Positions 1 through 64,000 of a stretch of DNA of 64,000 nucleotides are shown here, one piece after another. Positions within the stretch are counted from its first letter, which is position 1, and the number at the start of each line of letters is the position of its first letter. Source of the DNA: an uncultured bacterium. Lineage in GTDB: Bacteria; Actinomycetota; Acidimicrobiia; Spongiisociales; UBA5794. The position numbers and the translations under genes are program-made. Location: assembly GCA_963801165.1 (NCBI GenBank), contig CAWDDT010000004.1, positions 814,637 to 878,636 of the forward strand, written 5' to 3'. The notes below the pieces were generated by a model that had not been told where the DNA came from, did no database searches, and was given only the letters and a program-made list of their open reading frames with translations.

Positions 1-1
1 G

Positions 2-904
2 TCTGAGATCACAACGAATCGGATCGGCGAGGGCTTCGGGCTGGCAGCGGAGACTCATCGGGTCGATATCGTCGACGCCGACATGCCGCCACTGGCGGTG
101 AAACTGTGTGACGCGGCTACGGCCGATGCAGAGGTGCACGTCTACCGGCACGTATTGAGCCGGACCAACATGTCTCGCCCCGTGCTCGTCGAGGCGGCAA
201 CTGAGGGGGAGCGCGGCGTTGTTGTGTACGAGTACATCGCCGGGGCAACCCAGGGCGACATCCTGGCCGGCTGTTCCGACGCAACCCTCGCGCGGATCAT
301 CGATGGACTGGCCGAACTCCACGCTGCGTGGTGGTGCCGGGCCGGTGACGCGGGCGTGCCCGCCGCCGGGGAGCGAATGCGCCGGGAGCTAACCGACGCT
401 CATATAGACGCATGTCTCGAACGTCTCGGCGGCGCACTCGAGCCCGATGCTGTGGCACTGATCCGATCGATGCCCGGTCGTGTCGACGACGTCATCGATG
501 AGCTCGTGAGCCACCCGCTGACCGTTGTTCACGCCGATGCTCATCTCGACAACGTGCTCATTCGGGGAGATGGGAGCCCGGTCATCCTCGACTGGTCCAC
601 CGCCCGGGTTGCTCCGGCTGCACTCGACCTGGCTCGTATCCAGATCGAATGCATGATGCCGGAGCAGCGCCGCAGGCTTCGGTCCCGGATGGCTCAGCGC
701 CACCATCGGGCATTGACCGACCGCGGCATCGGCGACTACAGCATCGAGGAGCTCGAACGCGCCGTCGACCTCGCCCACCTGGCTTTCATCCCGGGTCTCG
801 TCAGGTGGGGAGCCAGGGAGCGGCGGAAGGACCACCCGGCACACGCCGATCTGTTGTTGCGCGCCGGGCTGATCGCAACCACCGATGCCCTCCTCGGCAG
901 GTAG
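2..904 (+). CDS. Aminoglycoside/choline kinase-like phosphotransferase (5'-partial)
   Basis: Frame is open from the window edge (RIGEGFG Gly loop, AVK). Brenner motif HADAHLDN and ILDW present. Confidence 0.8.
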   Translation, partial: SEITTNRIGEGFGLAAETHRVDIVDADMPPLAVKLCDAATADAEVHVYRHVLSRTNMSRPVLVEAATEGERGVVVYEYIAGATQGDILAGCSDATLARIIDGLAELHAAWWCRAGDAGVPAAGERMRRELTDAHIDACLERLGGALEPDAVALIRSMPGRVDDVIDELVSHPLTVVHADAHLDNVLIRGDGSPVILDWSTARVAPAALDLARIQIECMMPEQRRRLRSRMAQRHHRALTDRGIGDYSIEELERAVDLAHLAFIPGLVRWGARERRKDHPAHADLLLRAGLIATTDALLGR

Positions 905-918
905 GCGAGGTACAGCTG

Positions 919-1716
919 CTACTGGGGCTTCGTGTACCGGTGCACGGCCAGGGGAGCGAACACGGCGATGATCACAAGGATCCAGATGATCGTGTACACC
1001 ACCGGGTTTTGCAGAGGCCACGCGGTTGGCGTAGGCGTCCCGGCCGGGATGTTGCCAAATAGCTCACGGGCGGCCTGGGTGACGGCAGACACCGGGTTCC
1101 ACTCGGCGAAGTGTCGCAGCGCACCGGGCAGGGTCTCCGATGGCACGAAGGTGTTGGCAATGAACGTCAGCGGGAAGATCACCATGAACGAGGCGTTGTT
1201 GACGACCTCGACGCTCGGGACGATCAGGCCCACGAAGGCCATGATCCACGAGAACGCATAGGCGAAAGCCAGCAACAGGAGGAACCCGAGGGCGGCTTTG
1301 AACAAGCCGTTGTGCAGCCGCCACCCGACGAGAAGACCTGTGAGGGCCATGATCAGCAGCGAGAGCACGTTGTAGATGACATCGCTCGCCGTCCGGCCCA
1401 GCAGCACCGCGGATCGGGACATCGGCAGAGAACGGAATCGGTTGATGATGCCCTTCTGCATGTCGTCGGCGAGCCCTGCGCCGGTGAATGTGGCCCCGAA
1501 CACAACGGTCTGAGCGAAGATCCCGCCGATGAGGAACTCCCGATAGGCGCCGCCCTGGATCTGGACGGCGTTGCCGAAGACGTAGGCAAACAAGAGCACG
1601 AACATGATCGGGGACAACAGAACGAAGACGAGCACCTCAGGGACCCGCTTGATCTTGATCACGTTGCGCTTGGCGACGGTGTGTGCGTCGAGGAAGGCGT
1701 TTACCAGGCTCGTCAT
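919..1716 (-). CDS. ABC-2 type transporter permease (DrrB-like)
   Basis: Multiple TM segments, GIINRFRSLPMSR and WNPVS motifs; overlaps the ATPase stop codon. Confidence 0.9.
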   Translation of the reverse strand: MTSLVNAFLDAHTVAKRNVIKIKRVPEVLVFVLLSPIMFVLLFAYVFGNAVQIQGGAYREFLIGGIFAQTVVFGATFTGAGLADDMQKGIINRFRSLPMSRSAVLLGRTASDVIYNVLSLLIMALTGLLVGWRLHNGLFKAALGFLLLLAFAYAFSWIMAFVGLIVPSVEVVNNASFMVIFPLTFIANTFVPSETLPGALRHFAEWNPVSAVTQAARELFGNIPAGTPTPTAWPLQNPVVYTIIWILVIIAVFAPLAVHRYTKPQ

Positions 1717-2684
1717 GCTTTGACCTCCTCAGCGTTGGTTTCCGGTGCGGCAACGTGCCCGGTGAGCGTCAGGAACACGTCGTCGAGGGTGGGCCGCCGC
1801 AGCCCGACATCGCTGACATCGATACCGGCGTCGTCGATCTTGCCCACGGCCTTGGTGAACTCGGATGCTCCCCCGGAGATCGGTGCCACGATCGTCCTGG
1901 TCCGCTCGTTGACCTGGACGTCGCTGATGGCGAAGCTGCCCAGGAGGTCGGCCGTCCGGGTCAGATCGACCTGGTGGGTGACCGTCACCTCGATCCGCTC
2001 CCCACCGACCTGGTCCTTGAGCTGGTCCGAGGTTCCGTGTGCGATCGCCCGCCCATGGTCGATGACCAGGATGTCGTCGGCGAGTCGATCGGCTTCCTCG
2101 AGGTACTGGGTGGTCAGCAGCAGCGTGGTCCCCTTGCCGACGAGATCTTCGATGACGTTCCACATCTCGGTCCGGCCGTTGGGGTCGAGACCTGTGGTGG
2201 GCTCGTCGAGGAACAGCACCATCGGCTCGGCGACGATGGCGCCGGCGAGGTCCAGCCTGCGTCGCATTCCACCGGAATACGTCTTGACCGGGCGATCGGC
2301 GGCATCGGTGAGGTCGAATCGGTCTAGTAGTTCCCTGGCGCGTTTGCGCGAAGGGTCACGACCGAGGTGATACAGCCGACCAATCATGTCCAGGTTCTCG
2401 AATCCCGTGAGGTTCTCGTCGACGGCGGCGTATTGGCCGGAGAGCCCGATCACTTTGCGTACTTCATCGGCATGTGCGACCACGTCCTTGCCGGCAACGG
2501 TCGCCCGTCCGGCATCGGGATGGATCAACGTGGCCAAAATAGAGACCGCGGTGGTCTTCCCCGCGCCGTTGGGACCGAGCAGCCCGAGAATGGTGCCCTC
2601 GGGGACACTGAGATCCAGCCCGTCGAGGGCCTTCACTTCCTTGTAGTACTTCGCCAGTCCGGCTGCCTCGATGATGCCGTCCAT
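1713..2684 (-). CDS. ABC transporter ATP-binding protein (DrrA family)
   Basis: GPNGAGKTT, YSGGMRRRLDLA, FLDEPTTGLDP, C-terminal PTLDDVFL; GGAGG RBS. Confidence 0.93.
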   Translation of the reverse strand: MDGIIEAAGLAKYYKEVKALDGLDLSVPEGTILGLLGPNGAGKTTAVSILATLIHPDAGRATVAGKDVVAHADEVRKVIGLSGQYAAVDENLTGFENLDMIGRLYHLGRDPSRKRARELLDRFDLTDAADRPVKTYSGGMRRRLDLAGAIVAEPMVLFLDEPTTGLDPNGRTEMWNVIEDLVGKGTTLLLTTQYLEEADRLADDILVIDHGRAIAHGTSDQLKDQVGGERIEVTVTHQVDLTRTADLLGSFAISDVQVNERTRTIVAPISGGASEFTKAVGKIDDAGIDVSDVGLRRPTLDDVFLTLTGHVAAPETNAEEVKA

Positions 2685-2711
2685 GGTGTCCTCCCTCTTT
2701 CAGGAGCCGCA

Positions 2712-2733
2712 ACACTACCGATGGGGTGTGACA
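2712..2733 (-). promoter_or_regulatory. PafBC/RecA-NDp-like promoter motif TGTCAC-N10-TAGTGT upstream of the ABC operon
   Basis: Spacing matches the mycobacterial TGTCGG-N10-TA-N3-T consensus; motif recurs elsewhere in the window. Confidence 0.5.
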
Positions 2734-2748
2734 CGTTTTGACGGGCGG

Positions 2749-3584
2749 TTACCGGGCAAGTACTTCGTTCACACCCGGGAGCGGCGTGTGCAACAACTCC
2801 CGCGCCCGGGAGATGTCGAGCGAGCAGTCGCGGGGCGCGGGCGGTCGGTCGGCACGGGCATTGCAAAAACCGGTCCGCGGTCGACTCCATGGAAACGAAG
2901 GAGCGCTACCCCGAACTGATACCGGGACATCTTCTCGGCACCTGCCACGTGGAGCATCCCTGTGTAGTCGCTGCTAGCCAGCTCGACCAGGGCATTGGCG
3001 AGGCTCTCCACCCAGATCGGGCAGCGCATCTCGTCGGACCACAGCCTCACGATCTCTCGCCGGTCGAGGGCGTCGATCATCCACTGGGCCGCCCGGGCGA
3101 CGGTGGGACGCCACCCGTAGATGAGCGAGGTCCGCACTATGACGGCATGCGCTCCCGAATCCACTACGGCTTGTTCGGCGGCGGCCTTGCTCCGCCCGTA
3201 TTCATTGAGCGGGCGGATCGGATCTTCCTCCCGGTAGTTGCCGCGCCGTCCGTCGAACACGACGTCGGTAGAGATGTGGACCAGACGGGCTCCGACCCCG
3301 GCTGCGGCTTTCGCCACGTTGGCGGTCCCGGCGACGTTGACTCCCTCGAAGTCCGTGCCAAGCCCCGGGTTGACCGCGGCGGTGTGGACGATGACGGCGG
3401 GTTGGTCCGCGGTGACGAGGGCGGTGACGGCGTCGGCGTCGCGTACGTCCAGCTGCCGCCAGGCGACGCCGTCGAGGTCACCCGGTTTGTGCCCGTAGCT
3501 GGCGGTCACGTCCCAGTCTTTGCGCGCCAGTTCGGCCACCCAGCGTCCGAGATACCCACTCCCCCCGGTGATCAACATCCGCAT
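2749..3584 (-). CDS. SDR family oxidoreductase, dTDP-4-dehydrorhamnose reductase-like (1-nt frameshift near 2833)
   Basis: ITGGSGYLG, HISTDVVFDG, YGRSK. One extra C restores the C-terminus RPRDCSLDISRARELL...VLAR*. Confidence 0.85.
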
Positions 3585-3645
3585 TCCAGCCATGGCCGGG
3601 ATGCTAGAGGCTCTGCGCCTCAGCTCCGCTGAGGTTGAACCAAGA

Positions 3646-4260
3646 GTGATCCCCCCATTTCGGGGGGATCGGGCGGCCTCCCGGGCCGTGCGAGGGGGGA
3701 AGGACGGGCGGCGCTCGCTGTTGGTTGTGTCCCCGTCCTGGTCCAGTCCCTCCCTGTGGTCGGGTCTGGCCCCGCCCTCCCGCAAGGGGAGGGCTGCTAC
3801 TGGCGTGACCGCCGATCGGGTGTACCAGCGGCGATTGCGGAGACCAGTAGTGATCCCCCCATTTCGGGGGGATCGGACGGCCTCCCGGGCCGTCCGAGGG
3901 GGGAAGGACGGGCGGCGCTCGCTGTTGGTTGTGTCCCCGTCCCGGACCAGTTCCTCCCTGTGGTCGGGTCTGGCCCCGCCCTCCCGCAAGGGGAGGGCTG
4001 CTACTGGCGTGACCGCCGATCGGGTGTACCAGCGGCGATTGGGGGAGACCAAGCAGTGATCCCCCCATTTCGGGGGGATCGGGCGGCCTTTTGGGCCGTC
4101 CGAGGGGGGAAGGACGAGCGGCGCTCGCCGTTGGTTGTGTCCCCTCCCTCGGTCAGCTACTCGCCTGCGGCGGCGCTGCCCTCGACCCTCCCGCAAGGGG
4201 AGGGTCACTACCGCGCCACCGCTCGGAAACAACAGCGATCCCCCATTTTGGGGGGATCGG
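3646..4260. repeat. Tandem array of ~204-206 bp composite palindromic (REP-like) units, 3 units plus a terminal hairpin
   Basis: GATCCCCCCATTTCGGGGGGATC hairpins at ~3648, 3852, 4058 (variant at 4237) and CCCTCCCGCAAGGGGAGGG hairpins; units 1 and 2 nearly identical. Confidence 0.9.
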
Positions 4261-4358
4261 ATAGCCCTCTGGTCTTAGCTTGATCCACGGATTGGGGAGC
4301 AGGAATCGCTCGATTCGGCAATAAGGCTCGGAGCCTCGCGCTACGGGCTGGCTCCGAC

Positions 4359-4619
4359 CTAGCTCCCGAAGAGGTTGGCCTTGATCTCTTTGCAGGTGGG
4401 GCAAACCGGGTAGCGGTCCGGGTCGCGATTGGGGATCCACACCTTTCCGCACAGCGCCATGACGGGGACACCCTCGACGTTTGCCCGGACGATGTCGGCT
4501 TTGCGAACGTAATGAGCGAACCGGTCGTGGTCGCCGTCGTCGGTATCGATGATGATCTCTTCCTCGGTGATCACCGCCGGTTTGAGCTCGACCTGGCTGT
4601 TGGCATGAGGGCTGCGCAT
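4359..4619 (-). CDS. DUF3039 domain protein
   Basis: GDHDRFAHYV...ALCGKVWIP.RDP..YPVCPTCKEI signature; exact start uncertain. Confidence 0.88.
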   Translation of the reverse strand: MRSPHANSQVELKPAVITEEEIIIDTDDGDHDRFAHYVRKADIVRANVEGVPVMALCGKVWIPNRDPDRYPVCPTCKEIKANLFGS

Positions 4620-4706
4620 AGGCCCAGTATCGCGGAAGCGGGGGCGAAGCGGATCTCCCCCCCACTTCTGGCCCCTTCGTTGCTACGGCGTCGGGGTCGA
4701 CGGCTA

Positions 4707-6355
4707 CTAGAAGGAACGATCGCTCGTGTGATACGCCGGGTCGCCTACCTGTGGGGTAGCCACATCGTCCCGAAGCACGTTGTAGTCGATGGGAACCCGG
4801 ATCGAGAAGCATGCACCGCCGAGCCGTTCGGAGCGGCGATAGTACGTCTCGCCCCCATGCGAGCGCGCCACACCTCGCGCCACGGCGAGCCCAATACCGG
4901 AGCCGGGGATCGGGCCCTGCCGCTGCGCGGCCCGCTCGAACCGCTCCCAGATGACGAGTTGATAGACCTCGGGTACGCCGGAGCCGTTGTCGTGTACCTC
5001 GATCACCGTGGCGTCGGCGTCGTTGTAGGCGACGAGCTCGACGTGCCCGGACCCGTAGTGGGCTGCGTTGGCGAGGAAGTTGCCGATCACCTGCACGATC
5101 CTGGCAGGATCGGCCGTGAGCGTAACGCCGTCGGCGATGTCGACCTCGATGTGTTGCGTGTCTGCTTCCGGGACGAGGGCGATTGCGGTGGCGACGATCT
5201 CGTGCGTCGATAGGTTCTCTCTGGTGACATCGACCCGGTCCATCTGGCGGCGGGCGACGGCGACGAGATCGCCGACGACTCTGGCCAGCACATGAGATTG
5301 TGCCCGCATCAGGTCGATCATCTCGAGCTTCTCGTCCTCCGTGAAGGCCTCCCAGTCCCGAGTAGATCGAGAAAGCCGACGATGGAGGTGAGCGGGGTGC
5401 GCAGCTCGTGGCTGACGGTGGCGATGACACCTTGCTGTTCGTTCATCACCCGGCGGCGCTGCTGGGCGACGATGGCGAGTTGGCGGAGCAGCACCACGAT
5501 CATCGCAGCTAGAGCCCCCAATCCGATGGCCACACTCATCGGGTCGGTGTCCCATCGACTGACGACGTGGGCCACGATCGCCGCGGCGAGAAGCGCGACG
5601 ACCGTGTAGGGAACGAGCGCCCGCTGCCAGCGTCCGGGCTCCAGGGCGACCCGCGGTGCATCCTGCACCGGGGGCATGACCAGAGGGGCGAGAGCAAACG
5701 CCGCCATACCGGCGAAAAATAAGAAGTCCGCAGGATGGCCGACTGTGTAGGGCGTGTCGCTGACGGCCATGGTGAGGTTGCCGCCCAATGTGGCCGCGAC
5801 CCCGAGCACCAGCCAAACGATCTGCCAGTCGATGCCTTGCTGGCTGCGGCGAACCGCGACATAGCCTGCCATGGCCATCACCGCGGCATCGCCGATGGCG
5901 TGATACAGCTCCCCGCTGGTCGCAACCCCGGTGCCGGAGAGGAGCCAGAACGTCCCGGTGGCGACGACAATGCCGAGGCCAAGCGCATCCAGCAGCGCAA
6001 TTGTTCTGTCATAGGGCCCGGATCGGGGGTGTGGGATCCAGAGGATGGCGAGGGCTCCGAACCCGTACGTCAGCGCAACGAAAACTGCCTCGAGGGTATC
6101 CGCACCGAGATAGTCGAGCACATAGATCGGCACCATCTGGGCCAGCGCGACGCCGACCAGTTTCCACGCCAGACCTTCCCGTCCCTCGCGCACGAGGCCC
6201 AACCGGTAGGCGGCCAGGGCACCAAGGGCGGGTAGGACAGAAGCGCAACAGAGCACAACGACGATGGGCCAGCCCGTCTGGCCTGGGAAGCCGACGCCCC
6301 CCGCGCCGAGTGCCGCAACGAGCAGCACCGCGGCCATCCGCGGATTCACCTTCAT
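4707..6355 (-). CDS. Membrane sensor histidine kinase (frameshift near 5360)
   Basis: Multi-TM N-terminus plus SHELRTPLTSIVG (ORF 5318..6397); HATPase NAAHYG/DNGSG/GSGIGL in ORF 4707..5816. Confidence 0.85.
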
Positions 6356-6470
6356 TATGAAGCAACATTGTACAGGTTTCCGTCGGGGTGTCGACATGTG
6401 TTTTGTCGGCTCACAACCGGCTTAGGCTGGCTTGGATGCGGTTTGTGCGGCGATACAGGGCGTGTGGGCG

Positions 6471-7724
6471 ATGAGTCGGACCCGGACCAGCCTGGAGACG
6501 ACCTTTGCCGCTCTCGGGGTGCGCAACTTCCGGCTCTACTTCACCGGACAGATCGTTTCGGTGTCGGGGGCGTGGATGCAGCGGGTTGCCCAGGCGTGGC
6601 TGGTGCTCGATCTCACTGGAAGCGGCACCGCAGTGGGCGGGCTGACGGCGCTGCAGTTTCTCCCGCTGCTGCTGGCAGCACCGTTTGGCGGCGTGGTTGC
6701 CGATCGGGTGGACAAGCGACGTCTGTTGTTCCTCACCCAGTCGTTGGCGGGACTGACCGCCGCGACGCTCGGGTTCCTGGTGTTCACCGACCGTGTCGAG
6801 CTATGGATGGTGTACGTCCTCGCGTTCATCCTCGGAATCGTCGGCGCCTTTGACAATCCGGCGCGGCAGTCGTTCGTGATGGAGATGGTGGGCCGGGAAC
6901 GGCTCGTCAACGCGGTGTCGCTCAACTCGGTGATGATCAACGCCGCTCGAGTCATCGGTCCGGCAATTGGCGGCGTGCTGATCGTGACGGTCGGCATCGC
7001 CATGTGTTTCTTCTTCAACTCAATCTCCTACCTGGCTCTGTTGATCGCGCTGGCGTTGATGCGCCCCCAGGAGTTGGAGCGGTCGACGCCGTTGCAGCGG
7101 CGGCGCGGCCAGCTGTCGGATGGTCTTCACTACGCCGCCGCCGAGCCGTTGCTACGGACGCTTCTGGTGGTTACGGCGATCATGGGGATCTTCGCCTACG
7201 AGTTCGAGGTCTCGCTGCCGCTTCTGGCGAGGTTCACCTTCAACGGTGACGCGGATACCTTTGGCTTGATGTTCACCGCCATGGGGATCGGGGCCGTGGT
7301 CGGTGGGCTCCATACCGCGTCCAGGCAGGATCTGCGCCCGGTGTCGGCGGCCAGGATCGCACTGGTATTCGGACTTGCGATCGGGGCTACCTCGGTTGCC
7401 CCCAACCTCGTTGTTTCGATGCTGACGCTGACCGTGGTCGGTGGCGCCGGCACCAGCTTCCTGGCAGTCAGTAACTCGATGCTCCAGGTTCACGCCCGGC
7501 CCGAAATGCGTGGTCGGATCATGGCGCTGCGGGCGGTGGCGTTTCTGGGGGCCCGGCCCATCGGGGCCCCGCTGATCGGATGGATCGGCGAGCACGTTGG
7601 CCCCCGATACGGCATCGCGACGGGTGCGGTGGCTCTTCTGCTCGTGGCCGCCTGGGGCTACCCGAGGCTGCTGCGGCTGGCCGGGAACGAGAGAGCAGCG
7701 GCCGGGGGGCTTGGGGAGTCGTAG
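6471..7724 (+). CDS. MFS transporter
   Basis: RNFRLYFTGQIVS, GGVVADRVDKRRLL, MRGRIMAL; about 12 TM segments. Confidence 0.92.
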   Translation: MSRTRTSLETTFAALGVRNFRLYFTGQIVSVSGAWMQRVAQAWLVLDLTGSGTAVGGLTALQFLPLLLAAPFGGVVADRVDKRRLLFLTQSLAGLTAATLGFLVFTDRVELWMVYVLAFILGIVGAFDNPARQSFVMEMVGRERLVNAVSLNSVMINAARVIGPAIGGVLIVTVGIAMCFFFNSISYLALLIALALMRPQELERSTPLQRRRGQLSDGLHYAAAEPLLRTLLVVTAIMGIFAYEFEVSLPLLARFTFNGDADTFGLMFTAMGIGAVVGGLHTASRQDLRPVSAARIALVFGLAIGATSVAPNLVVSMLTLTVVGGAGTSFLAVSNSMLQVHARPEMRGRIMALRAVAFLGARPIGAPLIGWIGEHVGPRYGIATGAVALLLVAAWGYPRLLRLAGNERAAAGGLGES

Positions 7725-7751
7725 CCACCCCGGCCGTGCAGTTGCTCAGAC

Positions 7752-8093
7752 CTATGTGGGTGCATCTCCGCTGAGACGGTTCTTTATCGCATCGAACTCC
7801 TCGGTGCTGATCTCACCGTGGGCGAGGCGGAGAGCCGCCTCCTCCAGGGGCGTCCTGGCAACCGTGGCCGTGCTCAAGTCCCGCTGGATGCGTTCGAACT
7901 CGACGCGTTCGATGTCGCCCGATGCGTAGCGGGCGGCTGCCCGGCGTAGCGGGTCGGCGTCGGCGCCACCCATGCGGGGTCGGCGAAACGACAAGAACAG
8001 CGCCACCAGCAGGCCGGCGAGGAGCGCCAGCATCAGCATGGGGAACAGCCAGTCGAGAAGGTCCCGCTCGTGTCCGTATGGGAACTGGTGCAT
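7752..8093 (-). CDS. SHOCT domain membrane protein
   Basis: One TM segment followed by two SHOCT-like repeats (RYASGDIERVEF, RLAHGEISTEEF). Confidence 0.8.
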   Translation of the reverse strand: MHQFPYGHERDLLDWLFPMLMLALLAGLLVALFLSFRRPRMGGADADPLRRAAARYASGDIERVEFERIQRDLSTATVARTPLEEAALRLAHGEISTEEFDAIKNRLSGDAPT

Positions 8094-8207
8094 GTCTTCC
8101 TTTCGGTCTCATGGCTATCAAACCACCGCCGTATGAAAGACAGGTGAAACCGTTCTTGGAGTCTGCTGGGTGTCGGGTATCGTCATGCCGGTGAGGGAGA
8201 GCGAGCA

Positions 8208-9669
8208 CATGAACAGCGAGGAGACCGAGCGCTGGTCGCCGGGGCGGGGCGTGTGGTTGACGGCCGGGGCAATCGTGGCGATCGAGCTGTTGCTGTCCGC
8301 TCGCTACGGGTTCCACCGTGATGAGCTGTATTTCATCATGGCGGGACGCAGGCTCGACTGGGGATTCGTCGATCAGCCTCCCTTGACGCCGCTGCTCGCC
8401 CGGCTGGCGGACACCGTCGGCGGCGTTTCGCCCGTGGCGCTTCGTGTGTTGCCGGCATTGGCGATTGGGGCAGTAGTGGTGTTTGCCGCGCTGACGGCGC
8501 GGCGATTCGGCGCCGGTTCCCGGGGTCAGCTGTTCGCCGGCATGAGCGCCGGTGGGGCGGGCTACGCCCTGGCGGTGGGTCATCTCCTGAGCACGGCAAC
8601 GTTCGACTATCTGTTGTCGGCGGTGGCGCTGTGGCTGCTGGTGGGTCTGCTCGACGGCGACGATCCGAGGCGGTGGGTATTGCTCGGGGCCGTGGTCGGG
8701 ATCGGCCTGGAGAACAAGAACCTGATCGGCGTGCTTGCGGCAGTGGTCCTGCTGGCGCTGCTGGCCACCCCGCAGCGTCGGGTCCTCGTCTCCGTTTGGC
8801 CGTGGGTGGGTGCGGGCGTGGCGTTTCTCATCGCACTGCCGACCCTGTTGTGGCAGACCGCTCACGACTTTCCGCAACTCGAGATGGCCCGGGCGTTGTC
8901 AGACCGGAGTGACGGTCCGGTGGCGTTTGTGCTCGAGCAGATCGGGCTGCTCTCGATCGTGCTGGTCGTGCCCGTGGTCTTCGGGTGGTGGCGTCTCCTG
9001 CGTTCGCCGGACATGAGGCAATGGCGGGCGATCGCGATCGCGTTTGGGCTCATCTTCGTGTTCTACCTGATCACCGGTGGCAAGTCGTACTACGTGGCCG
9101 GGATGTACCCGGTGCTGCTCGCTGCCGGGGGAAGGTGGTTCGACGATCTGCGCGACGGTCGCAGGGAGCAAATGTTCAGCTCTGCCCGGATCGCCATCGT
9201 GGTTGGTGCGTTCATCGCCTTGCCGCTCGTCCCGGCGTCATGGGTGTCCCACGTCGACCTGACGGGAGAGCTGGGCGAGACGGTTGGCTGGCCGCAACTG
9301 ATCGATCAGGTATCGGCGGTATACCAGTCGATCCCCGAAAACCAGCGTTCGGCCACCGCAATCTTCACGGGCTCGTACGGTGAGGCCGGCGCAGTCGACG
9401 TGCTCGGTGCCGATGCGGGGCTGCCGTCGGCGAGCAGCGGCCACAACAGCTACTGGCTGTGGGGACCGCCGGAGACGCATGGCCCAATCATCGGTGTCGG
9501 TTATGTCGAGACGACGTTACGCAGCATCTGTCCAGACCTGCAGCGGGTCGGAACCATCACCAATCCGTACGGTGTCGAGAACGAAGAGGCCGGTCTGCCG
9601 CTGCTTCTCTGTCTCGATCCCGATCGGCAGCTCGCCGACATCTGGCCCGACGTCCGGCACTACAACTAG
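8208..9669 (+). CDS. Glycosyltransferase family 39 / ArnT-like membrane protein
   Basis: YGFHRDELYF, WGFVDQPPL, GLENK, GKSYY, SGHNSYWLWGPP motifs. Confidence 0.88.
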
Positions 9670-9710
9670 GACGGCGTTGACCAGGACGGCGTTGACTAGG
9701 ACGGCGTTGT
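9666..9710. repeat. 3 x 15-bp tandem repeat (CYAGGACGGCGTTGW)
   Basis: Read directly; lies between two convergent stop codons. Confidence 0.85.
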
Positions 9711-9723
9711 GCCAGGAGCGGAG

Positions 9724-10700
9724 CTACTCCGCTTGCTTTTCGTCGGCGTGTTCCGGGTGATCCGGCGGTCTGAGGGGCAGCGTGATCGTGAAGGTGGTTC
9801 CGGCCCCGACGGTCGAGTCGACAGTGATCCCCCCGCCGTGGGCGGCGACCGCGTCGTAGCAGATGGCCAGACCCTGACCCGAGCCACGGCCCACGGGCTT
9901 GGTGGTGAAGAATCGCTCGAACATGCGCTCCTGGACCTCCGGGGTCATGCCGGTGCCGGTGTCGGAGATCTGGATCACGACCTCGACTTCTCCGGACCAT
10001 GTCCGGATACCGATGACCCCTTTGTCGTCGCCGGCGTCGGCGATGGCGTCGGCGGCGTTGATGATCATGTTGATCAGAACCTGTTTGATCTGCCCTTCAT
10101 CGCAATGTGGCTCCGGCAGAACTTCGGCCAGTTCGAGCTCGATGGAAGCGTGGTACTTCCACTCGTTGCGGCTGATGTCGACGGTGGTGGCGATCAGCTT
10201 GTTGATGTCGGTAGGACCGATGTCGCCGGGATGGGCGAAGGCCTTCATCGCCCTGACGATGTGGGCGATCTGATCGGGGCCCTCGCGGGATTGGCGTACC
10301 GCGTCGGGGATGTCCTCGAGCAGGAAGTCGAGGTCGGCCTCCTTCCTGATGAGGGCGACGGCTTCCGGGTCGTGGACTTCCGCCAGCTCGCTGAGGGCGC
10401 GCACCGCGCCGAGGAGGTTGCCGAACGAGTGGTCCAGAAACGCGGTGTAGTCAGTGACGTACTGAACCGGGGTGTTTATCTCGTGGGCGACCCCAGCCGA
10501 TAGCTGACCGATTGTCTCGAGCCTTCGAGCCGACGCCAGTGACCGCTCCAGCTCGACAACGTCGTTGATGTCCCGGGTGGTAGAGAGAACTCCGACGACC
10601 TCATCACCGTGGCGGAGCGGGATGACGGTTCGAAGCACCTCCGTGGGTCTGCGGTCGAGCTCGGGGCGTTGGTGTGCTCTGGCCAGTCGGCGGAACTGAT
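9724..10700 (-). CDS. Histidine kinase (PAC remnant-HisKA-HATPase), N-terminus apparently truncated
   Basis: GQLSAGVAHEINTP, NAADA, DTGTGM, FFTTKPVGRGSGQGL; no clear start codon or RBS. Confidence 0.75.
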
Positions 10701-10756
10701 GGGGCCTTAAGCGTGAGCTCAGGGGTTGGGCTCGGGATGCTCCGGAGCTCGTGTGC

Positions 10757-11359
10757 TCAGCGACACTCTCCAACCCAGTAGACCTCGCCGTCCTGGATGA
10801 CCCATGCGGCCTTGCTGTCGAAGGATTGGCCTTGGAAGGTGAAGGAGACGGGCGCCTCGTAATACTGGTCGACCGCAAAGGTGGAGTCGCCTGCGGTGAG
10901 CGATCGTGACGACGGCCCTGTGATGTTCCCGGTCAGTTTGTAGTCGCTGATGGCGAGGATCTCGCTGTTTACCCAGCTGCGGCACAGATCGGCGCCAAGG
11001 GTGTCCCGGATCTCGGGGAGGAGCCGGTCGAACAGGAAACCGCCGTCACCCGACTCGGTGGCGGCGACGTAGTCGGTGACGAACTGCTCGATCGACGGCG
11101 GAGGCTCGGTGGTTGTGGTCGTGGTTGTCGTTGTGGTTGCGGTGCTTGACGTGGTGTTGGTTGTCGTTGGCGCGTTCGTGGTGGTTGTTGTACTCGTCGC
11201 TGTCGTGGGTGTGGTCGTCGTGGGTGCGGCGGTCGTGGATGTCGTCGTCGCCCCGGCTTCCGGCTCGGGTGTCGACGATCCGCCCCTGGACAGGAAACCG
11301 ACGATCATCAGGAGCAGCCCGACACCGGCCATGGCAAAGCCGATGGTGCGCCGGCTCAT
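10757..11359 (-). CDS. Membrane-anchored/secreted protein with Thr-rich linker
   Basis: N-terminal hydrophobic helix, poly-Thr stalk, small Cys-containing domain; start overlaps the upstream stop. Confidence 0.75.
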   Translation of the reverse strand: MSRRTIGFAMAGVGLLLMIVGFLSRGGSSTPEPEAGATTTSTTAAPTTTTPTTATSTTTTTNAPTTTNTTSSTATTTTTTTTTTEPPPSIEQFVTDYVAATESGDGGFLFDRLLPEIRDTLGADLCRSWVNSEILAISDYKLTGNITGPSSRSLTAGDSTFAVDQYYEAPVSFTFQGQSFDSKAAWVIQDGEVYWVGECR

Positions 11360-13358
11360 TGGCAGGGCCCCGGTTGATGCTTGGCGTCGAACTCGGCCCG
11401 ATCCCGCAGTGACGTGGTGATGGCGGATTGGGCCATACGACCGAGCCGGTTTACCTCATTCTGCATCCGGTGCCGGTTGAGATCCGAGTCGAGGATGAAC
11501 GACCTGTCGCGCGGCTTTCCCTTCCTGCGCAGCTTGCCGACTGTGTACTGCCAGATCTTCTCGCACTGCCATTCGCCGTTGACGCAGCGGTAGTTGAGGT
11601 ACGGCGTAGCCGTGATGGTCTGCTCGAACAGGGTGAGGTGCACGTCGTAGATCTGATTTGCCTCCAGCCACTTCCCGACCGTCTCGGCCACGAACTTGCC
11701 GAGCTTGGCGGCTTCCTTGACCACGGCAACGATGGCATCGGGCGCCGAGGTGGGAATCGAGATATCGGTTAGGCCCGAGGCCATGGCACCCTCGGCGGTG
11801 CCCTGGACGAGACCGGCCGTTCCCATAACGTAATTACCGGCGCTGAGGCCACCAAGTGCGGTCGTGACCGAGCCGGCGGCTGATGTGGCGCCGAGCGCCT
11901 TGCCGAGTATGTCGAGGGCGGTGACCGCTTCCCCGAGGCCGACCGTCATTGCCCGGGCCTCGCCGACCTTGCGCTCGGAGCCGGCATGGACGGTGACGAT
12001 GACGCTGAAGTCGACGATGGGCGTGATCTTCTCTGGCTTACCGACCTGGGAGTATGTGGTGCCTTCCTTGCACCCCGTCTTGATCGGCTGCTGCGGCGGT
12101 GGAGGTGCGGAGACCCCTGGCCCGGGTGGTCCGCTCGGACCTGACGTGCCCGGCTGTCCGGGTTGGGCCGGTGGGATGGGAGCCGCTCCCTCGCCGAGAC
12201 ATCTGGCCAGCGCCTCCTCGGCTTTGCGGACCTCCTCCTCGGCTTCCTGGAACCGCTCATGCCACTCCTTGACCCGGGCCTCGTCCTCGCTGAGCGCTTG
12301 CTTGGCGATGGCGATTCTCTCTTCGAGGTAATGAGTCTCGGCGTTCATCTCGGCTTCGGAGATGCGCTTGCCCTCGTGGGCGTAGTAGGTCGTCTTGCCC
12401 TCGGTTGTCGATCCCCGTTGCTTCGACTTGCGATAGGACTCGAGATCGGCCTCGAGTTCCTTGATCTCGGCCTCGTCGGCTTCCATGTCGTCGAGCGCGT
12501 GTTGCAGTGTCTCGTTGATCTCACCGAGCCGGTGCTGGGCGTTGGCGAGCTCTTCTCGCTCCCGGTCGCAGTTGTGCTCCTTGCCGCCGAGGGCAATCAC
12601 GAGACCGCCGATGAGGATGAGGGCTCCGCCGCCGATGAGGATGCCAGGCCAGGGGAACCCGCCACCAGTGTCGGTTGCCGGAGCGGTGGTCGTGGTGGTT
12701 GGAGCTGCGGTCGTTTCCTGCGGAGCCTCAGTAGTGGTGGTGGTAGTTGTCGTGGTAGTGGTGGTGGTGTTGTTGTTGTGGTTGTTGTTGTGGTGGTCGT
12801 CGCCGCGACGGGCGTGAGCACGGTGGAGTCGCACACGGGTTGGTTCTGGTCGACGACATAGGTCCCGTTGTCGCCGATGCCGGTGACGTCGATGGGGGTG
12901 ATCGCGGCGTTGCTGACGGTGGCGCCGTTGATCTGATGGGGTCCGTATGAGAAGAGTGGTGCCTCGGCGAATGCCAGACCGTCTGGTCCAACCACTCCCA
13001 TCCCCACCTGCTCCCCGGATGCGCCGGTGAGATCGAATGCGAAATCGTCTCCGGCATACTCGGGGGGAAGGACGACCCCCACGATCATCTTCGACGGGGC
13101 GTCACCGATGGGATCGTCGGGGAAGTGGATGATGCCGATGCAGGAGTCGTCGGGGACGAGGTCGGGGACGCGAATGTCCTGTGCGGCCGCTCGATCGATT
13201 CCCGATGTGGTTGTCAGGACGGCGACAAGCACGAGCGCAAACGCGGTGATTCTCCTGCAAACCCCTCTCACAATGGTCAGAACCCTATCGAAAGGTCCTC
13301 GATCGCGGGGTGGAGCCGTGGTTGCTGGCCCAAAGCCGGTCAGCGGTTGTTCCACCAC
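11356..13358 (-). CDS. Single-pass membrane protein: extracellular domain, Thr linker, TM, coiled coil, Pro-rich linker, C-terminal domain (frameshift ~12780; start may be 13271)
   Basis: ORFs 12597..13358 and 11356..12834 join within the ACN-repeat tract. Confidence 0.7.
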
Positions 13359-13428
13359 GCTGACGACTTTTTTCGCGTATTTGGCGAATTCGGCGCGTAT
13401 CTTCTAGTGAAGAGGGAAGGAGATACTT

Positions 13429-15615
13429 CTGCGACAAAGGGAGTACGTCGACTTCGACCTGGAGATCGAGGATCTCGGGGACGAGCATTTCCGTGCCCGG
13501 GTCCTCGACTCGCCGACCGGGCAGGCGAGCATCGAGTTCGAGCTGCCCTTCTCTCCGCTCGAGCTGGAGAATTTCTTGCTCAAGATCGGCCGGCCTCGCA
13601 CCGGGGTGCGTCGCATCGAATCGCCTGAGAATGCGGCGGCCCGGGAGTTCGGCACCCGTCTTTACGACGCGGTATTCGCCGGCGATGTCGGGACCCAGTG
13701 GATGCGGAGCATCGATGCCACCGAGCGCGAGCAATGTGGTCTGCGGTTGCGATTGCGCCTATCCGAGGCGCCTCAGCTCGCTGATCTTCCGTGGGAGTAT
13801 CTGTACTCGCCGGCGACTGACGATTTCGTGGTGCTGTCGTCGTGGACGCCGGTGGTGCGGTACATATCTCTCGAAAGAGGCGCCTCGCCGCTCACGGTCA
13901 CCCCGCCGCTGAAGATGTTGGCGATGGTGTCGAGTCCTTCGGACTACCCGCCGCTCGATGTCGAGGCCGAATGGGCTCGGCTCGACGAAGGGCTCGAGGA
14001 CCTGGTCGGGCGGGGCGTGGTGCAGATCGAGCGGATGGAGCGGGCCACGTTGCGGGAGCTGCAGCGGGCACTCGTTCGCGACGACTTCCATCTGTTCCAC
14101 TTCATTGGTCACGGCGGCTTCGATGACTCGGCCAACGACGGGGTCTTGCTGCTCGAGACCGATGAGGGTCGGGGTCGGGAGGTTTCCGGTCATCAGCTCG
14201 GCACGATCCTCGACGACGCCAGGACCATCAGGGTCGCGGTGCTCAACGCCTGTGAGGGGGCGCGCACGTCTGAGACCGATCCGTTTGCCGGGGTGGCGCA
14301 GAGTCTGGTGGCTCGGGGCATCCCCGCGGTGGTTGCCATGCAGTTCGAGATCACCGATCGGGCGGCGATCGTCTTCGCCCACGAGTTCTACACCGCTATC
14401 GCCGGCGGGCTTCCGGTGGAAGGCGCGGTCGGGGAGGCACGCCGGGCGATCTTTGGATCGAAGAACGACGTCGAGTGGGGCACCGCCGTGCTGTACATGA
14501 GGGCCGAGGACGGGCGTCTCTTCGATCTCCGCCAACTATCCGAATCGACCCTCGAGATGGAGCGGGACACCGTCTTGATGGAGCAAACGGCGCCCGGAGA
14601 GCCTGTCGATGAAACGGTGGAGAGCTCTGGAGAGGCCCCGGGCACGGAAAAGGAGACCGCCACATCGGCACCTGAGCCGGAGACGTCTCGGGAAACAGCC
14701 ACCGTGGACGAGAACGCTGTTGCACCTACGCCGAAGGTGGCGGCGTCTGATGAAGCCGTGACCGCGGAGACCGGGGTCATCGCTTCTGAACCGGTGCCCG
14801 AACCCGGGCCGGAGCCGGGTTTCTTCGAGCGCTACTCCCGTGCGCTTGGTGCGGGTGTGGTCGCGATCTTCGTTATCGCCATGGTCGTAGTGCTGTTGCA
14901 CAATGGCGATGGTGAGGGCACGACAACGACTGCGGGGGACGAATTCCAGATCGTCGACAGCTCTGAGGTGACAATGGTGCCAACACCCGGTGTGACCGTT
15001 GATGGCTTCCTCGGGGATTGGGAGTCGTTGACCGTCGGGTATCGGCTCAGCCACCCGGTACGCGACAATCTCACCGAGGACCGCCTTGGTTCCGACTCGG
15101 TGGGCACCCTGGTGGTTGCCTACGACGATGCGGCCATGTATGTGGCAGTGGACGTCGAAGACGACATCTATGCCCAGGCGAACACCGGCAACCAGATATG
15201 GCGGGGCGACGCCCTCGACATAAACCTATATGTCGGGCCGGGCCCGGCGCCCGGGCACCCCGATGCGGATACCTTCCAGCTCACCATGACCCCGCTTGCC
15301 GGGTCGACGGGGCAGCCGGCTGCTGTGCTCTTCGTCGGTGATGGCAAGCAGTTCGCCGACAACGACACTGACATTCCGGTCGACGTGCGGGGAGCCGTCG
15401 ACACCGACGGTAACTGGCGTCTGGAAGCGCGCATTCCCTGGAGCCTGTTCGGCCTCAACGACAAGCCGGACGAGCTCGATGCCGCCCTGTTCGCCCTGTT
15501 TGACAACGACGGTGAATCCGCGGCCGGCAAACCTCTCCAGGCCGGGATCCTCGCCAACCTCGATGGAGTCTTCTTCCAGCAACCGACAACCTGGGGCGTA
15601 CTGACCTGGGAGTAA
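13429..15615 (+). CDS. CHAT (caspase-like) protease with TM helix and C-terminal CBM9/DOMON-like sugar-binding domain
   Basis: LPWEYL, HFIGHG and LNACEG catalytic dyad, VVAMQF; TM ALGAGVVAIFVIAMVVVLL; VDGFLGDW...YDDAAMYVAVDVEDD...EARIPWS. The frame extends upstream of the listed start (YVDFDLEI). Confidence 0.85.
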   Translation: MRQREYVDFDLEIEDLGDEHFRARVLDSPTGQASIEFELPFSPLELENFLLKIGRPRTGVRRIESPENAAAREFGTRLYDAVFAGDVGTQWMRSIDATEREQCGLRLRLRLSEAPQLADLPWEYLYSPATDDFVVLSSWTPVVRYISLERGASPLTVTPPLKMLAMVSSPSDYPPLDVEAEWARLDEGLEDLVGRGVVQIERMERATLRELQRALVRDDFHLFHFIGHGGFDDSANDGVLLLETDEGRGREVSGHQLGTILDDARTIRVAVLNACEGARTSETDPFAGVAQSLVARGIPAVVAMQFEITDRAAIVFAHEFYTAIAGGLPVEGAVGEARRAIFGSKNDVEWGTAVLYMRAEDGRLFDLRQLSESTLEMERDTVLMEQTAPGEPVDETVESSGEAPGTEKETATSAPEPETSRETATVDENAVAPTPKVAASDEAVTAETGVIASEPVPEPGPEPGFFERYSRALGAGVVAIFVIAMVVVLLHNGDGEGTTTTAGDEFQIVDSSEVTMVPTPGVTVDGFLGDWESLTVGYRLSHPVRDNLTEDRLGSDSVGTLVVAYDDAAMYVAVDVEDDIYAQANTGNQIWRGDALDINLYVGPGPAPGHPDADTFQLTMTPLAGSTGQPAAVLFVGDGKQFADNDTDIPVDVRGAVDTDGNWRLEARIPWSLFGLNDKPDELDAALFALFDNDGESAAGKPLQAGILANLDGVFFQQPTTWGVLTWE

Positions 15616-15653
15616 CTGAGCTCACGGACGCGTTTGGCCGGGGCAGCACAACA

Positions 15654-15687
15654 CAACAGGCCCCCAGGGGGGACGAGGGGCCTGTTG
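15654..15687 (+). terminator. Hairpin downstream of the CHAT gene
   Basis: CAACAGGCCCC...GGGGCCTGTTG inverted repeat. Confidence 0.55.
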
Positions 15688-15871
15688 CGAAAACGGGTGA
15701 CGTGGTGTTGAACTTCACCCGCAAGCACGAATTCTAGACCTGGAAGCGGTGTTGCCGTCGTGCAGGTCCCGGGCTCGTGATGTTGCGCGGATTCCATTGC
15801 CATCGCCGGTTCAAGCCCTCGTCGGGCGCTGCCGATACCTGATAGCGCCCGGGCCGAGCTAGAAGGGGCAG

Positions 15872-18718
15872 ATGGTGCTGCGATCGAGAAGACTGCTGGC
15901 GGCCGTGGTGGCCGCCACTGCGATGGTCGCCGTCGCCCCTGCCGCCTCCGGCGCCAGCACTCCTCAGCCCGTGCTACAAGGCGACGACTGGTCCGCCCCG
16001 GTCAGCAACGTCTCCCAAGGCTTCAGCACGATTCAGGGTCTCTTCGACGACGACCCGACCGGGCTCATCCCCAAAACGCCGTTCGTGCAGCGCTACTCGC
16101 TCGACCAGGATCACTGGGAGGTGTGGCTGTGCGGCAGCGTCTCGTCCACCCTGCCGCAGGCAATCGCGGCGCTCGAAGCCGCCACCGTCGACTACTACGA
16201 CTCGCTCTCGGGTGGGGTATACGAGCCGGTGTTCACTGCAGGTGGCACGATCCCGACCGACTCGAGCTGTATCAACGGGTTCTTGAACGGCACCTATACG
16301 CCTGTTGGAAGTCCGGAGGGTCTGTTCGTCATCGACTCGGTTACAGGCGGTGGGTTCGCATCGCCGGGCATCATCTGTATCTCGAGCGACCCCGACTGTT
16401 CTTGGATCGGCTCCACCTTCCCGGACAACCAGCGCTATGCAGTGGTGGGAGAGAGCTCGCTGCTCAACTACCCGTCGGTGACTGCCCACGAGCTGGGCCA
16501 CACGCTGCAATGGCCACATTCGAACTCGGGGACCGGCGACGAGTACGACAACCCGCTCGACCTGATGAGCGGCAACAGCACCACCGGTGGCTGGACGGAG
16601 CCTGATCCGTACGCAACGTTGTCGTACAACCGGTTCCAGTCGGGGTGGGTGGCGACCGACGATGTCGTGATCGCCGACGGCAGCTACCAGGCGGCGACGC
16701 TCCAGCCGCACAACGTCGCCGGGACGCAGTTGTTTGCGATCAAGACCGCCCAACCGGGCCGCTTCTATGTCCTCGGGGCGCGCACCACCTCGACCTACGA
16801 CCCGATCCCGTCGGCGTGGCAAGGGGTCGAGGTGTACGAGGTGGACTACTACTGCGACGACGGCGCCTTCGGAGGCGGGATCTGCCCGGGTATCTACCGG
16901 GACCAGACCCAGCAGCCGCCCAGTCCCAATGGGGTCGGCCACGTGCTCCAGGCAGGGGAAAGCATCGAGATCGAGGGTGTCACCGTCACCGTCACCGGGG
17001 CGACTCCTACCGGATACACCATCACCGCCGACCCCGACCCCGATACCGACACTGCCCCGTCCGCACCCGGGATTCCCAGCGTCGCCGTGGGCGACGAGCA
17101 GGCGACGCTCAGCTGGACCGCGGCCGGCGACGGCGGCTCCCCGATCCTCAACTACGACGTCGAGGTGGAGAACCGCGACGTCGGCGGCAGCACCGTCACC
17201 GATGTCGGGGTGACGTTGTCGAAGACGATGACCGGGCTCGACAACGGCATTACCTATCGGGCGCGAGTGCGGGCGACCAACGCCATCGGGGACGGGCCCT
17301 GGTCGGCATGGTCACAGGACTTCACGGTTGGCACCGTACCGACCGCACCCGGCATCCCGACGGCGACAGCAGGTCCCGCCTCGATCAGCGCCGTCTGGAC
17401 GGCACCCGGGGATAACGGGGGAGCGGCGATCAGCAACTACCGGCTCGAGGTCAACGACATGGTTGCCTCCACCAACAGCTACCTCGACGTCGGCACCACG
17501 TTGTCGAAGAACATCACGGGGTTGGTCAACGGAGACACCTATCGCATCCGGGTGCGTGCCGAGAACAGCTTCGGGCCCGGCGTGTGGTCGGGCTGGTCTT
17601 CCAACGTCACCCCGATCTCGACCCCGAGCGCTCCGCTCAACCCGGCGATCACCGTCACCGCTGTTGGGGAGGCGACCGCGGTTTGGTCACCACCGGCCGA
17701 CGATGGTGGGCGGCCGCTCACCGGCTACCAGGTGAGTCTGGAGAACGCCACCGGCGGCGGCGCCGTCACCTACGACCCGGGCACAGCCACGAGCTACGGG
17801 CTCGTCGGGCTCAACTCGACCGATACGTACCGCTATCGGGTGCGCGCCGGAAACAGCGAGGGTTGGGGCGCCTGGTCGGCGTGGTCGCCGGACTTCATTC
17901 CCGGTACCGTCCCGTCCGCCCCTGGAGTGCCTGCGGTCACCGCCGGGGATGGACAGCTCACTGCCGCTTGGACGGCCGCGACCGGTATCGGCGCCGCGGT
18001 CGACAACTACGCATTGGAGCTCGACGGCGGGTCGGCCACGGTGACCGTCGGCACCGTTCTGAGCCACACCTTTACCGCGCTCAGCAACGGCGATGATTAC
18101 CGGGTGCGGGTGCGGGCCCACAACGACTCGGGTTGGGGCCCGTGGTCGGCCTGGTCGGCGACGGTGACGCCGCACGTCCTGAACCCGTTTGTGGACGATG
18201 ACGGCTCGATCTTCGAACCGGAGATCGAATGGCTGGCGGAGGAAGGGATCACCAAAGGCTGCAACCCACCGGTCAACAACATGTTCTGTCCCGATGATTC
18301 GGTGACCCGGGGCCAGATGGCGGCGTTCCTCGTGAGGGCACTTGGACTCACCGTTCAGCTCGACGACCCGTTCACCGACGACGACGGCTCGATCTTCGAG
18401 GCGGACATCGAGAGGCTGGCCGCAGCCGGTATTACCAGGGGCTGCAACCCGCCACTCAACAACCACTTCTGTCCTGACGATTCGGTGACCCGGGGTCAGA
18501 TGGCGGCGTTCCTGGTTCGCGCCCTCGGCTACACCGACGCCGGTCTCGGTGACCTGTTCATCGACGATGACGGCTCGATCTTCGAGACCGACATTGATCG
18601 TCTCGCCACGGCCGGTGTCACCAAAGGCTGCAACCCACCGGCGAACGACATGTTCTGTCCCAGCGATGTGGTGACCCGGGGCCAGATGGCTGCCTTCCTG
18701 CACCGGGCTCTGGGGTAG
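15872..18718 (+). CDS. Secreted zinc metallopeptidase with 4 fibronectin type III and 3 SLH-like domains
   Basis: Signal peptide, HELGHTLQWPH plus DLMSG Met-turn, FN3 repeats (Y..RVRA.N..G.GPWS), GITKGCNPP...TRGQMAAFL repeats. Confidence 0.88.
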   Translation: MVLRSRRLLAAVVAATAMVAVAPAASGASTPQPVLQGDDWSAPVSNVSQGFSTIQGLFDDDPTGLIPKTPFVQRYSLDQDHWEVWLCGSVSSTLPQAIAALEAATVDYYDSLSGGVYEPVFTAGGTIPTDSSCINGFLNGTYTPVGSPEGLFVIDSVTGGGFASPGIICISSDPDCSWIGSTFPDNQRYAVVGESSLLNYPSVTAHELGHTLQWPHSNSGTGDEYDNPLDLMSGNSTTGGWTEPDPYATLSYNRFQSGWVATDDVVIADGSYQAATLQPHNVAGTQLFAIKTAQPGRFYVLGARTTSTYDPIPSAWQGVEVYEVDYYCDDGAFGGGICPGIYRDQTQQPPSPNGVGHVLQAGESIEIEGVTVTVTGATPTGYTITADPDPDTDTAPSAPGIPSVAVGDEQATLSWTAAGDGGSPILNYDVEVENRDVGGSTVTDVGVTLSKTMTGLDNGITYRARVRATNAIGDGPWSAWSQDFTVGTVPTAPGIPTATAGPASISAVWTAPGDNGGAAISNYRLEVNDMVASTNSYLDVGTTLSKNITGLVNGDTYRIRVRAENSFGPGVWSGWSSNVTPISTPSAPLNPAITVTAVGEATAVWSPPADDGGRPLTGYQVSLENATGGGAVTYDPGTATSYGLVGLNSTDTYRYRVRAGNSEGWGAWSAWSPDFIPGTVPSAPGVPAVTAGDGQLTAAWTAATGIGAAVDNYALELDGGSATVTVGTVLSHTFTALSNGDDYRVRVRAHNDSGWGPWSAWSATVTPHVLNPFVDDDGSIFEPEIEWLAEEGITKGCNPPVNNMFCPDDSVTRGQMAAFLVRALGLTVQLDDPFTDDDGSIFEADIERLAAAGITRGCNPPLNNHFCPDDSVTRGQMAAFLVRALGYTDAGLGDLFIDDDGSIFETDIDRLATAGVTKGCNPPANDMFCPSDVVTRGQMAAFLHRALG

Positions 18719-19047
18719 TGGCGCCAACGCGCACCATCTCCGTCGCGACGCCCGCACGGGTCGTTGACCGCGCCGTGAAGCCAGGGGAGGGGGCGGAAGA
18801 GACGTCACAATGGGTTTCGTCGACGGATCGTGCACTGCGCTGTGCGGGCATTCCGGTCCGCGGCGCCCGGTGAGGACGCTCGACCATACGATCACGGTGC
18901 TCGAGGCGGGGTGAGGACCGCCAGGCACAATGGGGTCGCGGTGTGGACCTCGACCATGCGATCACGGTGCTCGAGCAGTGTGGGTACGATCGTATGCAAG
19001 AGGAGCGATCTATCGGGTCGATCATCTGAGGTCGATCTACCGGTTGG

Positions 19048-21343
19048 CTATGGCAGTTCGGATGCCCGGTGGAGCAATGGCGGCCATCTCGGCCGGGTGA
19101 TCGGTTGATCGGGGCAGTACTGGTCGTTGGCGGGTGGGTTGCAGCCCACCGAAACCCCGAGCGCCGCCAAGCATCCCGATCTCGTTCTCGAACAGGTGCC
19201 CGACGGCATCGGTGAACGGCTTCGGGCTGGCCGAATCGAGTCCGAGAGCACGAACCAGCGCCGCCGCAACCTCGCCCCGCGTGATTACGGCATCGGGGCA
19301 CACGAGGTTGTTGAGAGGCGGATTGCAGCCGCGGAAGACGTCGGCCGCCTTCGCCCGATTCAGCGCCGCCTCGTGCACAATCCCGTCATCGTCGCTGAAG
19401 AAGTCCTCAGTCGTCGGGGCGAAATCGAGCCACCGGTCCAGGAACGTTGCCGTCTCGGCCCGTGTCAAAGGGACGTTGGGGCAGAACTGCGTATTGAGTG
19501 GCGGGTTGCACCCGACGGTTATGCCCTGGTTGTGCAGCCACTGGATGTCGTCGAGGAAGATGCTGGTCACCGTATCTTCGAACGGCGGCAGATCCTGCGG
19601 GGTGACCGCGGCCGACGTGGCTGCCGGCCCGGTTCCTATGGCGTTTACGGCGCTCACCCGGAACAGGTAGTCCGTCCCGTTGCTGAGCCCGGTAGCGGTC
19701 ACCGAGGTCTCGGTCGACACACCGTCATCGAAGGTATGCCACGTCGCCCCGCCGTCGGAGGAGTACTCGACCAGGTAGTCGGTGATCGGCGATCCGCCGG
19801 AGTCGGGGGCATCCCACGTCACGACAGCCAGTCCATTGCCACCTGTGCCGGCGACGTTCGAGGGCGCCTCGGGCGCTGTCGCCATCGGCGTCAGCGGGTC
19901 GGACTGTGCCGAGTACGGCCCGGCCCCAACCGAGTTCACCGCCGCTACCTGGAACACGTAGGCGACGCCGTTGGTGAGACCGGTGACGGTCGCCGACGTG
20001 TCGGCTCGATACCCCGTCATCGAATGTATGCCACGTTGCTCCGCTGTCGTCGGAGTATTGGATGACGTAGTCGGTGATGGGGAACGAGCCGGCGTCGGGT
20101 GCGACCCAGCTGATGTCGACCTTCATGTTGCCTGCGGTGCCGGTCACCCCGGTGGTGATGGCCGGATCGGTCTGCACATTGATCGTCAGCGGAGCGCTGG
20201 AAGAACCGCCGGTGCTCTGGGCGGTCACGTTGAGGGTCCGGCTGGACGGTGATTCCGCGTCCGTGTTCATGTAGGTGATCTTGCGGGCAACTGCCTGAGC
20301 CACCGCATCGTTCGCCTTGTTGCCAAACACCTGGACGTTGTCGATGTAGAGCGAGGCGCCTGCGGCCTGGCCGCCTGACGCATCGAATGTGCCGGACACG
20401 AACACGAATCGGTAGGTGCCGGAAGCCGGGATCACGGTCGGGTTGGTGGCCCACTGCAGTGTTCCCGCCGCCGGTGGCATCGAGCAGCTCGGTCTGGTTG
20501 CACGATTCGTCGATGATGTAGCCGAAGACGTGATAGTCGTCCTCACCGGCGTAAGCTCGCCAGTCGAAGTAGATGGTGTCGCCACTGGCTGCTTCGAACG
20601 GGCCGGAGTAGACCGCGGGGCCATGCACAACGTCATAGCCTTGCAGTGTAATACATGTCGTCGGAGACGAGTTGGAGGGCGTAGGTTCCTTCGGAGACCA
20701 CATCCGTGACAACAGGGGTGGTGAGAGAACCCAGGATGATCGGGACGTTGTTGTCCTCGTTGGGCACCGGACCCGGGTAGGTGCTGGTGTCGACGGTTGA
20801 GGCAGGCGGCGATCGTCGTCGATCCCAGGTCGATCTGATCGGTCGATAGCGGTCCATCCGGTGAGGTCACCAGTCTCGAAACCGGCGTTCTGGAAGTCGC
20901 TGGTGAAGTTGACCCGTAGCGTCGTGCCGTCGGCGCCGTTGAGAATGCCGTCGATCGAGCCGACGATGTCTGCCGTCGCGCCGTTGCCGAGGTAGACCGA
21001 GCTCGCCGACGACCGAGACGACGCCGTCAGCGGTGTCGGCAACTCCGTCCTCCTGGAGACCCAACGTCTCGCCGGACGTTGCTCCATCGATCGAGAACTC
21101 CAGGTACTGGCCGCCATACGACACCCCGTCGGCGATCGTCAGCGAGGACCCGACGAGCGTTGCAGCCGTCACCTTCGACATATGTGGCATCGACCGTTCC
21201 GCCGATGGTCGGCGTGCCCGAGCGGTGATGGCGCCGGCTGGTGCGACACCCACTATTGCCGTGAGCAATGCCGCAGCGAGTGCGACGGCTGCGAGCCGAT
21301 GAGTTCGTGTGTGGACGTGATCGACAGATCGCTCGTCCGACAA
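19048..21343 (-). CDS. Secreted FN3 + SLH-like domain surface protein (several frameshifts)
   Basis: Pieces in ORFs 20867..21343, 20017..21117, 19725..20870 and 19037..20020; FN3 and GCNPP motifs. Confidence 0.75.
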
Positions 21344-21555
21344 TGTGATTGGTCACAAGTACACCACCTTCTAGAGCGGATGCCCTGTTTCCTCAGAGAC
21401 GGAAGCTCTTCAGGGCATTTCCATGGTAATCTCGACCAGATCGACCCCCGGCTTGAGGCTTCCGCGGCGGGTCGTCCCGGACGAAACCGCTCGATCTCCA
21501 TGCGTTTCTGACGGTGGCTCGGCCTCTTCTCTCGCATCCGGAACCCCGCCCCGCG

Positions 21556-21574
21556 TGATATCATCTTGATATAG
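21556..21574 (+). promoter_or_regulatory. Putative operator TGATATCA-N3-TGATATAG upstream of the SPFH operon
   Basis: AT-rich palindromic direct repeat just before the GGAGG RBS; the operon encodes an RHH protein. Confidence 0.55.
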
Positions 21575-21592
21575 GTTTATGGAGGTGTATTC

Positions 21593-22477
21593 ATGCTTTC
21601 CGAGTCCACAGGACGTTCTGGTGCCGGCATTCCCTGGCTGATCGCGGACGTCGTCCTCTTCCTGGTGGATGTCGCCTTGTATGTCTTTGGCGGGATCTGG
21701 GGCAATTTGCTAATGATCATCCTGGCGGTGGTGCTATCGCTGCTTGTGGTCATCCTCTCCGTCAGTTTCTTCGTGGTGCAACCCAATCAGTCGGCGGTCT
21801 TGACGTTGTTTGGTGACTACAAGGGGAGCGACCGGATCCCGGGCCTCCGTATCGCCAATCCGTTGTACTTGAAGAAGAAGGTCTCGCTGCGGGTGCGCAA
21901 TTTCACCACGCAGACTTCGAAGGTCAACGATGCGAACGGCAACCCGATCGAGATTGCGGCTGTGGTGGTGTGGCGGGTCACCGACACCGCTCGGGCGACG
22001 TTCGGCGTTGACGACTTCATCAGCTACGTCCATACGCAGTCGGAGTCGGCGGTGCGGCAGCTGGCCCGTTCCTACCCGTACGACAACTTTGACGATACGG
22101 ATGTGACCACGCTCATTCACAACACGAGTGAGGTGAATGACAACCTGATGGTCGAGCTGCAAGAACGCGCAGATGCGGCCGGCGTTGAGGTGCTCGAGAC
22201 CCGCCTCACCGACCTGGCCTATGCCCCCGAGATCGCCGAGGCGATGCTGCGCAGACAGCAAGCGTCGGCCATCGTGGCGGCCCGAGCAAAGATCGTCGAA
22301 GGCGCGGTGTTGATGGTGCGCGAGGCGATCGCGGCACTCGAGGAGGGCACCGACGAGCACGATCGGATCCCGCTTGACAACGAGCGCAAAGCTACCTTCG
22401 CTTCCAATCTGATGACTGTCATAGCCAGCGACCAGCCGACGAGCCCGGTGGTCAACGTCGGCACCTTGAGCAGATAG
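21593..22477 (+). CDS. SPFH/band-7 domain membrane protein
   Basis: KVNDANGNPIEIAAVVVW, LAYAPEIAEAMLRRQQA motifs. Confidence 0.92.
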   Translation: MLSESTGRSGAGIPWLIADVVLFLVDVALYVFGGIWGNLLMIILAVVLSLLVVILSVSFFVVQPNQSAVLTLFGDYKGSDRIPGLRIANPLYLKKKVSLRVRNFTTQTSKVNDANGNPIEIAAVVVWRVTDTARATFGVDDFISYVHTQSESAVRQLARSYPYDNFDDTDVTTLIHNTSEVNDNLMVELQERADAAGVEVLETRLTDLAYAPEIAEAMLRRQQASAIVAARAKIVEGAVLMVREAIAALEEGTDEHDRIPLDNERKATFASNLMTVIASDQPTSPVVNVGTLSR

Positions 22478-22500
22478 CGGTCGGGCGGGGTAGGGAGACG

Positions 22501-22707
22501 ATGGCACGGCAGCGCAAGCAGTACCTGCTGCGGATCCCGCAGGAGCTATACGACATCTACGAGGCGTGGGCCGCCGACGAGTTCCGCTCGGTCAATGCCC
22601 AGTTCGAAGCGGTCCTCAGGGACGGCGCCCGCCGGGCCGGGCGTCTCCGGCGCAGACCAGGTCCTGACAGTACGCCGGAACGCGGCGATACCGGCGATGT
22701 GGGCTGA
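22501..22707 (+). CDS. Arc/ribbon-helix-helix DNA-binding protein
   Basis: RKQYLLRI...WAADEFRSVNAQFE; typical partner of SPFH genes. Confidence 0.82.
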   Translation: MARQRKQYLLRIPQELYDIYEAWAADEFRSVNAQFEAVLRDGARRAGRLRRRPGPDSTPERGDTGDVG

Positions 22708-22753
22708 GCCCGGGTCGCGGCTCAGCGAGCGGGGTGGTGGTCGGTAGTTGGTG

Positions 22754-23748
22754 CTAGCCGTCGAGCGAGGAGCGGACTTCTACCGTTTCCCAGTCGAAGG
22801 TGTGCTCGTTCCACATCATGCCCGGCTCGACGTTGAGGACGTTGCCTGCCCGATCCGTGGCGACGCCGGCCCATAGGGTGCGGATGGTGAAGAGGTGCAG
22901 GGCGCGGGTTTCGTACGCGAACGTGTACACGGGGTTCTCGAGAGACCCGGGGCAGGCGGCGGTGTCGGCGCAGCTGCTCGTGTAGTCCCATTCCCCGTCG
23001 CCGTCGATGTCGATCTGGATGCCGCTGAGCCAGATCTGGACGTTGAGCAGGTAGTCGGCGCCGGCGGTGTCGATGGTCAGTGCGAATCCGCCGTCGGTGG
23101 GGTCGCTGCCGTCGGCGACGTCGTACCAGACGCTGTTCTCGAGCCCGACCAGAGTGCGGGACTGGGGGAAGGTGGCCCGGACCGGTTCGGGCACGTATTC
23201 GTCACCGTGGAGGTGGTCCCGCACGTCGTTCTGGTTGACCACGACCAGGCAGTAGTGACCCAGCCGGTAACTCACGTCGTAGTCGCTGCGTCACTGCGGT
23301 GACGTGGCGAAATACGTCCTGCGACGCATACTGGGCGAAGATGGCGAGCTGGTCGCCGTCCGAGCAATCACCAACCGCCACGAGCGCACCCTGGTAGCAG
23401 GACCTTGTTGTAAACAGGTCAACATCGCCAAACGTGGAGGCGTCGCCGCCGTGGGCTACGACGTCTTTGACCAGGGGTGTCCGGTAGTAGTCCTCGTTGT
23501 ATGCGACGATCGTCCCGGTGTCGTCGGCGATGACTGCCTCATCCCACCATTCATGTGGGTACTGGCAGTTGATAACGCCGGTCTCCCGCAGGTAGGCGTT
23601 GTGGTCCTCGAGCCACAGATCGCCGGACACAAAGGCATGCTCGACCGTGACGTTGTGGTCGATGTCCGTCGCCGTCGCCTCTGGCGACGGCAGGGCTCGG
23701 CAGCGAAGCAACGAGCAGGATCGCAACGAACACTCCGATTCGTTTCAT
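22754..23748 (-). CDS. Secreted hypothetical protein (frameshifted)
   Basis: Signal peptide MKRIGVFVAILLVASL; continues in ORFs 23202..23726 and 22754..23275. Confidence 0.6.
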
Positions 23749-24486
23749 AGCTGCCGTCCCGTCCAATCGACAGGCACCATCGAGGCAATGTCCTCGTCAG
23801 TGGCCGGTCGAGTCGGCACCAGATCGGCGATCCGCCATCGTCCGTCGTCGTCTCGGTGGTAGGTGAACGTAGTCAGCTCGGGGTCCCACCCCAGGTATTC
23901 GCGAACGACCACGTCGTCGGCATCTCTGATCAGCTGGATGTCGCGATCTTCGACGTACACGACTGTTGCGGTGTCGCCCGAGACGCTCGAGCACTTCGAT
24001 GCCGAGGGTGCGGATGCCGGCGTCGGCGTAATGCCAGCCGGGGTTGGCGGCGAGCTCCTCGAAGCCGGCGACGATGGCTGTCCCAGTAGGGGTAGTCGGG
24101 CTCATACATCAGGCCGGCCATCTCTTCGGCGGTGCCGGTGGGGTGACCCTCGAGATAGTTGAACAGGTCGAACAGTTCGATGGCGACGTGGTAGAGGTCG
24201 TCGCCCGTCGGGTCGAAGTCGTCGACCGAATCCCGGTTCATGTTCGACACCACTACCTCGGGGCGAGCGAGGGGGTCGGCGGTTTTGTGGTTGTGGTTGT
24301 GGTCGCCGGGGGCTGGGTCGTACTCGTCGTGGTGGTAGTGGTGGTTGTGGTGGTCGTCGACGTGGCGGTGGTCGTGGTGGACGACGGTGCGGTAGTTGTG
24401 GTCGTCGTCTCTGAGCCGGTGCCCGAGCACGAAACCAGGATGACCCCCGCCACCGCGAGGGCCCCGAGCCGGCGGATCTCCCCCAT
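23745..24486 (-). CDS. Lipoprotein with Thr-rich linker (frameshifted)
   Basis: Lipobox LVSC and poly-Thr; continues through ORFs 23930..24430, 23797..24105 and 23745..23960; ATGA overlap with the next gene. Confidence 0.65.
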
Positions 24487-24808
24487 GTGCTTTCCCACCA
24501 TGTGCCGCATTATGCCAGCATCTCGATTATTTCCCCAAAACAACGCTGTTTAACATATAGCAAAGGTCGTGTGCAGCGTCTAGAGCAAGTTTGCACGATC
24601 GATGCCGGTCGAGGGGATCGCCTCCTTCTTCCCACCATGTGCCCGCATCATGGCAGCGTCCCCGGTCGCCCCAGGAATCTCGCGCCTCGTTCCTAGCCCG
24701 TCTTGTGTCGGAACGCCCAGCCCCTAGCCAGGCCGGGCCGCCTTCGTCACAGGGTCGCCACTGGCGCCCCGTGTGGCCATCATCGCGGCGGGTGCGACGG
24801 CTACCTGC

Positions 24809-25534
24809 TCAGGGCGACGGAACCTCCCCCAGCGGTGAGAACAGTGCGGTGATGCTGGGGCCGTCTGCGACGGTTCCGTATGCGGTGGTAGCACCGCCGC
24901 ACAGGGTGAGCGTGTGGCTTCCCGCGGTCACGGCGGCTGCACCGGTCAGCGAAGCCGACTGGCGGAGCCCGTTGATGTTGGCGGTTGCGTAGGCGTAGGC
25001 GACCGAGGCGGTATTGGCGGGGATCGCATTGCATGTGGTGTTGTCGAGTTGGATCCACCACAGGGTCTGGCTGTCGTCGTCGTTGTCGCGTACCGATGCG
25101 GATGCATTGATGAGTAGGTAGCCGTCCCAGGGGGTGGTGATGGTCAGCTCGGCCGTGGCAGTGCCCGTGTCGATGAGAGTGTGGGCGACGTCGTCGACTC
25201 CGGTTGCCCAGATCATGTTCTCGTAGTAGCCGGGGCCCTTCCCGTTCAGCCGCAGCGAATCGCCGGCGTTGACGGCACCGCTGTCGGCGAGGCGGTGCAT
25301 GAACGCCGCCATCTGTTCCCGGGTGACGTTGTCGGTGGGGCAGTAGCGGTCGTTGGCGGGCGGGTTGCAGCCGAGTGTGATCTCGTTGCTGGCCATCCAT
25401 TCGATGTCGTCCTCGAAGATCGAGGTGTCGTCATCGACAAAGGTGCCGGCGGCGTAGACGGCGATCGGCGCCATGACGACGAGGACGAGTGTGCTCGCTA
25501 CGAGCAGGCGCAGGTATCGGTGGCGATTGGACAC
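24809..25534 (-). CDS. Secreted SLH-like domain protein
   Basis: GTG start with GGGAGG RBS, signal peptide, ITLGCNPPANDRYCP..VTREQMAAFMHRL. Confidence 0.8.
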   Translation of the reverse strand: MSNRHRYLRLLVASTLVLVVMAPIAVYAAGTFVDDDTSIFEDDIEWMASNEITLGCNPPANDRYCPTDNVTREQMAAFMHRLADSGAVNAGDSLRLNGKGPGYYENMIWATGVDDVAHTLIDTGTATAELTITTPWDGYLLINASASVRDNDDDSQTLWWIQLDNTTCNAIPANTASVAYAYATANINGLRQSASLTGAAAVTAGSHTLTLCGGATTAYGTVADGPSITALFSPLGEVPSP

Positions 25535-25728
25535 GGGGTCTCCCTCCCTAGCGGTGTGTTTACCAAACCTACCGACGCATCGTGCGGCACGGGTTTCCCC
25601 ACATCGCAGTTGTTCCCACCGCGGGGAATGACGCGTCCGCCGGATTTGGAGTCGGGACCGTGCAACCCCGGACCCAGACGTCCGAGCCGTGGAGTACGGT
25701 TGGGGCCAAGGTGCCAAGGAGGGATGTC

Positions 25729-26010
25729 ATGCCGTTGTTCATGATCGAGCGCGAGTACGCGGAGCAGCTGAATCCAACACCGGAGATCGCGCGTTTCCTG
25801 GAGGAAGTCAACGTCGACGCAGGGGTCCGGTGGTTGTACTCGTTCCTGTCCTCCGATCGGCGTAAGACCTACTGCGTTTACGAGGCACCCAACCCCGAGG
25901 CGTTGCGGGAGGCGGCCCGGCAGGCTGGCATCCCGGCCGACGCCATTGTCGAGCTGACCGGAAAGGTCATGCCGAGCGGTGTGGTCGCCGCCATTGAGTC
26001 AGGTGGGTAG
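25729..26010 (+). CDS. DUF4242 (SCO4226-like) protein
   Basis: MPLFMIER...VRWLYSFLS.D..KTYCVYEAPNPEA. Confidence 0.85.
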   Translation: MPLFMIEREYAEQLNPTPEIARFLEEVNVDAGVRWLYSFLSSDRRKTYCVYEAPNPEALREAARQAGIPADAIVELTGKVMPSGVVAAIESGG

Positions 26011-28845
26011 CAGACCGCGTTGGGCACCCAGACGGGCTGCCTCGGTGCGGTTCTTGGCTCCCGTCTTGATGAGGATGTTGCGCACGTGGTTGGCGGCGGT
26101 GTTGACGCTGATGAACAACCGCTCGCTGATGTCGCGGTTGGAGCACCCGGCGGCGATCAGTTCGAGGACCTCCAACTCGCGAGCGGTCAACACCGAGTCG
26201 GATGGCCGCTTGGTCGGGCGGGCCAGACGTTGGATTCGCCGGCTTCCCATCAGCCGGGCCAGGTCGTACGCTTCCTGGGCCATCGCCTCGGCTCGGTCCG
26301 GGTCCCGGTTTCGCAGATACCGGGCGTAGCGGGCAAGAGATTCTGTTCGGTGGTGAGTGGCGCCTGTGCTTGCATCCATCTCCAATGCCGTCTCGAAGTG
26401 ATCGGCCGCGTCCCGGCCTGCGACCTCGGCGAGCATGCCCAGATAGCGGTCGGCGCTGCCGAACACGTTCACGAAGAAGCCCGAGATCAAGTTGGTCCCG
26501 CTCCGCGGGGAGAGGACCTTGTAGAGGCGCTCGGCGTGAGTGCGGTGTTTGAGCAGGCAGACGGCCTCGGTGAGATACACGGCCTGGGCCCCCTCGTACT
26601 TGTCGGCGATCTCGTCAACGTTGGGTGTGCTCATGATCTCGTCGAGCAGCGTCGCGGTCGAGCGGCGCATGTCGAGCTCGGTGTAGAGCGCCAGCAGACC
26701 GGGTTTCCACCGACCCACCTCCGTGTCGAGGTCACCGGTCACGAGCGGGCGGATATCTTCCAGCCCCGTCTCGCGTTTGATGTGGAACGACGCCGACCCG
26801 TGCAGCCCGTCGATCCGGTCGGGGCCGGTGAAGGCGTCCTTGTACTGGAGGACCCTGTCGACGATCCCTAGCGCCTCGTCGTACTGGCCGCGTTGGAGCG
26901 ATAGCGAGGACATGGCGAAGGCAAGCCCGGTGTGGTGGAACGGCTGGCCGGTTCGTTCTGCGATCGTCTCGAGGTCGGTAAGAGCCTCCTGCCAGATGCG
27001 ACGCTCGCCGAGCGCATAGCCGGTTGATGCCCGCACGAAGGTCGCCTGGGCAAAGAGGTCTAGATCGTCGACCTGCCGCGCGAGCGACGAGGCTTCGACG
27101 AAACTGTCGAGATCGGTCTTCAGCACCTGCGGCGACGCATATCCGGGTGAGATGAGTGCAACCGCCAGCAGCGCGGGATCGCCGATTTCCCGGGCCGAAA
27201 CCACGGCGGCGTCACCGACCTGCCGGGCCACCTCCGGCAAACCGGCGTAACCGTAGGCACGGGCAAGCTGGGCCGACAGCTCCGTTCGCAGCGGAGCGGT
27301 CAGCTCCCCGCTCTTGAGCGCCCCCTTCAGCCGGGCGATCGCCTCATGGCCGAGACGCCCGGGACGCCAGGTCGCCTCGGCCAGCCCGATGGCGGCCCTG
27401 GCTCGACGTTCCGGGTCCTTGGAACCGCACGCCACGCGATAGATTTCGAGCGCTTGTTCGAAACGGCTCGCCAGCAACAGGTTGTGTCCGGCGCGTAGCA
27501 GGAGTATCTCGCGGGTCGCGGTGTCTTCGGCTAAGGCGGCGGCGTTCTCGAACTGATCGGCCGCGTCCTCGAATGCAAACGTCCGCTCGCTGAAGTCACC
27601 CGCCCGTGATCCGAACTCCACGGCGTCGTCGCGGCGCGACCCTGCCCGGGCGAGGTGCTGGCTGATCCGTGCGGCACAGGCAGGGTCGTCACCCCGCTCA
27701 GCGATGAGCAGGTCGGCGATACGTCCGTGGAGTGCGGTGACGTCCGAGGGTGCCATGTCCTCCTGGAGGGTGTGGCGGGTGAGATCGTGAACGAAGTCAT
27801 ACATGCCGGATTGGTGAACCATCAGACCGTGCGCCACCGCCTCGTCCAGACCGTGGTGGATGCGATCGATGTCGACACTGAGGATGGCCGCCAACGCACC
27901 GGGATCGATCTCGGGGGCGGAAACCGCGGCGGCACGGACCACGGAGCGTGAGTCAGGCGAGAGGGTCAGCACGCGTGCCCGCACGGCATCGCTGAGCGAC
28001 GGTGGCGTCCGCGGTGCCGACGCCTTTGAGCCGTCTCCGCCCACAGTGGCCCAGACCTCGGACACGTAGTAGGGGTTGCCAGCGGTCCAATGGCGCAGCA
28101 GCCGGGCGGTGCGCGCTGATGCTTCGCCCGGTGCGGCCCGGGTAGCCAGGAACTGCTCGATCTCGGTTTCGTCGAGCCCGCTGAGATCGAGCCGGGTGAC
28201 GGAGGGTAGCCGGTGGGCGGTCGCCAGCACACGGGCGAGGAGAGGGGTCCTTTCGGGGAGCGTGGTCCGGAAGGTCATCAACAGGAGCAGCCGGGCCTGG
28301 TCGATCGAGCGCATGATGTGCGAGGCCAGGTTGCAGGTGGGCTCGGTGGCATTGTGAACGTCGTCGAGGACCAGAACCGTGGGCTGGTCGGCAGCGAGAG
28401 CACGCAGGGCCGTCACGACGGCGGCGAACAGCTCGTGGCGTTTGGCGGCTTCGGTCCCCGGCAGCACCGGGTCCCCCGCCGGGGAGAGGGCGGCAGTGAT
28501 CGAGGTCAGGGCTTCAGCGAGGCCGGGGACGGTCCGGGTGTCGGCGATGGTGGCGATCTGATCGAAGATCTGGACGAACGGCTCGAAGGGACGTGCCTGG
28601 CCGGTGTGGCGGACTCCGTGGGCGACCACCGCTCCGTTGCCGTGGGCGGCCGACGCTACCTCGGCCGCCAGCCGACTCTTGCCGATACCGGGCGGTCCGC
28701 CGATCAGCACGACCTGGCGACGACCGGCCACGGCCCGGTCCCAGGCCTCGTCCAGCACTTTCTTCTCGGCATGACGACCCGCAAACCCCCCGAGATGGGA
28801 GGTGTCGAGCCACACCGGGAGCGGTGTGTCGGGTGCTCTCCCCAT
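25999..28845 (-). CDS. AAA ATPase / LuxR-family transcriptional regulator
   Basis: GPPGIGKSRL, LVLDDVH, GNPYY, C-terminal LTARELEVL..IAAG.SNRDI..LFISVNT HTH. Confidence 0.9.
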   Translation of the reverse strand: MGRAPDTPLPVWLDTSHLGGFAGRHAEKKVLDEAWDRAVAGRRQVVLIGGPPGIGKSRLAAEVASAAHGNGAVVAHGVRHTGQARPFEPFVQIFDQIATIADTRTVPGLAEALTSITAALSPAGDPVLPGTEAAKRHELFAAVVTALRALAADQPTVLVLDDVHNATEPTCNLASHIMRSIDQARLLLLMTFRTTLPERTPLLARVLATAHRLPSVTRLDLSGLDETEIEQFLATRAAPGEASARTARLLRHWTAGNPYYVSEVWATVGGDGSKASAPRTPPSLSDAVRARVLTLSPDSRSVVRAAAVSAPEIDPGALAAILSVDIDRIHHGLDEAVAHGLMVHQSGMYDFVHDLTRHTLQEDMAPSDVTALHGRIADLLIAERGDDPACAARISQHLARAGSRRDDAVEFGSRAGDFSERTFAFEDAADQFENAAALAEDTATREILLLRAGHNLLLASRFEQALEIYRVACGSKDPERRARAAIGLAEATWRPGRLGHEAIARLKGALKSGELTAPLRTELSAQLARAYGYAGLPEVARQVGDAAVVSAREIGDPALLAVALISPGYASPQVLKTDLDSFVEASSLARQVDDLDLFAQATFVRASTGYALGERRIWQEALTDLETIAERTGQPFHHTGLAFAMSSLSLQRGQYDEALGIVDRVLQYKDAFTGPDRIDGLHGSASFHIKRETGLEDIRPLVTGDLDTEVGRWKPGLLALYTELDMRRSTATLLDEIMSTPNVDEIADKYEGAQAVYLTEAVCLLKHRTHAERLYKVLSPRSGTNLISGFFVNVFGSADRYLGMLAEVAGRDAADHFETALEMDASTGATHHRTESLARYARYLRNRDPDRAEAMAQEAYDLARLMGSRRIQRLARPTKRPSDSVLTARELEVLELIAAGCSNRDISERLFISVNTAANHVRNILIKTGAKNRTEAARLGAQRGLLPT

Positions 28846-29057
28846 AGCTGGAACATACACCGCACTGCCGTTCCAGCCATGACCACTAATGACTATTCGG
28901 GGCCTAATGGTCAATTCAGGTCATGACGCCGCGGGGTGGTCTCGATACGTTGCCTGGGCCGGGAACGGCCCGGCACAGCAAAGGGGGGAGCGACACCCGG
29001 CAACGCTCCGGTGATCGTATCCCGCCGTTCCCACAACGTGGGAGAAAGGAAGGCACG

Positions 29058-30050
29058 ATGAGAAATCCAATTCGCAGACGGGGACGTCTGCTCGTGTTGG
29101 CCGTCGCCCTGCTGATGTTGGTGCCGGCGGCTGCGTCGGCGACGCAGCCGTGCGGAGACCCCACGGCAACGCTGCTGGCCTCGGGGCTCGCCGGCTCGAC
29201 CGGATCGGGAAGCACGATCGGCCCCGACGGGGCGCTGTACGTGACCGAGGGCGCCGCCGGGAGGATCTCCAGGATCGATCGGGAGACGGGGCAGGTGACC
29301 ACCTTTGCCGATGGTCTGCCGGCCGCGATACCCGCTGTGGGGCTCGGAGGGCCAATGGACGTGGCCTTCATCGGCGATACGGCGTATGCCCTTGTGACGC
29401 TGGTCGGGCCCGACGTGGGCGGATCCGACGTGTCCGGCATCTACCGGATCGACGGGCGTAGCAGCTTCACCGTGATCGCCGACATCGGATCGTGGTCGAT
29501 AGCCAATCCACCGGAGACCGAGTTCTTCGTCCCGTCGGGTCTCCAGTATGCGTTCGAGCCGTACCAAGGCGATTTCCTGGTGACCGACGGTCACCACAAC
29601 CGGGTGCTGCGGGTAGCGCTCAACGGGGACGTCAGTGAGGTCGTGGCACTCGACGACGTGGTGCCCACCGGTCTCGACATCAGGGGTAGCCAGGTGTATC
29701 TGGCACTTGCCGGTCCCAACCCGCACCTGCCCGAGGATGGTCGGGTTGTACGGTTCAACGTACACAACCCCAAGGTCAAGCCGGTGGCCTCGGGAGCGAG
29801 GCTCCTGGTAGATGTGGAGTTCGGACAGGGCAACAGCATGTACGGTCTCTCGCAGGGCCACTTCACCCCGGGCAACCCGGACGGGTCGCCCGCCGACCCG
29901 GATAGCGGTGCGTTGATGCGGGCCGATCATCACGGCCAGTTCGTTCCCGTCTTCGAGGGGCTCGATCGCCCCACGTCGGTCGAGATCGTGGGCCATACCG
30001 CCTACGTGACGACGCTGGGGGGCGAGGTCTGGGAGATCGACAACATCTAG
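29058..30050 (+). CDS. Secreted ScyD/ScyE-family beta-propeller protein
   Basis: Signal peptide, GPDGALYVTE, VTDGHHN, VPTGL motifs. Confidence 0.78.
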   Translation: MRNPIRRRGRLLVLAVALLMLVPAAASATQPCGDPTATLLASGLAGSTGSGSTIGPDGALYVTEGAAGRISRIDRETGQVTTFADGLPAAIPAVGLGGPMDVAFIGDTAYALVTLVGPDVGGSDVSGIYRIDGRSSFTVIADIGSWSIANPPETEFFVPSGLQYAFEPYQGDFLVTDGHHNRVLRVALNGDVSEVVALDDVVPTGLDIRGSQVYLALAGPNPHLPEDGRVVRFNVHNPKVKPVASGARLLVDVEFGQGNSMYGLSQGHFTPGNPDGSPADPDSGALMRADHHGQFVPVFEGLDRPTSVEIVGHTAYVTTLGGEVWEIDNI

Positions 30051-30327
30051 CTCCGTTGGGGAAGGGTACGGGCAACGGGTGTCCCGCCGTAGTGATGGGC
30101 GGGGCACCCGTCGCTGTGTACCTGGTCCCGGCAGGCACGTCGACCTCTCCGGGGACGGGTAGGAAAACGTTTTTCAGTTGTCGAGCTTCCTATACACCGG
30201 TCTCGTGGGTGACCGCCGGCCGGGCGGTGACGCCCCGGGGACTCGAATGCCCTCGCCGCGGCCGAGGCTATGACCGGCGGATCAGCCCGGGGAGACGAAG
30301 CTCCCGTCCTCAGCTGCATCCGTGCTG

Positions 30328-30783
30328 TCACGGAACTGGCGTGCCCTCGCTGACCGGTTCGAGCACGAAGACCGGAATCTGGCGGTCGGTTTTGCGCTGG
30401 TAGTCGGCGTAGTCGGGGTAGGCATCAACGGCCCGGGTCCACCAGACGGCTTTCTCGTCTCCGAACACCTCACGAGCCCGGTACTGACCGGTCGCCGTGC
30501 CATCTTGCAGCTCGATCAGCGGTTCGGCGACCAGGCAGGCGTACCACTGCGGGTTGGTCGGTGCGCCACCTTTGGAGGCGACAGCGGCGTACCGCCCCTC
30601 GTGTTCGACCCGCATTACCGGCGTCTTGCGCACCTTCCCGGTTTTGACGCCCCGATAGGTCATCAGCACGGTGGGCATGCCCCTGATCGTGACGCCGTCG
30701 GTGGTGCCGGTACCCACGATCTGCTCGACGTGGTCCCGTACCCATCCCGACGGGCTCGGTTCGTAATCGATAGTGTCGCTCAT
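30328..30783 (-). CDS. F420-dependent (deazaflavin) nitroreductase family protein
   Basis: [41 protein letters not shown]. Confidence 0.92.
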
Positions 30784-30854
30784 CTCCCGATCAACGGCTC
30801 CGGATGCGTGGAAATTCCGCGCTCGCCGGTGGCGTCGGGGGAGCGACCGTTCCC

Positions 30855-31979
30855 CTACAGCGTCGCTGCATAGGCGGCTTCTACCGCAAATGCCTCGGCC
30901 TCGATGGGGTTGGTGGCGTAGTCGAAGCCGGATTGGACGAAGCCCATGCCGTAGGCGCACGCAAAGGCATCCTCGAACCGGAAGCGCCGGTACTGGTCGA
31001 CGTGGGTGGTCTCGTGCACCATCAGTGCCTTGTCGTCGTCGACGGTGGGGTCCCATGCGTCGCGCACGTAGATGTCGTAGCTGAGGGTGTAGCCGGCGAA
31101 CTCAGGCCCCATGAAGGTCATCGCCAGGGTGCCGTCGCTGAAGTGGTTGCCGGACAGGGCGGCGTTCTCCATGAACCCGACCTTGGTGAGGTCGACGTTG
31201 GGGAAGATCGGCTGGATCTCCGTCTGGAAATCGGGAGGCAGCGACTGGAACGGCTTGCCCAGATTGAACAGGATGTTGTCGGCTTCGGCCAGGTTGTGGA
31301 TGAGGATCCCACCGAGGCAGCCGCCCAACATGGCGAGCGCTTCGAGCAGTCCCATGGCGAGGTCGCCGAGCCAATCGAGAGCCCGGTCGATGGCTTCCAG
31401 CGCCCATTCGTATGCTGCTGCCGCCCTCTCCTCGACCCATTCGACCACGTCGGCGGCCGCTTCCATAGCCCAGTCGGCGGCGGCGGTGAGGTCTTCCCAG
31501 ACAGCCTCGGCGGTGTCTTCGAGCCATTCCCATGCCGCTTCGGCACCATCTTCGATGGCTTCCCAGGCGTCTTCGGCTGCGGCGGAGATCGCCTCCCAGG
31601 CTTCTTCAGCGGCATCGGCAATGGCGTTGACGGCTGCATCGACCAGGTCGGTGGCGCCGTCCCAGGCTTCCTCGGCGAGTTCGGCAAACGCATCGAAGAC
31701 GTCACCGGCGGCGTCGACGGCGTCTTCGGCAAGGTCACCGAGCGCGTCGACGGCGTCCTGTGCGAAATCGGCGACCGCTTCGACCACATCTTCGACGGTG
31801 TCGATAACCGCGTCGACGACATCGCCGACCGCATCGATGACGTCTTCTGCCACGTCGCCTATTGCATCGACAACGTCTTCGATGACGTCACCGGCCGCGT
31901 CGACCACGTCCTCGACTACGTCGCCTACGGCGTCGGCCGCGTCACCGACGGCGTCGACTATGTCCCCAAGAAGGCCCAT
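30855..31979 (-). CDS. Acidic 11-residue amphipathic repeat protein with C-terminal DUF4157-like zincin domain
   Basis: About 190 aa of (V/I)GDVxEDVVDA-type repeats; [12 protein letters not shown]...NPIEAEA. Confidence 0.75.
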
Positions 31980-31991
31980 GATGAGTACCGG

Positions 31992-32444
31992 CTAGCCGCG
32001 GGCGGCGATGTCGGCGAGCAGGATCTCCATCGCCTCTTCGGTGGTGAATCCGGCCGTCTCCAGGGTCTGCTTCTTGAGGGCGAGCATCTCGGCACGGCGA
32101 GCCAGGATCACCTTGACGTCGTTGGAACCGGCGATGTGGTCGAGGCCGGCCCGGGCCACGTCGACCTTGAGGTCGAAGCGGTCGAGCACCGAGCCCCGGG
32201 CAGCTCCCGTTGCGATCTCGGATGCTTCCCGCACGATGGCGTTCTCGAGGGACGCCTGGCTGGCGGACGCGGCGGCGGCCTTGATGGTTGCCTGCACGTC
32301 GTCGGGCAGCTTCTGGTTGGCCTTGAGACCCAACCGGTCCTTCATCACTTTGGTGACGGACTTGTCGATGTCCGTCTCGAGCTTCTCCACCCGCAACGTC
32401 GGTGCGGTGACGGTTCGCGTCGGCAAAGTGGTTCTCGCTGGCAT
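31992..32444 (-). CDS. Hypothetical helical protein
   Basis: AGAGGA RBS before ATG 32444; ends 12 nt before the DUF4157-like gene. Confidence 0.7.
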   Translation of the reverse strand: MPARTTLPTRTVTAPTLRVEKLETDIDKSVTKVMKDRLGLKANQKLPDDVQATIKAAAASASQASLENAIVREASEIATGAARGSVLDRFDLKVDVARAGLDHIAGSNDVKVILARRAEMLALKKQTLETAGFTTEEAMEILLADIAARG

Positions 32445-32562
32445 GTGCCCTCCTCTGGGTCTGGTCTGTCGGGTACTAGAGGCGGGAGAGGAGGGTTTGA
32501 TACGTCGCGAGGTCGAGTGCTTGCCGCAGGAGGGAGGCGGCGTCGCGGGACGTCTGGCCCTG

Positions 32563-33102
32563 TCAGTCCACCAGATCGGCTGGATCGAAGCTGACCTCGG
32601 CCGGTCCGATGTCGAGGGTGACGGTGGTGCCCGGCCCGTGCCGGCCCTGTTCGACCAGGATTCCGTCGACCAGCTTGTAGACGATGACCTCCGGTCCGTC
32701 GGGGTCGATGATCCAGTAGCGCTCGAGCCCGGCCGCGGCGTATTTGGCGGCCTTGCGGATGATGTCCCGGGCAGGGTCCGAGGAGAGCACCTCGACGGCC
32801 AGATACGGTGTTGCGGTGTAGCGCACATCCTCGCCGCGGTCATCGAAGACCATCACATCCGGCCCAAACTCGTCCGGGCCGGGCTTCCAACCCCAGCCCT
32901 CCCGTACACGGGTTGGCATCGATACGGCGCTCTTGAGGATGACCGCAAGGTTGAACGAGACATCCTGATGACGACCACCGGGGAACGGACTCATAACGAG
33001 CTCTCCGTCGATGTACTCGCCTCGGACGTCGGGTCCGAGTGCTTCGTATTCGTTCCAGGACATGGGGATGCGGTCCCCGGGTTGCATGGTCTTGGTAGCC
33101 AT
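32563..33102 (-). CDS. Uma2 family (DUF820) endonuclease, copy 1
   Basis: [22 protein letters not shown]...K..Y...G..YWIIDP; 179 aa. Confidence 0.92.
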   Translation of the reverse strand: MATKTMQPGDRIPMSWNEYEALGPDVRGEYIDGELVMSPFPGGRHQDVSFNLAVILKSAVSMPTRVREGWGWKPGPDEFGPDVMVFDDRGEDVRYTATPYLAVEVLSSDPARDIIRKAAKYAAAGLERYWIIDPDGPEVIVYKLVDGILVEQGRHGPGTTVTLDIGPAEVSFDPADLVD

Positions 33103-33249
33103 GTCATACACAGTAACCCTCCTTCGCCCTCCGCGGTGGTGCGCCTTCAGCACCATCTCATGCGGGTGTGACACGATCCGGCCGGTGCTTGGCTGCGTGG
33201 TCGAGACTCGCGGCTGTCGCGGGTGAATCGCGCCGGGGGACGCGTATGG

Positions 33250-33789
33250 CTATGCCACGAGCTCTACCGGATCGAAGCTGACCTCCGTTGGTCCGATGTC
33301 GAGGGTGACGGTGGTGCCCGGGCCGTGGCGGCCTTGTTCGACGAGGACGCCGTCAGTGAGCCGGTACACGATGACCTCGGGTCCGTCGGGGTCGATGATC
33401 CAGTAGCGCTCGAGACCTGCGGCGGCGTATTTGGCGGCTTTGCGGATGATGTCCCGGGCAGGGTCTGAGGAGAGCACCTCGATGGCCAGATAGGGAAGCG
33501 CGGTGAGGCGCTTTCGCTCGTCGGACACGCCGAATACCGTTACGTCCGGGATGAATTCGTCGTTGTCCGGCTTCCAAGCCCAATTCTCCACTACCTCGGC
33601 GTGCTCCGGCAATGCGACTTCGATGAGTTTGTGGATGCGATAGGCGATCCGTTGGTGGTCTAGCGTCGGCGACGGGCTCATAACGAGTGCGCCGTCGATG
33701 TACTCGCCGCGGACGTCGGGCCCGAGTGCTTCGTATTCGTCCCAGGACATGGGGATGCGGTCCCCGGGTTGCATGGTCTTGGTAGCCAT
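33250..33789 (-). CDS. Uma2 family endonuclease, copy 2
   Basis: Same motifs; 179 aa. Confidence 0.92.
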
Positions 33790-33943
33790 GTCATACACAG
33801 TAACCCTCCTTCGCCCTCCGTGGTGGTGCGCCTTCAGCACCATCTCATGCGGGTGTGACACGATCCGGCCGGTGCTTGTCTGCTGCTCGAGACTCGCGGC
33901 TGTCGCGGGTCAGAACTCGCCGCCGGGGTGACCGCTGTATCGG

Positions 33944-34482
33944 CTATGCCACGAGCTCTGCTGGATCGAAGCTGACCTCTGCCGGTCCGATGTCGAGGGT
34001 GACGGTGGTCCCCGGGCCGTGCCGGCCTTGCTCGACGAGGACGCCGTCATGAGCCGGTACACGATGACCTCCGGTCCGTCGGGGTCGATGATCCAGTAGC
34101 GCTCGAGACCGGCCGCGGCATACTTCGCAGCCTTGCGGATGATGTCCCGGGCAGGATCCGAGGACAGGACTTCGACGACCAGGCACGGTGTTCCGGTGTA
34201 GCGCGTCTCCTCGGGAGTTATGTCGTGAACCACCACGTCGGGGACGAACTCGTCCTTCCCTGGCTTCCACGCCCAATTCTCCACAACAACAATCTCTCTA
34301 GGGAGGTTCGCTTCGATGAGATTGGCAAGTCGACGCGCCAGCTGTTGGTGGCGGTGCGTCGGCGACGGGCTCATAACGAGTTCCCCGTCGATGTACTCGC
34401 CGCGCACGTCGGGCCCGAGTGCCTCGTATTCGTCCCAGGACATGGGGATGCGGTCCCCGGGTTGCATGGTCTTAGTAGCCAT
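33944..34482 (-). CDS. Uma2 family endonuclease, copy 3 (1-nt deletion near 34050)
   Basis: 539 nt versus 540 nt for intact copies. Confidence 0.88.
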
Positions 34483-34629
34483 GTCATACACGATATACCT
34501 CCCTCGCCCTCCACGGTGGTACGCCTTCTGTATCGTCTCAAGCGGGTGTGACAATTTCGGGCGTACCCCTCGCAGTGTGACGGTTGGTGCCACAATGTGC
34601 GTCGGTGGTGCCGTCGATACGGGGGACCG

Positions 34630-37600
34630 ATGCCGATACAGCTTCATGTAGCTCCGCATCCAGACGCGCTCGTCGATTTGCTCATCGACCGGCTTGCCGT
34701 CCCTCCCGAGGATCCGTTTGCGCCGGAGCTGATTGCGGTTCCGACCCGGGGTATCGAGCGGTGGCTGACGCAGCGGATCGCGCTCGGGTTCGCTGAGCGC
34801 GGGATTGGTGACGGGGTGGTCGCCAATGTCGAGTTTCCGTCGCCACGCCATCTGGTGCAACAGGTGCTTGCTGTTGTTCCCGACCTCGCCGCCTCTGCCG
34901 ATGCCTGGCAGACGGCCAACCTCACCTCTCACGTGCTCACCGCCATCGACCGGCATGTCGACGAGGCGTGGCTGCGGCTCATCCAGCGATACATCGACGG
35001 CCCCACCGGGCCCAACCGGCTCGGCGCCGCTACCAAGATCGCCCGGCTGTTCTCGACATACGCCAGGCGCCGTCCCGAGATGATCCGCTCCTGGGCAGAT
35101 GGCCAAGACGTCGGGCCTGCCGGTGAGCCGATCGACGCCGGGTACGCATGGCAGCCGACCCTGTGGCGGGCGGTGCGAGACGAGATCGGCATTCCGCCGC
35201 TCGCCAGTTTGCTGCCGGAAGGGCTCGACCCCATCCGCGACGGATCGATCGACCTCGACCTGCCCGACCGGCTCGCCGTGTACGGGCTCACCGCCACCGA
35301 TCCGCTCGACCTCCAGGTGCTCCGGGCACTCGGCGAGCAGCGGGATGTGGCCCTGTATGCGCTGCACCCCTCGCCGGGGCTGTGGCAGACGCTCGCGGCG
35401 GGCGGGCTGACGGTCATTTCCCGCGACGACGACCCCACCGCAGCCGCCCCGGTGCATCCGCTGCTCGGCTCATGGGGCAGAGACAGCCGTGAGCTACAGA
35501 CGGTGCTGAGCGATGCCGGGCTCGCATCCTCCCTGTCTAGCTCTGGGGATGAACAGCCGTTTGATGCCCTCCCCGGCGAGCCCCTTCGGGGCCGCCGACC
35601 CTCCCAAAGGGAGGGTGAATCTCCCTCTCCCTCTGGGAGAGGTCCCGAGCGAAGCGAAGGGGGTGAGGGCCTTGTGGTGCCGTCCGATATTCCCTCTCCC
35701 TCTGGGAGAGGTCCCGAGCGAAGCGATGCCGGTGAGGGCGTTGTACTGCCGGCCGGTCCGGGGATTCCCTCTCCCTTTGGGAGAGGTCCCGAGCGAAGCG
35801 AAGGGGGTGAGGGCCTTGTGGTGCCGTCCGATATTCCCTCTCCCTCTGGGAGAGGTGGCGAGCGAAGCGATGCCGGTGAGGGCCTTCGACTGCTCGCCCG
35901 GATCCAGGCCGACATCGAGAACAACCGCCCGGCAGAGCCCCAACCCGACCTGGCCGAAGCCGTCACCGCCGGCTCGGATCGCAGCGTGCAGATCCACGTC
36001 ACCTACGGGCCGCGTCGTCAGGTGGAGGTCACCCGCGACGTCATCCTGCACCTTCTCGCCGACGATCCGACCCTCGAGCCGCGTGACATCGTCGTCATGA
36101 CCCCCGACCTCGGCACCTTCGCCCCGTTGCTCGAAGCGGCCTTCCCCACAGGCGACCGCGACGACACCGATGGCATGCCCGACCTGCGGCTCCGCATCGC
36201 CGACCGTTCCCCGGCGGCGGTCAACCCGCTGGTGCGGTTCGCTGCCAGCGTGCTCGAGCTCGCCGACTCCCGCATGGAGGCCAACACCATCCGGCAACTG
36301 GTCACCCGCCCGGTGGTGCAGCAACGCTTCGGGTTCGACGTCGACACGGCGGCGGCCATCACCGGCATCATCAACGACAGCAACATCAGCTGGGGCCTCG
36401 ACTCCGACCACCGGGAGCAATGGGGCGCCGGGCACTTGCCCGACCGCACCTGGAGCCGCGGCCTCGACCGGGCGTTGACCGGCGTCTTTTACAGCGACGA
36501 CCCGGTGCGGGTGATCGACCGCACCGTGCCCCTCGACGGCGTCGAGGGGCAGGACGCCACTCCGGTGGGGCTGCTGGCCGCCCTCATCGACCGCATCGGT
36601 GCCATCCGGGACCTGCTCGCCAACGCGATGCCGATGTCGCAATGGGCGCAGGCGATCGCCGACAGCGTCCGGCTGCTGGCCAAACCCGGCTGGGACGACG
36701 AATGGCAGATTGGCCAGCTGGAGCGGCTGCTCGGCGAGACCTTCCCCGAGACCACACGGGACCCAACGCTCACCCTCGCCGAAGCCCGCCGGGCGATCGC
36801 CGGTTGGACCGAGACCCGGCCCAGCCCGCTGCACTTCCGCACCGGCGACGTCACCGTGTGCACGCTGGTGCCGATGCGCTCGGTGCCGTACCGGGTGGTG
36901 TGCCTGCTCGGCATGGACGACGAGCGCTTCCCCCGCTCCAGCCGCACCGACGGCGACGACCTGCTGGTGGGCGACGAGCGGGTTGGCGATTTCGACCGCA
37001 GCTCGGAGGATCGCCAGCTGCTGCTCGATGCGTTGATGGCGGCAAGCGACCACCTCGTCGTCACCTACTCGGGAAGGGACGAGCTCACCAACAGCGAGCT
37101 GCCCCCTGCGGTGCCCATCGCCGAGCTACGCGACACCCTCGACGACATGGTCGGACCCGACGGGCTCGCCGCCATCGTCACCCAACATCCGCTCCAGTCT
37201 TTCAGCACCGCCAACTTCACCCCCGGCGCCCTCGGTGTGCCAGGGCCGTTTGGTTTCGACGCCGCCGCCTTCGCCGGAGCCGGGGCGATCGCCACCGGCT
37301 CGACGACACCGCTTGTCGAGGCGGGCTGGCCCGACCCCGAGCCGATCGAGACTCTCGACCTCGGCGACCTGATCAAGTTTCTGCAACACCCGGCGCAACG
37401 TTTCCTGCAAACCCGGGTGGGCTATGTGGTGCCAAGGGCAGGTGAGGAGCCCGACGACACGCTGCCCGCCGACCTCGACGCACTCAGCAAGTGGAAGGTG
37501 AAAGAGCAGGTGCTGGACGGCCTGGTCGACGGGTACGCGCTCGATGCCCTTCAGCTGCGGCAACGGGTCGGCGACACGCTGCCGCCGGGGGCGCTCGGCG

Positions 37601-38256
37601 ACGATGATCTTGCCGATGCCGTCGCCGCAGCGAGCGCACTGTGGGAAGGAGCTCAGGAACGTTCCTACCACCGGCAACAGATGCGCACATACCTGGGGAG
37701 TCTCCCGATCGGCGGGGTGACGGTGGCGGGCAGCGTCCTGGGCGATCCGGGCGAGGCACACCTGGCCCGGGTTACGGCATCCACCATCAAGGGCAAGCAC
37801 CGGCTGCAGGCTTTCGTCGAGCTCGTGTTCCTGAGCGCGCTGGAGCCCGAGGTTGCGTGGGAGTCGTTCCTGCTGGGGAGACGGGGCTCGGGGCACCTCG
37901 CGGTGACGATCGGCCCGGTGGGCGGCGATCCCGACCAGCGCCGGCGGCGGTCTCTTGAGTTGCTGGCTGAGCTGGTTGCGCTGCATGCCGAAGGTATGCG
38001 GGAGCCGCTGCCGCTCCCGTGTCAGACCGCCTATGCCTGGCAGCGCAACGTCGGCTCCGATCGGGGCAAGGCTTTTGGTGAGGCGATGAAGGTCTGGGAG
38101 TCCGACCGATACGACCCGGAGGCGCAGGACCCGGCCTACCAGACGTTATTCGGGGGTGTTCTGTCGTTACGGGATTTGCTCGCCACCGACTTCGAGGACT
38201 ACTGCGCCAGGCTCTGGGGCCCGATCTTTCCTTTGATGCGGGAGCAGAGCATATGA
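34630..38256 (+). CDS. recC: Exodeoxyribonuclease V gamma subunit with in-frame palindromic-repeat insertion
   Basis: [54 protein letters not shown]; first gene of the recCBD operon. Confidence 0.93.
35567..35883 (+). repeat. REP-like palindrome cluster inside recC
   Basis: CCCTCTCCCTYTGGGAGAGG..CGAGCGAAGCGA..GGTGAGGG units at 35623, 35692, 35767 and 35836, plus a CCCTCCCAAAGGGAGGG hairpin. Confidence 0.92.
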
Positions 38257-41200
38257 CCGCCTTCTCCGAATTCGACCCCCGTGAGCCACTAAGCGAAGGC
38301 CGCACCGTCATCGAAGCCAGCGCCGGCACCGGCAAGACCTTCGCCATCTCCGCCCTGGTAACCCGCCTCATCGCAGAGGAAGGCCTCCCCCTAGAAGAGA
38401 TCCTGGTAGTCACCTTCACCAGAGCCGCCACCGCCGAACTACGAGCAAGGGTCCGCGACCGAATCCTGCTGACGCTCCGTGCGCTAGAAGCGGCGGGCGC
38501 CGCTCGCTTCCTCGCCCTCGACCGGGCTGAGCCCGGTCGATCCCCCCGAAATGGGGGGATTACTGCTGGTTCCGAAGCCGGTGGCCCCGCTATTTCCTCT
38601 CCCTTTGGGAGAGGTGGCGAGCGAAGCGGAGCTGGTGTGCCCGGTTCTTTCCCTCTACCTGGGTGAGGCTGGGACTGGTGGGACGCTGACCGGGCTGTGC
38701 CCGGTTCTTTTCCTCTCCCTTTGGGGAGGTGCCTGCGTGGGAGCTGAAGGGTGTGCCCGGTTCTTTCCCTCTCCCTTCGGGTGAGGTGCCTGAGGGGAGT
38801 GAGCTGGTGTGCCGGTTCTTTCCCTCTCCCTTTGGGTGGGGCTGCGCTGGCCGGGAGCTGAGGGTGAGCCCGGTTCTTTCCCCTCGCCTTCGGGTGAGGT
38901 GACCTGGTGGGTAGTCCGAAGCCGGTGGCTCAGCAGTAACCCTCCCCTTGCGGGAGGGTCGAGGGAACGCCAGCGACCGAGGGGAGGGGAGGGCGAACCA
39001 CGCTGGAACGTCGTCCGAGACCCAAACTCCGAACCAGTCAGACGAACATGTCGCAGTCCTCCTCCAGGCCGACCCGGCCACCCGCGACCTGTACGCCACC
39101 CGCCTCCGCCAGGCGCTGACGCATTTCGACCGTGCCCAGATCTTCACCATCCACGGGTTCGCCCAGCGGCTGCTCGGCCAGCTCGGGTTGCGGGCCCGCC
39201 TCTCACCCGACCTGGAGCCGGGGGAGCCCGACGAGTTGCTGTTGACCCAGACCGCAAGCGACCTGATCGTCGGCCGCTACGCAGACAACGCCGCCGAGCA
39301 GCCCCCCAAGTTCAGCGACGTGGTTGGTGTTGCCCGTGCCGTCATCGGCACGCCGGACGCCCGCATCGTCCCCGACCCGGACGACGTCGACGGTGCGGCG
39401 AGGGCCCGGGTGGAGCTGGCACACGCCATGCGCACCGAGGTGCACCGCCGGATGCAGGCGCAGGGCCAGGTGACCTACGACGATGGGCTGCTCGAGGTAC
39501 GGGACACCCTCGGTGACCCGGAGGTGGGTGCCGCCGCCCGTGAGGTGTTGATGCGCCGCTATGCGGTGGCGCTTGTGGACGAGTCGCAGGACACCGACCC
39601 CATCCAGTGGCAGGTGATCCGGGCGATCTTCGACGAGTCCCGGCTGGTGGTGATCGGCGACCCGAAGCAGTCGATATACAGCTTCCGTGGCGCCGACATC
39701 GAGTCATACCTGGCCGCCCTCGACGGCGCCGACTCGCTGCGGACGTTGCGGACCAACTGGCGCAGCGACGGCGGGCTGCTGGTCGGCCTCGATGCGTTGT
39801 TCGATGAGGCCAGCTTCGGCGACGACCGGATTCGCTATCTCCCGGTGCAGCCGGCCCCGGGCCACGAGCACGCCCGCATCACCGGCATCGCGGCACCGCT
39901 GTCGATCCGTCGCTTCGGCACCGGCATCCCCATCAACAAAGCGAGGAAGGGCGTCTTCTACATCAACGACGCCCGCCAGATGGTGGCCGCCGATGTCGCC
40001 GCCGAAATCGTCCGTCTGCTCACCTCGGGAGTGACCATCACCGGCCCCGACGGGCCGCGGCCGCTGCGTCCCGACGACATTGCGGTGCTGTGCCGCACCC
40101 GTCGCCAGGTGGACATGGTGCGTGGCGAGCTGACCCGTCGTGCGGTGCCGTCGGTGGCGGCCCGCACCGGGGGAGTGCTCGCCTCGGCCGCCGCCGAGGA
40201 GTGGCGGCGATTCCTGCACGGCGTCGAAGCCGCCGAGCGGATGGACCGGGTCAAGCTGGCGGCCAGCTCGCTGCTCGTCGGGTACACGCCGCAGCAGATC
40301 GCCGCCCTCAGCGACGAGGAGGCGCTGGAGCTGCAACGCCGGATGCAGCAGTGGCGGGAGCTTCTATACAACGACGGGATCCCGGCGCTGGTGGCAGCCG
40401 TCGACCGGTTCTGCGGGCTGTCGGCACGGGTGCTGACGGTGCCGGACGGGGAGCGGATCATGACCGACCTCACCCACATTGCCGAGGAGTTGCATGCGGT
40501 GTGGCGGCGGCGCCGGATCGGCTCGCTGGTGGGGTGGCTGGAGACGGCGATGGCCGAGGCGGCCCAGCGGGAGCTGACCGGCGCCGAGGAGGCCGAGTCC
40601 CGGCAGCGTCGTCTCGAGACCGACGCCGATGCGGTGCAGGTGCAGACCGTCCACGCCGCCAAGGGTTTGCAGTGGCCGGTGGTGATGGTGCCGTACGGGT
40701 GGGATGCCCCGGCCCGGCGTTATCCCATCCCGGTGTTCCACTCCGACGAGCCGACCGCCGTGGGTGACGCCAGGGAGCGACTCATCGACGTCGGAGGCAA
40801 TGGCGCCCCCGGCTTCGCCGACCATGTGCACCGGGCATCGGCCGAGGATGCCGGTGAGGAGGCCAGGCTGTTGTATGTGGCGTTGACCAGGGCCGAGCAT
40901 CACCTGGTGGCGTGGTGGGTGGAGAACACCGACAACACGCCGAACTCGAAGCTGGACGAGCTGCTCACCGGCGACGACCGCACCCTCGACGGACTGGTCG
41001 AGATCGCAGGCGGCAACATCGGGGTGGTGATGGTGAACGATCGCCCATCCACTACCCGGTACCGCCCGGCGGCGCCACAGCCGCAGCGTCTGGAGCGGGC
41101 CCGGCTCGATCGCCGCCTCGACTACGACTGGCGGCGGGCCTCGTTCTCATCGTTGTCGCCGGAGCACCCCATCGGGGCCGCCACCGACACCGCCGAGCCC

Positions 41201-42065
41201 ACCAAGGCGGACGAGTCCGACTTCGCCGTCGAACCGGAGGAGGAGCCCGTCGCCGGGGAGTCGTCGTTGCCGATGGCGGAGCTGCCCCGCGGCGCCCGCT
41301 TCGGCACGCTGGTGCACCACATCTTCGAGCAGGTGCCGTTCGACGCCCCGGACCTGGAAGCGGCGATCCGGGAAACGGCGGAGGAGGCGTTGCGGCTGGC
41401 CGCCTGGGACATCGACCTCGACACGCTCACCGCGGCGGTGCTGGCGGCGATGGAGACCCCGCTCGGCCCCGATCCGGCGTCACCCCGGTTGCGGGACCTC
41501 GATGCCGCACCGGGTATTCGACGAGCTGACCTTCGAGCTGCCGGTCCGCACCGACCGGGGCACGGTGTCGCTGCGGGACATCGGCGATGTGATGCTCGAG
41601 CACCTCGACCCCGCCGACCCGTTCCGCCGCTACGCCGAGACCCTGCACACCATGCCGCAGACCCGGTTCCGCGGGTTCCTCACCGGCGCCATCGACCTGA
41701 CCGCAGTGATGCCCGGCGAGCGCTACGTGGTGATGGACTACAAGACCAACGCCCTCCCGACGCGAAGCGACGCCCCGGCCGCACCCGACTACGGCCCGCA
41801 CCAGCTGACCACAGCGATGATCGACGGCAACTACGTGCTCCAGGCCACCCTCTATCAGGTGGCCCTGCACCGCTACCTCCAGTGGCGTCTCGCCGGCTAC
41901 GACCCGGCCCGCCACCTGGGAGGCGCCATGTATCTGTTCGTCCGCGGCATGGCCGGCCGGGATGCCCCGGTGGTTGACGGCGAACGCTGCGGCGTAGCCC
42001 GCTGGACCCCACCCCCGGAGATGATTGTTGCCCTCAGCCGCCTGTTCGCAGGAGACGCCCAATGA
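38253..42065 (+). CDS. recB: Exodeoxyribonuclease V beta subunit, interrupted by a palindromic-repeat insertion (~38500-39040) and a frameshift at ~41510
   Basis: EASAGTGKT, VVTFTRAATAEL, TIHGF, VDESQDTD, IGDPKQSIYSFRGAD, TVHAAKGL, YVALTRA; nuclease motif GAIDL..DYKTN. Confidence 0.9.
38515..39000 (+). repeat. REP-like palindrome cluster inside recB
   Basis: GATCCCCCCGAAATGGGGGGAT, CCTCTCCCTTTGGGAGAGG, five degenerate ~57-nt CCGGTTCTTTCCCTCTCCC units, CCCTCCCCTTGCGGGAGGG. Confidence 0.88.
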
Positions 42066-44461
42066 CGCCCCGCATCGCCCTGGCAACAGAACGCCCCTGG
42101 CTGGTGGTAGCGGCAGACGGCCTGCTGGCGACGTTCAACGACGCCGGTGTCCTCAACCCGCTGGACGTCAAGGCCGCCCAAACCATCGCCCGCCTCCTCG
42201 GCGAAACCGACGACCGCGTGCTCCTGGCCGCAGCGCTGGCCGTCCGCGGCACCAGATACGGCCACGTATGCATCCGCCTCGACACAGTCAGAGACGCGGT
42301 AGCAGTAGACGGCCAGGACCCCGAAGAAATCGAGCACCTGCCCTGGCCCGAAACAGAGCCCTGGGCGGAGGCAGTACAAGCAAGCCCCCTGGTAACCAAC
42401 ACCGACCCCCCACTGGTCTACGAGCAAGGCCGCCTATACCTAGCCCGCTACCACCACTACGAACAACAGGTAGCCAACCTCCTCCTATCCCGCCTTTCGC
42501 CGGTTCTTCCCTCTCCCTTTGGGAGAGGTGCCGAGCGAAGCGAAGGCGGTGAGGGCCTTAGTGAGCAGAAGCCGGGATTGGTGATGCGGCACAGAGGGAT
42601 GCCCGCCCAGCAACCCTCCCCTTGCGGGAGGGTCGAGGGAGCGTCAGCGAGCGAGGGGAGGGGAGGCCGGACGGCGGTGGGGTGGTTGGTACCGGTGATG
42701 GCGGAGCAGCAACCATCCCCTTGCGGGAGGGTCGAGGGACCGTCAGCGAGCGAGGGGAGGGGAGGCCGGACGGCGGTGAAGTGGTTGGTACGGGTGACGG
42801 CGGAGCAGTAACCCTCCCCTTGCGGGAGGGTCGAGGGAGCGTCAGCGAGCGAGGGGAGGGGAGGCCGGACGGCGGTGATGGCCCTTCCCCCCTCGACCGG
42901 GCTGCGCCCGGCCCCGGTTCCGGAGCGGAGGGGGAAACAGCTGGTGGCCCCACTATTTCCTCTCCCTTTGGGAGAGGTGGCGAGCGCAGCGAAGCCGGTG
43001 AGGGCATCCCGTCTGAAGCGAGCGGCGCTCAACCAGACGAAGCCGGTGGCCCCGCTATTTCCTCTCCCTCTGGGAGAGGTGGCGAGCGAAGCGAAGGCGG
43101 TGAGGGCCTTGTGCAAGCAATCCCCCCGAGTTCCCACTCCGTTCTCGCCCGTCTCCTCGGCGCAGACACCCGCCAACACCAGGCCGCAATGTTGGCGCTC
43201 ACCAGCCGTGTGACGGTAATCGCCGGAGGCCCCGGCACCGGCAAGACCCACACCATCGCCGCGCTCCTCGCCGCGTTGGCGGCGGGCGACGAGTTCCCCA
43301 CAGTCGCGGTAGCCGCCCCCACCGGCAAAGCCGCAGCCCGCCTCGGCGAAGCGCTGGACGCAATGGCTCACGAAGTAGCCGACGACCGCATCGCAACCCG
43401 CCTGGCAACCGTCGTGCCGAGCACCATCCACCGCCTCCTCGGCTGGACCTGGGACCGGGCCCGTTTCGCCCACAATGAGCGAAATCGTCTCCCTCACGAC
43501 CTGGTGATAGTCGATGAGATGTCGATGGTCTCGCTCCCGATGGCCGCCAAGCTCCTGGCGGCGGTGCGTGACGATGCGACGGTGGTGCTGTTAGGCGACC
43601 CCGACCAGCTGGAGTCGATCGAGGCCGGCACCGTACTGGCTGACATAGTCAGCGCCGGCCAGCGAGCAAGGAATACCCATCGCCAACCACGTGGTGGTGC
43701 TCGACCGAGTCCACCGTTTCGAGGAAGACAGCGCCATAGCCGACTTCGCCGCAGCGGTCCGCGATGGCAACGCCGATGAAGCGATCGAGCTGTTGCGGGC
43801 CGGCAGCGATCATGTCACCTGGGCCGGGGATCGCCAGTCCAGAGTCTTCGACGAGATCTGGTCCCGCCTCATAGACCAACGCATCCGCCTGGTAGAGCTG
43901 GCCGGCGACGGCGACGGCCCTGGAGCCCTGGCAGCGCTGAACGAGCTTGCCGTGTTGTGTGCCCGCCGCAATGGCCCGCAAGGCGTGTCGGGTTGGGGCC
44001 GCGAGATCGAACGTGCCCTGGATGAGCGATTCACCGGTTTGCGCTGGGGGAGCGACTGGTACCCGGGCCGCCCGGTGATGATCACCAAGAACGATTACAG
44101 CCAGGACCTGTGGAACGGCGACATCGGCGTGTGCGTGGAGACGCCGGACGGCATGCGGGTGCTGTTCGACCGCGCCGGCGGCCGGGAGCTACTACCCAGC
44201 CACCTGGGCGAGCACACCACGGTGCACGCCATGACGATCCACAAGAGCCAGGGCTCCCAATTCGACGAGGTAGCGGTGGTCCTCCCCAGCGAGTCGTCCC
44301 GCCTGCTGACCCGGGAGCTGCTGTACACAGCGGTGACCAGGGCGAGAACCCGGGTCAACATCATCGGCAGCGAAGACGTGGTCCGGGCGGCTGTGGAGCG
44401 CTCGGTGCAACGGGCATCAGGACTCGGTGCGCGGCTAGCCAAAGTCGCCACGGAACGCTGA
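42062..44461 (+). CDS. recD: Exodeoxyribonuclease V alpha subunit with palindromic-repeat insertion (frameshifts ~42565 and ~43670)
   Basis: GHVC, RLYLARY, GGPGTGKT, APTGKAAARL, TIHRLLG, VDEMSMV, NGDIG, AMTIHKSQGSQF, LLYTAVTRA. Confidence 0.9.
42500..43108 (+). repeat. REP-like palindrome cluster inside recD
   Basis: Three 99-nt-spaced CCCTCCCCTTGCGGGAGGG-type units (42610, 42709, 42808) and three CCTCTCCC..GGGAGAGG units (~42510, 42959, 43061). Confidence 0.92.
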
Positions 44462-44525
44462 TAGCTCGCGAACCGCGGCTCGCTCGACGAATGACGGGAG
44501 CACCGGCGTTTGATCCGTGGCCCGC

Positions 44526-44699
44526 TCAGGTGAGGAGCTGTGCCGGGTCGAGGGTGACTTCGGCCGGGCCTGCGTCGAGTGTGACCTCGGACCCCGGGCG
44601 GTGGATTGCCTGCTCGACAAACATTGAGTCGGCCAGGCCGTACACGGTGATCTCGGGTCCTCGAGGGTCGATGATCCAGTAGCGCTCGAGGCCGGCGGC
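44526..44699 (-). pseudogene. Uma2 C-terminal remnant (copy 4)
   Basis: [17 protein letters not shown]...TLDAGPAEVTLDPAQLLT*; palindromes lie where the 5' part would be. Confidence 0.85.
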
Positions 44700-44722
44700 T
44701 GACCCTGGGTGTTCTGGACATG

Positions 44723-44849
44723 CCCTCCCCGGCCAGCCCTGCGGGCGGCCGACCCTCCCAAAGGGAGGGTGAACCATTGAGAGAAGCGGATGCGCCGGAG
44801 GTTCCTCTCCCTTGGGAGAGGTCCCGAGCGAAGCGAAGGGGGTGAGGGC
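44723..44849 (+). repeat. REP-like palindrome pair
   Basis: Same two element types, in the same order, as at 35567-35670 in recC. Confidence 0.88.
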
Positions 44850-44886
44850 CTCAGTAGACGATCCCGATGAGCCGGCCTTGCATCCC

Positions 44887-44939
44887 GCACTTATCACTAT
44901 GAAACATACCAACAAGGTATGTTCTGTTATAGTAAGTGC
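44887..44939 (+). promoter_or_regulatory. Inverted-repeat operator and leaderless promoter of the AbiE module
   Basis: GCACTTA..TAAGTGC and AACATACC..GGTATGTT arms; TGnTATAGT lies 6 nt before ATG 44940. Confidence 0.65.
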
Positions 44940-45656
44940 ATGATCTTGAGTTTGCTGGCGCACGGGAACCGGGTGTTGCGGCCCCAGGATGCCGCCGGGC
45001 TGTACGCCGAGCCCAGCAAGGAGTTTGCCCGGCTGGCCGATGCGGGCGTGCTGCTGCGGCTCTCTCATGGCTATTACGCGGTAGTGCCGGAGGAGCGGCG
45101 ATCGGCGGCCTGGCGTCCCACGGTCGAAGGCGTTGCTCTCGGCGTGGCAATTGCCGACTACTCGACAGACGCGGTGGCGTTGATGGGCGTGTCGGCCGCT
45201 CGAGTCCTGGGATGGGTGCCCCGCGCCATGGCTGGTGCCGTGGTGGGCGTGCCCAAACAGCGTCCGGCTCGACAAACCCCGGTTGGCCCGATCACCTTTG
45301 TGATGCGCGATGTGGGGAGGCTCGAGGTCCAGGTCGTAGAAACAGATCTGGTCCGGGGGTTCGCCACGACTGCCGAGCAGACCGCACTGGATATCGCCCA
45401 CCGGCCGGGTCGCGGCGGGGTTGGTCCGGCAATGGCGGTTGAGACTCTGACCGTCCTCGCCGAGCACCTCGACTGGGATGTAGTTGCCGACCTCACCACA
45501 CGCCAGCGGAAGCACTCGGCAGCAGCCCGGCTGGCATGGATCGCATCGGCGGTCGTCGATCCGCCTTCTTTGCCGCGGCCCCGCAAGCCCGTTTCGTCGC
45601 TCGGGTTGCGTCCGAGGGGCACCAGGCCGGCCGCTGATTTCGGGGTCGTCGAATGA
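44940..45656 (+). CDS. Type IV TA AbiEi-family antitoxin
   Basis: RLADAGVLLRLSHGYY wHTH, SAA..LG, TTAEQTALD motifs. Confidence 0.82.
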   Translation: MILSLLAHGNRVLRPQDAAGLYAEPSKEFARLADAGVLLRLSHGYYAVVPEERRSAAWRPTVEGVALGVAIADYSTDAVALMGVSAARVLGWVPRAMAGAVVGVPKQRPARQTPVGPITFVMRDVGRLEVQVVETDLVRGFATTAEQTALDIAHRPGRGGVGPAMAVETLTVLAEHLDWDVVADLTTRQRKHSAAARLAWIASAVVDPPSLPRPRKPVSSLGLRPRGTRPAADFGVVE

Positions 45657-46396
45657 TCACCCCGGACGAGGTGGCCGGCCAAGCCGGACGATGGGGTGTG
45701 GCGCCGAGCCAGATCGAGAAAGATCACATGATCTCGCATCTGCTCGCCGCCATTGCAGAGACGGGCTTCCCTTGCCGGTTCTACGGCGGGACGGCGCTGA
45801 ATCGGAGCCACGTCGCCGGCGGCCGTCTCTCTGAGGACATCGACCTGATGGTGGATGACATCTCTGTCGATGTTGGTGCGGTGCTCCGTCGTCCGCTGCT
45901 TCGCCATGTGGGCGACACGACCTGGGAGCTGAGGTCTCGTCGCACCTGGATGCGGACATACGACGTGACGGCGCTGGGCACCTCGGTCCAGCTGCAACTG
46001 GTGCGGTTCGATCGGGACGATCGGCGTTGGGGCTGGGAACAGCGGCCCGTCGAACTCCGCTACTCGTGTCTTCCGGATCATGTTGTCATGAATCTGCCGG
46101 TACGCGACGGATTCGTCGCGATGAAGTTGAACGCCTACACGGAAAGGTGGGCGCCACGCGATCTGATGGACCTTGCCAATCTGGCCGGTCGGGGTGCGAT
46201 CACCGCCCGGGCGGTGGCGCGCTATCGCCACGCCACCGGAAGAGGTGTGTCGCTGGATGACTTCGCTTCCGTCCGCAGGCCGACACGTGCCGAGTGGAAC
46301 ACGGAGCTGGGACATCAGATGGCCGAACCGGGGGAACCGGAGGAAGCGGTGCAGATCGTCCACGACGCGTTGGCGTCGGCAGCTCGATCTGCGTGA
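45653..46396 (+). CDS. Type IV TA AbiEii/AbiGii nucleotidyltransferase toxin
   Basis: IEKD, FYGGTAL, RLSEDIDL, K..A..ER..PRDLMDL. Confidence 0.88.
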   Translation: MITPDEVAGQAGRWGVAPSQIEKDHMISHLLAAIAETGFPCRFYGGTALNRSHVAGGRLSEDIDLMVDDISVDVGAVLRRPLLRHVGDTTWELRSRRTWMRTYDVTALGTSVQLQLVRFDRDDRRWGWEQRPVELRYSCLPDHVVMNLPVRDGFVAMKLNAYTERWAPRDLMDLANLAGRGAITARAVARYRHATGRGVSLDDFASVRRPTRAEWNTELGHQMAEPGEPEEAVQIVHDALASAARSA

Positions 46397-46437
46397 CAAT
46401 CCGGTCGCAACAGACCGCATCGTTGGCGAACGGGCTC

Positions 46438-46779
46438 CTACAGCTCCAGTACCAGCCGTAGCCCGGCAGCGACCTCGGACATGGTCTCGGCGCCAAGGAC
46501 AGAGACCTTCTGTGCGAGGGTGCGTCTGTCGAGGGTGATGATCTGCGACACGTTGACGACTGAGTCTTTCGGGAGCCGGGACGCTCGCTTGGAGAGCGCT
46601 ACGTTGCCCGGTGCCGCGGCCAGACGTTGGTTCGACGTGATCACGGCGGCAACGATCGTGTTGATGCGGCTGGCGTTGAACGAGTCGGCTTGTACCACGA
46701 GGACCGGTCGGCGTTTTGCCGGGGTCGAGCCGGTGGGATCTCCGAGATCTGCCCAGTAGATCTCTCCGCGCCTGATCAC
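46438..46779 (-). CDS. mazF: PemK/MazF family endoribonuclease toxin
   Basis: RRGEIYWADL..P.GS.PAKRRPVLVVQ, LPKDSVVNVSQI.TLD. Confidence 0.92.
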   Translation of the reverse strand: MIRRGEIYWADLGDPTGSTPAKRRPVLVVQADSFNASRINTIVAAVITSNQRLAAAPGNVALSKRASRLPKDSVVNVSQIITLDRRTLAQKVSVLGAETMSEVAAGLRLVLEL

Positions 46780-47012
46780 CAGTCGTCCCCGGCAACGGCG
46801 AGTCTCTGCGCTGCGGCCAGGTCCCGGTCGAGGGAGGAATCCGTTGCTTCGTATACCTCATCGAGGGCTGCGGTGACGTGAGACGGGGCGTGATCCTCGA
46901 CGTATTTTGAGAGGGCGCGGGCGTACAGCTGGCTTCGGGGAATCCCGAGCCGCTGCGCCAGGTCGTCGGCACGCCGGAACAGATCATCGGGCAGCGAGAT
47001 GGCGGTCTTCAC
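46776..47012 (-). CDS. RHH antitoxin (MazE-like)
   Basis: MKTAISLPDDLF..AD.LA..LG..RSQLY; overlaps the toxin start. Confidence 0.88.
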   Translation of the reverse strand: MKTAISLPDDLFRRADDLAQRLGIPRSQLYARALSKYVEDHAPSHVTAALDEVYEATDSSLDRDLAAAQRLAVAGDDW

Positions 47013-47020
47013 GGAATCAA

Positions 47021-47065
47021 GTATAACTCTGGTCATACCAGCCAAGGTAACCGATGCGAGTGACA
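47021..47065 (-). promoter_or_regulatory. Antitoxin operator (GTATGAC-N4-GTTATAC) and upstream TGTCAC-N10-TACCTT motif
   Basis: Imperfect palindrome at 47021-47038; PafBC-like motif at 47044-47065. Confidence 0.55.
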
Positions 47066-47080
47066 CAATCCGGGCGGCAG

Positions 47081-47368
47081 CTAACAGAGCAGTTCGGCGG
47101 GTCGACAGGTCACCTCAGCCGGCCCGACGTCGAGGGTCGCCGATGCACCCGGCCGGTGCCGGTACCGTTCTACTAGGACGCCGTCGACCAGCCTGTAGAT
47201 GATGATCGCGGGTCCGTCGGGGTCGATGATCCAGTAGCGCTCGAGCCCGGCGGCTGCGTACCTGGCGGCCTTGCGGATGATGTCCCGAGCAGGATCCGAC
47301 GACAGGATCTCGACGACCAGGTGAGGTACGGCGGTGTAGCGGATCTCATGTCCGTTGTCGTCGAAGAC
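47081..47368 (-). pseudogene. Uma2 5'-truncated remnant (copy 5)
   Basis: [37 protein letters not shown]...YWIIDP...PAELLC*; lacks the N-terminus and the PD motif. Confidence 0.85.
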
Positions 47369-47512
47369 AATGGGATGGGCCCAAGAGCCGTCGAGGCCGC
47401 TTGCAGCCGTCAGGCCGTCGATCTGCGCTACGGTCAGCGCCCATGTTGTCGGAGACTCGTCTCCCGTGAGATCGCCACGGCCCCGGATCCGCGTACCAGT
47501 CCGCTCGAGTCC

Positions 47513-48136
47513 TTACTCGGGTCGGAGTTGCCACGGCTCGTGCTCGTGTGTAAGCCAGACCCGGACGGGATCGAGGGCGCGCACCAGCCGTTGGCCGTCG
47601 GTGCTCGGCTCGTCGAGCTCCCCGAACCACACTGCGACATCACCACCGACGACGACCGGGCGCCCACCAGTGTCGACGACGACGATCTGCGTGCCGCGTG
47701 TGTGGCCCGGTGCTGGGACGAGGCGGACCCCGGGGAGCAGCTCGAGTTCGCCGTCGACCGGGATGTACTGCACGCCGCGCGCATCGACCCATTCACGGAT
47801 GGTGTACCCCTCCTCGCTGTGCGCGTCGTCGAGCTCCCTACGCTGGACGTAGATCGGCTTGCCGGTGAAGAGGTGGTTGCCGCCGCAATGGTCGAAGTGA
47901 AGGTGCGTGTTGACAACGAGGTCGACGCTGCCGAGATCGAAGTCCTGCTGGCTCAGCGGACGGATACGGGGATCAAGGTCGGCCACAGCCGGGTGCAGTT
48001 CCGTGAGGCCGGTGTCGACGAGCACGCGAGCGTCGGGATGATCGATGATGTGCACGTAGATGGGTAGCCGCTCGCTCTCTGCCAGCAGGTCGCCGACGAA
48101 GATCGGTGTGACGGTGATCGAGGCGGGAGCGTTCAT
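47513..48136 (-). CDS. MBL-fold metallo-hydrolase, AHL-lactonase-like
   Basis: LVDTG, THLHFDHCGG, PGHTRG, GGD, TH motifs. Confidence 0.88.
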   Translation of the reverse strand: MNAPASITVTPIFVGDLLAESERLPIYVHIIDHPDARVLVDTGLTELHPAVADLDPRIRPLSQQDFDLGSVDLVVNTHLHFDHCGGNHLFTGKPIYVQRRELDDAHSEEGYTIREWVDARGVQYIPVDGELELLPGVRLVPAPGHTRGTQIVVVDTGGRPVVVGGDVAVWFGELDEPSTDGQRLVRALDPVRVWLTHEHEPWQLRPE

Positions 48137-48247
48137 GGTGTCTCGGCCACCGCATTCGCAACGTGACGCACGATGGCCTCGTTTGCGTGTTCGTGGCTGG
48201 AGTGTGGGTTAGTGGTCATCGGAGGATGGGAGCCTCTGCGTTTCGGG

Positions 48248-48786
48248 TCAGTTGAGTAGCTCTGCGGGGTGGAAGCTGACCTGTGTCGGTCCGACGTCGA
48301 GTGTCACTGACGTGCCCGGGCCGTGACGCCCCTTCTCGACGAGGACGCCGTTGGTGAGCTGGTATACGATGACCTCGGGTCCGTCGGGGTCGATGATCCA
48401 GTAGCGCTGGAGCCCGGCGGCTGCGTATTTGGCGGCTTGCGGATGATGTCCCGCGCCGGGTCAGATGACAGGATCTCGACCACGAGGTGTGGTGTCCCCG
48501 AATGGCGGGTCTGCTCGGGGGAGTCGTCGTGGACCGTCACATCGGGTACGAACTCGTCGTTGCCGGGTTTCCATCCCCAGCCCTCGACGACACGTGCCGG
48601 AGCGGTTAATGCCGTCTTCAGAATGATGGCGAGATTGAGCGATATGTCCTGGTGTCGATGGGTAGGTGACGGGCTCATGACGAGACTCCCGTCGATGTAT
48701 TCGCCACGCACATTGGGGCTGAGTGCTGCGTATTCGTCCCAGGACATGGGGATACGGTCGCCGGGCTGCATGGTCTCGGTAGCCAT
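48248..48786 (-). CDS. Uma2 family endonuclease, copy 6 (1-nt deletion near 48437)
   Basis: 539 nt; same termini as the other copies. Confidence 0.88.
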
Positions 48787-48949
48787 GTCATACACAATAG
48801 ACCTCCCTCGTCCCCCGCGGCGGGGCCTCTCGAGCATCATCCCTGCCAAGGGAAACTGCGCTCGGTGGCCCCTCCACGGCGGAGCCTCGCGATGATGATG
48901 ACGCAGGGCTGTGATACGCCGCGTGGCCTATAGACCGGGGGTCGTCTTT

Positions 48950-48996
48950 CCTCTCCCTTTGGGAGAGGACGCGAGCGAAGCGAAGCAGGTGAGGGC
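48950..48996 (+). repeat. Single REP-like palindrome
   Basis: CCTCTCCCTTTGGGAGAGG..CGAGCGAAGCGA..GGTGAGGG. Confidence 0.85.
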
Positions 48997-49174
48997 ATCA
49001 GCACTGGCCACCAGGAGGAGAATGACCCGGACAAAAGAGGCCGACAACCCGGCAGGGAGGAGCCGGCCATCGCCCCGGCGAGTCTCCCCGGCGTAGGGGC
49101 CCGGACCGGAAATGGCTGCCAGGCCCTCTTGCGTCGGCCATGATGCCGGCAACTTCGGGGATGGAGAGGGAGAG

Positions 49175-49714
49175 ATGGGCCAGCAAGCAGGCACGATCGT
49201 TTGGCGACGCCGCGACGACGATGCGACGCACCAACAGAGGATGCAGCGCTTCTGGATGTTCTATGCGGCGCCGGTGGCGCTGCTCATCGTAATTGTGGCC
49301 GTCCTGGCCGACGTTGGCGTCGCCGCCGGATTGCTGATTCTGCTCGGCGCGATCGGGGCGCTGCTGTTCGTGTGGATCTGGCTGGATGGGCGCAACAAGC
49401 GTGTCAACCCGACGGTAACCCTCGAAGCGGGGGAGCTCTGCTGGGCCGAGCGCCGGGTTCCGGTGGATCAGGTCAGCCGGTTCAGCACCTACAAGGACTC
49501 GGCCTCCATGGAAGTGGGTGGGAGCAGCGTGGGATCCTCGGTGACCGCTTCGACAGCTCTCGGTGTCGCTCTCTTTCTGCTGGTTGATGGGAGCGAGGTC
49601 AAGTTCACCTGGGCTTCTCTCGACGACCAGCAACTGGACGAGTTGCGCACGGCGCTCGAAGAGGTGCTCCCCGGTCGTTGGCGGCCACTCGACACGTTGC
49701 GTCAATCCGACTGA
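49175..49714 (+). CDS. Hypothetical membrane protein (2 TM plus soluble domain)
   Basis: GAGGGAG RBS, hydrophobic hairpin, plausible codon usage. Confidence 0.65.
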   Translation: MGQQAGTIVWRRRDDDATHQQRMQRFWMFYAAPVALLIVIVAVLADVGVAAGLLILLGAIGALLFVWIWLDGRNKRVNPTVTLEAGELCWAERRVPVDQVSRFSTYKDSASMEVGGSSVGSSVTASTALGVALFLLVDGSEVKFTWASLDDQQLDELRTALEEVLPGRWRPLDTLRQSD

Positions 49715-49910
49715 GGGCTTCGCCCGCTCGGTAGGTGGCGCTCGTCGAAGGTGGCGATGTCGACGACGTCGAGGTGTGCCGCCAGTGTCACCAGGCGAGG
49801 ACGGTCGCATGAACGCGACTTTGGGACATTGCCCGTACGGAGTGGACGGGGTGTCCAACTTGTCGTTCGGTGAAGAGTCGTGATCCCACATGTAGCGGAG
49901 GCGAACGGAT

Positions 49911-50327
49911 CTATGCGAGTTCGCTAATGACCGTTATGCCGGGCGCGCCCAGGAATACCCGGTCATGGGTCACGAGGGGGAGATCCAATACCACGGCAGT
50001 TGCCGCGATCCACAAATCGGCCATGTGCGTCTTGCCGGCGAGAGCGTGGCCGTCCGTCCGAGCGTCGGCACGTAATGTGGCCCAGCTATGAGCAAGCTGA
50101 TCGTACGGCGGGATCTGAGCCGCCTTTGCGATTTGCCTCTCCATCGCGTTGACACGATCCGGACTCCAAGAAGCAAGAAGTGCCCCGAACCTCATCTCCG
50201 CAACTGTTTGAAAGGAAACGACCAATCTTCGACCTGATAGGTGCTTGTCGTACTGGCGGGCAAGGGCATGGTTTGATAGCACGGCCGAGAAGACGTTGGT
50301 GTCTACCACGACGGCGGGTGCTTTCAT
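49911..50327 (-). CDS. PIN-domain (VapC-like) ribonuclease
   Basis: VVDTNVFS, TVAE, ADLWIAATA...LPLVTHD..F. Confidence 0.9.
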   Translation of the reverse strand: MKAPAVVVDTNVFSAVLSNHALARQYDKHLSGRRLVVSFQTVAEMRFGALLASWSPDRVNAMERQIAKAAQIPPYDQLAHSWATLRADARTDGHALAGKTHMADLWIAATAVVLDLPLVTHDRVFLGAPGITVISELA

Positions 50328-51220
50328 TCGAAACCGAGCGCCTTGCGGAATGTGGTTCCTTCCTCCTCGGTGAGATCGTCTATGGCGAGATCGGCGATCG
50401 ACCCGATCGGTACTGTTGCGTTCAAGGCCCGGTCCGGGTCGAAAGCCCAGAAGGACTCGTCCCCGGGTGCTGTCTGCGTCTCTACGTGTTCAACGGCAAG
50501 GCCGGTGATCCTGCCGCCGCTGTCACGCTCGATCTCGCCGCTGAGCGCGACCGTGCTTCGCACGAGATGATCGAGCCGGGTGGCGATGGCGCTCCCGGGT
50601 TCGACGTGGCAGTTGATGGCGTGGCCCGTGTTGTCTTCGAGCGTGTACGTGCCGGTCTTGGCATTCAGCGCGTAGAGCTCACCCTCGATCGTGCCCCGCT
50701 CAGGAAGCACGGTCGGCTGGGGCAAAAGTGGCGGAACGGCCACGGCGGATGGGCGCAACGATGTTGTCTTCCTCTGGCCATGATGCTCTAGCGTCCACTC
50801 GAGGCTGTCGTATCGTGCGGTCGCGTCGACGATGGAGCGCAGCTCGTCCCTGATCGGCTCGGTGTAGGACTCCGGGAGTGGTTGTCCCAGAGCAATCGCT
50901 TCCAGGGCCTCGGAGATCAGCTCGAGTGCCTGGAGTCCGCTATCAGATTCCACCTCGCCGGGTAGATCTAATTCCGGAGCCCACGCCGGAGCTTCGATCT
51001 CCAATACGGCGCTACCGGGGTGGATGCCGACCGCAACCAGGTCGGTGACGCGGTCGAGGTAGCTGGGCGGCCGTCCCGGCCCACCCTTCCCTGCGACGGC
51101 CCTGCCGAGCTTGCGCACCAGCTCTTGAGCATGGCCGGCGACCTTCGCCAGATCATCAAGGGGGATGGCGCCGTCGACTCCGCCGCTGAGACGAAGCTCA
51201 ACACGAGCCCGCGGTTCCAT
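50324..51220 (-). CDS. Hypothetical ~300-aa protein translationally coupled to the PIN gene (start uncertain)
   Basis: Long ORF with ATGA overlap; acidic C-terminal helix IDDLTEEEGTTFRKALG. Confidence 0.7.
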   Translation of the reverse strand: MEPRARVELRLSGGVDGAIPLDDLAKVAGHAQELVRKLGRAVAGKGGPGRPPSYLDRVTDLVAVGIHPGSAVLEIEAPAWAPELDLPGEVESDSGLQALELISEALEAIALGQPLPESYTEPIRDELRSIVDATARYDSLEWTLEHHGQRKTTSLRPSAVAVPPLLPQPTVLPERGTIEGELYALNAKTGTYTLEDNTGHAINCHVEPGSAIATRLDHLVRSTVALSGEIERDSGGRITGLAVEHVETQTAPGDESFWAFDPDRALNATVPIGSIADLAIDDLTEEEGTTFRKALGFE

Positions 51221-51514
51221 GTGGTTGGCGATGGCCGGTCCTTTCTGCGCTCTGCTGAGAATACCCATGATGACATTGTCAGCGTCGCCGGTGACAGATT
51301 CGCAGCGTGCCCACAATCTCGGCCTGATTCGATTCCGCCCTGTATTCGTCATTGCCTTGCGAGCGCCTTCCGGGAGGCTCACGACGAGAGCGTGTTGCCC
51401 CCGAGTCGACACTCACTGACCTTCGGCCGCCGCTGACCGGCGCTGGCCTACGCGGATTTCTGCAGTTCGGCACTGTCAATTACCGTCGGGATCTACCGGA
51501 CGTAGGAGGGACTG

Positions 51515-53585
51515 ATGCGCTCACGAGGCCTGGTGGTGGTGTTCACCGTGACAGCTGCCTTGATGGCGGTGCCTGCCGGTGCTCATGCAGATCTCACCTT
51601 CAACGGCACCATCGAGGGCCGGGTGACCCTGTGGGGGTCGGGTGAGCCGGTCGAGGGGGCCGAAGTGCGTGGCGTGTATGAACACGGTGCGGTGGACACG
51701 ACCACCGACGCCGACGGCTACTACCGGCTCGAGACCCTGGAATCCGGCACATACAACGTCACCTTCCGCATCGGGTCCAGCGATCCGTTCTGGTATTACC
51801 CGGGCACCTACGAGTGGTCCGAGGCGACGGACCTGACGATCATCAACGACGAGGTGTACACCGGGATCGACGGCATGGTGCAGGAGGTAGGCACCATGAT
51901 CGGCAGGGTCACCGACGACACTACCGGTGATCCGGTTGCCGGGATGTGTGCCGATGTCTACGACACTGCGAAAACCGTCGTGGGTACGGCTGTCTCCAAT
52001 GCCGACGGATGGTTGCTGTACCCGGGGATAACGGTTGGTACGAGCGACCAGTGGTTGGCGAGCGCAGCCCGCCTGTACGACTGCAGCGACCTCGGGTACA
52101 TCGACGAGTGGTATCGCAACGTCCCCCCTCAGCTCTCCGGTGGCCACAATGTCGTCGAGTACCTGAGCGAGCAGGGGCGCTTTGACGCTGCGGTGGGTGC
52201 GCCGGCTGCGATAGGGGGAACCGTGACCGACGCAGGCGACACACCTCTGGCGGGCATCTGTGTCTCCCTCAACTATTCCAACAGCGTCCTGGCGACGACG
52301 ACGTCTGACGACGCCGGCTACTACGAATTCCTCGGCCTGACCGCTGGAGATCACTACAGCCTCGACCTCGAAGACTGCGGTTCCCCGATGGTGTACATGA
52401 CGTTGGATCGTGTACCGGTGGCTGCGATCAGCGGCGCCACGAGCTACTACAACCACGTGTTGGAACCAACCGCTTCGATCAACGGCACGGTCACCGATGC
52501 ATCGACCGGACTTCCGCTCGAAGGTATCTGCGTGCTCGCCACCGCCGACCTCCATGCAGGTGCGCAGTTCGGGACGACGTCTACCGATGCCTCCGGCTTC
52601 TACTCCCTGGCGGTGCCGGCTGTCGTCGAACACCAGTATGTGCATGCCTATTGGTGTGGGGGCTCACCGGCGCTATATGCAAATCTCTGGTGGGACGATG
52701 TCACCACATATGAAGAGGCGACCGATCTCCAAGTTGGTGATGGCGAGCACCGCACCGGTGTCGACTTTGCACTACCGGACAAGGCGACGACGGAGAACTG
52801 GCTGACGGTATCTGTGGATGACCTGCTGGGTCGTTCGCTGGAGGACGTGTGCGTTGCGGTCTCCGGCGACGCCGCGGCGGAGGGGAAGACCGGAACGGAC
52901 GGCACGGTGGTGCTGGCGCTGGCTGGCGGCGACTACACGGTGACGGCAGGTGTCGCCGGGACGGGTTGTGTCGCCGGGTATGAGGAGGCGAACGGAGTCG
53001 GTCTCGGTCGCCGGGCCTACGAGCGTATCGATCACGCTGGCGCTACCGGTGGAGTTCACCGACACACAGGACAGCGTGTTCGCCGCCGACATCGACTGGC
53101 TTGCCGGCGCCGGGGTCACCAAGGGGTGCAATCCGCCGCTCAACACCGAGTTCTGCGCCGACCAGGTGGTGACGAGGGGTCAGATGGCGGCGTTCCTGGC
53201 CCGGGCGCTCAGCCTGACCGACCGGCTGGATGACCCGTTCATAGATGACGATGGTTCGGTGTTCGAGGCGGACATCGAGAAGCTGGCCGCCGCCGGGATC
53301 ACGAGGGGCTGCAACCCGCCGGTGAACGACATGTTCTGCCCCGATGAGGCGGTGACGAGGGGTCAGATGGCGGCGTTCCTGGTGCGTGCCCTCGGCTACA
53401 CCGAAGCCGGTGACGGCGACCTGTTCATAGACGACGACGGCTCGGTGTTCGAGGATGCAATCGATCGTCTTGCCACTGCTGGTGTCACTAGGGGCTGTAA
53501 CCCGCCGGTGAACGACATGTTCTGCCCGAACGATGTGGTGACCAGGGGCCAGATGGCGGCGTTCCTGCACCGGGCGTTGGGGTGA
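51515..53585 (+). CDS. Secreted protein with carboxypeptidase-regulatory-like repeats and 3 SLH-like domains (frameshift ~52990)
   Basis: Signal peptide, repeated I.G.VTD..G.PL.GICV...TD..G.Y; GCNPP SLH repeats in ORF 52950..53585. Confidence 0.82.
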
Positions 53586-53609
53586 GCGTCACCCGGCATG
53601 TCTGTTGGC

Positions 53610-54271
53610 TCAGGCGGGCTCGATGATCTCGGACTCGGCCGGTATCCCGGCGGTGACGACGTGGCCGTCTGCCACTCGCCGGTAGCTGCGGAACGTGATC
53701 GGGATGCCGTGGGCGGTTTCCCACCGGGTTGAGTCGGTCACCTGGAGATGGACGTGTGGCTGGGTGCTGTTCCCCGAGTTGCCGCACTCTGCGACCTGTT
53801 CGCCCACTGTTACCTCGTCACCGGGCTGCACCCGCACCGTGCCCCGGTACAGGTGAACCAGCCAGACGTATGGGCCGTCGGGTCCGAGGGCGATGGCGAC
53901 ACAGTTGCCCGCGATTGCAGGCAGGCCCCGGCGCATCCGTCGTGGCTGTCCGAATGCGTAGGGGATGAGGGCGAGTTGGGATCTGCGGGCTACATGGTCG
54001 GGCTCTCCGTCGTGGATGGCTGCGACCGTCCCTGAGGAGGCGCCAGGATGGCCTTGCCGAAGGCCACGAACGTTTCGGGTTGCTCGGTGGCAAGCAGGCT
54101 GCGCCATCCCCGCGGTGCCGACCGGCCGTGGTCGTCGACGGCGATGAAGTCGATGGCGTAGGTGACCCCGAAGCGATGGGTGCCGTGGCTGGGTATCCGC
54201 CGCGCAGGACTGTTGCGGGCCAGCCACCGACCCCGGAACGGCAGATCGAGCAAGACTTCCCCGTCGGTCAC
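53610..54271 (-). CDS. M23 family peptidase (frameshift ~54030)
   Basis: LPFRGRW, H...YAIDF, GN.V.I, HL..G.V.V..G, CGNSGNSTQPHVHLQ; GGAGG RBS plus GTG. Confidence 0.82.
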
Positions 54272-54304
54272 GGCACCTCCTTCCAAAACCGACCGCTCGC
54301 AGTG

Positions 54305-54371
54305 GGGCTCATGACCAACGCCCATCGGCGTATTCGCCGCGGTCGCCGGGTTGCATGGTCTCGGTTGCCAT
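54305..54371 (-). pseudogene. Internally deleted Uma2 5' remnant with its promoter (copy 7)
   Basis: [16 protein letters not shown] followed by the LVMSP-coding DNA; conserved TATCGTGTATGACATG upstream. Confidence 0.8.
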
Positions 54372-54450
54372 GTCATACACGATAAGCCTCCTTGCCGTCG
54401 TGTGGAGTGGCCTCACCTACCGGAGCGCCCCAGTTGTCGATCCGGCTCGG

Positions 54451-54990
54451 TCAGTCGAGGAGATCTGCCGGATCGAAGGTGACTTGGGCAGGGCCGATGT
54501 CGAGGGTCGCCTCGGTGCCCGGACCGTGTCTGCCTTGTTCGACGAGGATTCCGCCGACGAGCTTGTAGACGATGATCTCGGGTCCGTCGGGGTCGATGAT
54601 CCAGTAGCGCTCCAGCCCGGCATCAGCGTATTTGGCGGCTTTGCGGATGATGTCCCGAGCCGGGTCCGAGGACAGGATCTCGACGACGAGGTGTGGTGTC
54701 CCCGCATAGCGGGTCTGTTCAGCGGTGTCGTCGTGGACCGTCACATCGGGTACGAACTCGTCGTTGCCGGGTTTCCATCCCCAGCCCTCGACGACACGTG
54801 CCGGAGCGGCCAGTGCCGTCTTCAGGATGATGGCGAGATTGAGCGAGATGTCCTGGTGCCGATGGGTCGGTGAGGGACTCATGACGAGATTTCCGTCGAT
54901 GTACTCGCCGCGGACGTCGGGGCCGAGCGCTTCGTACTCGTCCCAGGACATGGGGATGCGGTCCCCGGGCTGCATGGTCTCTGTTGCCAT
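54451..54990 (-). CDS. Uma2 family endonuclease, copy 8
   Basis: Intact 179 aa; core nearly identical to copy 6. Confidence 0.92.
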
Positions 54991-55316
54991 GTCATGCACG
55001 ATATACCTCCTTGCCGTCCGGTGCGGTGGCCTCACGGGACCACGATCGCGATAAGGGTGTGACAGGTTCGGGCGCTCGAGTCCGGCGGGCCAAGATGCTG
55101 CCGCCGGGTCCGCATCGGCGGAGCGCTGGGCGTCGTTGGCTGCCCGGGCAGAGTCGAGCACGGATCAGGTGGCGGTAGGGACGCTGCTCGACGAGTTCGC
55201 TTCCCGATCCAAGATTTGGCGACGTCTTGTCGACGAATCGCAACGACGTGAGATCGAATCGATTCTGGATCGCACCACTACCGAGATCGATCAGGTACTA
55301 GTAGTAGGAGAACACG

Positions 55317-55593
55317 ATGGATGATTTCGGCAAGCTTGCGGGACGGGAGAGTGAAGCAAGGCTCATCGCCCGTCGCCAGTGGTTCTGGCTGCACCTGGCG
55401 GTCTATCTCACTGTGCAGGTGTTTCTGATCATCGTGTGGATCGCTCGGTTCGACTACATACCCCTGGTTCATCTTCCCGCTGTTCGGCTGGGGGACTCTG
55501 GTGGCGGCACATGCCGTGTTCGCCTTCGTGGTGCGGACCCGGAGCAGATCATGCTCGAACGTGAGGGCCAGGAGCGGGAGCTGAGGTGGATGA
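55317..55593 (+). CDS. 2TM domain protein (frameshifted)
   Basis: F.LHLAVYL.V..FL..VW followed by the out-of-frame PWFIFPLFGWG...HA motif. Confidence 0.6.
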
Positions 55594-56420
55594 ATTGGCT
55601 GCTCCGTGCCCACACGGACGGCCGCGCCTACACCACACTGGCGTATCTGCTTGTTTCCCTGCCGCTTGGGATCGTCGGGTTCGTGGTTGTGGTGACCGGT
55701 CTGTCGTTGGGGATCGGCCTGCTGGTCACGGTGGCAGGGATCCCGGTGCTGGTGGCGACAATGCTGTTCGCACTGGCATTTGCTTCACTGAGCCGGCGGC
55801 TCGCCTGGTCGCTGCTCGATGCGCCGATGCCTAACCTGGCCGAGCGGAGGCCGGGGTCCGAAGGTGTGTTCTGGCGGCGGCTGCTGGATCTAGGTAGCCG
55901 GCCCCGCACCGTGGCGTGCGATTGGGTTCGCCATCCTCGCCCTGCCGCTCGGTGTCGTTGGGTTTGCGATTGCGGCGAGCATTCTCTGGGTGATAGTGGC
56001 GCCGTTCGTCTATTTGCTTCTCGTGTCGGTCGGCGTGTCGATCGAGTTCGCTTCGTGGACTGTCGACACCGCCGTCGAGGCGATGCTCTTTGTTCCGATG
56101 AGCGTCCTGTTCATACTGGTTGGTCCTCGACTGCATTCTTGGCTTTGGAACTGTCATGGGCCGAGTGGTGACTGCCTTGATCGGTGTGATCGAGCCCGCC
56201 GAGATCAAGCAAGGAGTAGTCGACGTTCTTGCCCGCAGCGGCGAGGCGGACGGCTTCGCCATCTACGACGGCCTTCGCATGCGTTTCGGGCGTGGACCTT
56301 TCGTCTCACCGCTCAACGTTGAGGCGACGCTGCTAGCCTAGAAGGCGCCGGCAGGATCGAGCGTATCGCCAACGGGGGCCTCACTTCTTACCGTCTCGCC
56401 TCGCCGATCTGCGACCTGGT
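55590..56420 (+). CDS. Putative sensor-domain membrane protein with C-terminal wHTH-like segment (several frameshifts)
   Basis: YLLVSLPLGIVGF...GL.LGIGLL...GIPVL; pieces in ORFs 55990..56322 and 56120..56341. Confidence 0.55.
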
Positions 56421-56490
56421 TGATTGGCAGGGGATCGGCACTGACGTAATCATGTCCGCTGTTTGCGGAGGGCCGGCACTACCCGCTGGC

Positions 56491-56892
56491 TCAGACCGAC
56501 ACCAGTTGTAGTGGCAGGATCCGGGCCATGTCGGCGAAGTCCCGGTCGGCGGCGAGCAGCTCGGCTCCGGTGCGGATAGCGATGTTGGCGATCATGCAGT
56601 CGATGAGGCCTCGGGGCGTGACACCCCCGGTGCGGCAGGCTCGGTACACCTTGGCGGCGCCGACGAAGTCGGCAACGGGGTCGGCGCCGAGCCACTGGAA
56701 CGACTTGAGCAGTCGCTCGAGCTCGGAATGCCGGGTGTCGTCTTTCGCGCCGGCGAGGACCTCCATCAGGACGGGTTCAGTGACGGCGAGGGCGGTACCG
56801 CCCGCGGTGATGAGCGATGTCATCGCCCGATCTGTGGCCGAGCCGGTGGCACGGTCGTATTCCACCCACGCTGACGTGTCGGCGAGTATCAC
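56491..56892 (-). CDS. vapC: VapC PIN toxin
   Basis: MILADTSAWVEYDR, EVLAGA, IDCMIA, DRDF. Confidence 0.92.
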   Translation of the reverse strand: MILADTSAWVEYDRATGSATDRAMTSLITAGGTALAVTEPVLMEVLAGAKDDTRHSELERLLKSFQWLGADPVADFVGAAKVYRACRTGGVTPRGLIDCMIANIAIRTGAELLAADRDFADMARILPLQLVSV

Positions 56893-57083
56893 GGGCGTTG
56901 ATCATCAGGGATGGTGCCGATGGCGTGGGCTCCCCGCATGTCGAGAGCCTCTGCGATCGTCATCGGTTTCCCGGCGAGGTGACGCAGCGCAAGATCCACG
57001 GCTTCACGCTTGGTGTGGACCCCGTAGCGTCTCATGATCGCCGCGACGAGTTCTTCGTCGAGGTCGATATTGGTTCGTGCCAT
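56889..57083 (-). CDS. vapB: VapB antitoxin (DUF2191-like)
   Basis: MARTNIDLDEELV...YG..TKREAVDLALR; TACACC direct repeats upstream. Confidence 0.9.
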   Translation of the reverse strand: MARTNIDLDEELVAAIMRRYGVHTKREAVDLALRHLAGKPMTIAEALDMRGAHAIGTIPDDQRP

Positions 57084-57182
57084 GGAGCCACCATACACCA
57101 TATATACACCTTACACACCTAGTTGGTTGCGACGGTTTGGCGACCCTGGTGATCTTGGCATCGGCTTCGTCGGGGGTGCGGC

Positions 57183-57731
57183 TTAGTCGAGCAAATCTGC
57201 GGGATCGAAGGTGACTTCGGTCGGCCGACGTCGAGCGTCGCCTTGGTGCCGGGGCCGTGTCTGCCTTGTTCGACGAGGATGCCGCCGGCGAGCTTGTAGA
57301 CGATGATCTCGGGGCCGTCGGGATCGATGATCCAGTAGCGCTCCACCCCGGCCGCCGCATACTTGGTCGGCTTTGCGGATGATGTCGCGGGCCGGATCCG
57401 AGGAGAGGATCTCGACAACGAGATGTGGTGCCGGGCCGTTAGCCGCTTCTGCTCCTCGGAAGCGGCGAGACACCATTACGTCGGGTATGAACTCGTCGTT
57501 TCCGGGCTTCCATGCCCAGTTCTCCACCACCTCGGCGTCGCCGGGCAGCACCGCCTCGATCAGGATGATGGCAAGCCGCCTGGCGAGATCCTCTGGTGGT
57601 CGAGCGTCGGCGATGGGCTCATGACGAGGCTTCCCGTCGATGTACTCCCCACGGACGTCGGGGCCGAGCGCTTCGTATTCGTCCCAGGACATCGGGATCC
57701 GGTCGCCGGGCTGCATGGTCTCTGTTGCCAT
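57183..57731 (-). CDS. Uma2 family endonuclease, copy 9 (multiple indels)
   Basis: Same termini; several small frameshifts. Confidence 0.8.
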   Translation of the reverse strand: MATETMQPGDRIPMSWDEYEALGPDVRGEYIDGKPRHEPIADARPPEDLARRLAIILIEAVLPGDAEVVENWAWKPGNDEFIPDVMVSRRFRGAEAANGPAPHLVVEILSSDPARDIIRKADQVCGGRGGALLDHRSRRPRDHRLQARRRHPRRTRQTRPRHQGDARRRPTEVTFDPADLLD

Positions 57732-57833
57732 GTCATGCACGATATACCTCCTTGCCGTCCGGTGCGGTGGCCTCACGAACCACGATCGCAGACGGGTGTG
57801 ACACGACTTGGTCGAAGCTGGGGGATCCGCCGA

Positions 57834-57960
57834 TCATGCCTGCGCCAGTCGTAACGGCAGGATCCGGGCCATGTCAGCGGAGATCTGGTCGGCAGCGACG
57901 AGTTCGGCTCCGGTGCGTATAGCGATGCTGGCGACCACGCAGTCGATCAGATCCGGGGGT
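57834..57960 (-). pseudogene. vapC C-terminal remnant
   Basis: LIDCVVASIAIRTGAELVAAD..ADMARILPL parallels the C-terminus of 56491..56892. Confidence 0.8.
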
Positions 57961-58083
57961 GTGCGGCTCTCGAACGGCAGCGATATCCGCGCTGGTTGCC
58001 CAGATGGGTCAGCGCTGCCGACGTCGGGTTGCCCGCACCATTCTCGATGCGGCTTGTCCGGCGAGTGTGACAGGTCGCCGGGT

Positions 58084-58536
58084 TCAGGCGACACCGGGCC
58101 GTTCCGCCCGCTCGGCGCTGCCATCTTCGACGTACGTGCGCAGCGCAGCGTTCATCAGCTCGTAGCCTTCCTGGATCGAGTCGAGGTGGGCGAAACGGAC
58201 CGCCAGCCCGGTGAACTCCTCGCTGTGGATGAGCCGGGTTCCGCCGTCGACGGGTTCGAGCACGAACCGGTGCTCACCACGGAAGACACCCGTGATGCCG
58301 CCGCCCCAGGTGAGCTCCCGGCCGGGCTCGACACGAATGACCCGGGGCTTGATCGTCAGGCTGTCACCGTTTGGCTTGCTGATGTCGACGACGAGCTTCC
58401 GCCCCGGGATCAGCTCACCGGCGACCCGCTCGTGATACGGGTTCCAGGCGGGATAGCCGGCTACGTCGCTGAGGACGCTCCAGACGGTGGCAGTATCGGC
58501 GGCGATTGTTGTCTCGGTGTGGATGGCGAGTTTCAT
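58084..58536 (-). CDS. SRPBCC / polyketide cyclase-like protein
   Basis: I.A....VWSVL.D...YPAWNP, RELTW.G, GEHRF.LE, HSEEFTG, MNAAL; GGAGG RBS. Confidence 0.88.
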   Translation of the reverse strand: MKLAIHTETTIAADTATVWSVLSDVAGYPAWNPYHERVAGELIPGRKLVVDISKPNGDSLTIKPRVIRVEPGRELTWGGGITGVFRGEHRFVLEPVDGGTRLIHSEEFTGLAVRFAHLDSIQEGYELMNAALRTYVEDGSAERAERPGVA

Positions 58537-58861
58537 CGGGCACCTCCGGTGTGGGCTCGGCGCAGACGGCGCCGGGTGAGAAACGATGCTGGATACACGA
58601 TGGCTGCGAGCACTGCCGCCGGTTCTAGGACCAGCAGGACCATTCCCAGCAGCATCGCCGTCACGCTGCCGAGACCGTCCTGGAAGCAACCGAGCGGCTT
58701 GGGCGGGTTCGTGGCGGGGGTTAGGAAGGCCCGACTGTCTCGGTCGGTGGGACGCTTGCTTTACGGTCGTTCGACGAGCCGGGCCGGGAAGTACAGCGGC
58801 TTCGGACGGTAGGAGCAGGAGGGTTGGCATCGGGGCTGCAGACCAGTCTTGACGTTCCCAC

Positions 58862-59390
58862 TCACCGATGATCTCGCCCGAGCCGGACAAGGTTCCTCGA
58901 ACACGCTGTATTCGGGCCACTCACCGGTGTCGAGATGAAGACCCGGGTGAAGGTGAACCACAGCGTGTCTCCGTTGAGCATGAACTCGGTTCCGTACTCG
59001 GTGGTGTCTTCGAGGATCTCGACGGTTCCCGTCTCGGCGCCGATGAACGGATGGTGAAGCCCTTTGTTCGACGCCCTGGAGTTGGTCCAATACATGTCCC
59101 AGGTACCGGCGAGCGGTCCAGCTGCCGCCTCTGTTCCGTCGGGGTCCTTCGGGTTGTAGAGGACGGCAAAGGCGATCGTGACGATGATGAGCAGCCCGAT
59201 AGAGCGATCATCCAGGTCGAGAGAGGCCGCTTCTTTTTGGCTTCGACCGAGCGAACGTCGAAGTCGGTCGAGGTCCGAGATCAGGTCCCGGGCGTGACCG
59301 TCGAGAGCTTCCGCCTCCTTGTCTGGCCGCCCGCCGGGTTCCTCGTCCGCCACCTGCCGCTCCGAAGTTGCCGCATACCCATGCGTCACG
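58862..59390 (-). CDS. Hypothetical membrane protein (frameshifted or decayed)
   Basis: TM IGLLIIVTIAFAVLY followed by LAGTWDMYW; boundaries unclear. Confidence 0.35.
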
Positions 59391-59572
59391 CGACTGGTTG
59401 TCTGGTGGCAAAGCCCGGGCGGCGCGTCGAACGGACCGAGGTCGGAATGCGGGCCAGGATTGTTGCGGCGATTCTCGACAACCGCAGTCTTGCCGCCGAG
59501 CCCCGGCTCACCCTCGTGCAGTCGTTGGCATGACACCCAGCTGTGCAATGATGCTGCTGTTGAGGAGGACAC

Positions 59573-59995
59573 TTGGCTTCGGTTTGCGGGATGGGGTACG
59601 AAGGGCGGTCTGTCGATGATCTGATCGACACTGACGTCGACGCGGGCATAACTGTGCTCGTTGATGTCCGGTTGAACGCCATCAGTCGAAAGCCTGGGTT
59701 TCCAAGAAAGGCTTGGCGAGCCGGCTCAGTCGAGGCGGGTATTCGCTACGAACACATACCGGCTCTCGGGACCCGAAGGACAATCGACAGGGCTTCCGCG
59801 ACGGCGATGCAGCGGCGCATCGCCGGTACAACGAGATACTGAGCAATGGTTCCAGTTCCGAGTGGATCGGGTCATCGCTCTTGCGTCCAGCGAATCAGTT
59901 GCGCTGCTTTGCTTCGAGCGCGATGCGGGCCAATGCCATCGTTCCGCAGTCATGAAGGAGATGGGTCGGCGGCAGCCATCCCTAACATGCGAGAG
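59573..59995 (+). CDS. DUF488 domain protein (frameshifted)
   Basis: GYEGRSVDD...LVDVRLNAISRKPGF, GIRYEHIPALG, out-of-frame ALLCFERD...CHRS; GAGGAGG RBS. Confidence 0.8.
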
Positions 59996-60792
59996 CTCTC
60001 AGCCGCGACCTTCGGAGGCCAGAACACGCCAAGCAGCACGAACTGTGTCGGGAATCTGCGCAGGTTGCCGACGAAGAACGAGACTTCCCTGGATTTGTCG
60101 AAGATCTCCCCGAGCCATTTCGTGCGGATCGCCTCGCCAGGGTCGGCGTACTCGTGACGCCATTTGCGCCAAGCCTGATTGATCTCCCAGTCGATGATCT
60201 TCAGCCGGCGAGGTTCCTTCTCGTCCTGGTACTGGACTAGGTAGTAGAAATCGACCGGCATGGGCTCGAGCGGAGTTGCCGGGTCGCCGATGTCGAAGAG
60301 GCTGCCCTGGCTCATCTGTTGCAACGCCTTGCGGGAGAGTTCGTCGATTTCCTTCTGTGGTTTCCTGGTGATCTCCAGGTCGAGTACCCGCCCCGGGTCG
60401 ACAACGGCGAGCGAAAGACCCGATGCATTCTGTTCTGCCAGAACCTCATGCATCGTTTCGAATCGACGGAGCGGATCAACCACGGCTCGTCTACTCGCCC
60501 AACTGTGCTTGGTGTCGAGATTCCCGACGACCTTGATCGATTCGAGATCCGGCTTGAGTGATTCAGGGCGTTGGTCGGTTGGTTTGCGCTGTGTCCGAAG
60601 CTCGATTTCGTCCCACTTGTGCACCCACGTCCGTTCGCCGGTAGTCCTTCCCCGAAAGGGATAGAGCCGGACCCAGGACGGAGACATCACCGAGTCCGTT
60701 CTGATCCCAGCGACGCAGACGGTTTCACCGTGCTTCTGGGATATGGCCGGGTAGGCCACAACGCTGACGGCAAGTCGGATTGTCTCCCACAT
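59950..60792 (-). CDS. Conserved hypothetical protein (YP.IS.K.GETVCVAG...WVRLYP...D.RPES)
   Basis: Intact 280-aa ORF convergent with DUF488; apparently leaderless. Confidence 0.75.
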   Translation of the reverse strand: MWETIRLAVSVVAYPAISQKHGETVCVAGIRTDSVMSPSWVRLYPFRGRTTGERTWVHKWDEIELRTQRKPTDQRPESLKPDLESIKVVGNLDTKHSWASRRAVVDPLRRFETMHEVLAEQNASGLSLAVVDPGRVLDLEITRKPQKEIDELSRKALQQMSQGSLFDIGDPATPLEPMPVDFYYLVQYQDEKEPRRLKIIDWEINQAWRKWRHEYADPGEAIRTKWLGEIFDKSREVSFFVGNLRRFPTQFVLLGVFWPPKVAAESSRMLGMAAADPSPS

Positions 60793-60798
60793 GTTTTC

Positions 60799-60820
60799 AG
60801 TATGCCGGAGAGGTATGACA
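60799..60820 (-). promoter_or_regulatory. TGTCAT-N10-CATACT motif 6 nt before ATG 60792
   Basis: PafBC-like spacing and leaderless geometry. Confidence 0.5.
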
Positions 60821-60844
60821 GGAACTCGGCTTACAGAGTGCGAC

Positions 60845-61108
60845 ATGGGCCGGAGGGGGCTTGTCACGACGGTTGCTGCGCTGACAGCGCTGCTTGTGGG
60901 CGTGCTCGCCGTTGTCGTCATTGCACCGGCGGCCGACGCACACCCAGGTGGGACCGACGGCAACGGATGTCACACGTGCCGAACCAATTGCACGGAGAAG
61001 TGGGGCGGTGGAACGCTCGGTGTAAAGGGCGTCCGGGCCTCGAGATTGACTTGGGCCGAGCGTGACGCCAGCGACCGGTGGCGCTTCTCAGGCTCTCGTG
61101 GACGATGA
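60845..61108 (+). pseudogene. Truncated secreted YHYH-type protein (N-terminal stub)
   Basis: Signal peptide plus AHPGGTDGNGCHTCRTNC..WG; similarity is lost afterwards. Confidence 0.55.
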
Positions 61109-61212
61109 TCTTGCGGGTCGAAGGTCAGCGCCGTGCTCGCCGGGAGGCCCTTCCATGACATCCGCCGTCTGGCGTAGCGACCTAGGCGACCTTGGGGGAA
61201 TACGAAGCGAAC

Positions 61213-64000
61213 TCATCGCGGGAGCGGTCGAACCCGGTCGCCCGAAAGTTCGAGCCGACCCTCTTGGACTGCCCACGAGAGTGTTTTCTCTAGTCGCTCT
61301 CGGTTTGCTGCTGACAGCCGACCGATCCCGAACACTGCTTTGACGTGCTCGATGAGTTCCTCGACAGCAATCGAGCCGCCACGCTTCGCATAGTCAACCA
61401 TGGCGTTGCTGATCTCCTCTGGAGCTACCTCATCGAGGGATCTGTCGGTTGAGTTCTCATCCCGTCGATATTGACCCCATGACTCGGGATCGAGCCGGTC
61501 CGGCCAGACAAACGTGCCAAGGGATCCACGCCGGATCTTCTGCCGCGGTACGAGCCGCATCAACGACCTAAGTCGCTCACTACGTACCCGCTTCAGGTCG
61601 AAGCAACGCGCTGCCGTCTTGCACAGTCGCTCGATCTCAACTGGTCCCTCGGCATCGATGATCTCTTCGATGGTTGCGATAACCACGGTGCGGTTCCGGC
61701 CGATGTCGATGTTGTCGAGGGTTTCGCGAGGGCCGCGAAATACCTCCGGGAACGGCGTGAATCGGAGGTCGTGCGCCGAATTCGGTGGTGTATCGGGCAC
61801 ATCGTGCGGTGGCGGCGCGTCCTGAGTTGAGGGCGTGGTGGTACCTCCCAACGGAGCGGGGACATCTCGTTCAGGGTTCTCCTCCGTGTGATGGGTCGGC
61901 GTTTCGGTGATCGGCAGTGGTTCTGTCTCCGGCGGCGATGGCGCAGGTGGGGGATCAGTGTTCACGAGATTCACGAGTTCGCTAACGATCCGGTCGCGTT
62001 CGTCGAGCCAGCTTGGGAGCCAAACCCGCAGAACTGCCTGCCAACGGCGCACCTTGTCCAGAATCGTGATCGGGAGAATCTCTCGTTCGTAGGTTGATTT
62101 GGCTTCGGCCCAGGTCGGTCCGTCGAGCAGGACGGCGACACGCCATCCGTCCTCGCCAGCTCGGCCAAGCGCCAGGTCAACCTTGAATCGAGATGATCCC
62201 AATCCGTTCACCGACCCGAATGCCTTCGGCTCTGAGCGCCTCTGAGATGTCGGCGAGGTGGTAGTCGATCGACGTTGACGCGTGCGATTTGAGCTCGCCG
62301 CTGTGTTCAACGCCGTCTCGGGCGATTTCAAGGAATTGGCGGAGTAGCCGTATGCCGAGCGACGATGTTTCGCGAACGACGAGATCCTCGGGGTCGAATG
62401 AGCAGAAGACCACCATCTCTTTGCGGGCGCGACTGACGGCAACGTTCAGTCGACGTTCACCGCCCCTGCGATTCAAAGGCCCGAATTGCAGGGGCACCCT
62501 GCGAGCAGCAGCTGAGGCATCGGCGGGATCATGTTCCTTCGCTGAGAAGGCGACGGAGAAGAGCACAACGTCGGCCTCGTCGCCCTGAACAGTTTCGAGA
62601 TTGCGGATCTTGAGCTGTGGCTCGATGGAGTTCGTGTCTGCCGACTGCCGACGCTCATCGAGCAGCAATCCCACATCCGGTCCTCCTCGCTGCTCGAGCA
62701 TGTCGTGTACGAGGCGCATCTGTGGGGCGTTGAACGTGACGATGCAGATGCTCTCATCGTGTGTGCGAGGATTCGCAAGGCGGTCAAGGACTTCTGTGAC
62801 GATGGCATCAGCCTCCGCCGGGTTCGTATTGAGATACTCCTTGCCCGGCGCGGGCCGAGAGGTGCGACGGAGATACTGGCCCTGTATCCGTCTAAACCCG
62901 ATAGCTGCACCTTCACGATGCGGCGATGGGAAAGTGATCAGGCTCGATTCGTAGAAGGCTCGGTTGCTGAATGCGATGAGCGATTCGTCGCGGCTTCGGT
63001 AGTGCCGAGAGAGCGTCAACTCGGCGAGATTGGACTCGTTGCACTCATCGAGGATGCTCTCCATGTCTTCTGCGACGTAGAACTCCTCATCCTCAGCTTC
63101 CGAGTCGTCATCGAATGTCGGGGCCGTCGCCCCACCGAATTGGGACGGAGGCATCTGCTTGGTGTCGCCTGACGATGACTGCAGCCTTCCCGCGCCCAAT
63201 ACGCCGATGGCTTGAGCGACTTTCATCTCGGACGCCTCGTCGAAGACGACAAGGTCAAAGGTCATAGATCCCGGGGGAAGGTAGGTGGCGACAGAGTCGG
63301 GACTCATGAGAAAACACGGGTGTGAGCTCGACGAGGCGATCCCCATACTTCGACACGAGACCGCGCATCGGCAACCGACGCCGTCTCTTGGTCAGTTCTC
63401 GCTCGAGCTCACCGTATTCGCCGATGCGCTCGCCAGGGCGGAAAGACCGGTGTTCGACGAGTTCGCCGGGATGAGGGTCCGGATCATTTGCCGACGGGCT
63501 GAGGCGAGGGCGCCGAAGTCCTTGACCGTGTCGTCCTGCTCGAGTCCGTCGAACCGGTCGATCGCCGGTGCCGACTTCGAGCCGCTTCCCGGAGGCGACG
63601 TCAGGAGCCCCACGTTGGGCTGCGTCCGGCGCATCCGAGAGCGAGACGCGCCCGGCCAAGACGTCGTCAACCAATTGGCCGAGTCCTGCCTTTCGGACCG
63701 GCTCGAGCGTAGATGAAAGCCTTGCCCACCTCTGAAGTTCGAGAAAGCGGTCGTCTGCGGAATCGGCCACGAGCTCGCGAAAGATCGCCTCCTGCCACGC
63801 AGCCGCGAGGCTTCGATTGCCGGCCCAACGCAAGACCCCTTGGTTGCTTCATTCCACAAGGTTCGCTAAAGCGGCCGAAGCATTACTCGCCCGACGAATT
63901 GACGCCCTCGTCAGCTGATCGGGCGATCCCCGTGCGACAGAGTGTCGACATAACGCGGAGAGCGGTGACAAGGCAGCAGGTGGAGCCGCTGAAGGGTATC
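61213..64000 (-). CDS. SF1 helicase + Vsr-like nuclease + DUF3320 protein (Hhe-like), 5'-partial and frameshifted
   Basis: PCFLMSPDSVA, FDLVVFDEASE, GD.KQMPP, HYRSRDESLIAFSN, NLETVQGDE, FGPLN..GGERRLNVAVSRA, G.S.FKVDLA, I..EGPV motifs. Confidence 0.85.

Follow-up and report, generated by a model that had tools for sequence, protein, structure and literature searches.

Uma2 copies around recBCD

The window (the whole stretch of 64,000 nucleotides analysed here) carries recC, recB and recD together with nine elements of the Uma2 family. A previous reading made from the letters alone (the sequence-only reading) had described six long copies and three remnants, all on the minus strand, and all nine were found where it had placed them. 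The features considered are the following:

30855-31979, minus: Phasin_2/eCIS_core-domain gene (phasin-like gene), a conserved neighbour on the downstream side of the Uma2 copies (or single copy) next to recC
32563-33111, minus: Uma2 copy c1, intact, the copy closest to the phasin-like gene; ATG 33102, probable GTG start 33111
33112-33190, minus: conserved Uma2 leader of ~80 nt ahead of c1, TGTCACACCC ... AAGGAGG ... GTG
33250-33798, minus: Uma2 copy c2, intact; ATG 33789
33944-34491, minus: Uma2 copy c3, divergent from recC; ATG 34482, as assembled lacking 1 nt near codon 148
34597-38256, plus: recC, transcribed divergently from c3
38253-41977, plus: recB, as assembled split into two frames, 38253-38666 and 38948-41977
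42062-44461, plus: recD, as assembled broken into three frame pieces
44526-55082, no strand: variable island of 10.6 kb, ending in a Uma2 3' end (r4) and a Uma2 5' leader (c8)
44526-44699, minus: remnant r4, final ~57 codons (3' end) only, adjoining recD
44919-45656, plus: AbiEi, toxin-antitoxin, within the island
45653-46396, plus: AbiEii, toxin-antitoxin, within the island
46438-46779, minus: MazF toxin, within the island
46776-47066, minus: RHH antitoxin paired with MazF, within the island
47081-47371, minus: remnant r5, from about codon 84 through the stop; the RHH-MazF pair follows directly downstream
48248-48795, minus: Uma2 copy c6; ATG 48786, 1-nt deletion in the AAA run after IIRK in this assembly
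54305-54380, minus: remnant r7, ribosome-binding site and codons 1-11 (ATG 54371), followed by an internal deletion and a broken frame; c8 lies directly upstream
54451-54999, minus: Uma2 copy c8, intact; ATG 54990
56491-56892, minus: VapC (PIN), with VapB directly downstream of c9
56889-57101, minus: VapB, directly downstream of c9
57183-57740, minus: Uma2 copy c9, with seven indels, directly upstream of VapB-VapC; ATG 57731

The description of the long copies as intact genes of 540 nt applies to c1, c2 and c8, which have open frames of that length, but not to c3 and c6 (a 1-nt deletion each) or to c9. The indels of the latter (+1, +2, +3, +1, +2, +1 and -1, for a total of 549 nt) come in compensating groups and the frame stays open, so that its conserved blocks can be read only across frame shifts; c9 is a probable pseudogene. 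Since recB and recD are also broken in this assembly, and G014_b and G005_b, which are nearly identical, have different isolated 1-nt indels, c3 and c6 are only possible pseudogenes.

The probable start codon is a GTG 9 nt 5' of each ATG, behind an AAGGAGG-type ribosome-binding site; the resulting protein of 182 aa matches the length of most database homologues. The leader motif found ahead of c1 recurs at 33860 (c2), 34553 (c3), 55064 (c8) and 57803 (c9), and leader plus ribosome-binding site are common to all six long copies; of its 23 matches in the genome, six are at Uma2 copies. The leader lacks a sigma-70 consensus, and an Rfam search with it gave no match. Homology between copies ends at the stop codon and ~80 nt upstream. 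Genome-wide, 12 of the 13 matches in a six-frame Uma2 search were above the cut-off, all at described copies, and the copies of the source genome are grouped in two or three clusters.

The adjacency of Uma2 and recC is found as here in G003, G005, G010 and G014, that is, in five of the six same-genus genomes with this subfamily (G000, the source genome, counted), and the phasin-like gene has 92-99% amino acid identity in G003, G005 and G014. Both recBCD and this Uma2 subfamily are accessory genes, and in one genus of the Acidimicrobiia type they lie next to each other. The interval from recC to the phasin-like gene has three Uma2 copies here, two in G010 and one each in G003, G005 and G014, and tandem pairs are present in G006 and G010. 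The 10.6-kb island is missing from G005, whose site holds an intact PadR-like gene, and amounts to ~3.7 kb in G003. Its r4 is the orthologue of the 3' end of a full copy, G003_b3911 (and 91% identical to L013, positions 4277-4460), r7 sits within a block 95% identical to G003, and c8 is orthologous to G003_a1871, with uniform similarity (9 differences in 564 nt, 98% identical over the whole length). The subfamily is patchy, being present in five of 14 other same-genus genomes and in eight of 30 relatives overall.

Such patchiness, the varying copy number among congeners, the many decayed copies and the interruption by a Uma2-bearing island of the PadR-like gene that is intact in G005 all speak for a selfish, homing-like element, in which Uma2 would break DNA and repair would copy the gene, with co-converted flanks, to new sites. 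Selfish spread of COG4636 was already proposed by Feder and Bujnicki (2005, PMC551604). We consider homing improbable here, since homology stops at the stop codon and ~80 nt upstream, leaving no shared target-site flank, the copies are clustered instead of dispersed, crossovers between neighbouring copies explain the chimeras (see below) without a site-specific break, and nuclease activity is only putative for Uma2.

Family membership and predicted fold

The proteins of c1, c2 and c8 match the Pfam family Uma2 (PF05685/COG4636/DUF820) with 95.1, 95.1 and 97.8 bits (E 4e-27 to 7e-28; for c1, 4.5e-27 in the Pfam profile search), the curated cut-off being 27 bits. An AlphaFold2 model of the protein (pLDDT 86.1, pTM 0.82) had as best Foldseek matches the Uma2 structures 3ot2, 9y1l, 6okh and 1wdj (TM 0.66-0.77; E 3e-11 to 7e-8 for the best chain per entry), and a profile search of PDB sequences retrieved 9y1l, 6okh and 3ot2. 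All the matched solved structures are annotated as uncharacterised or putative nucleases. The predicted fold is PD-(D/E)XK (restriction-endonuclease-like). Residues H45, P81, D82 and E104 are invariant among 94 homologues and K117 is kept in 93 of them, within the predicted helix 111-123. This corresponds to the H-PD-EXX-K variant, with the lysine shifted to the following helix, defined by Feder and Bujnicki (2005, PMC551604). The PD, E and K residues, claimed to be kept in the intact copies, are indeed present in c1, c2 and c8 and, once frame-corrected, in c3 and c9, whereas the K117 codon of c6 is hit by the 1-nt deletion and reads X.

The proteins are presumably active nucleases; no biochemical test of a Uma2 family member was found in the literature searched. 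Tandem paralogue cassettes and a reading as 'likely solo toxin' are described by Makarova et al. (2009, PMC2701414), and our best guess, following the published proposals, is a solitary toxin-like or selfish putative nuclease. Type II toxin-antitoxin modules join a toxin gene and a small neighbouring antitoxin gene in one operon. Copies c1-c3 and c8 have no small adjacent partner gene. Copy c9 and remnant r5 lie directly upstream of VapBC and RHH-MazF, but both of these are complete pairs by themselves.

Mosaic copies with constant ends and a variable core

The pattern of constant ends and a variable core holds at the protein level, with codons 40-98 variable between an N-terminal stretch of 39 residues and a block starting at about residue 99, both constant. 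The core comprises a helix (43-57) and the subsequent strands and loops, with ~55-65% identity between types. The DNA of the ends is not constant: median dS is 0.88 at the N end and 0.95 at the C end, against 1.53 in the core, so that synonymous divergence is lower in the ends, although codon bias in this 65% G+C genome, and not conversion, may account for part of the difference. The 94 homologues have the same conserved-variable-conserved profile as the window copies. The constancy of the ends is a matter of conservation throughout the subfamily, and gene conversion has made them still more alike.

Within the core, the sharing of blocks among copies that had been noticed from the sequence stands when c9 is frame-corrected: SPTHRHQ in c3, c6 and c8 versus SPTLDHQ in c2 and c9; NLAxILK..RVxEGWGWKP in c1, c6 and c8 versus VVENWAWKP in c2, c3 and c9; LARRLA in c3 and c9, KRLTA in c2 and c9, and TR..GTP in c3, c6 and c8. 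At the nucleotide level, c1 and c2 are 99% identical upstream and 93% at the N end, but identity drops to 54% in the core and returns to 92% in the block that follows, while c6 and c8 have similar cores (88-100%; 93%) and an upstream region only 55% identical. In a sliding nearest-neighbour map, c1 has a 5' end 95-100% identical to c2, a core type shared with G006_b1307 (74-82%) and a tail like that of the G014/G005 copy. The core of c2 is identical to those of G014_a14403 and G005_a11141 (177 kept columns) and its tail is 92-97% identical to c3. In c9 the 5' end and tail resemble c8 (90-100%) and the core resembles c2 weakly (63-83%). The breakpoints are sharp and located at the borders of the conserved blocks.

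The longest identical runs of c2 with G014a (197 nt) and of c1 with c2 (74 nt) both have a permutation p of 1e-4, and the orthologous pair c8 and G003a, used as a non-mosaic control, is uniform (p 0.61). In the PHI test none of 1000 permutations was as low as observed for the six copies (132 informative sites), nor any of 300 for 17 genus copies; without c9 the result is not significant (p 0.08). The trees of the different regions disagree, and the core clades c6+c8+G003a and c1+G006b are missing from the end trees. The AU tests give weak support: four of nine had p<0.05 (lowest 8e-5) and five had 0.068-0.184, for clades that were chosen after the trees had been seen. Among the 94 homologues the linkage of variable columns falls with distance (r2 from 0.18 to 0.04; 0 of 2000 permutations), which could partly reflect contacts of neighbouring residues rather than recombination.

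The mosaics extend to other assemblies. The single copies of G014 and G005 read as a c2 core with a c1-like tail and that of G003 as a c3-like first half with a c1-like second half; by their sequence, they look like crossover chimeras. Two database proteins combine the N end and core of c3 (98%) with a c1-like tail (P0017, intact) and the core of c8 with a c9-like tail (P0005), while G003_c14013 and c9 contain new combinations within the core. The earlier proposal that cores and tails are shifted among copies by recombination or gene conversion, with the conserved ends as anchors, is thus borne out, here and in other assemblies.

Mosaics, triple array and frameshifts might also originate from mis-assembled or poorly polished repeats in a metagenome-assembled genome. 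Uma2 copies are close to contig ends in most genomes, the breaks of recB and recD appear at other places in three congeners, near-identical copies differ by isolated indels (see above), the source genome has an estimated contamination of 5.6%, and public short-read contigs span the locus only in short, low-depth pieces. However, the same combinations of end and core appear in independent records (the c2 core in G014 and G005, c8 in G003_a), a 99% match to c1 belongs to a cluster with a longest contig of 453,848 nt, tandem pairs occur in other genomes, the breakpoints fall where recombination predicts them, and P0017 and P0005, both recombinant, derive from other samples. We regard an assembly artefact as very unlikely, although, judged from the window alone, some repeats may be mis-joined.

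Selection on the core and turnover of the family

The variability of the core had been interpreted as a diversifying repertoire. In the ends dN/dS is 0.02-0.25 (15 pairs of window copies). In the core (Nei-Gojobori, pairwise counts only, with most pairs saturated) it reaches a maximum of 0.59 in 136 pairs of genus copies and nowhere exceeds 1. Because core dS is saturated, the ratio is reliable just for a few recent pairs: of the five informative ones (dS below 0.8), the four frame-intact pairs gave 0-0.19, and the fifth gave 0.55 from four differences between two frameshifted copies. The word 'diversifying' also sits badly with the persistence of the core types, which are unchanged between genomes (the c2 core in three of them; c8 and its G003 orthologue). 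Nothing points to programmed or selected diversification.

As for a dedicated generator of diversity, reverse transcriptases (PF00078) had no match genome-wide, tyrosine recombinases (PF00589) had 20 matches in the genome and none in the window, and the only serine recombinase match (PF00239) is on contig C6, outside the window. Remnants r4, r5 and r7 hold constant-end sequence and almost no core, and therefore cannot serve as donor cassettes. There is no sign of a diversity-generating retroelement, a shufflon or invertase or a silent-cassette system, as there is no dedicated enzyme nearby, no promoterless core donors and no excess of amino acid changes.

A selected repertoire could still be envisaged, in which the core is a substrate-specificity module and end-anchored recombination makes new specificities for anti-phage defence or DNA-damage processing beside recBCD. 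Each genome has several distinct core types, each conserved across genomes, the core starts at the invariant H45 of the H-PD-EXX-K site, in a confidently modelled helix (pLDDT 89-98), new within-core combinations exist, AbiE, MazF and VapBC modules are nearby, and recC adjacency is the rule among same-genus carriers. In addition, c1 and c8 match the four models of the candidate PADLOC entry PDC-S03, in which S presumably means single-gene; E values run from 1e-21 to 9e-10 with c1 and from 7e-26 to 3e-10 with c8. PDC entries are phage defence candidates without functional test (PMC11514479), and the match shows no more than that Uma2 genes are found close to defence genes. Against the repertoire are the low dN/dS of the recent core pairs, the stability of cores between species, with no turnover, the remnants made of ends rather than cores, the lack of a reverse transcriptase in the genome and of a site-specific recombinase in the window, and the literature searched, which contained no experiment on any Uma2 protein; moreover, c9, the sole window copy whose core is freshly mixed, has a broken frame. 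A repertoire of specificities serving defence or repair is hence unsupported, and we regard it as unlikely. A more elaborate version, to which we give still less credence, would have the core (H45, helix 43-57, the next hairpin and loops) as a swappable recognition module and the arrays beside recBCD as a defence or genome-surveillance repertoire, with the ends as homology arms for RecBCD-dependent reassortment of old modules between copies and strains.

The explanation that we favour, with a probability of roughly 0.75, is a birth-and-death Uma2 family with homogenised ends, ordinary homologous recombination and old cores under purifying selection. It occupies a hypervariable stretch, full of toxin-antitoxin genes, to either side of recBCD in a genome of the Acidimicrobiia type. 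The data show the family membership, the mosaic with its breakpoints, the differences in copy number, the boundary of the island and the selection regime, whereas the recombination pathway is inferred. Strong purifying selection throughout the subfamily maintains the first 39 residues and the block that begins at about residue 99. Since the ends are 85-100% identical in DNA between copies, ordinary homologous recombination can start and resolve there, and the divergent cores consequently would travel as blocks. Gene conversion would even out the ends of neighbouring copies, while unequal crossing-over between co-oriented copies would make the arrays grow or shrink, deleting or duplicating the intervening DNA. 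Cores survive as a few old types, each under purifying selection, and remnants and frameshifted copies would be what decays in the course of such turnover or, for some of them, errors of assembly. The presence of several core types per genome, each kept between genomes, leaves room for functional differentiation and is treated here as a passive outcome.

The locus reveals no new mechanism; cassettes of Uma2 paralogues, and the potential of these to recombine, have been published before. The locus is a clean nucleotide-level example of how arrays evolve in a large, widespread and poorly understood family, often with dozens of copies; an end-homogenised, core-preserved Uma2 mosaic with crossover chimeras at this level was not found in the literature searched. 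Crossover chimeras and Uma2-bounded insertions or deletions distinguish close relatives, and the sequences suggest residues ~40-98 as the protein part most likely to differ functionally between paralogues.

Among known systems, type I restriction hsdS shufflons and pilE/pilS silent cassettes have one expression site and promoterless partial donors bearing the variable parts, usually with inverted repeats and often with a dedicated recombinase. The sequence-only model shared with them the conserved segments around variable specificity modules, present in several copies, and the recombination into new combinations. In contrast, each long copy here is preceded by a leader and a ribosome-binding site of its own, the remnants are constant parts, all the repeats are direct and the window has no recombinase. 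Families under concerted evolution or gene conversion, such as the antigen loci of M. tuberculosis (PMC13061034), are similar in the homology-dependent exchange between paralogues, the conflicting phylogenies along the gene and the patches of very low divergence, but in the present family a single central block escapes between two ends that are conserved and homogenised, and there is no known link to antigenicity. Another close parallel is provided by the Uma2/COG4636/DUF820 (TT1808) cassettes of cyanobacteria, Thermus and others (PMC551604; PMC2701414; Steczkiewicz et al., 2012, PMC3424549), which have the same Pfam family, fold and H-PD-EXX-K site and are likewise multi-copy, with tandem paralogues, patchy distribution and frequent toxin-antitoxin neighbours. 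Their dispersed copies are predicted to drive rearrangement by homologous recombination (PMC551604). Unlike those cassettes, the present ones are found in an Acidimicrobiia-type host, with the subfamily clustered tightly around recBCD and its adjacency to recC conserved within one genus.

Uma2 elements of the window and of the rest of the genome

The sequence-only reading had described nine co-oriented Uma2 elements, namely six long copies (c1, c2, c3, c6, c8 and c9) and three remnants (r4, r5 and r7). When we translated the minus strand from the six ATGs that it had named, this description proved largely right, since all nine elements lie on the minus strand and three of them are remnants, but the frames of c3, c6 and c9 are broken and only c1, c2 and c8 are open.

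Open Uma2 copies and remnants in the window
32563-33102, minus strand: copy c1, open 179-codon frame
33250-33789, minus strand: copy c2, open 179-codon frame
54451-54990, minus strand: copy c8, open 179-codon frame
44526-44699, minus strand: remnant r4, final ~57 codons
47081-47371, minus strand: remnant r5, about codon 84 through the stop
ATG at 54371, minus strand: remnant r7, leader and codons 1-11, with an internal deletion and a frame break

The three open copies match the Pfam family Uma2 (PF05685) far over the cut-off (E 4e-27 to 7e-28). DNA alignment located a 1-base deletion near codon 148 in c3 and another within the AAA run after IIRK in c6. Copy c9 (549 nt) has seven indels (+1, +2, +3, +1, +2, +1, -1) that move the frame in and out, so that its conserved blocks can be read only by crossing frame shifts.

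Homology among the copies begins ~80 nt upstream of the ATG and ends at the stop codon. The leader contains TGTCACACCC and an AAGGAGG-type ribosome-binding site. Since this site sits 6 nt ahead of a GTG found 9 nt upstream of each ATG, the GTG is the likely start; it gives a protein of 182 aa, the length of most database homologues. The TGTCACACCC motif has 23 hits in the genome versus ~10 expected (a rough composition estimate), six of them at Uma2 copies. We have rejected it as a genome-wide regulator site, because it belongs to the repeat unit and is no regulon signal. Consensus scans for promoters and terminators in 32300-34700 gave no sites, and an Rfam scan of the region from 30 to 60 kb gave no matches.

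A genome-wide search for the family returned 13 matches, which are the copies described here plus three places outside the window, and no other kind of Uma2 gene. Two of these places make up another small Uma2 locus, on the same contig at a distance of ~680 kb.

Uma2 matches outside the window
C4:144107-144577, minus strand: Uma2 copy, 57% identical, with a different C-terminal end
C4:135833-136285, plus strand: Uma2 remnant containing stop(s), with the TGTCACACCC leader still there
Contig C5: Uma2 remnant from the family search

Mosaic structure, recombination and selection

The Uma2 mosaic is real. Copies c1 and c2 are 99% identical upstream, 93% at the N end, 54% in the core (the variable codons 40-98) and 92% in the next block. 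The pair c6-c8 is 55% identical upstream and 93% in the core, and c8-c9 is 90% identical upstream and 67% in the core. In the PHI test (our own implementation) none of 1000 permutations was as low as observed for the six window copies (132 informative sites), nor any of 300 for 17 copies of the genus; for the five window copies without c9, p was 0.08.

Conflicting maximum-likelihood trees were obtained for the 5' part, core and 3' part. The core tree has starred clades joining c6 and c8 with G003_a1871 and c1 with G006_b1307 (copies of two same-genus genomes), and in it G014_a14403 and G005_a11141 do not differ from c2. The 5' tree groups c1 with c2, and c8 with c9 and G003_a1871; the 3' tree groups c2 with c3. 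Approximately unbiased (AU) tests rejected the foreign clade in four of nine cases (p 0.048, 0.016, 0.045 and 8e-5) and did not in the other five (p 0.068-0.184), and we take them as supporting evidence only, because the clades were named after the trees were seen.

In pairwise difference maps, sharp breakpoints fall at the borders of the conserved blocks. Between c2 and G014_a there is an identical run of 197 nt with ~13% divergence on its flanks, and between c1 and c2 one of 74 nt at the 5' end (permutation p 1e-4 for each). In the control pair of orthologues, c8 and G003_a1871, similarity is uniform (9 differences in 564 nt, p 0.61), which shows that the mosaic pattern is more than a rate that varies from one part of the gene to another. 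The mosaics have been summarised with a sliding nearest-neighbour scan. Recombination between the conserved ends, as first proposed from the sequence, is thus supported by the conflicting region trees, the PHI test and the sharp breakpoints.

Of 928 candidates in a word-indexed protein search, 711 reached E <= 1e-5; the best 120 are 63-99% identical, with several on shared contigs. We have aligned 94 sequences: c1, c2, c8 and 91 of these 120, the remaining 29 (the window's own proteins or those of atypical lengths) being dropped. Positions 8-36 and 99-134 are almost invariant, and residues 40-98 are variable yet contain the invariant H45, Q46, W72, D77, P81 and D82. Many columns have two common alternatives, and linkage among 55 such columns declines with distance, from an r2 of 0.18 for columns 1-5 residues apart to 0.04 for those more than 40 apart (Spearman -0.17, 0 of 2000 permutations). 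This decay is compatible with recombination across the Uma2 family, and local structural coupling may contribute at short range.

Selection was estimated with the Nei-Gojobori method for the 15 pairs of window copies and the 136 pairs of the 17 genus copies. For the ends, dN/dS was 0.02-0.25 in the window pairs, with medians of 0.08-0.14 in the genus pairs, where one N-end pair reached 1.07. The core of the genus pairs had a median of 0.27 and a maximum of 0.59. The proposal of diversifying selection finds no support. In five core pairs synonymous divergence was above zero and unsaturated: c6-c8 (dS 0.21, dN/dS 0.19), c6-G003a (0.16), G006a-G010a (0.08), c8-G003a (0) and G014_b-G005_b (0.55, from four differences, both copies being frameshifted).

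Median dS was 0.88 at the N end and 0.95 at the C end versus 1.53 in the core. The ends are therefore not constant in DNA; what keeps them is chiefly purifying selection on the protein, with only partial homogenisation, strongest among the tandem neighbours c1, c2 and c3 (N-end dS 0.16-0.32). Equal synonymous divergence in ends and core, the outcome named beforehand as telling against recombination, was not seen, and since the two differ, recombination stands.

The locus in relatives and the state of the assembly

The subfamily is present in five of 14 other same-genus genomes and in eight of 30 relatives overall, and the same-genus copies are clustered, co-oriented and close to contig ends. 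Genomes G003, G005 and G014 share the order recD-recB-recC, a divergent Uma2, the Phasin_2/eCIS_core gene and a second Uma2, and on a short contig of G010 two Uma2 copies come after recC. The interval from recC to the phasin-like gene contains three copies in the genome of the window (G000), two copies in G010 and a single copy in each of G003, G005 and G014. The single copy of G014 and G005 combines a c2 core with a c1-like tail, its flanks being those of c3 towards recC and of c1 towards the phasin-like gene; that of G003 is c3-like in its first half and c1-like in its second. From their sequences, we read these single copies as probable crossover products. Among database proteins from other samples, P0017 has the N end and core of c3 (98%) with a c1-like tail, and P0005 the core of c8 (95%) with a c9-like tail.

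The phasin-like gene (30855-31979, minus strand) encodes a protein of 374 aa whose N-terminal part is Phasin_2 and whose C-terminal domain is eCIS_core (formerly DUF4157-type); ZorA models match it weakly, in a coiled-coil-like way. Its conservation is 92-99% in G003, G005 and G014, where Uma2 copies always flank the gene. Two further genes (15809-18718 and 51515-53585) contain cross-matching tandem CarboxypepD_reg/Ig-like repeats of ~180 nt; in G003, G005, G006, G010 and G014 these also match a repeat-rich gene that lies a few kb away from the Uma2 cluster. An ORF close to the contig end (62177-63346, minus strand) has an AAA_12 (superfamily-1 helicase C-terminal) domain, and the ORFs at 49112-49714, 50324-51412, 57808-58812, 58862-59572 and 59950-60963 have no Pfam match.

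On the far side of recBCD, recD of G005 is followed by an intact PadR-like gene and a sensor gene. At the PadR site G000 carries a 10.6-kb island that extends between the r4 stop codon (44526) and the c8 leader (about 55082) and truncates the PadR-like gene. The G003 version is 3.7 kb long, with a full copy (b3911) that has a c6-like leader and an r4-like tail. These differences indicate that the co-oriented copies mark insertion/deletion boundaries between close relatives. The island contains AbiEi/AbiEii and RHH-MazF, with VapBC beyond it; immediately upstream of RHH-MazF lies r5, and immediately upstream of VapBC lies c9. The G005 regulator gene (L017:1350-1800, between recD and the sensor gene) has a palindromic element upstream, and all that is left of it in G000 (55082-55130) and G003 is its 3' end, which edges the Uma2-bounded island.

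Within 38253-44461, two frames (38253-38666 and 38948-41977) make up recB, and recD is broken into three pieces. The recBCD genes are frame-broken in G003, G005 and G014 too, at other places, and three- and four-way alignments with the congeners show many divergent segments. Either indel errors in a stretch of 70% G+C or decay of recBCD in the genus would account for the breaks. G014_b and G005_b are near-identical apart from isolated 1-nt indels. Given these observations, the single-base frameshifts of c3 and c6 may stem from errors in the assembly, and P0017 is a c3-type protein that is intact. For c9, which has seven indels, a true pseudogene is the likelier reading.

No RNA run was listed for the locus, and public DNA contigs are short, of low depth and from related strains (mostly 95-99% alike), and none covers one whole Uma2 copy with both flanks. 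One contig each joins 33191 to 32548 (run X3) and 33880 to 32548 (run X1), a hint, in agreement with P0017, of other strains with a c1-like tail where G000 has another. In the spacer just past the c1 stop (32514-32547), all four public runs have the same three small indels and several substitutions, which reflect either divergence between strains or a faulty local consensus in the window.

The recC gene is patchy (eight of 30 relatives, five of 14 same-genus genomes), and recC, and by synteny recBCD (34597-44461), is an accessory locus in the clade. Both recC and the Uma2 subfamily occur in five relatives, recC alone in three, Uma2 alone in three and neither in 19, counts on which we base no statistical claim, given that the genomes are related and in many cases incomplete. 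A second recC lies on contig C10 of G014.

Predicted fold, origin of the mosaic and comparison with known Uma2 families

The AlphaFold2 model (pLDDT 86) has a helix at 16-21, strands at 28-37, a helix at 43-57, strands at 64-68, 83-87 and 101-105, a helix at 111-123 and a beta-rich C-terminal part. Its best structural matches are four solved Uma2 proteins annotated as uncharacterised or putative nucleases, and the matches include no Uma2-DNA complex. H45, P81-D82, E104-x-x and K117 in the following helix match the H-PD-EXX-K site as defined by Feder and Bujnicki (PMC551604), so that the variable core begins at the predicted active-site histidine; in the model it would cover the confident helix and the subsequent strands and loops. 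A homodimer prediction for c1 scored 0.00, which gives no verdict on binding or interface.

The best explanation of the mosaic is a passive outcome in a birth-and-death family, in which the ends would be conserved for protein function, and homology-driven gene conversion and unequal crossing-over between copies would produce the rearrangements. We found no reverse transcriptase in the genome, no site-specific recombinase within the window, no donor cassettes among the Uma2 elements and no positive selection among the copies. That the core sets substrate specificity and its reassortment matters functionally appears unlikely; we leave it a modest chance because several old core types persist side by side.

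Searching the literature, supplementary files aside, we found no experimental function for the Uma2 family and no account of a mosaic with homogenised ends and preserved cores. The family matches PADLOC PDC-S03, itself a candidate entry. In earlier work, Uma2 is a predicted endonuclease family (Steczkiewicz et al., PMC3424549) and a likely solo toxin whose members "mostly form[s] cassettes of paralogous genes" (Makarova et al., PMC2701414), and expansions to 15-17 copies are reported for Thermus and Thermosynechococcus (PMC1274311, PMC9403480). Feder and Bujnicki (PMC551604) regarded COG4636 as proliferating, horizontally spread and possibly selfish nucleases with tandem duplications, and predicted that its dispersed copies favour rearrangement via homologous recombination.

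What the first reader, a model, noticed from the sequence alone, without database searches (positions are those of the whole stretch)
34630..44461. All three RecBCD subunit genes carry arrays of REP-like palindromes, apparently translated in frame
Seen: recC has an ~110-aa insert of [16 protein letters not shown] units with no stop and unit spacings of 69, 75 and 69 nt. recD has an ~210-aa insert with spacings of 99, 99 and 102 nt; it is open from 42565 into the helicase core, so one indel would restore the whole gene. recB has an ~540-nt insert whose two ends read in the same peptide frames (SSPFGRGGERS, LPLREGRG). The same elements occur between genes at 3646-4260, 44723-44849 and 48950-48996. 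Each insert lies between conserved motifs. Known: in-frame coding palindromes are documented as Rickettsia palindromic elements. Inference: a mobile palindrome family has colonised loops of each subunit of the double-strand-break repair enzyme and is kept in frame by selection. Possible effects include shielding the enzyme from Gam-like phage inhibitors, tuning mRNA structure, or simply marking an insertion hotspot.
Basis: partly seen in the sequence, partly recalled or inferred. Interest (0 to 1): 0.82.

Follow-up and report, generated by a model that had tools for sequence, protein, structure and literature searches.

The report
Hairpin-repeat arrays inside recC, recB, recD
A family of short G+C-rich hairpin repeats that normally sits between genes has settled at one flexible linker in each of the three RecBCD repair-enzyme genes of this bacterial lineage, a known kind of event in an unusually complete form, though in this assembly only recC still reads through.

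Summary
The repeats are real and far from chance. Window recC (34597-38256) is one open frame of 1219 aa with a 4-unit array spaced 69/75/69 nt. recD loses frame once in its array and once outside it. The recB array has stops in all three frames and needs at least 3-4 shifts, and recB has one more shift outside the array.

Both shifts outside the arrays are a single extra C compared with five relatives. A 94%-identical metagenome contig (L050) has all three genes intact with in-frame arrays at the same sites. L051, L053 and protein P0001 also show in-frame arrays.

About 80 more distant recBCD loci are empty at all three sites. dN/dS of the host gene parts is about 0.15.

In the whole genome I found 137 units in 65 clusters. 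Only the three recBCD clusters lie inside a gene. No RAYT transposase was found.

An AlphaFold model predicts the recC insert as a disordered loop between confident helices.

REPs inside recBCD and other repair genes were already reported by Di Nocera et al. 2013, so I call this a new variant of a known kind. I could not settle whether recB and recD are broken in this strain or only mis-assembled.

The parts
34597..38256 (+). recC, intact 1219-aa ORF. The likely true start is the ATG at 34630, where relatives begin to align.
   Evidence: 1w36_C, E 1.7e-79. dN/dS 0.14-0.21 against L050, G005 and G014.
35524..35889 (+). recC in-frame array. It holds a leader with two small hairpins, then 4 type-A units (CCCTCTCCC-loop-GGGAGAGG ... 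GAGCGAAGCGA ... GGTGAGGG). A 2-unit block of 144 nt is duplicated.
   Evidence: (families D1, D4). The site is 42 nt long in G005 and G014. In the AlphaFold model residues 302-417 have pLDDT below 50 and are coil.
38253..38666 (+). recB N-terminal piece (frame 0), holding helicase motif I. It runs into the array and stops.
   Evidence: aligns to E. coli RecB residues 9-81.
38498..39040 (+). recB array: one type-A unit, five short degenerate units spaced 55-60 nt, and one type-B unit. There are stops in all three frames.
   Evidence: (D3).
38915..41977 (+). recB helicase core (frame 2). After about 41505 it reads out of frame.
41502..42065 (+). recB C-terminal nuclease piece (frame 0). The frame is regained through one extra C at about 41505, which five relatives lack.
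   Evidence: (PDDEXK_1). One base fewer at 41505/41507 in contigs of runs X1, X2 and X4.
42062..42811 (+). recD N-terminal domain piece (frame 2), running into the array.
   Evidence: RecD_N.
42499..43152 (+). recD array: A, B, B, B, A, A units (99, 99 and 102 nt spacings). The frame changes from 2 to 1 at about 42557-42568.
   Evidence: In-frame counterpart in P0001.
42565..43779 (+). recD array remainder plus helicase motif I region (frame 1). It is out of frame after about 43663.
43649..44461 (+). recD C-terminal piece (frame 2). One extra C at about 43663 compared with five relatives.
44715..44849 (+). Intergenic composite element just downstream of recD, homologous to the left part of the recC array.
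   Evidence: (D14, 97%).
3646..4260 (.). Intergenic array of related units in alternating orientation, between a DUF3039 gene and an RmlD-like gene.
48945..48996 (+). Single intergenic type-A unit.

Best explanation
The inserts are arrays of a REP-like family of short G+C-rich stem-loop repeats. Each unit has a C-rich arm, a 3-5 nt loop and a complementary G-rich arm. A variable inner segment follows, often a second small hairpin such as GAGCGAAGCGA, and then a second G-rich copy of the arm. The genome holds about 137 such units in 65 clusters, nearly all outside genes.

In an ancestor of this lineage, units entered one permissive inter-domain linker in each of three genes. In recC the site lies just before the conserved LLxRIQxDI helix. 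In recB it lies after helicase motif Ia. In recD it lies between the N-terminal domain and motif I. The arrays have since grown, shrunk and been replaced in place, by tandem duplication of blocks and by exchange with other copies.

Where the genes are intact, only length changes that keep the frame survive. The arrays are then translated as disordered Gly/Ser/Pro/Glu/Arg-rich loops that the enzyme tolerates.

Shown: the anatomy, the sites, the empty alleles, in-frame intact genes in relatives, purifying selection on the host parts, and a prediction of disorder. Inferred: translation, tolerance, and the mode of array turnover.

In this assembly recC fits the picture. recB and recD carry frame breaks that are either consensus indels of the assembly or a very recent inactivation. 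I put these at roughly equal odds.
For: Anatomy and family: (137 units against 0 in the reversed-genome control; arms TCCCCCC 46, CCTCTCC 41, CCCTCCC 35).

Shared origin with intergenic copies: the left part of the recC array aligns with 44715-44849.

Genome context: of 65 clusters, only the recC and recD arrays have an upstream coding ORF that runs deep into or across them. recB missed my thresholds but is flanked by recB parts. Five other clusters showed short run-ins: four of 41-78 nt at gene ends and one with poor coding signal.

Same sites in relatives. Inter-anchor distances in 88 loci plus the window, as recC/recB/recD: window 531/737/782, G014 189/435/621, L050 390/282/414, G005 189/706/529, G003 485/462/361, L053 219/288/210, L051 180/345/not measured. 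In the other 81 loci the measured values are recC 174-249, recB 198-246 and recD 81-237.

Intact in-frame genes: L050 ORFs of 1190, 1199 and 676 aa; L051 and L053 recB and L053 recD; P0001 RecD, with N-terminal domain, about 190 aa of insert and motif I in one frame; G003 recB array open in the host frame; G005 recD array open over 4-5 units.

Frame constraint: spacings 69, 75, 69, 99, 99 and 102 nt, so 6 of 6 are multiples of 3, against 6 of 21 in arrays elsewhere (approximate anchors).

Selection on host parts: dN/dS 0.149-0.162 over about 2700 codons against L050, G005 and G014. The recB and recD segments give 0.06-0.18.

Linker positions: alignments to E. coli RecC (between about 331 and 371), RecB (between 81 and 116) and RecD (between 123 and 155).

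Disorder: model residues 302-417 have pLDDT 26-45 and are coil, between helices 277-295 and 421-430.
Against: In the window itself 2 of 3 genes are not readable.

The recB array has stops in all three frames and intergenic-type spacings of 55-60 nt.

Thirteen other long genes of this genome that I checked (about 38 kb of open frames) show no break. One further aminoacyl-tRNA-synthetase match has an internal TGA that I did not follow up. So random assembly error looks rare, and two extra bases in about 5 kb of non-repeat recB and recD are more than that rate predicts.

In G003, G005 and G014 several arrays are also out of frame.

Five of six reading frames of a type-A unit lack stops by my reading of the unit sequence, so an open frame alone is weak evidence.

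No RNA or protein data were obtained.

The sequencing platform of L050, L051 and L053 is not known to me.
Confidence: 0.7

Rival explanations
1. In this strain recB and recD are real, very recent pseudogenes, and recBCD is being lost. The arrays, especially the recB one, now evolve as non-coding DNA. Only recC still looks intact.
For: There are two frameshifts outside the arrays and at least 4 frame changes inside them. No break was seen in 13 other long genes, about 38 kb. The recB array spacings are not multiples of 3. recC was found in only 5 of 14 other genomes of the genus and 7 of 24 of the family, so the operon is dispensable, although many of those genomes are incomplete. An AdnAB-like pair of UvrD-type helicases lies at C10:101331-105112; the AdnAB label is my inference.
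Against: recC has no defect in 3.66 kb. dN/dS of the recB and recD parts is as low as that of recC, so any inactivation must be very recent. Both out-of-array shifts are the same kind of event, one extra C, and one of them falls inside what reads CCAGG in four of the five relatives. P0001, from another assembly, loses frame within the same roughly 20 nt but into the other wrong frame. This fits an error-prone context better than two independent mutations. Contigs of runs X1, X2 and X4 lack the extra base at 41505, but they are only about 97-98% identical there, so they come from other strains.
Confidence: 0.4
2. The arrays are kept and diversified by positive selection. They would be hypervariable surface loops on all three subunits that change how phage-encoded RecBCD inhibitors or other partners bind. 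The operon would travel between strains as part of a defence-type island.
For: Array length, unit subfamily and orientation differ at every site among genomes whose host-gene parts are 90-95% identical. The operon is 90-95% identical to G005 and G014 while the syntenic background is 75-80%, and its GC is 0.69-0.72 against about 0.64. The neighbours include Uma2, AbiEii, MazF/PemK and PIN genes.
Against: I made no test of binding, function or positive selection. Variability is equally expected for neutral repeat arrays. The recC site is simply empty in G005 and G014, so the loop is dispensable.
Confidence: 0.1
3. The repeats are drawn to, or preferentially retained in, DNA-repair genes for a mechanistic or selfish reason. 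For example, they might weaken the nuclease that would destroy their own intermediates, or create mutator or hyper-recombination variants, as Di Nocera et al. speculated.
For: All 3 intragenic clusters of this genome are in one enzyme. The paper states that REP-tagged genes are often repair genes and in many species are the only tagged coding sequences (passages).
Against: No transposase candidate was found: PF01797 gave 0 matches in a 98% complete genome. No target-site duplication was evident at the filled versus empty recC site (judged by eye). In this genome uvrD-like, dnaE and adnAB-like genes have intact frames, and no cluster lies at their coordinates.
Confidence: 0.1
4. The arrays inside the genes are assembly artefacts, that is, repeats mis-joined into the operon.
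For: Repeats are hard to assemble, and joints between the arrays appear in short-read contigs (table 5).
Against: Arrays lie at the same three sites in independent assemblies: G003, G005, G014, L050, L051, L053 and P0001.
Confidence: 0.02

Closest known systems
Intragenic REPs in replication and repair genes (Di Nocera, De Gregorio, Rocco 2013, BMC Genomics 14:522; PMC3733652). I read the abstract, found passages and section 6. The supplement listing the genes could not be opened.
   Same: Short palindromic repeats that are mostly extragenic but sit in frame inside recBCD, uvrABCD, polA and dnaE2 genes. In many species these are the only tagged coding sequences. The recB REPs of two Xanthomonas species lie at about the same site. 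Location in flexible linkers was proposed as the reason for tolerance.
   Different: Here all three subunits of one operon are hit. The arrays encode about 110-210 aa, whereas the paper mentions clusters encoding 43-82 aa. There is no consistent GTAG or CGTC tag (GTAG within 15 nt to the left in 21 of 137 units, CGTC in 12 of 137). No RAYT was found. The units have a second G-rich arm and an inner hairpin.
Rickettsia palindromic elements (Ogata et al. 2000). I know these only from passages of the review PMC10969869 and of PMC3733652; the original paper was not read.
   Same: Palindromic repeats inserted in frame into functional genes and translated as extra peptide segments thought to be compatible with the fold.
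   Different: RPEs are single elements of about 150 bp spread over many unrelated genes of an obligate intracellular alphaproteobacterium. Here tandem arrays of 45-100 nt units are confined to one enzyme in a free-living, high-GC bacterium. Sequence similarity to RPEs was not tested.
Classical REP/BIME elements with RAYT transposases
   Same: Short imperfect palindromes, dozens to hundreds per genome, in clusters and in alternating orientation between genes (for example window 3650-4204).
   Different: There is no RAYT gene and no GTAG tag, so the way they spread is unknown.
In-frame intragenic MITE, ERIC or BOX insertions (review PMC10969869, passages only)
   Same: A small non-autonomous repeat creates a translational fusion with the host ORF.
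   Different: No terminal inverted repeats or target-site duplications were recognised here, and these are arrays rather than single copies.

Membership tests
RecBCD (exodeoxyribonuclease V) operon, the host genes | recC with Exonuc_V_gamma and RecC_C; recB with UvrD-type helicase and a C-terminal PD-(D/E)XK nuclease; recD with RecD_N and an SF1 helicase; gene order recC-recB-recD | tested here: met
   PDB matches to 1w36 chains C, B and D.
GTAG/CGTC-tagged REP superfamilies | Short stem-loop repeat, many copies, mostly extragenic | tested here: met
   137 units in 65 clusters, of which 62 are not internal to a gene by my ORF test.
GTAG/CGTC-tagged REP superfamilies | Conserved unpaired GTAG or CGTC tag at one end. 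CGTC types also have 8-9 bp stems starting with A/T pairs and a CCA tail (section 6 of PMC3733652). | tested here: not met
   GTAG within 15 nt to the left in 21 of 137 units and CGTC in 12 of 137. No tag is in the majority. The stems are C/G-only.
REP/RAYT (REPtron) systems | A Y1 (IS200/IS605-like) RAYT transposase gene in the genome | tested here: not met
   PF01797 gave 0 matches in G000 (98.19% complete). The control search found it in 6 of 14 reference genomes.
Rickettsia palindromic elements | In-frame insertion in functional ORFs | tested here: met
   recC here and all three genes in L050.
Rickettsia palindromic elements | Sequence membership in one of the RPE families | not tested
MITE | Terminal inverted repeats and target-site duplication | tested here: inconclusive
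   Comparing the filled (window) and empty (G005, G014) recC sites showed no obvious duplication. The empty site itself holds a small hairpin, GCCCAAAGGGCGGGC. This was judged by eye only.
Rfam whalefall-1 RNA (RF01762) | Score at or above the gathering threshold (37 bits) | tested here: not met
   One unit (44801-44849) scored 24.5 bits, E 0.0085. No other unit was listed.

The most novel reading that the evidence does not exclude
The three arrays are not merely tolerated. They would be a selected, fast-evolving set of disordered loops on RecC, RecB and RecD, renewed from a genomic pool of hairpin repeats, that alters how the enzyme meets phage inhibitors or DNA ends. The operon would move between strains as cargo of a defence-type island. 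Under this reading a selfish repeat family serves as a diversity generator for a core nuclease.
Probability: 0.1. Interest if true: 0.8.

Novelty: new variant of a known kind. Interest (0 to 1): 0.5.

Why it matters
The link between REP-like repeats and DNA-repair genes was noted in 2013 and left unexplained. This lineage gives an unusually clean natural series. It has three sites in one enzyme, with empty, short and long alleles among close relatives, and with intact and possibly broken versions. That makes the question testable with ordinary experiments: does RecBCD work with 100-200 extra disordered residues per subunit, and do the inserts change nuclease activity, Chi response or sensitivity to inhibitors? 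It is also a warning for annotation. Gene callers will split or truncate such genes, and repeat-rich coding arrays are places where assemblies may lose the frame.

Tried and rejected
1. Short-read contigs. No listed piece spans a whole array, so they could not test frame continuity inside the arrays. At about 43663 no informative indel row was shown. Indel rows inside repeat units (35642, 35855, 42526/42528, 43079, 43098) have very high depth and come from other copies of the repeat, so they are not evidence about this locus.

2. Estimating this genome's indel rate from three-way alignments with about 210 kb each of G005 and G014. The syntenic background is only 75-80% identical and full of gaps, so I abandoned this.

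3. Earlier notes of this scan returned nothing.

4. Rfam gave only sub-threshold hits (whalefall-1, ar45, P10).

5. A HMMER search with the 115-aa recC insert against 1.84 billion representatives gave only 2 hits. P0001 was useful. P0002 is an unrelated repeat protein. The search did not reveal other host proteins.

6. The E. coli Chi octamer GCTGGTGG occurs 9 times in the window against 3.56 expected, and 3 of 100 shuffles reach 9. I do not treat this as meaningful.

7. Other arrays in G005 and G014 (7 regions). Those with Pfam-annotated neighbours lie between genes. One 694-aa ORF (L134:867-2948) spans three hairpins but has no Pfam match, so it stays unresolved.

8. Supplementary table of PMC3733652 (the list of REP-tagged genes).

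9. I did not use complex prediction, fold search or the search for homologous proteins, because no binding claim is made.


Full report
WHAT IS THERE

The stretch 34597-44461 is a recC-recB-recD operon (Pfam; PDB sequence matches to E. coli RecBCD chains C, B and D). recC (34597-38256) is a single 1219-aa ORF.

recB is in three pieces. Frame 0 runs 38253-38666, frame 2 runs 38915-41977, and frame 0 again runs 41502-42065. recD is also in three pieces. Frame 2 runs 42062-42811, frame 1 runs 42565-43779, and frame 2 runs 43649-44461.

Each gene carries one block of repeats: recC about 35524-35889, recB about 38498-39040, and recD about 42499-43152. I took these boundaries from alignment with relatives.

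THE REPEAT

All units share one architecture: a C-rich arm, a 3-5 nt loop, a complementary G-rich arm, a variable middle, and a second G-rich copy of the arm. The arms vary together between subfamilies:
- CCCTCTCCC / GGGAGAGG / GGTGAGGG
- CCCTCCCC / GGGAGGG / GGGGAGGGG
- CCCCCCGC / GCGGGGGG / GGGTAGGGGGG (in relatives)

These are read. Folding gives either the small hairpin or a longer one that uses the distal G arm. Only the type-B units fold clearly better than shuffles (z -3.5 and -3.7).

A structural scan finds 137 units in the 4.55-Mb genome and none in the reversed genome. nhmmer profiles built from the window's copies find 88 hits. Together they form 65 clusters covering 13.3 kb, or 0.29% of the genome. 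The operon holds 1.38 kb of them in 9.87 kb (14%).

The left part of the recC array is homologous to an intergenic composite element just downstream of recD at 44715-44849. So the coding and non-coding copies belong to one family.

No Y1/RAYT transposase was found. No consistent GTAG or CGTC tag was found either.

ARE THE ARRAYS IN FRAME?

recC: yes. Spacings are 69, 75 and 69 nt, a 144-nt two-unit block is duplicated, and there is no stop.

recD: spacings are 99, 99 and 102 nt. The frame slips from 2 to 1 at about 42557-42568, and a second shift lies outside the array at about 43663.

recB: the array has stops in all three frames and needs at least 3-4 frame changes. Its five inner units are spaced 56, 60, 56, 55 and 58 nt, like intergenic arrays. 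A further shift lies at about 41505.

Both out-of-array shifts are one extra C relative to L050, L053, G005, G014 and G003. Contigs of three public runs also lack the base at 41505/41507. They are only about 97-98% identical there, so they belong to other strains.

RELATIVES

Among 40 related genomes, recC was found in 9. I then measured the distance between conserved anchors on either side of each site in 88 loci plus the window.

In the 81 loci outside the close clade the distances are recC 174-249 nt, recB 198-246 nt and recD 81-237 nt.

Distances (recC/recB/recD) are expanded in:
- the window: 531/737/782
- G014: 189/435/621
- L050: 390/282/414
- G005: 189/706/529
- G003: 485/462/361

They are modestly expanded in L053 (219/288/210) and L051 (180/345/not measured).

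So all three sites are empty in other genera. The recC site is empty in G005 and G014, where it is 42 nt long and holds a small hairpin. The arrays differ in length, unit subfamily and even orientation among close relatives.

Most important, L050 is a 16-kb metagenome contig 94% identical in RecB. It has recC, recB and recD as single ORFs of 1190, 1199 and 676 aa with in-frame arrays at the same sites. L051 and L053 have in-frame units in recB, and L053 also in recD. P0001, a RecD from another assembly, reads from the N-terminal domain through about 190 aa of array into motif I in one frame.

G003, G005 and G014 show a mix of in-frame and out-of-frame arrays. They also show frame changes elsewhere in these genes.

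SELECTION

dN/dS of the non-repeat parts against L050, G005 and G014 is 0.149-0.162 over about 2700 codons. recB and recD are as constrained as recC.

Spacings that are multiples of 3 make up 6 of 6 in the recC and recD arrays. Elsewhere they make up 6 of 21 (with approximate anchors). Units within an array are not independent of each other.

WHERE IN THE PROTEINS

By alignment to E. coli RecBCD:
- The recC array lies between residues about 331 and 371, just before the conserved LLxRIQxDI helix.
- The recB array lies between 81 and 116, after motif Ia and before the TIHGF motif.
- The recD array lies between 123 and 155, in the linker from the N-terminal domain to the motif I domain.

An AlphaFold2 model of the window's RecC, built with a 28-sequence alignment, has mean pLDDT 76.3. 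The insert (model residues 302-417) has pLDDT 26-45 and no secondary structure. It sits between confident helices 277-295 and 421-430.

ARE recB AND recD BROKEN HERE?

For real inactivation:
- Thirteen other long genes have unbroken frames, 12,730 aa or about 38 kb in total. They are five class-I aminoacyl-tRNA-synthetase-type genes, five UvrD-type helicases, rpoB and two dnaE.
- One more synthetase match has an internal TGA that I did not follow up.
- By my own Poisson reasoning, two extra bases in about 5 kb of non-repeat recB and recD exceed that background.
- The recB array looks unconstrained.

For assembly error:
- recC is flawless, and dN/dS is low.
- Both shifts are the same event, one extra C.
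- One of them interrupts what reads CCAGG in four of the five relatives.
- P0001 loses frame within the same roughly 20 nt but into the other wrong frame.
- The other genome assemblies of the genus are also peppered with frame changes in these genes.

I cannot decide between the two and put it near 50:50.

CONTEXT NOTICED

The operon is 90-95% identical to G005 and G014, while the syntenic background is 75-80%. Its GC is 0.69-0.72 against about 0.64 for the genome. This suggests recent exchange of the operon within the genus. It is flanked by several Uma2-family genes and by toxin-antitoxin genes.

In seven other array regions of G005 and G014, the arrays with annotated neighbours lie between genes.

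COMPARISON WITH WHAT IS KNOWN

In-frame palindromic elements are known from Rickettsia (review passages). More to the point, Di Nocera et al. 2013 (PMC3733652; abstract, passages and section 6 read) reported several things:
- REPs occur inside genes of several species.
- Many of these are replication and repair genes, including the recBCD proteins, and in many species they are the only tagged coding sequences.
- The recB REPs of two Xanthomonas species lie at about the same site.
- Flexible linkers may explain tolerance.
- The association is unlikely to be fortuitous.

A full-text search for 'intragenic' + 'repetitive extragenic palindrom' + 'recBCD' returned only that paper. Its supplement listing the genes could not be opened.

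The present case therefore belongs to a known kind. Four things are new:
- All three subunits of one operon are hit.
- Long arrays encode about 110-210 aa, against the 43-82 aa mentioned there.
- The repeat architecture has no GTAG or CGTC tag, and no RAYT was found.
- There is a natural allelic series among close relatives.

VERDICT

I rate it a new variant of a known kind, with interest 0.5.

Noticed in passing
window 34400-44700 against G005:C6 and G014:C24: The recBCD operon and a few kb around it are 86-98% identical to two congeners. The rest of the syntenic contigs is 72-85% identical. The operon's GC is 0.69-0.72 against about 0.64 for the genome. This suggests recent horizontal exchange of the operon within the genus.
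   Followed up: partly
window 32566-35469, 44500-44700, 47084-47512, 48307-48927, 54454-55164, 57122-57833: Many Uma2-family (putative restriction endonuclease-like) genes and fragments surround the operon. Three stand in tandem just upstream of recC on the opposite strand. A 65-nt stretch at 34052-34116 recurs at 44635-44699 with 83% identity.
   Followed up: no
window 57122-57833 (- strand): Two overlapping ORFs in different frames match Uma2 profile positions 1-115 and 112-159. This is a frameshifted Uma2 gene, and the only clear split gene I saw outside recBCD in the window.
   Followed up: no
window 45638-46393, 46441-46857, 56494-56901: Toxin-antitoxin-type genes (AbiEii nucleotidyltransferase, MazF/PemK, PIN) lie downstream of the operon, giving the region an island-like make-up.
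   Followed up: no
window 51506-53582 (+ strand): Two overlapping same-strand ORFs together look like one S-layer-type protein. One (51506-53230) has CarboxypepD_reg and SdrD_B domains. The other (52944-53582) has an SLH domain. This may be another frame break.
   Followed up: no
window 43655-43680 and protein P0001: Two independent assemblies lose the recD frame within the same roughly 20 nt but into different wrong frames. Five other relatives are in frame there.
   Followed up: partly
window 44801-44849: One type-A unit gives a sub-threshold Rfam match to whalefall-1 RNA (24.5 bits against a gathering score of 37, E 0.0085).
   Followed up: no
G000:C10:101331-105112: Two adjacent UvrD-type helicase genes of 1036 and 1053 aa look like an AdnAB-type end-resection pair. 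If so, RecBCD would be dispensable here. The AdnAB label is my inference.
   Followed up: no
G014 (contigs C10 and C24): This relative holds two recC copies. One is 95% and the other 91% identical to the window's. It may be a mix of strains in one bin.
   Followed up: no
L134:867-2948 (G014:C10): A 694-aa open frame with weak coding signal spans three hairpin units and has no Pfam match. It is either spurious or a second kind of gene with an internal array.
   Followed up: partly
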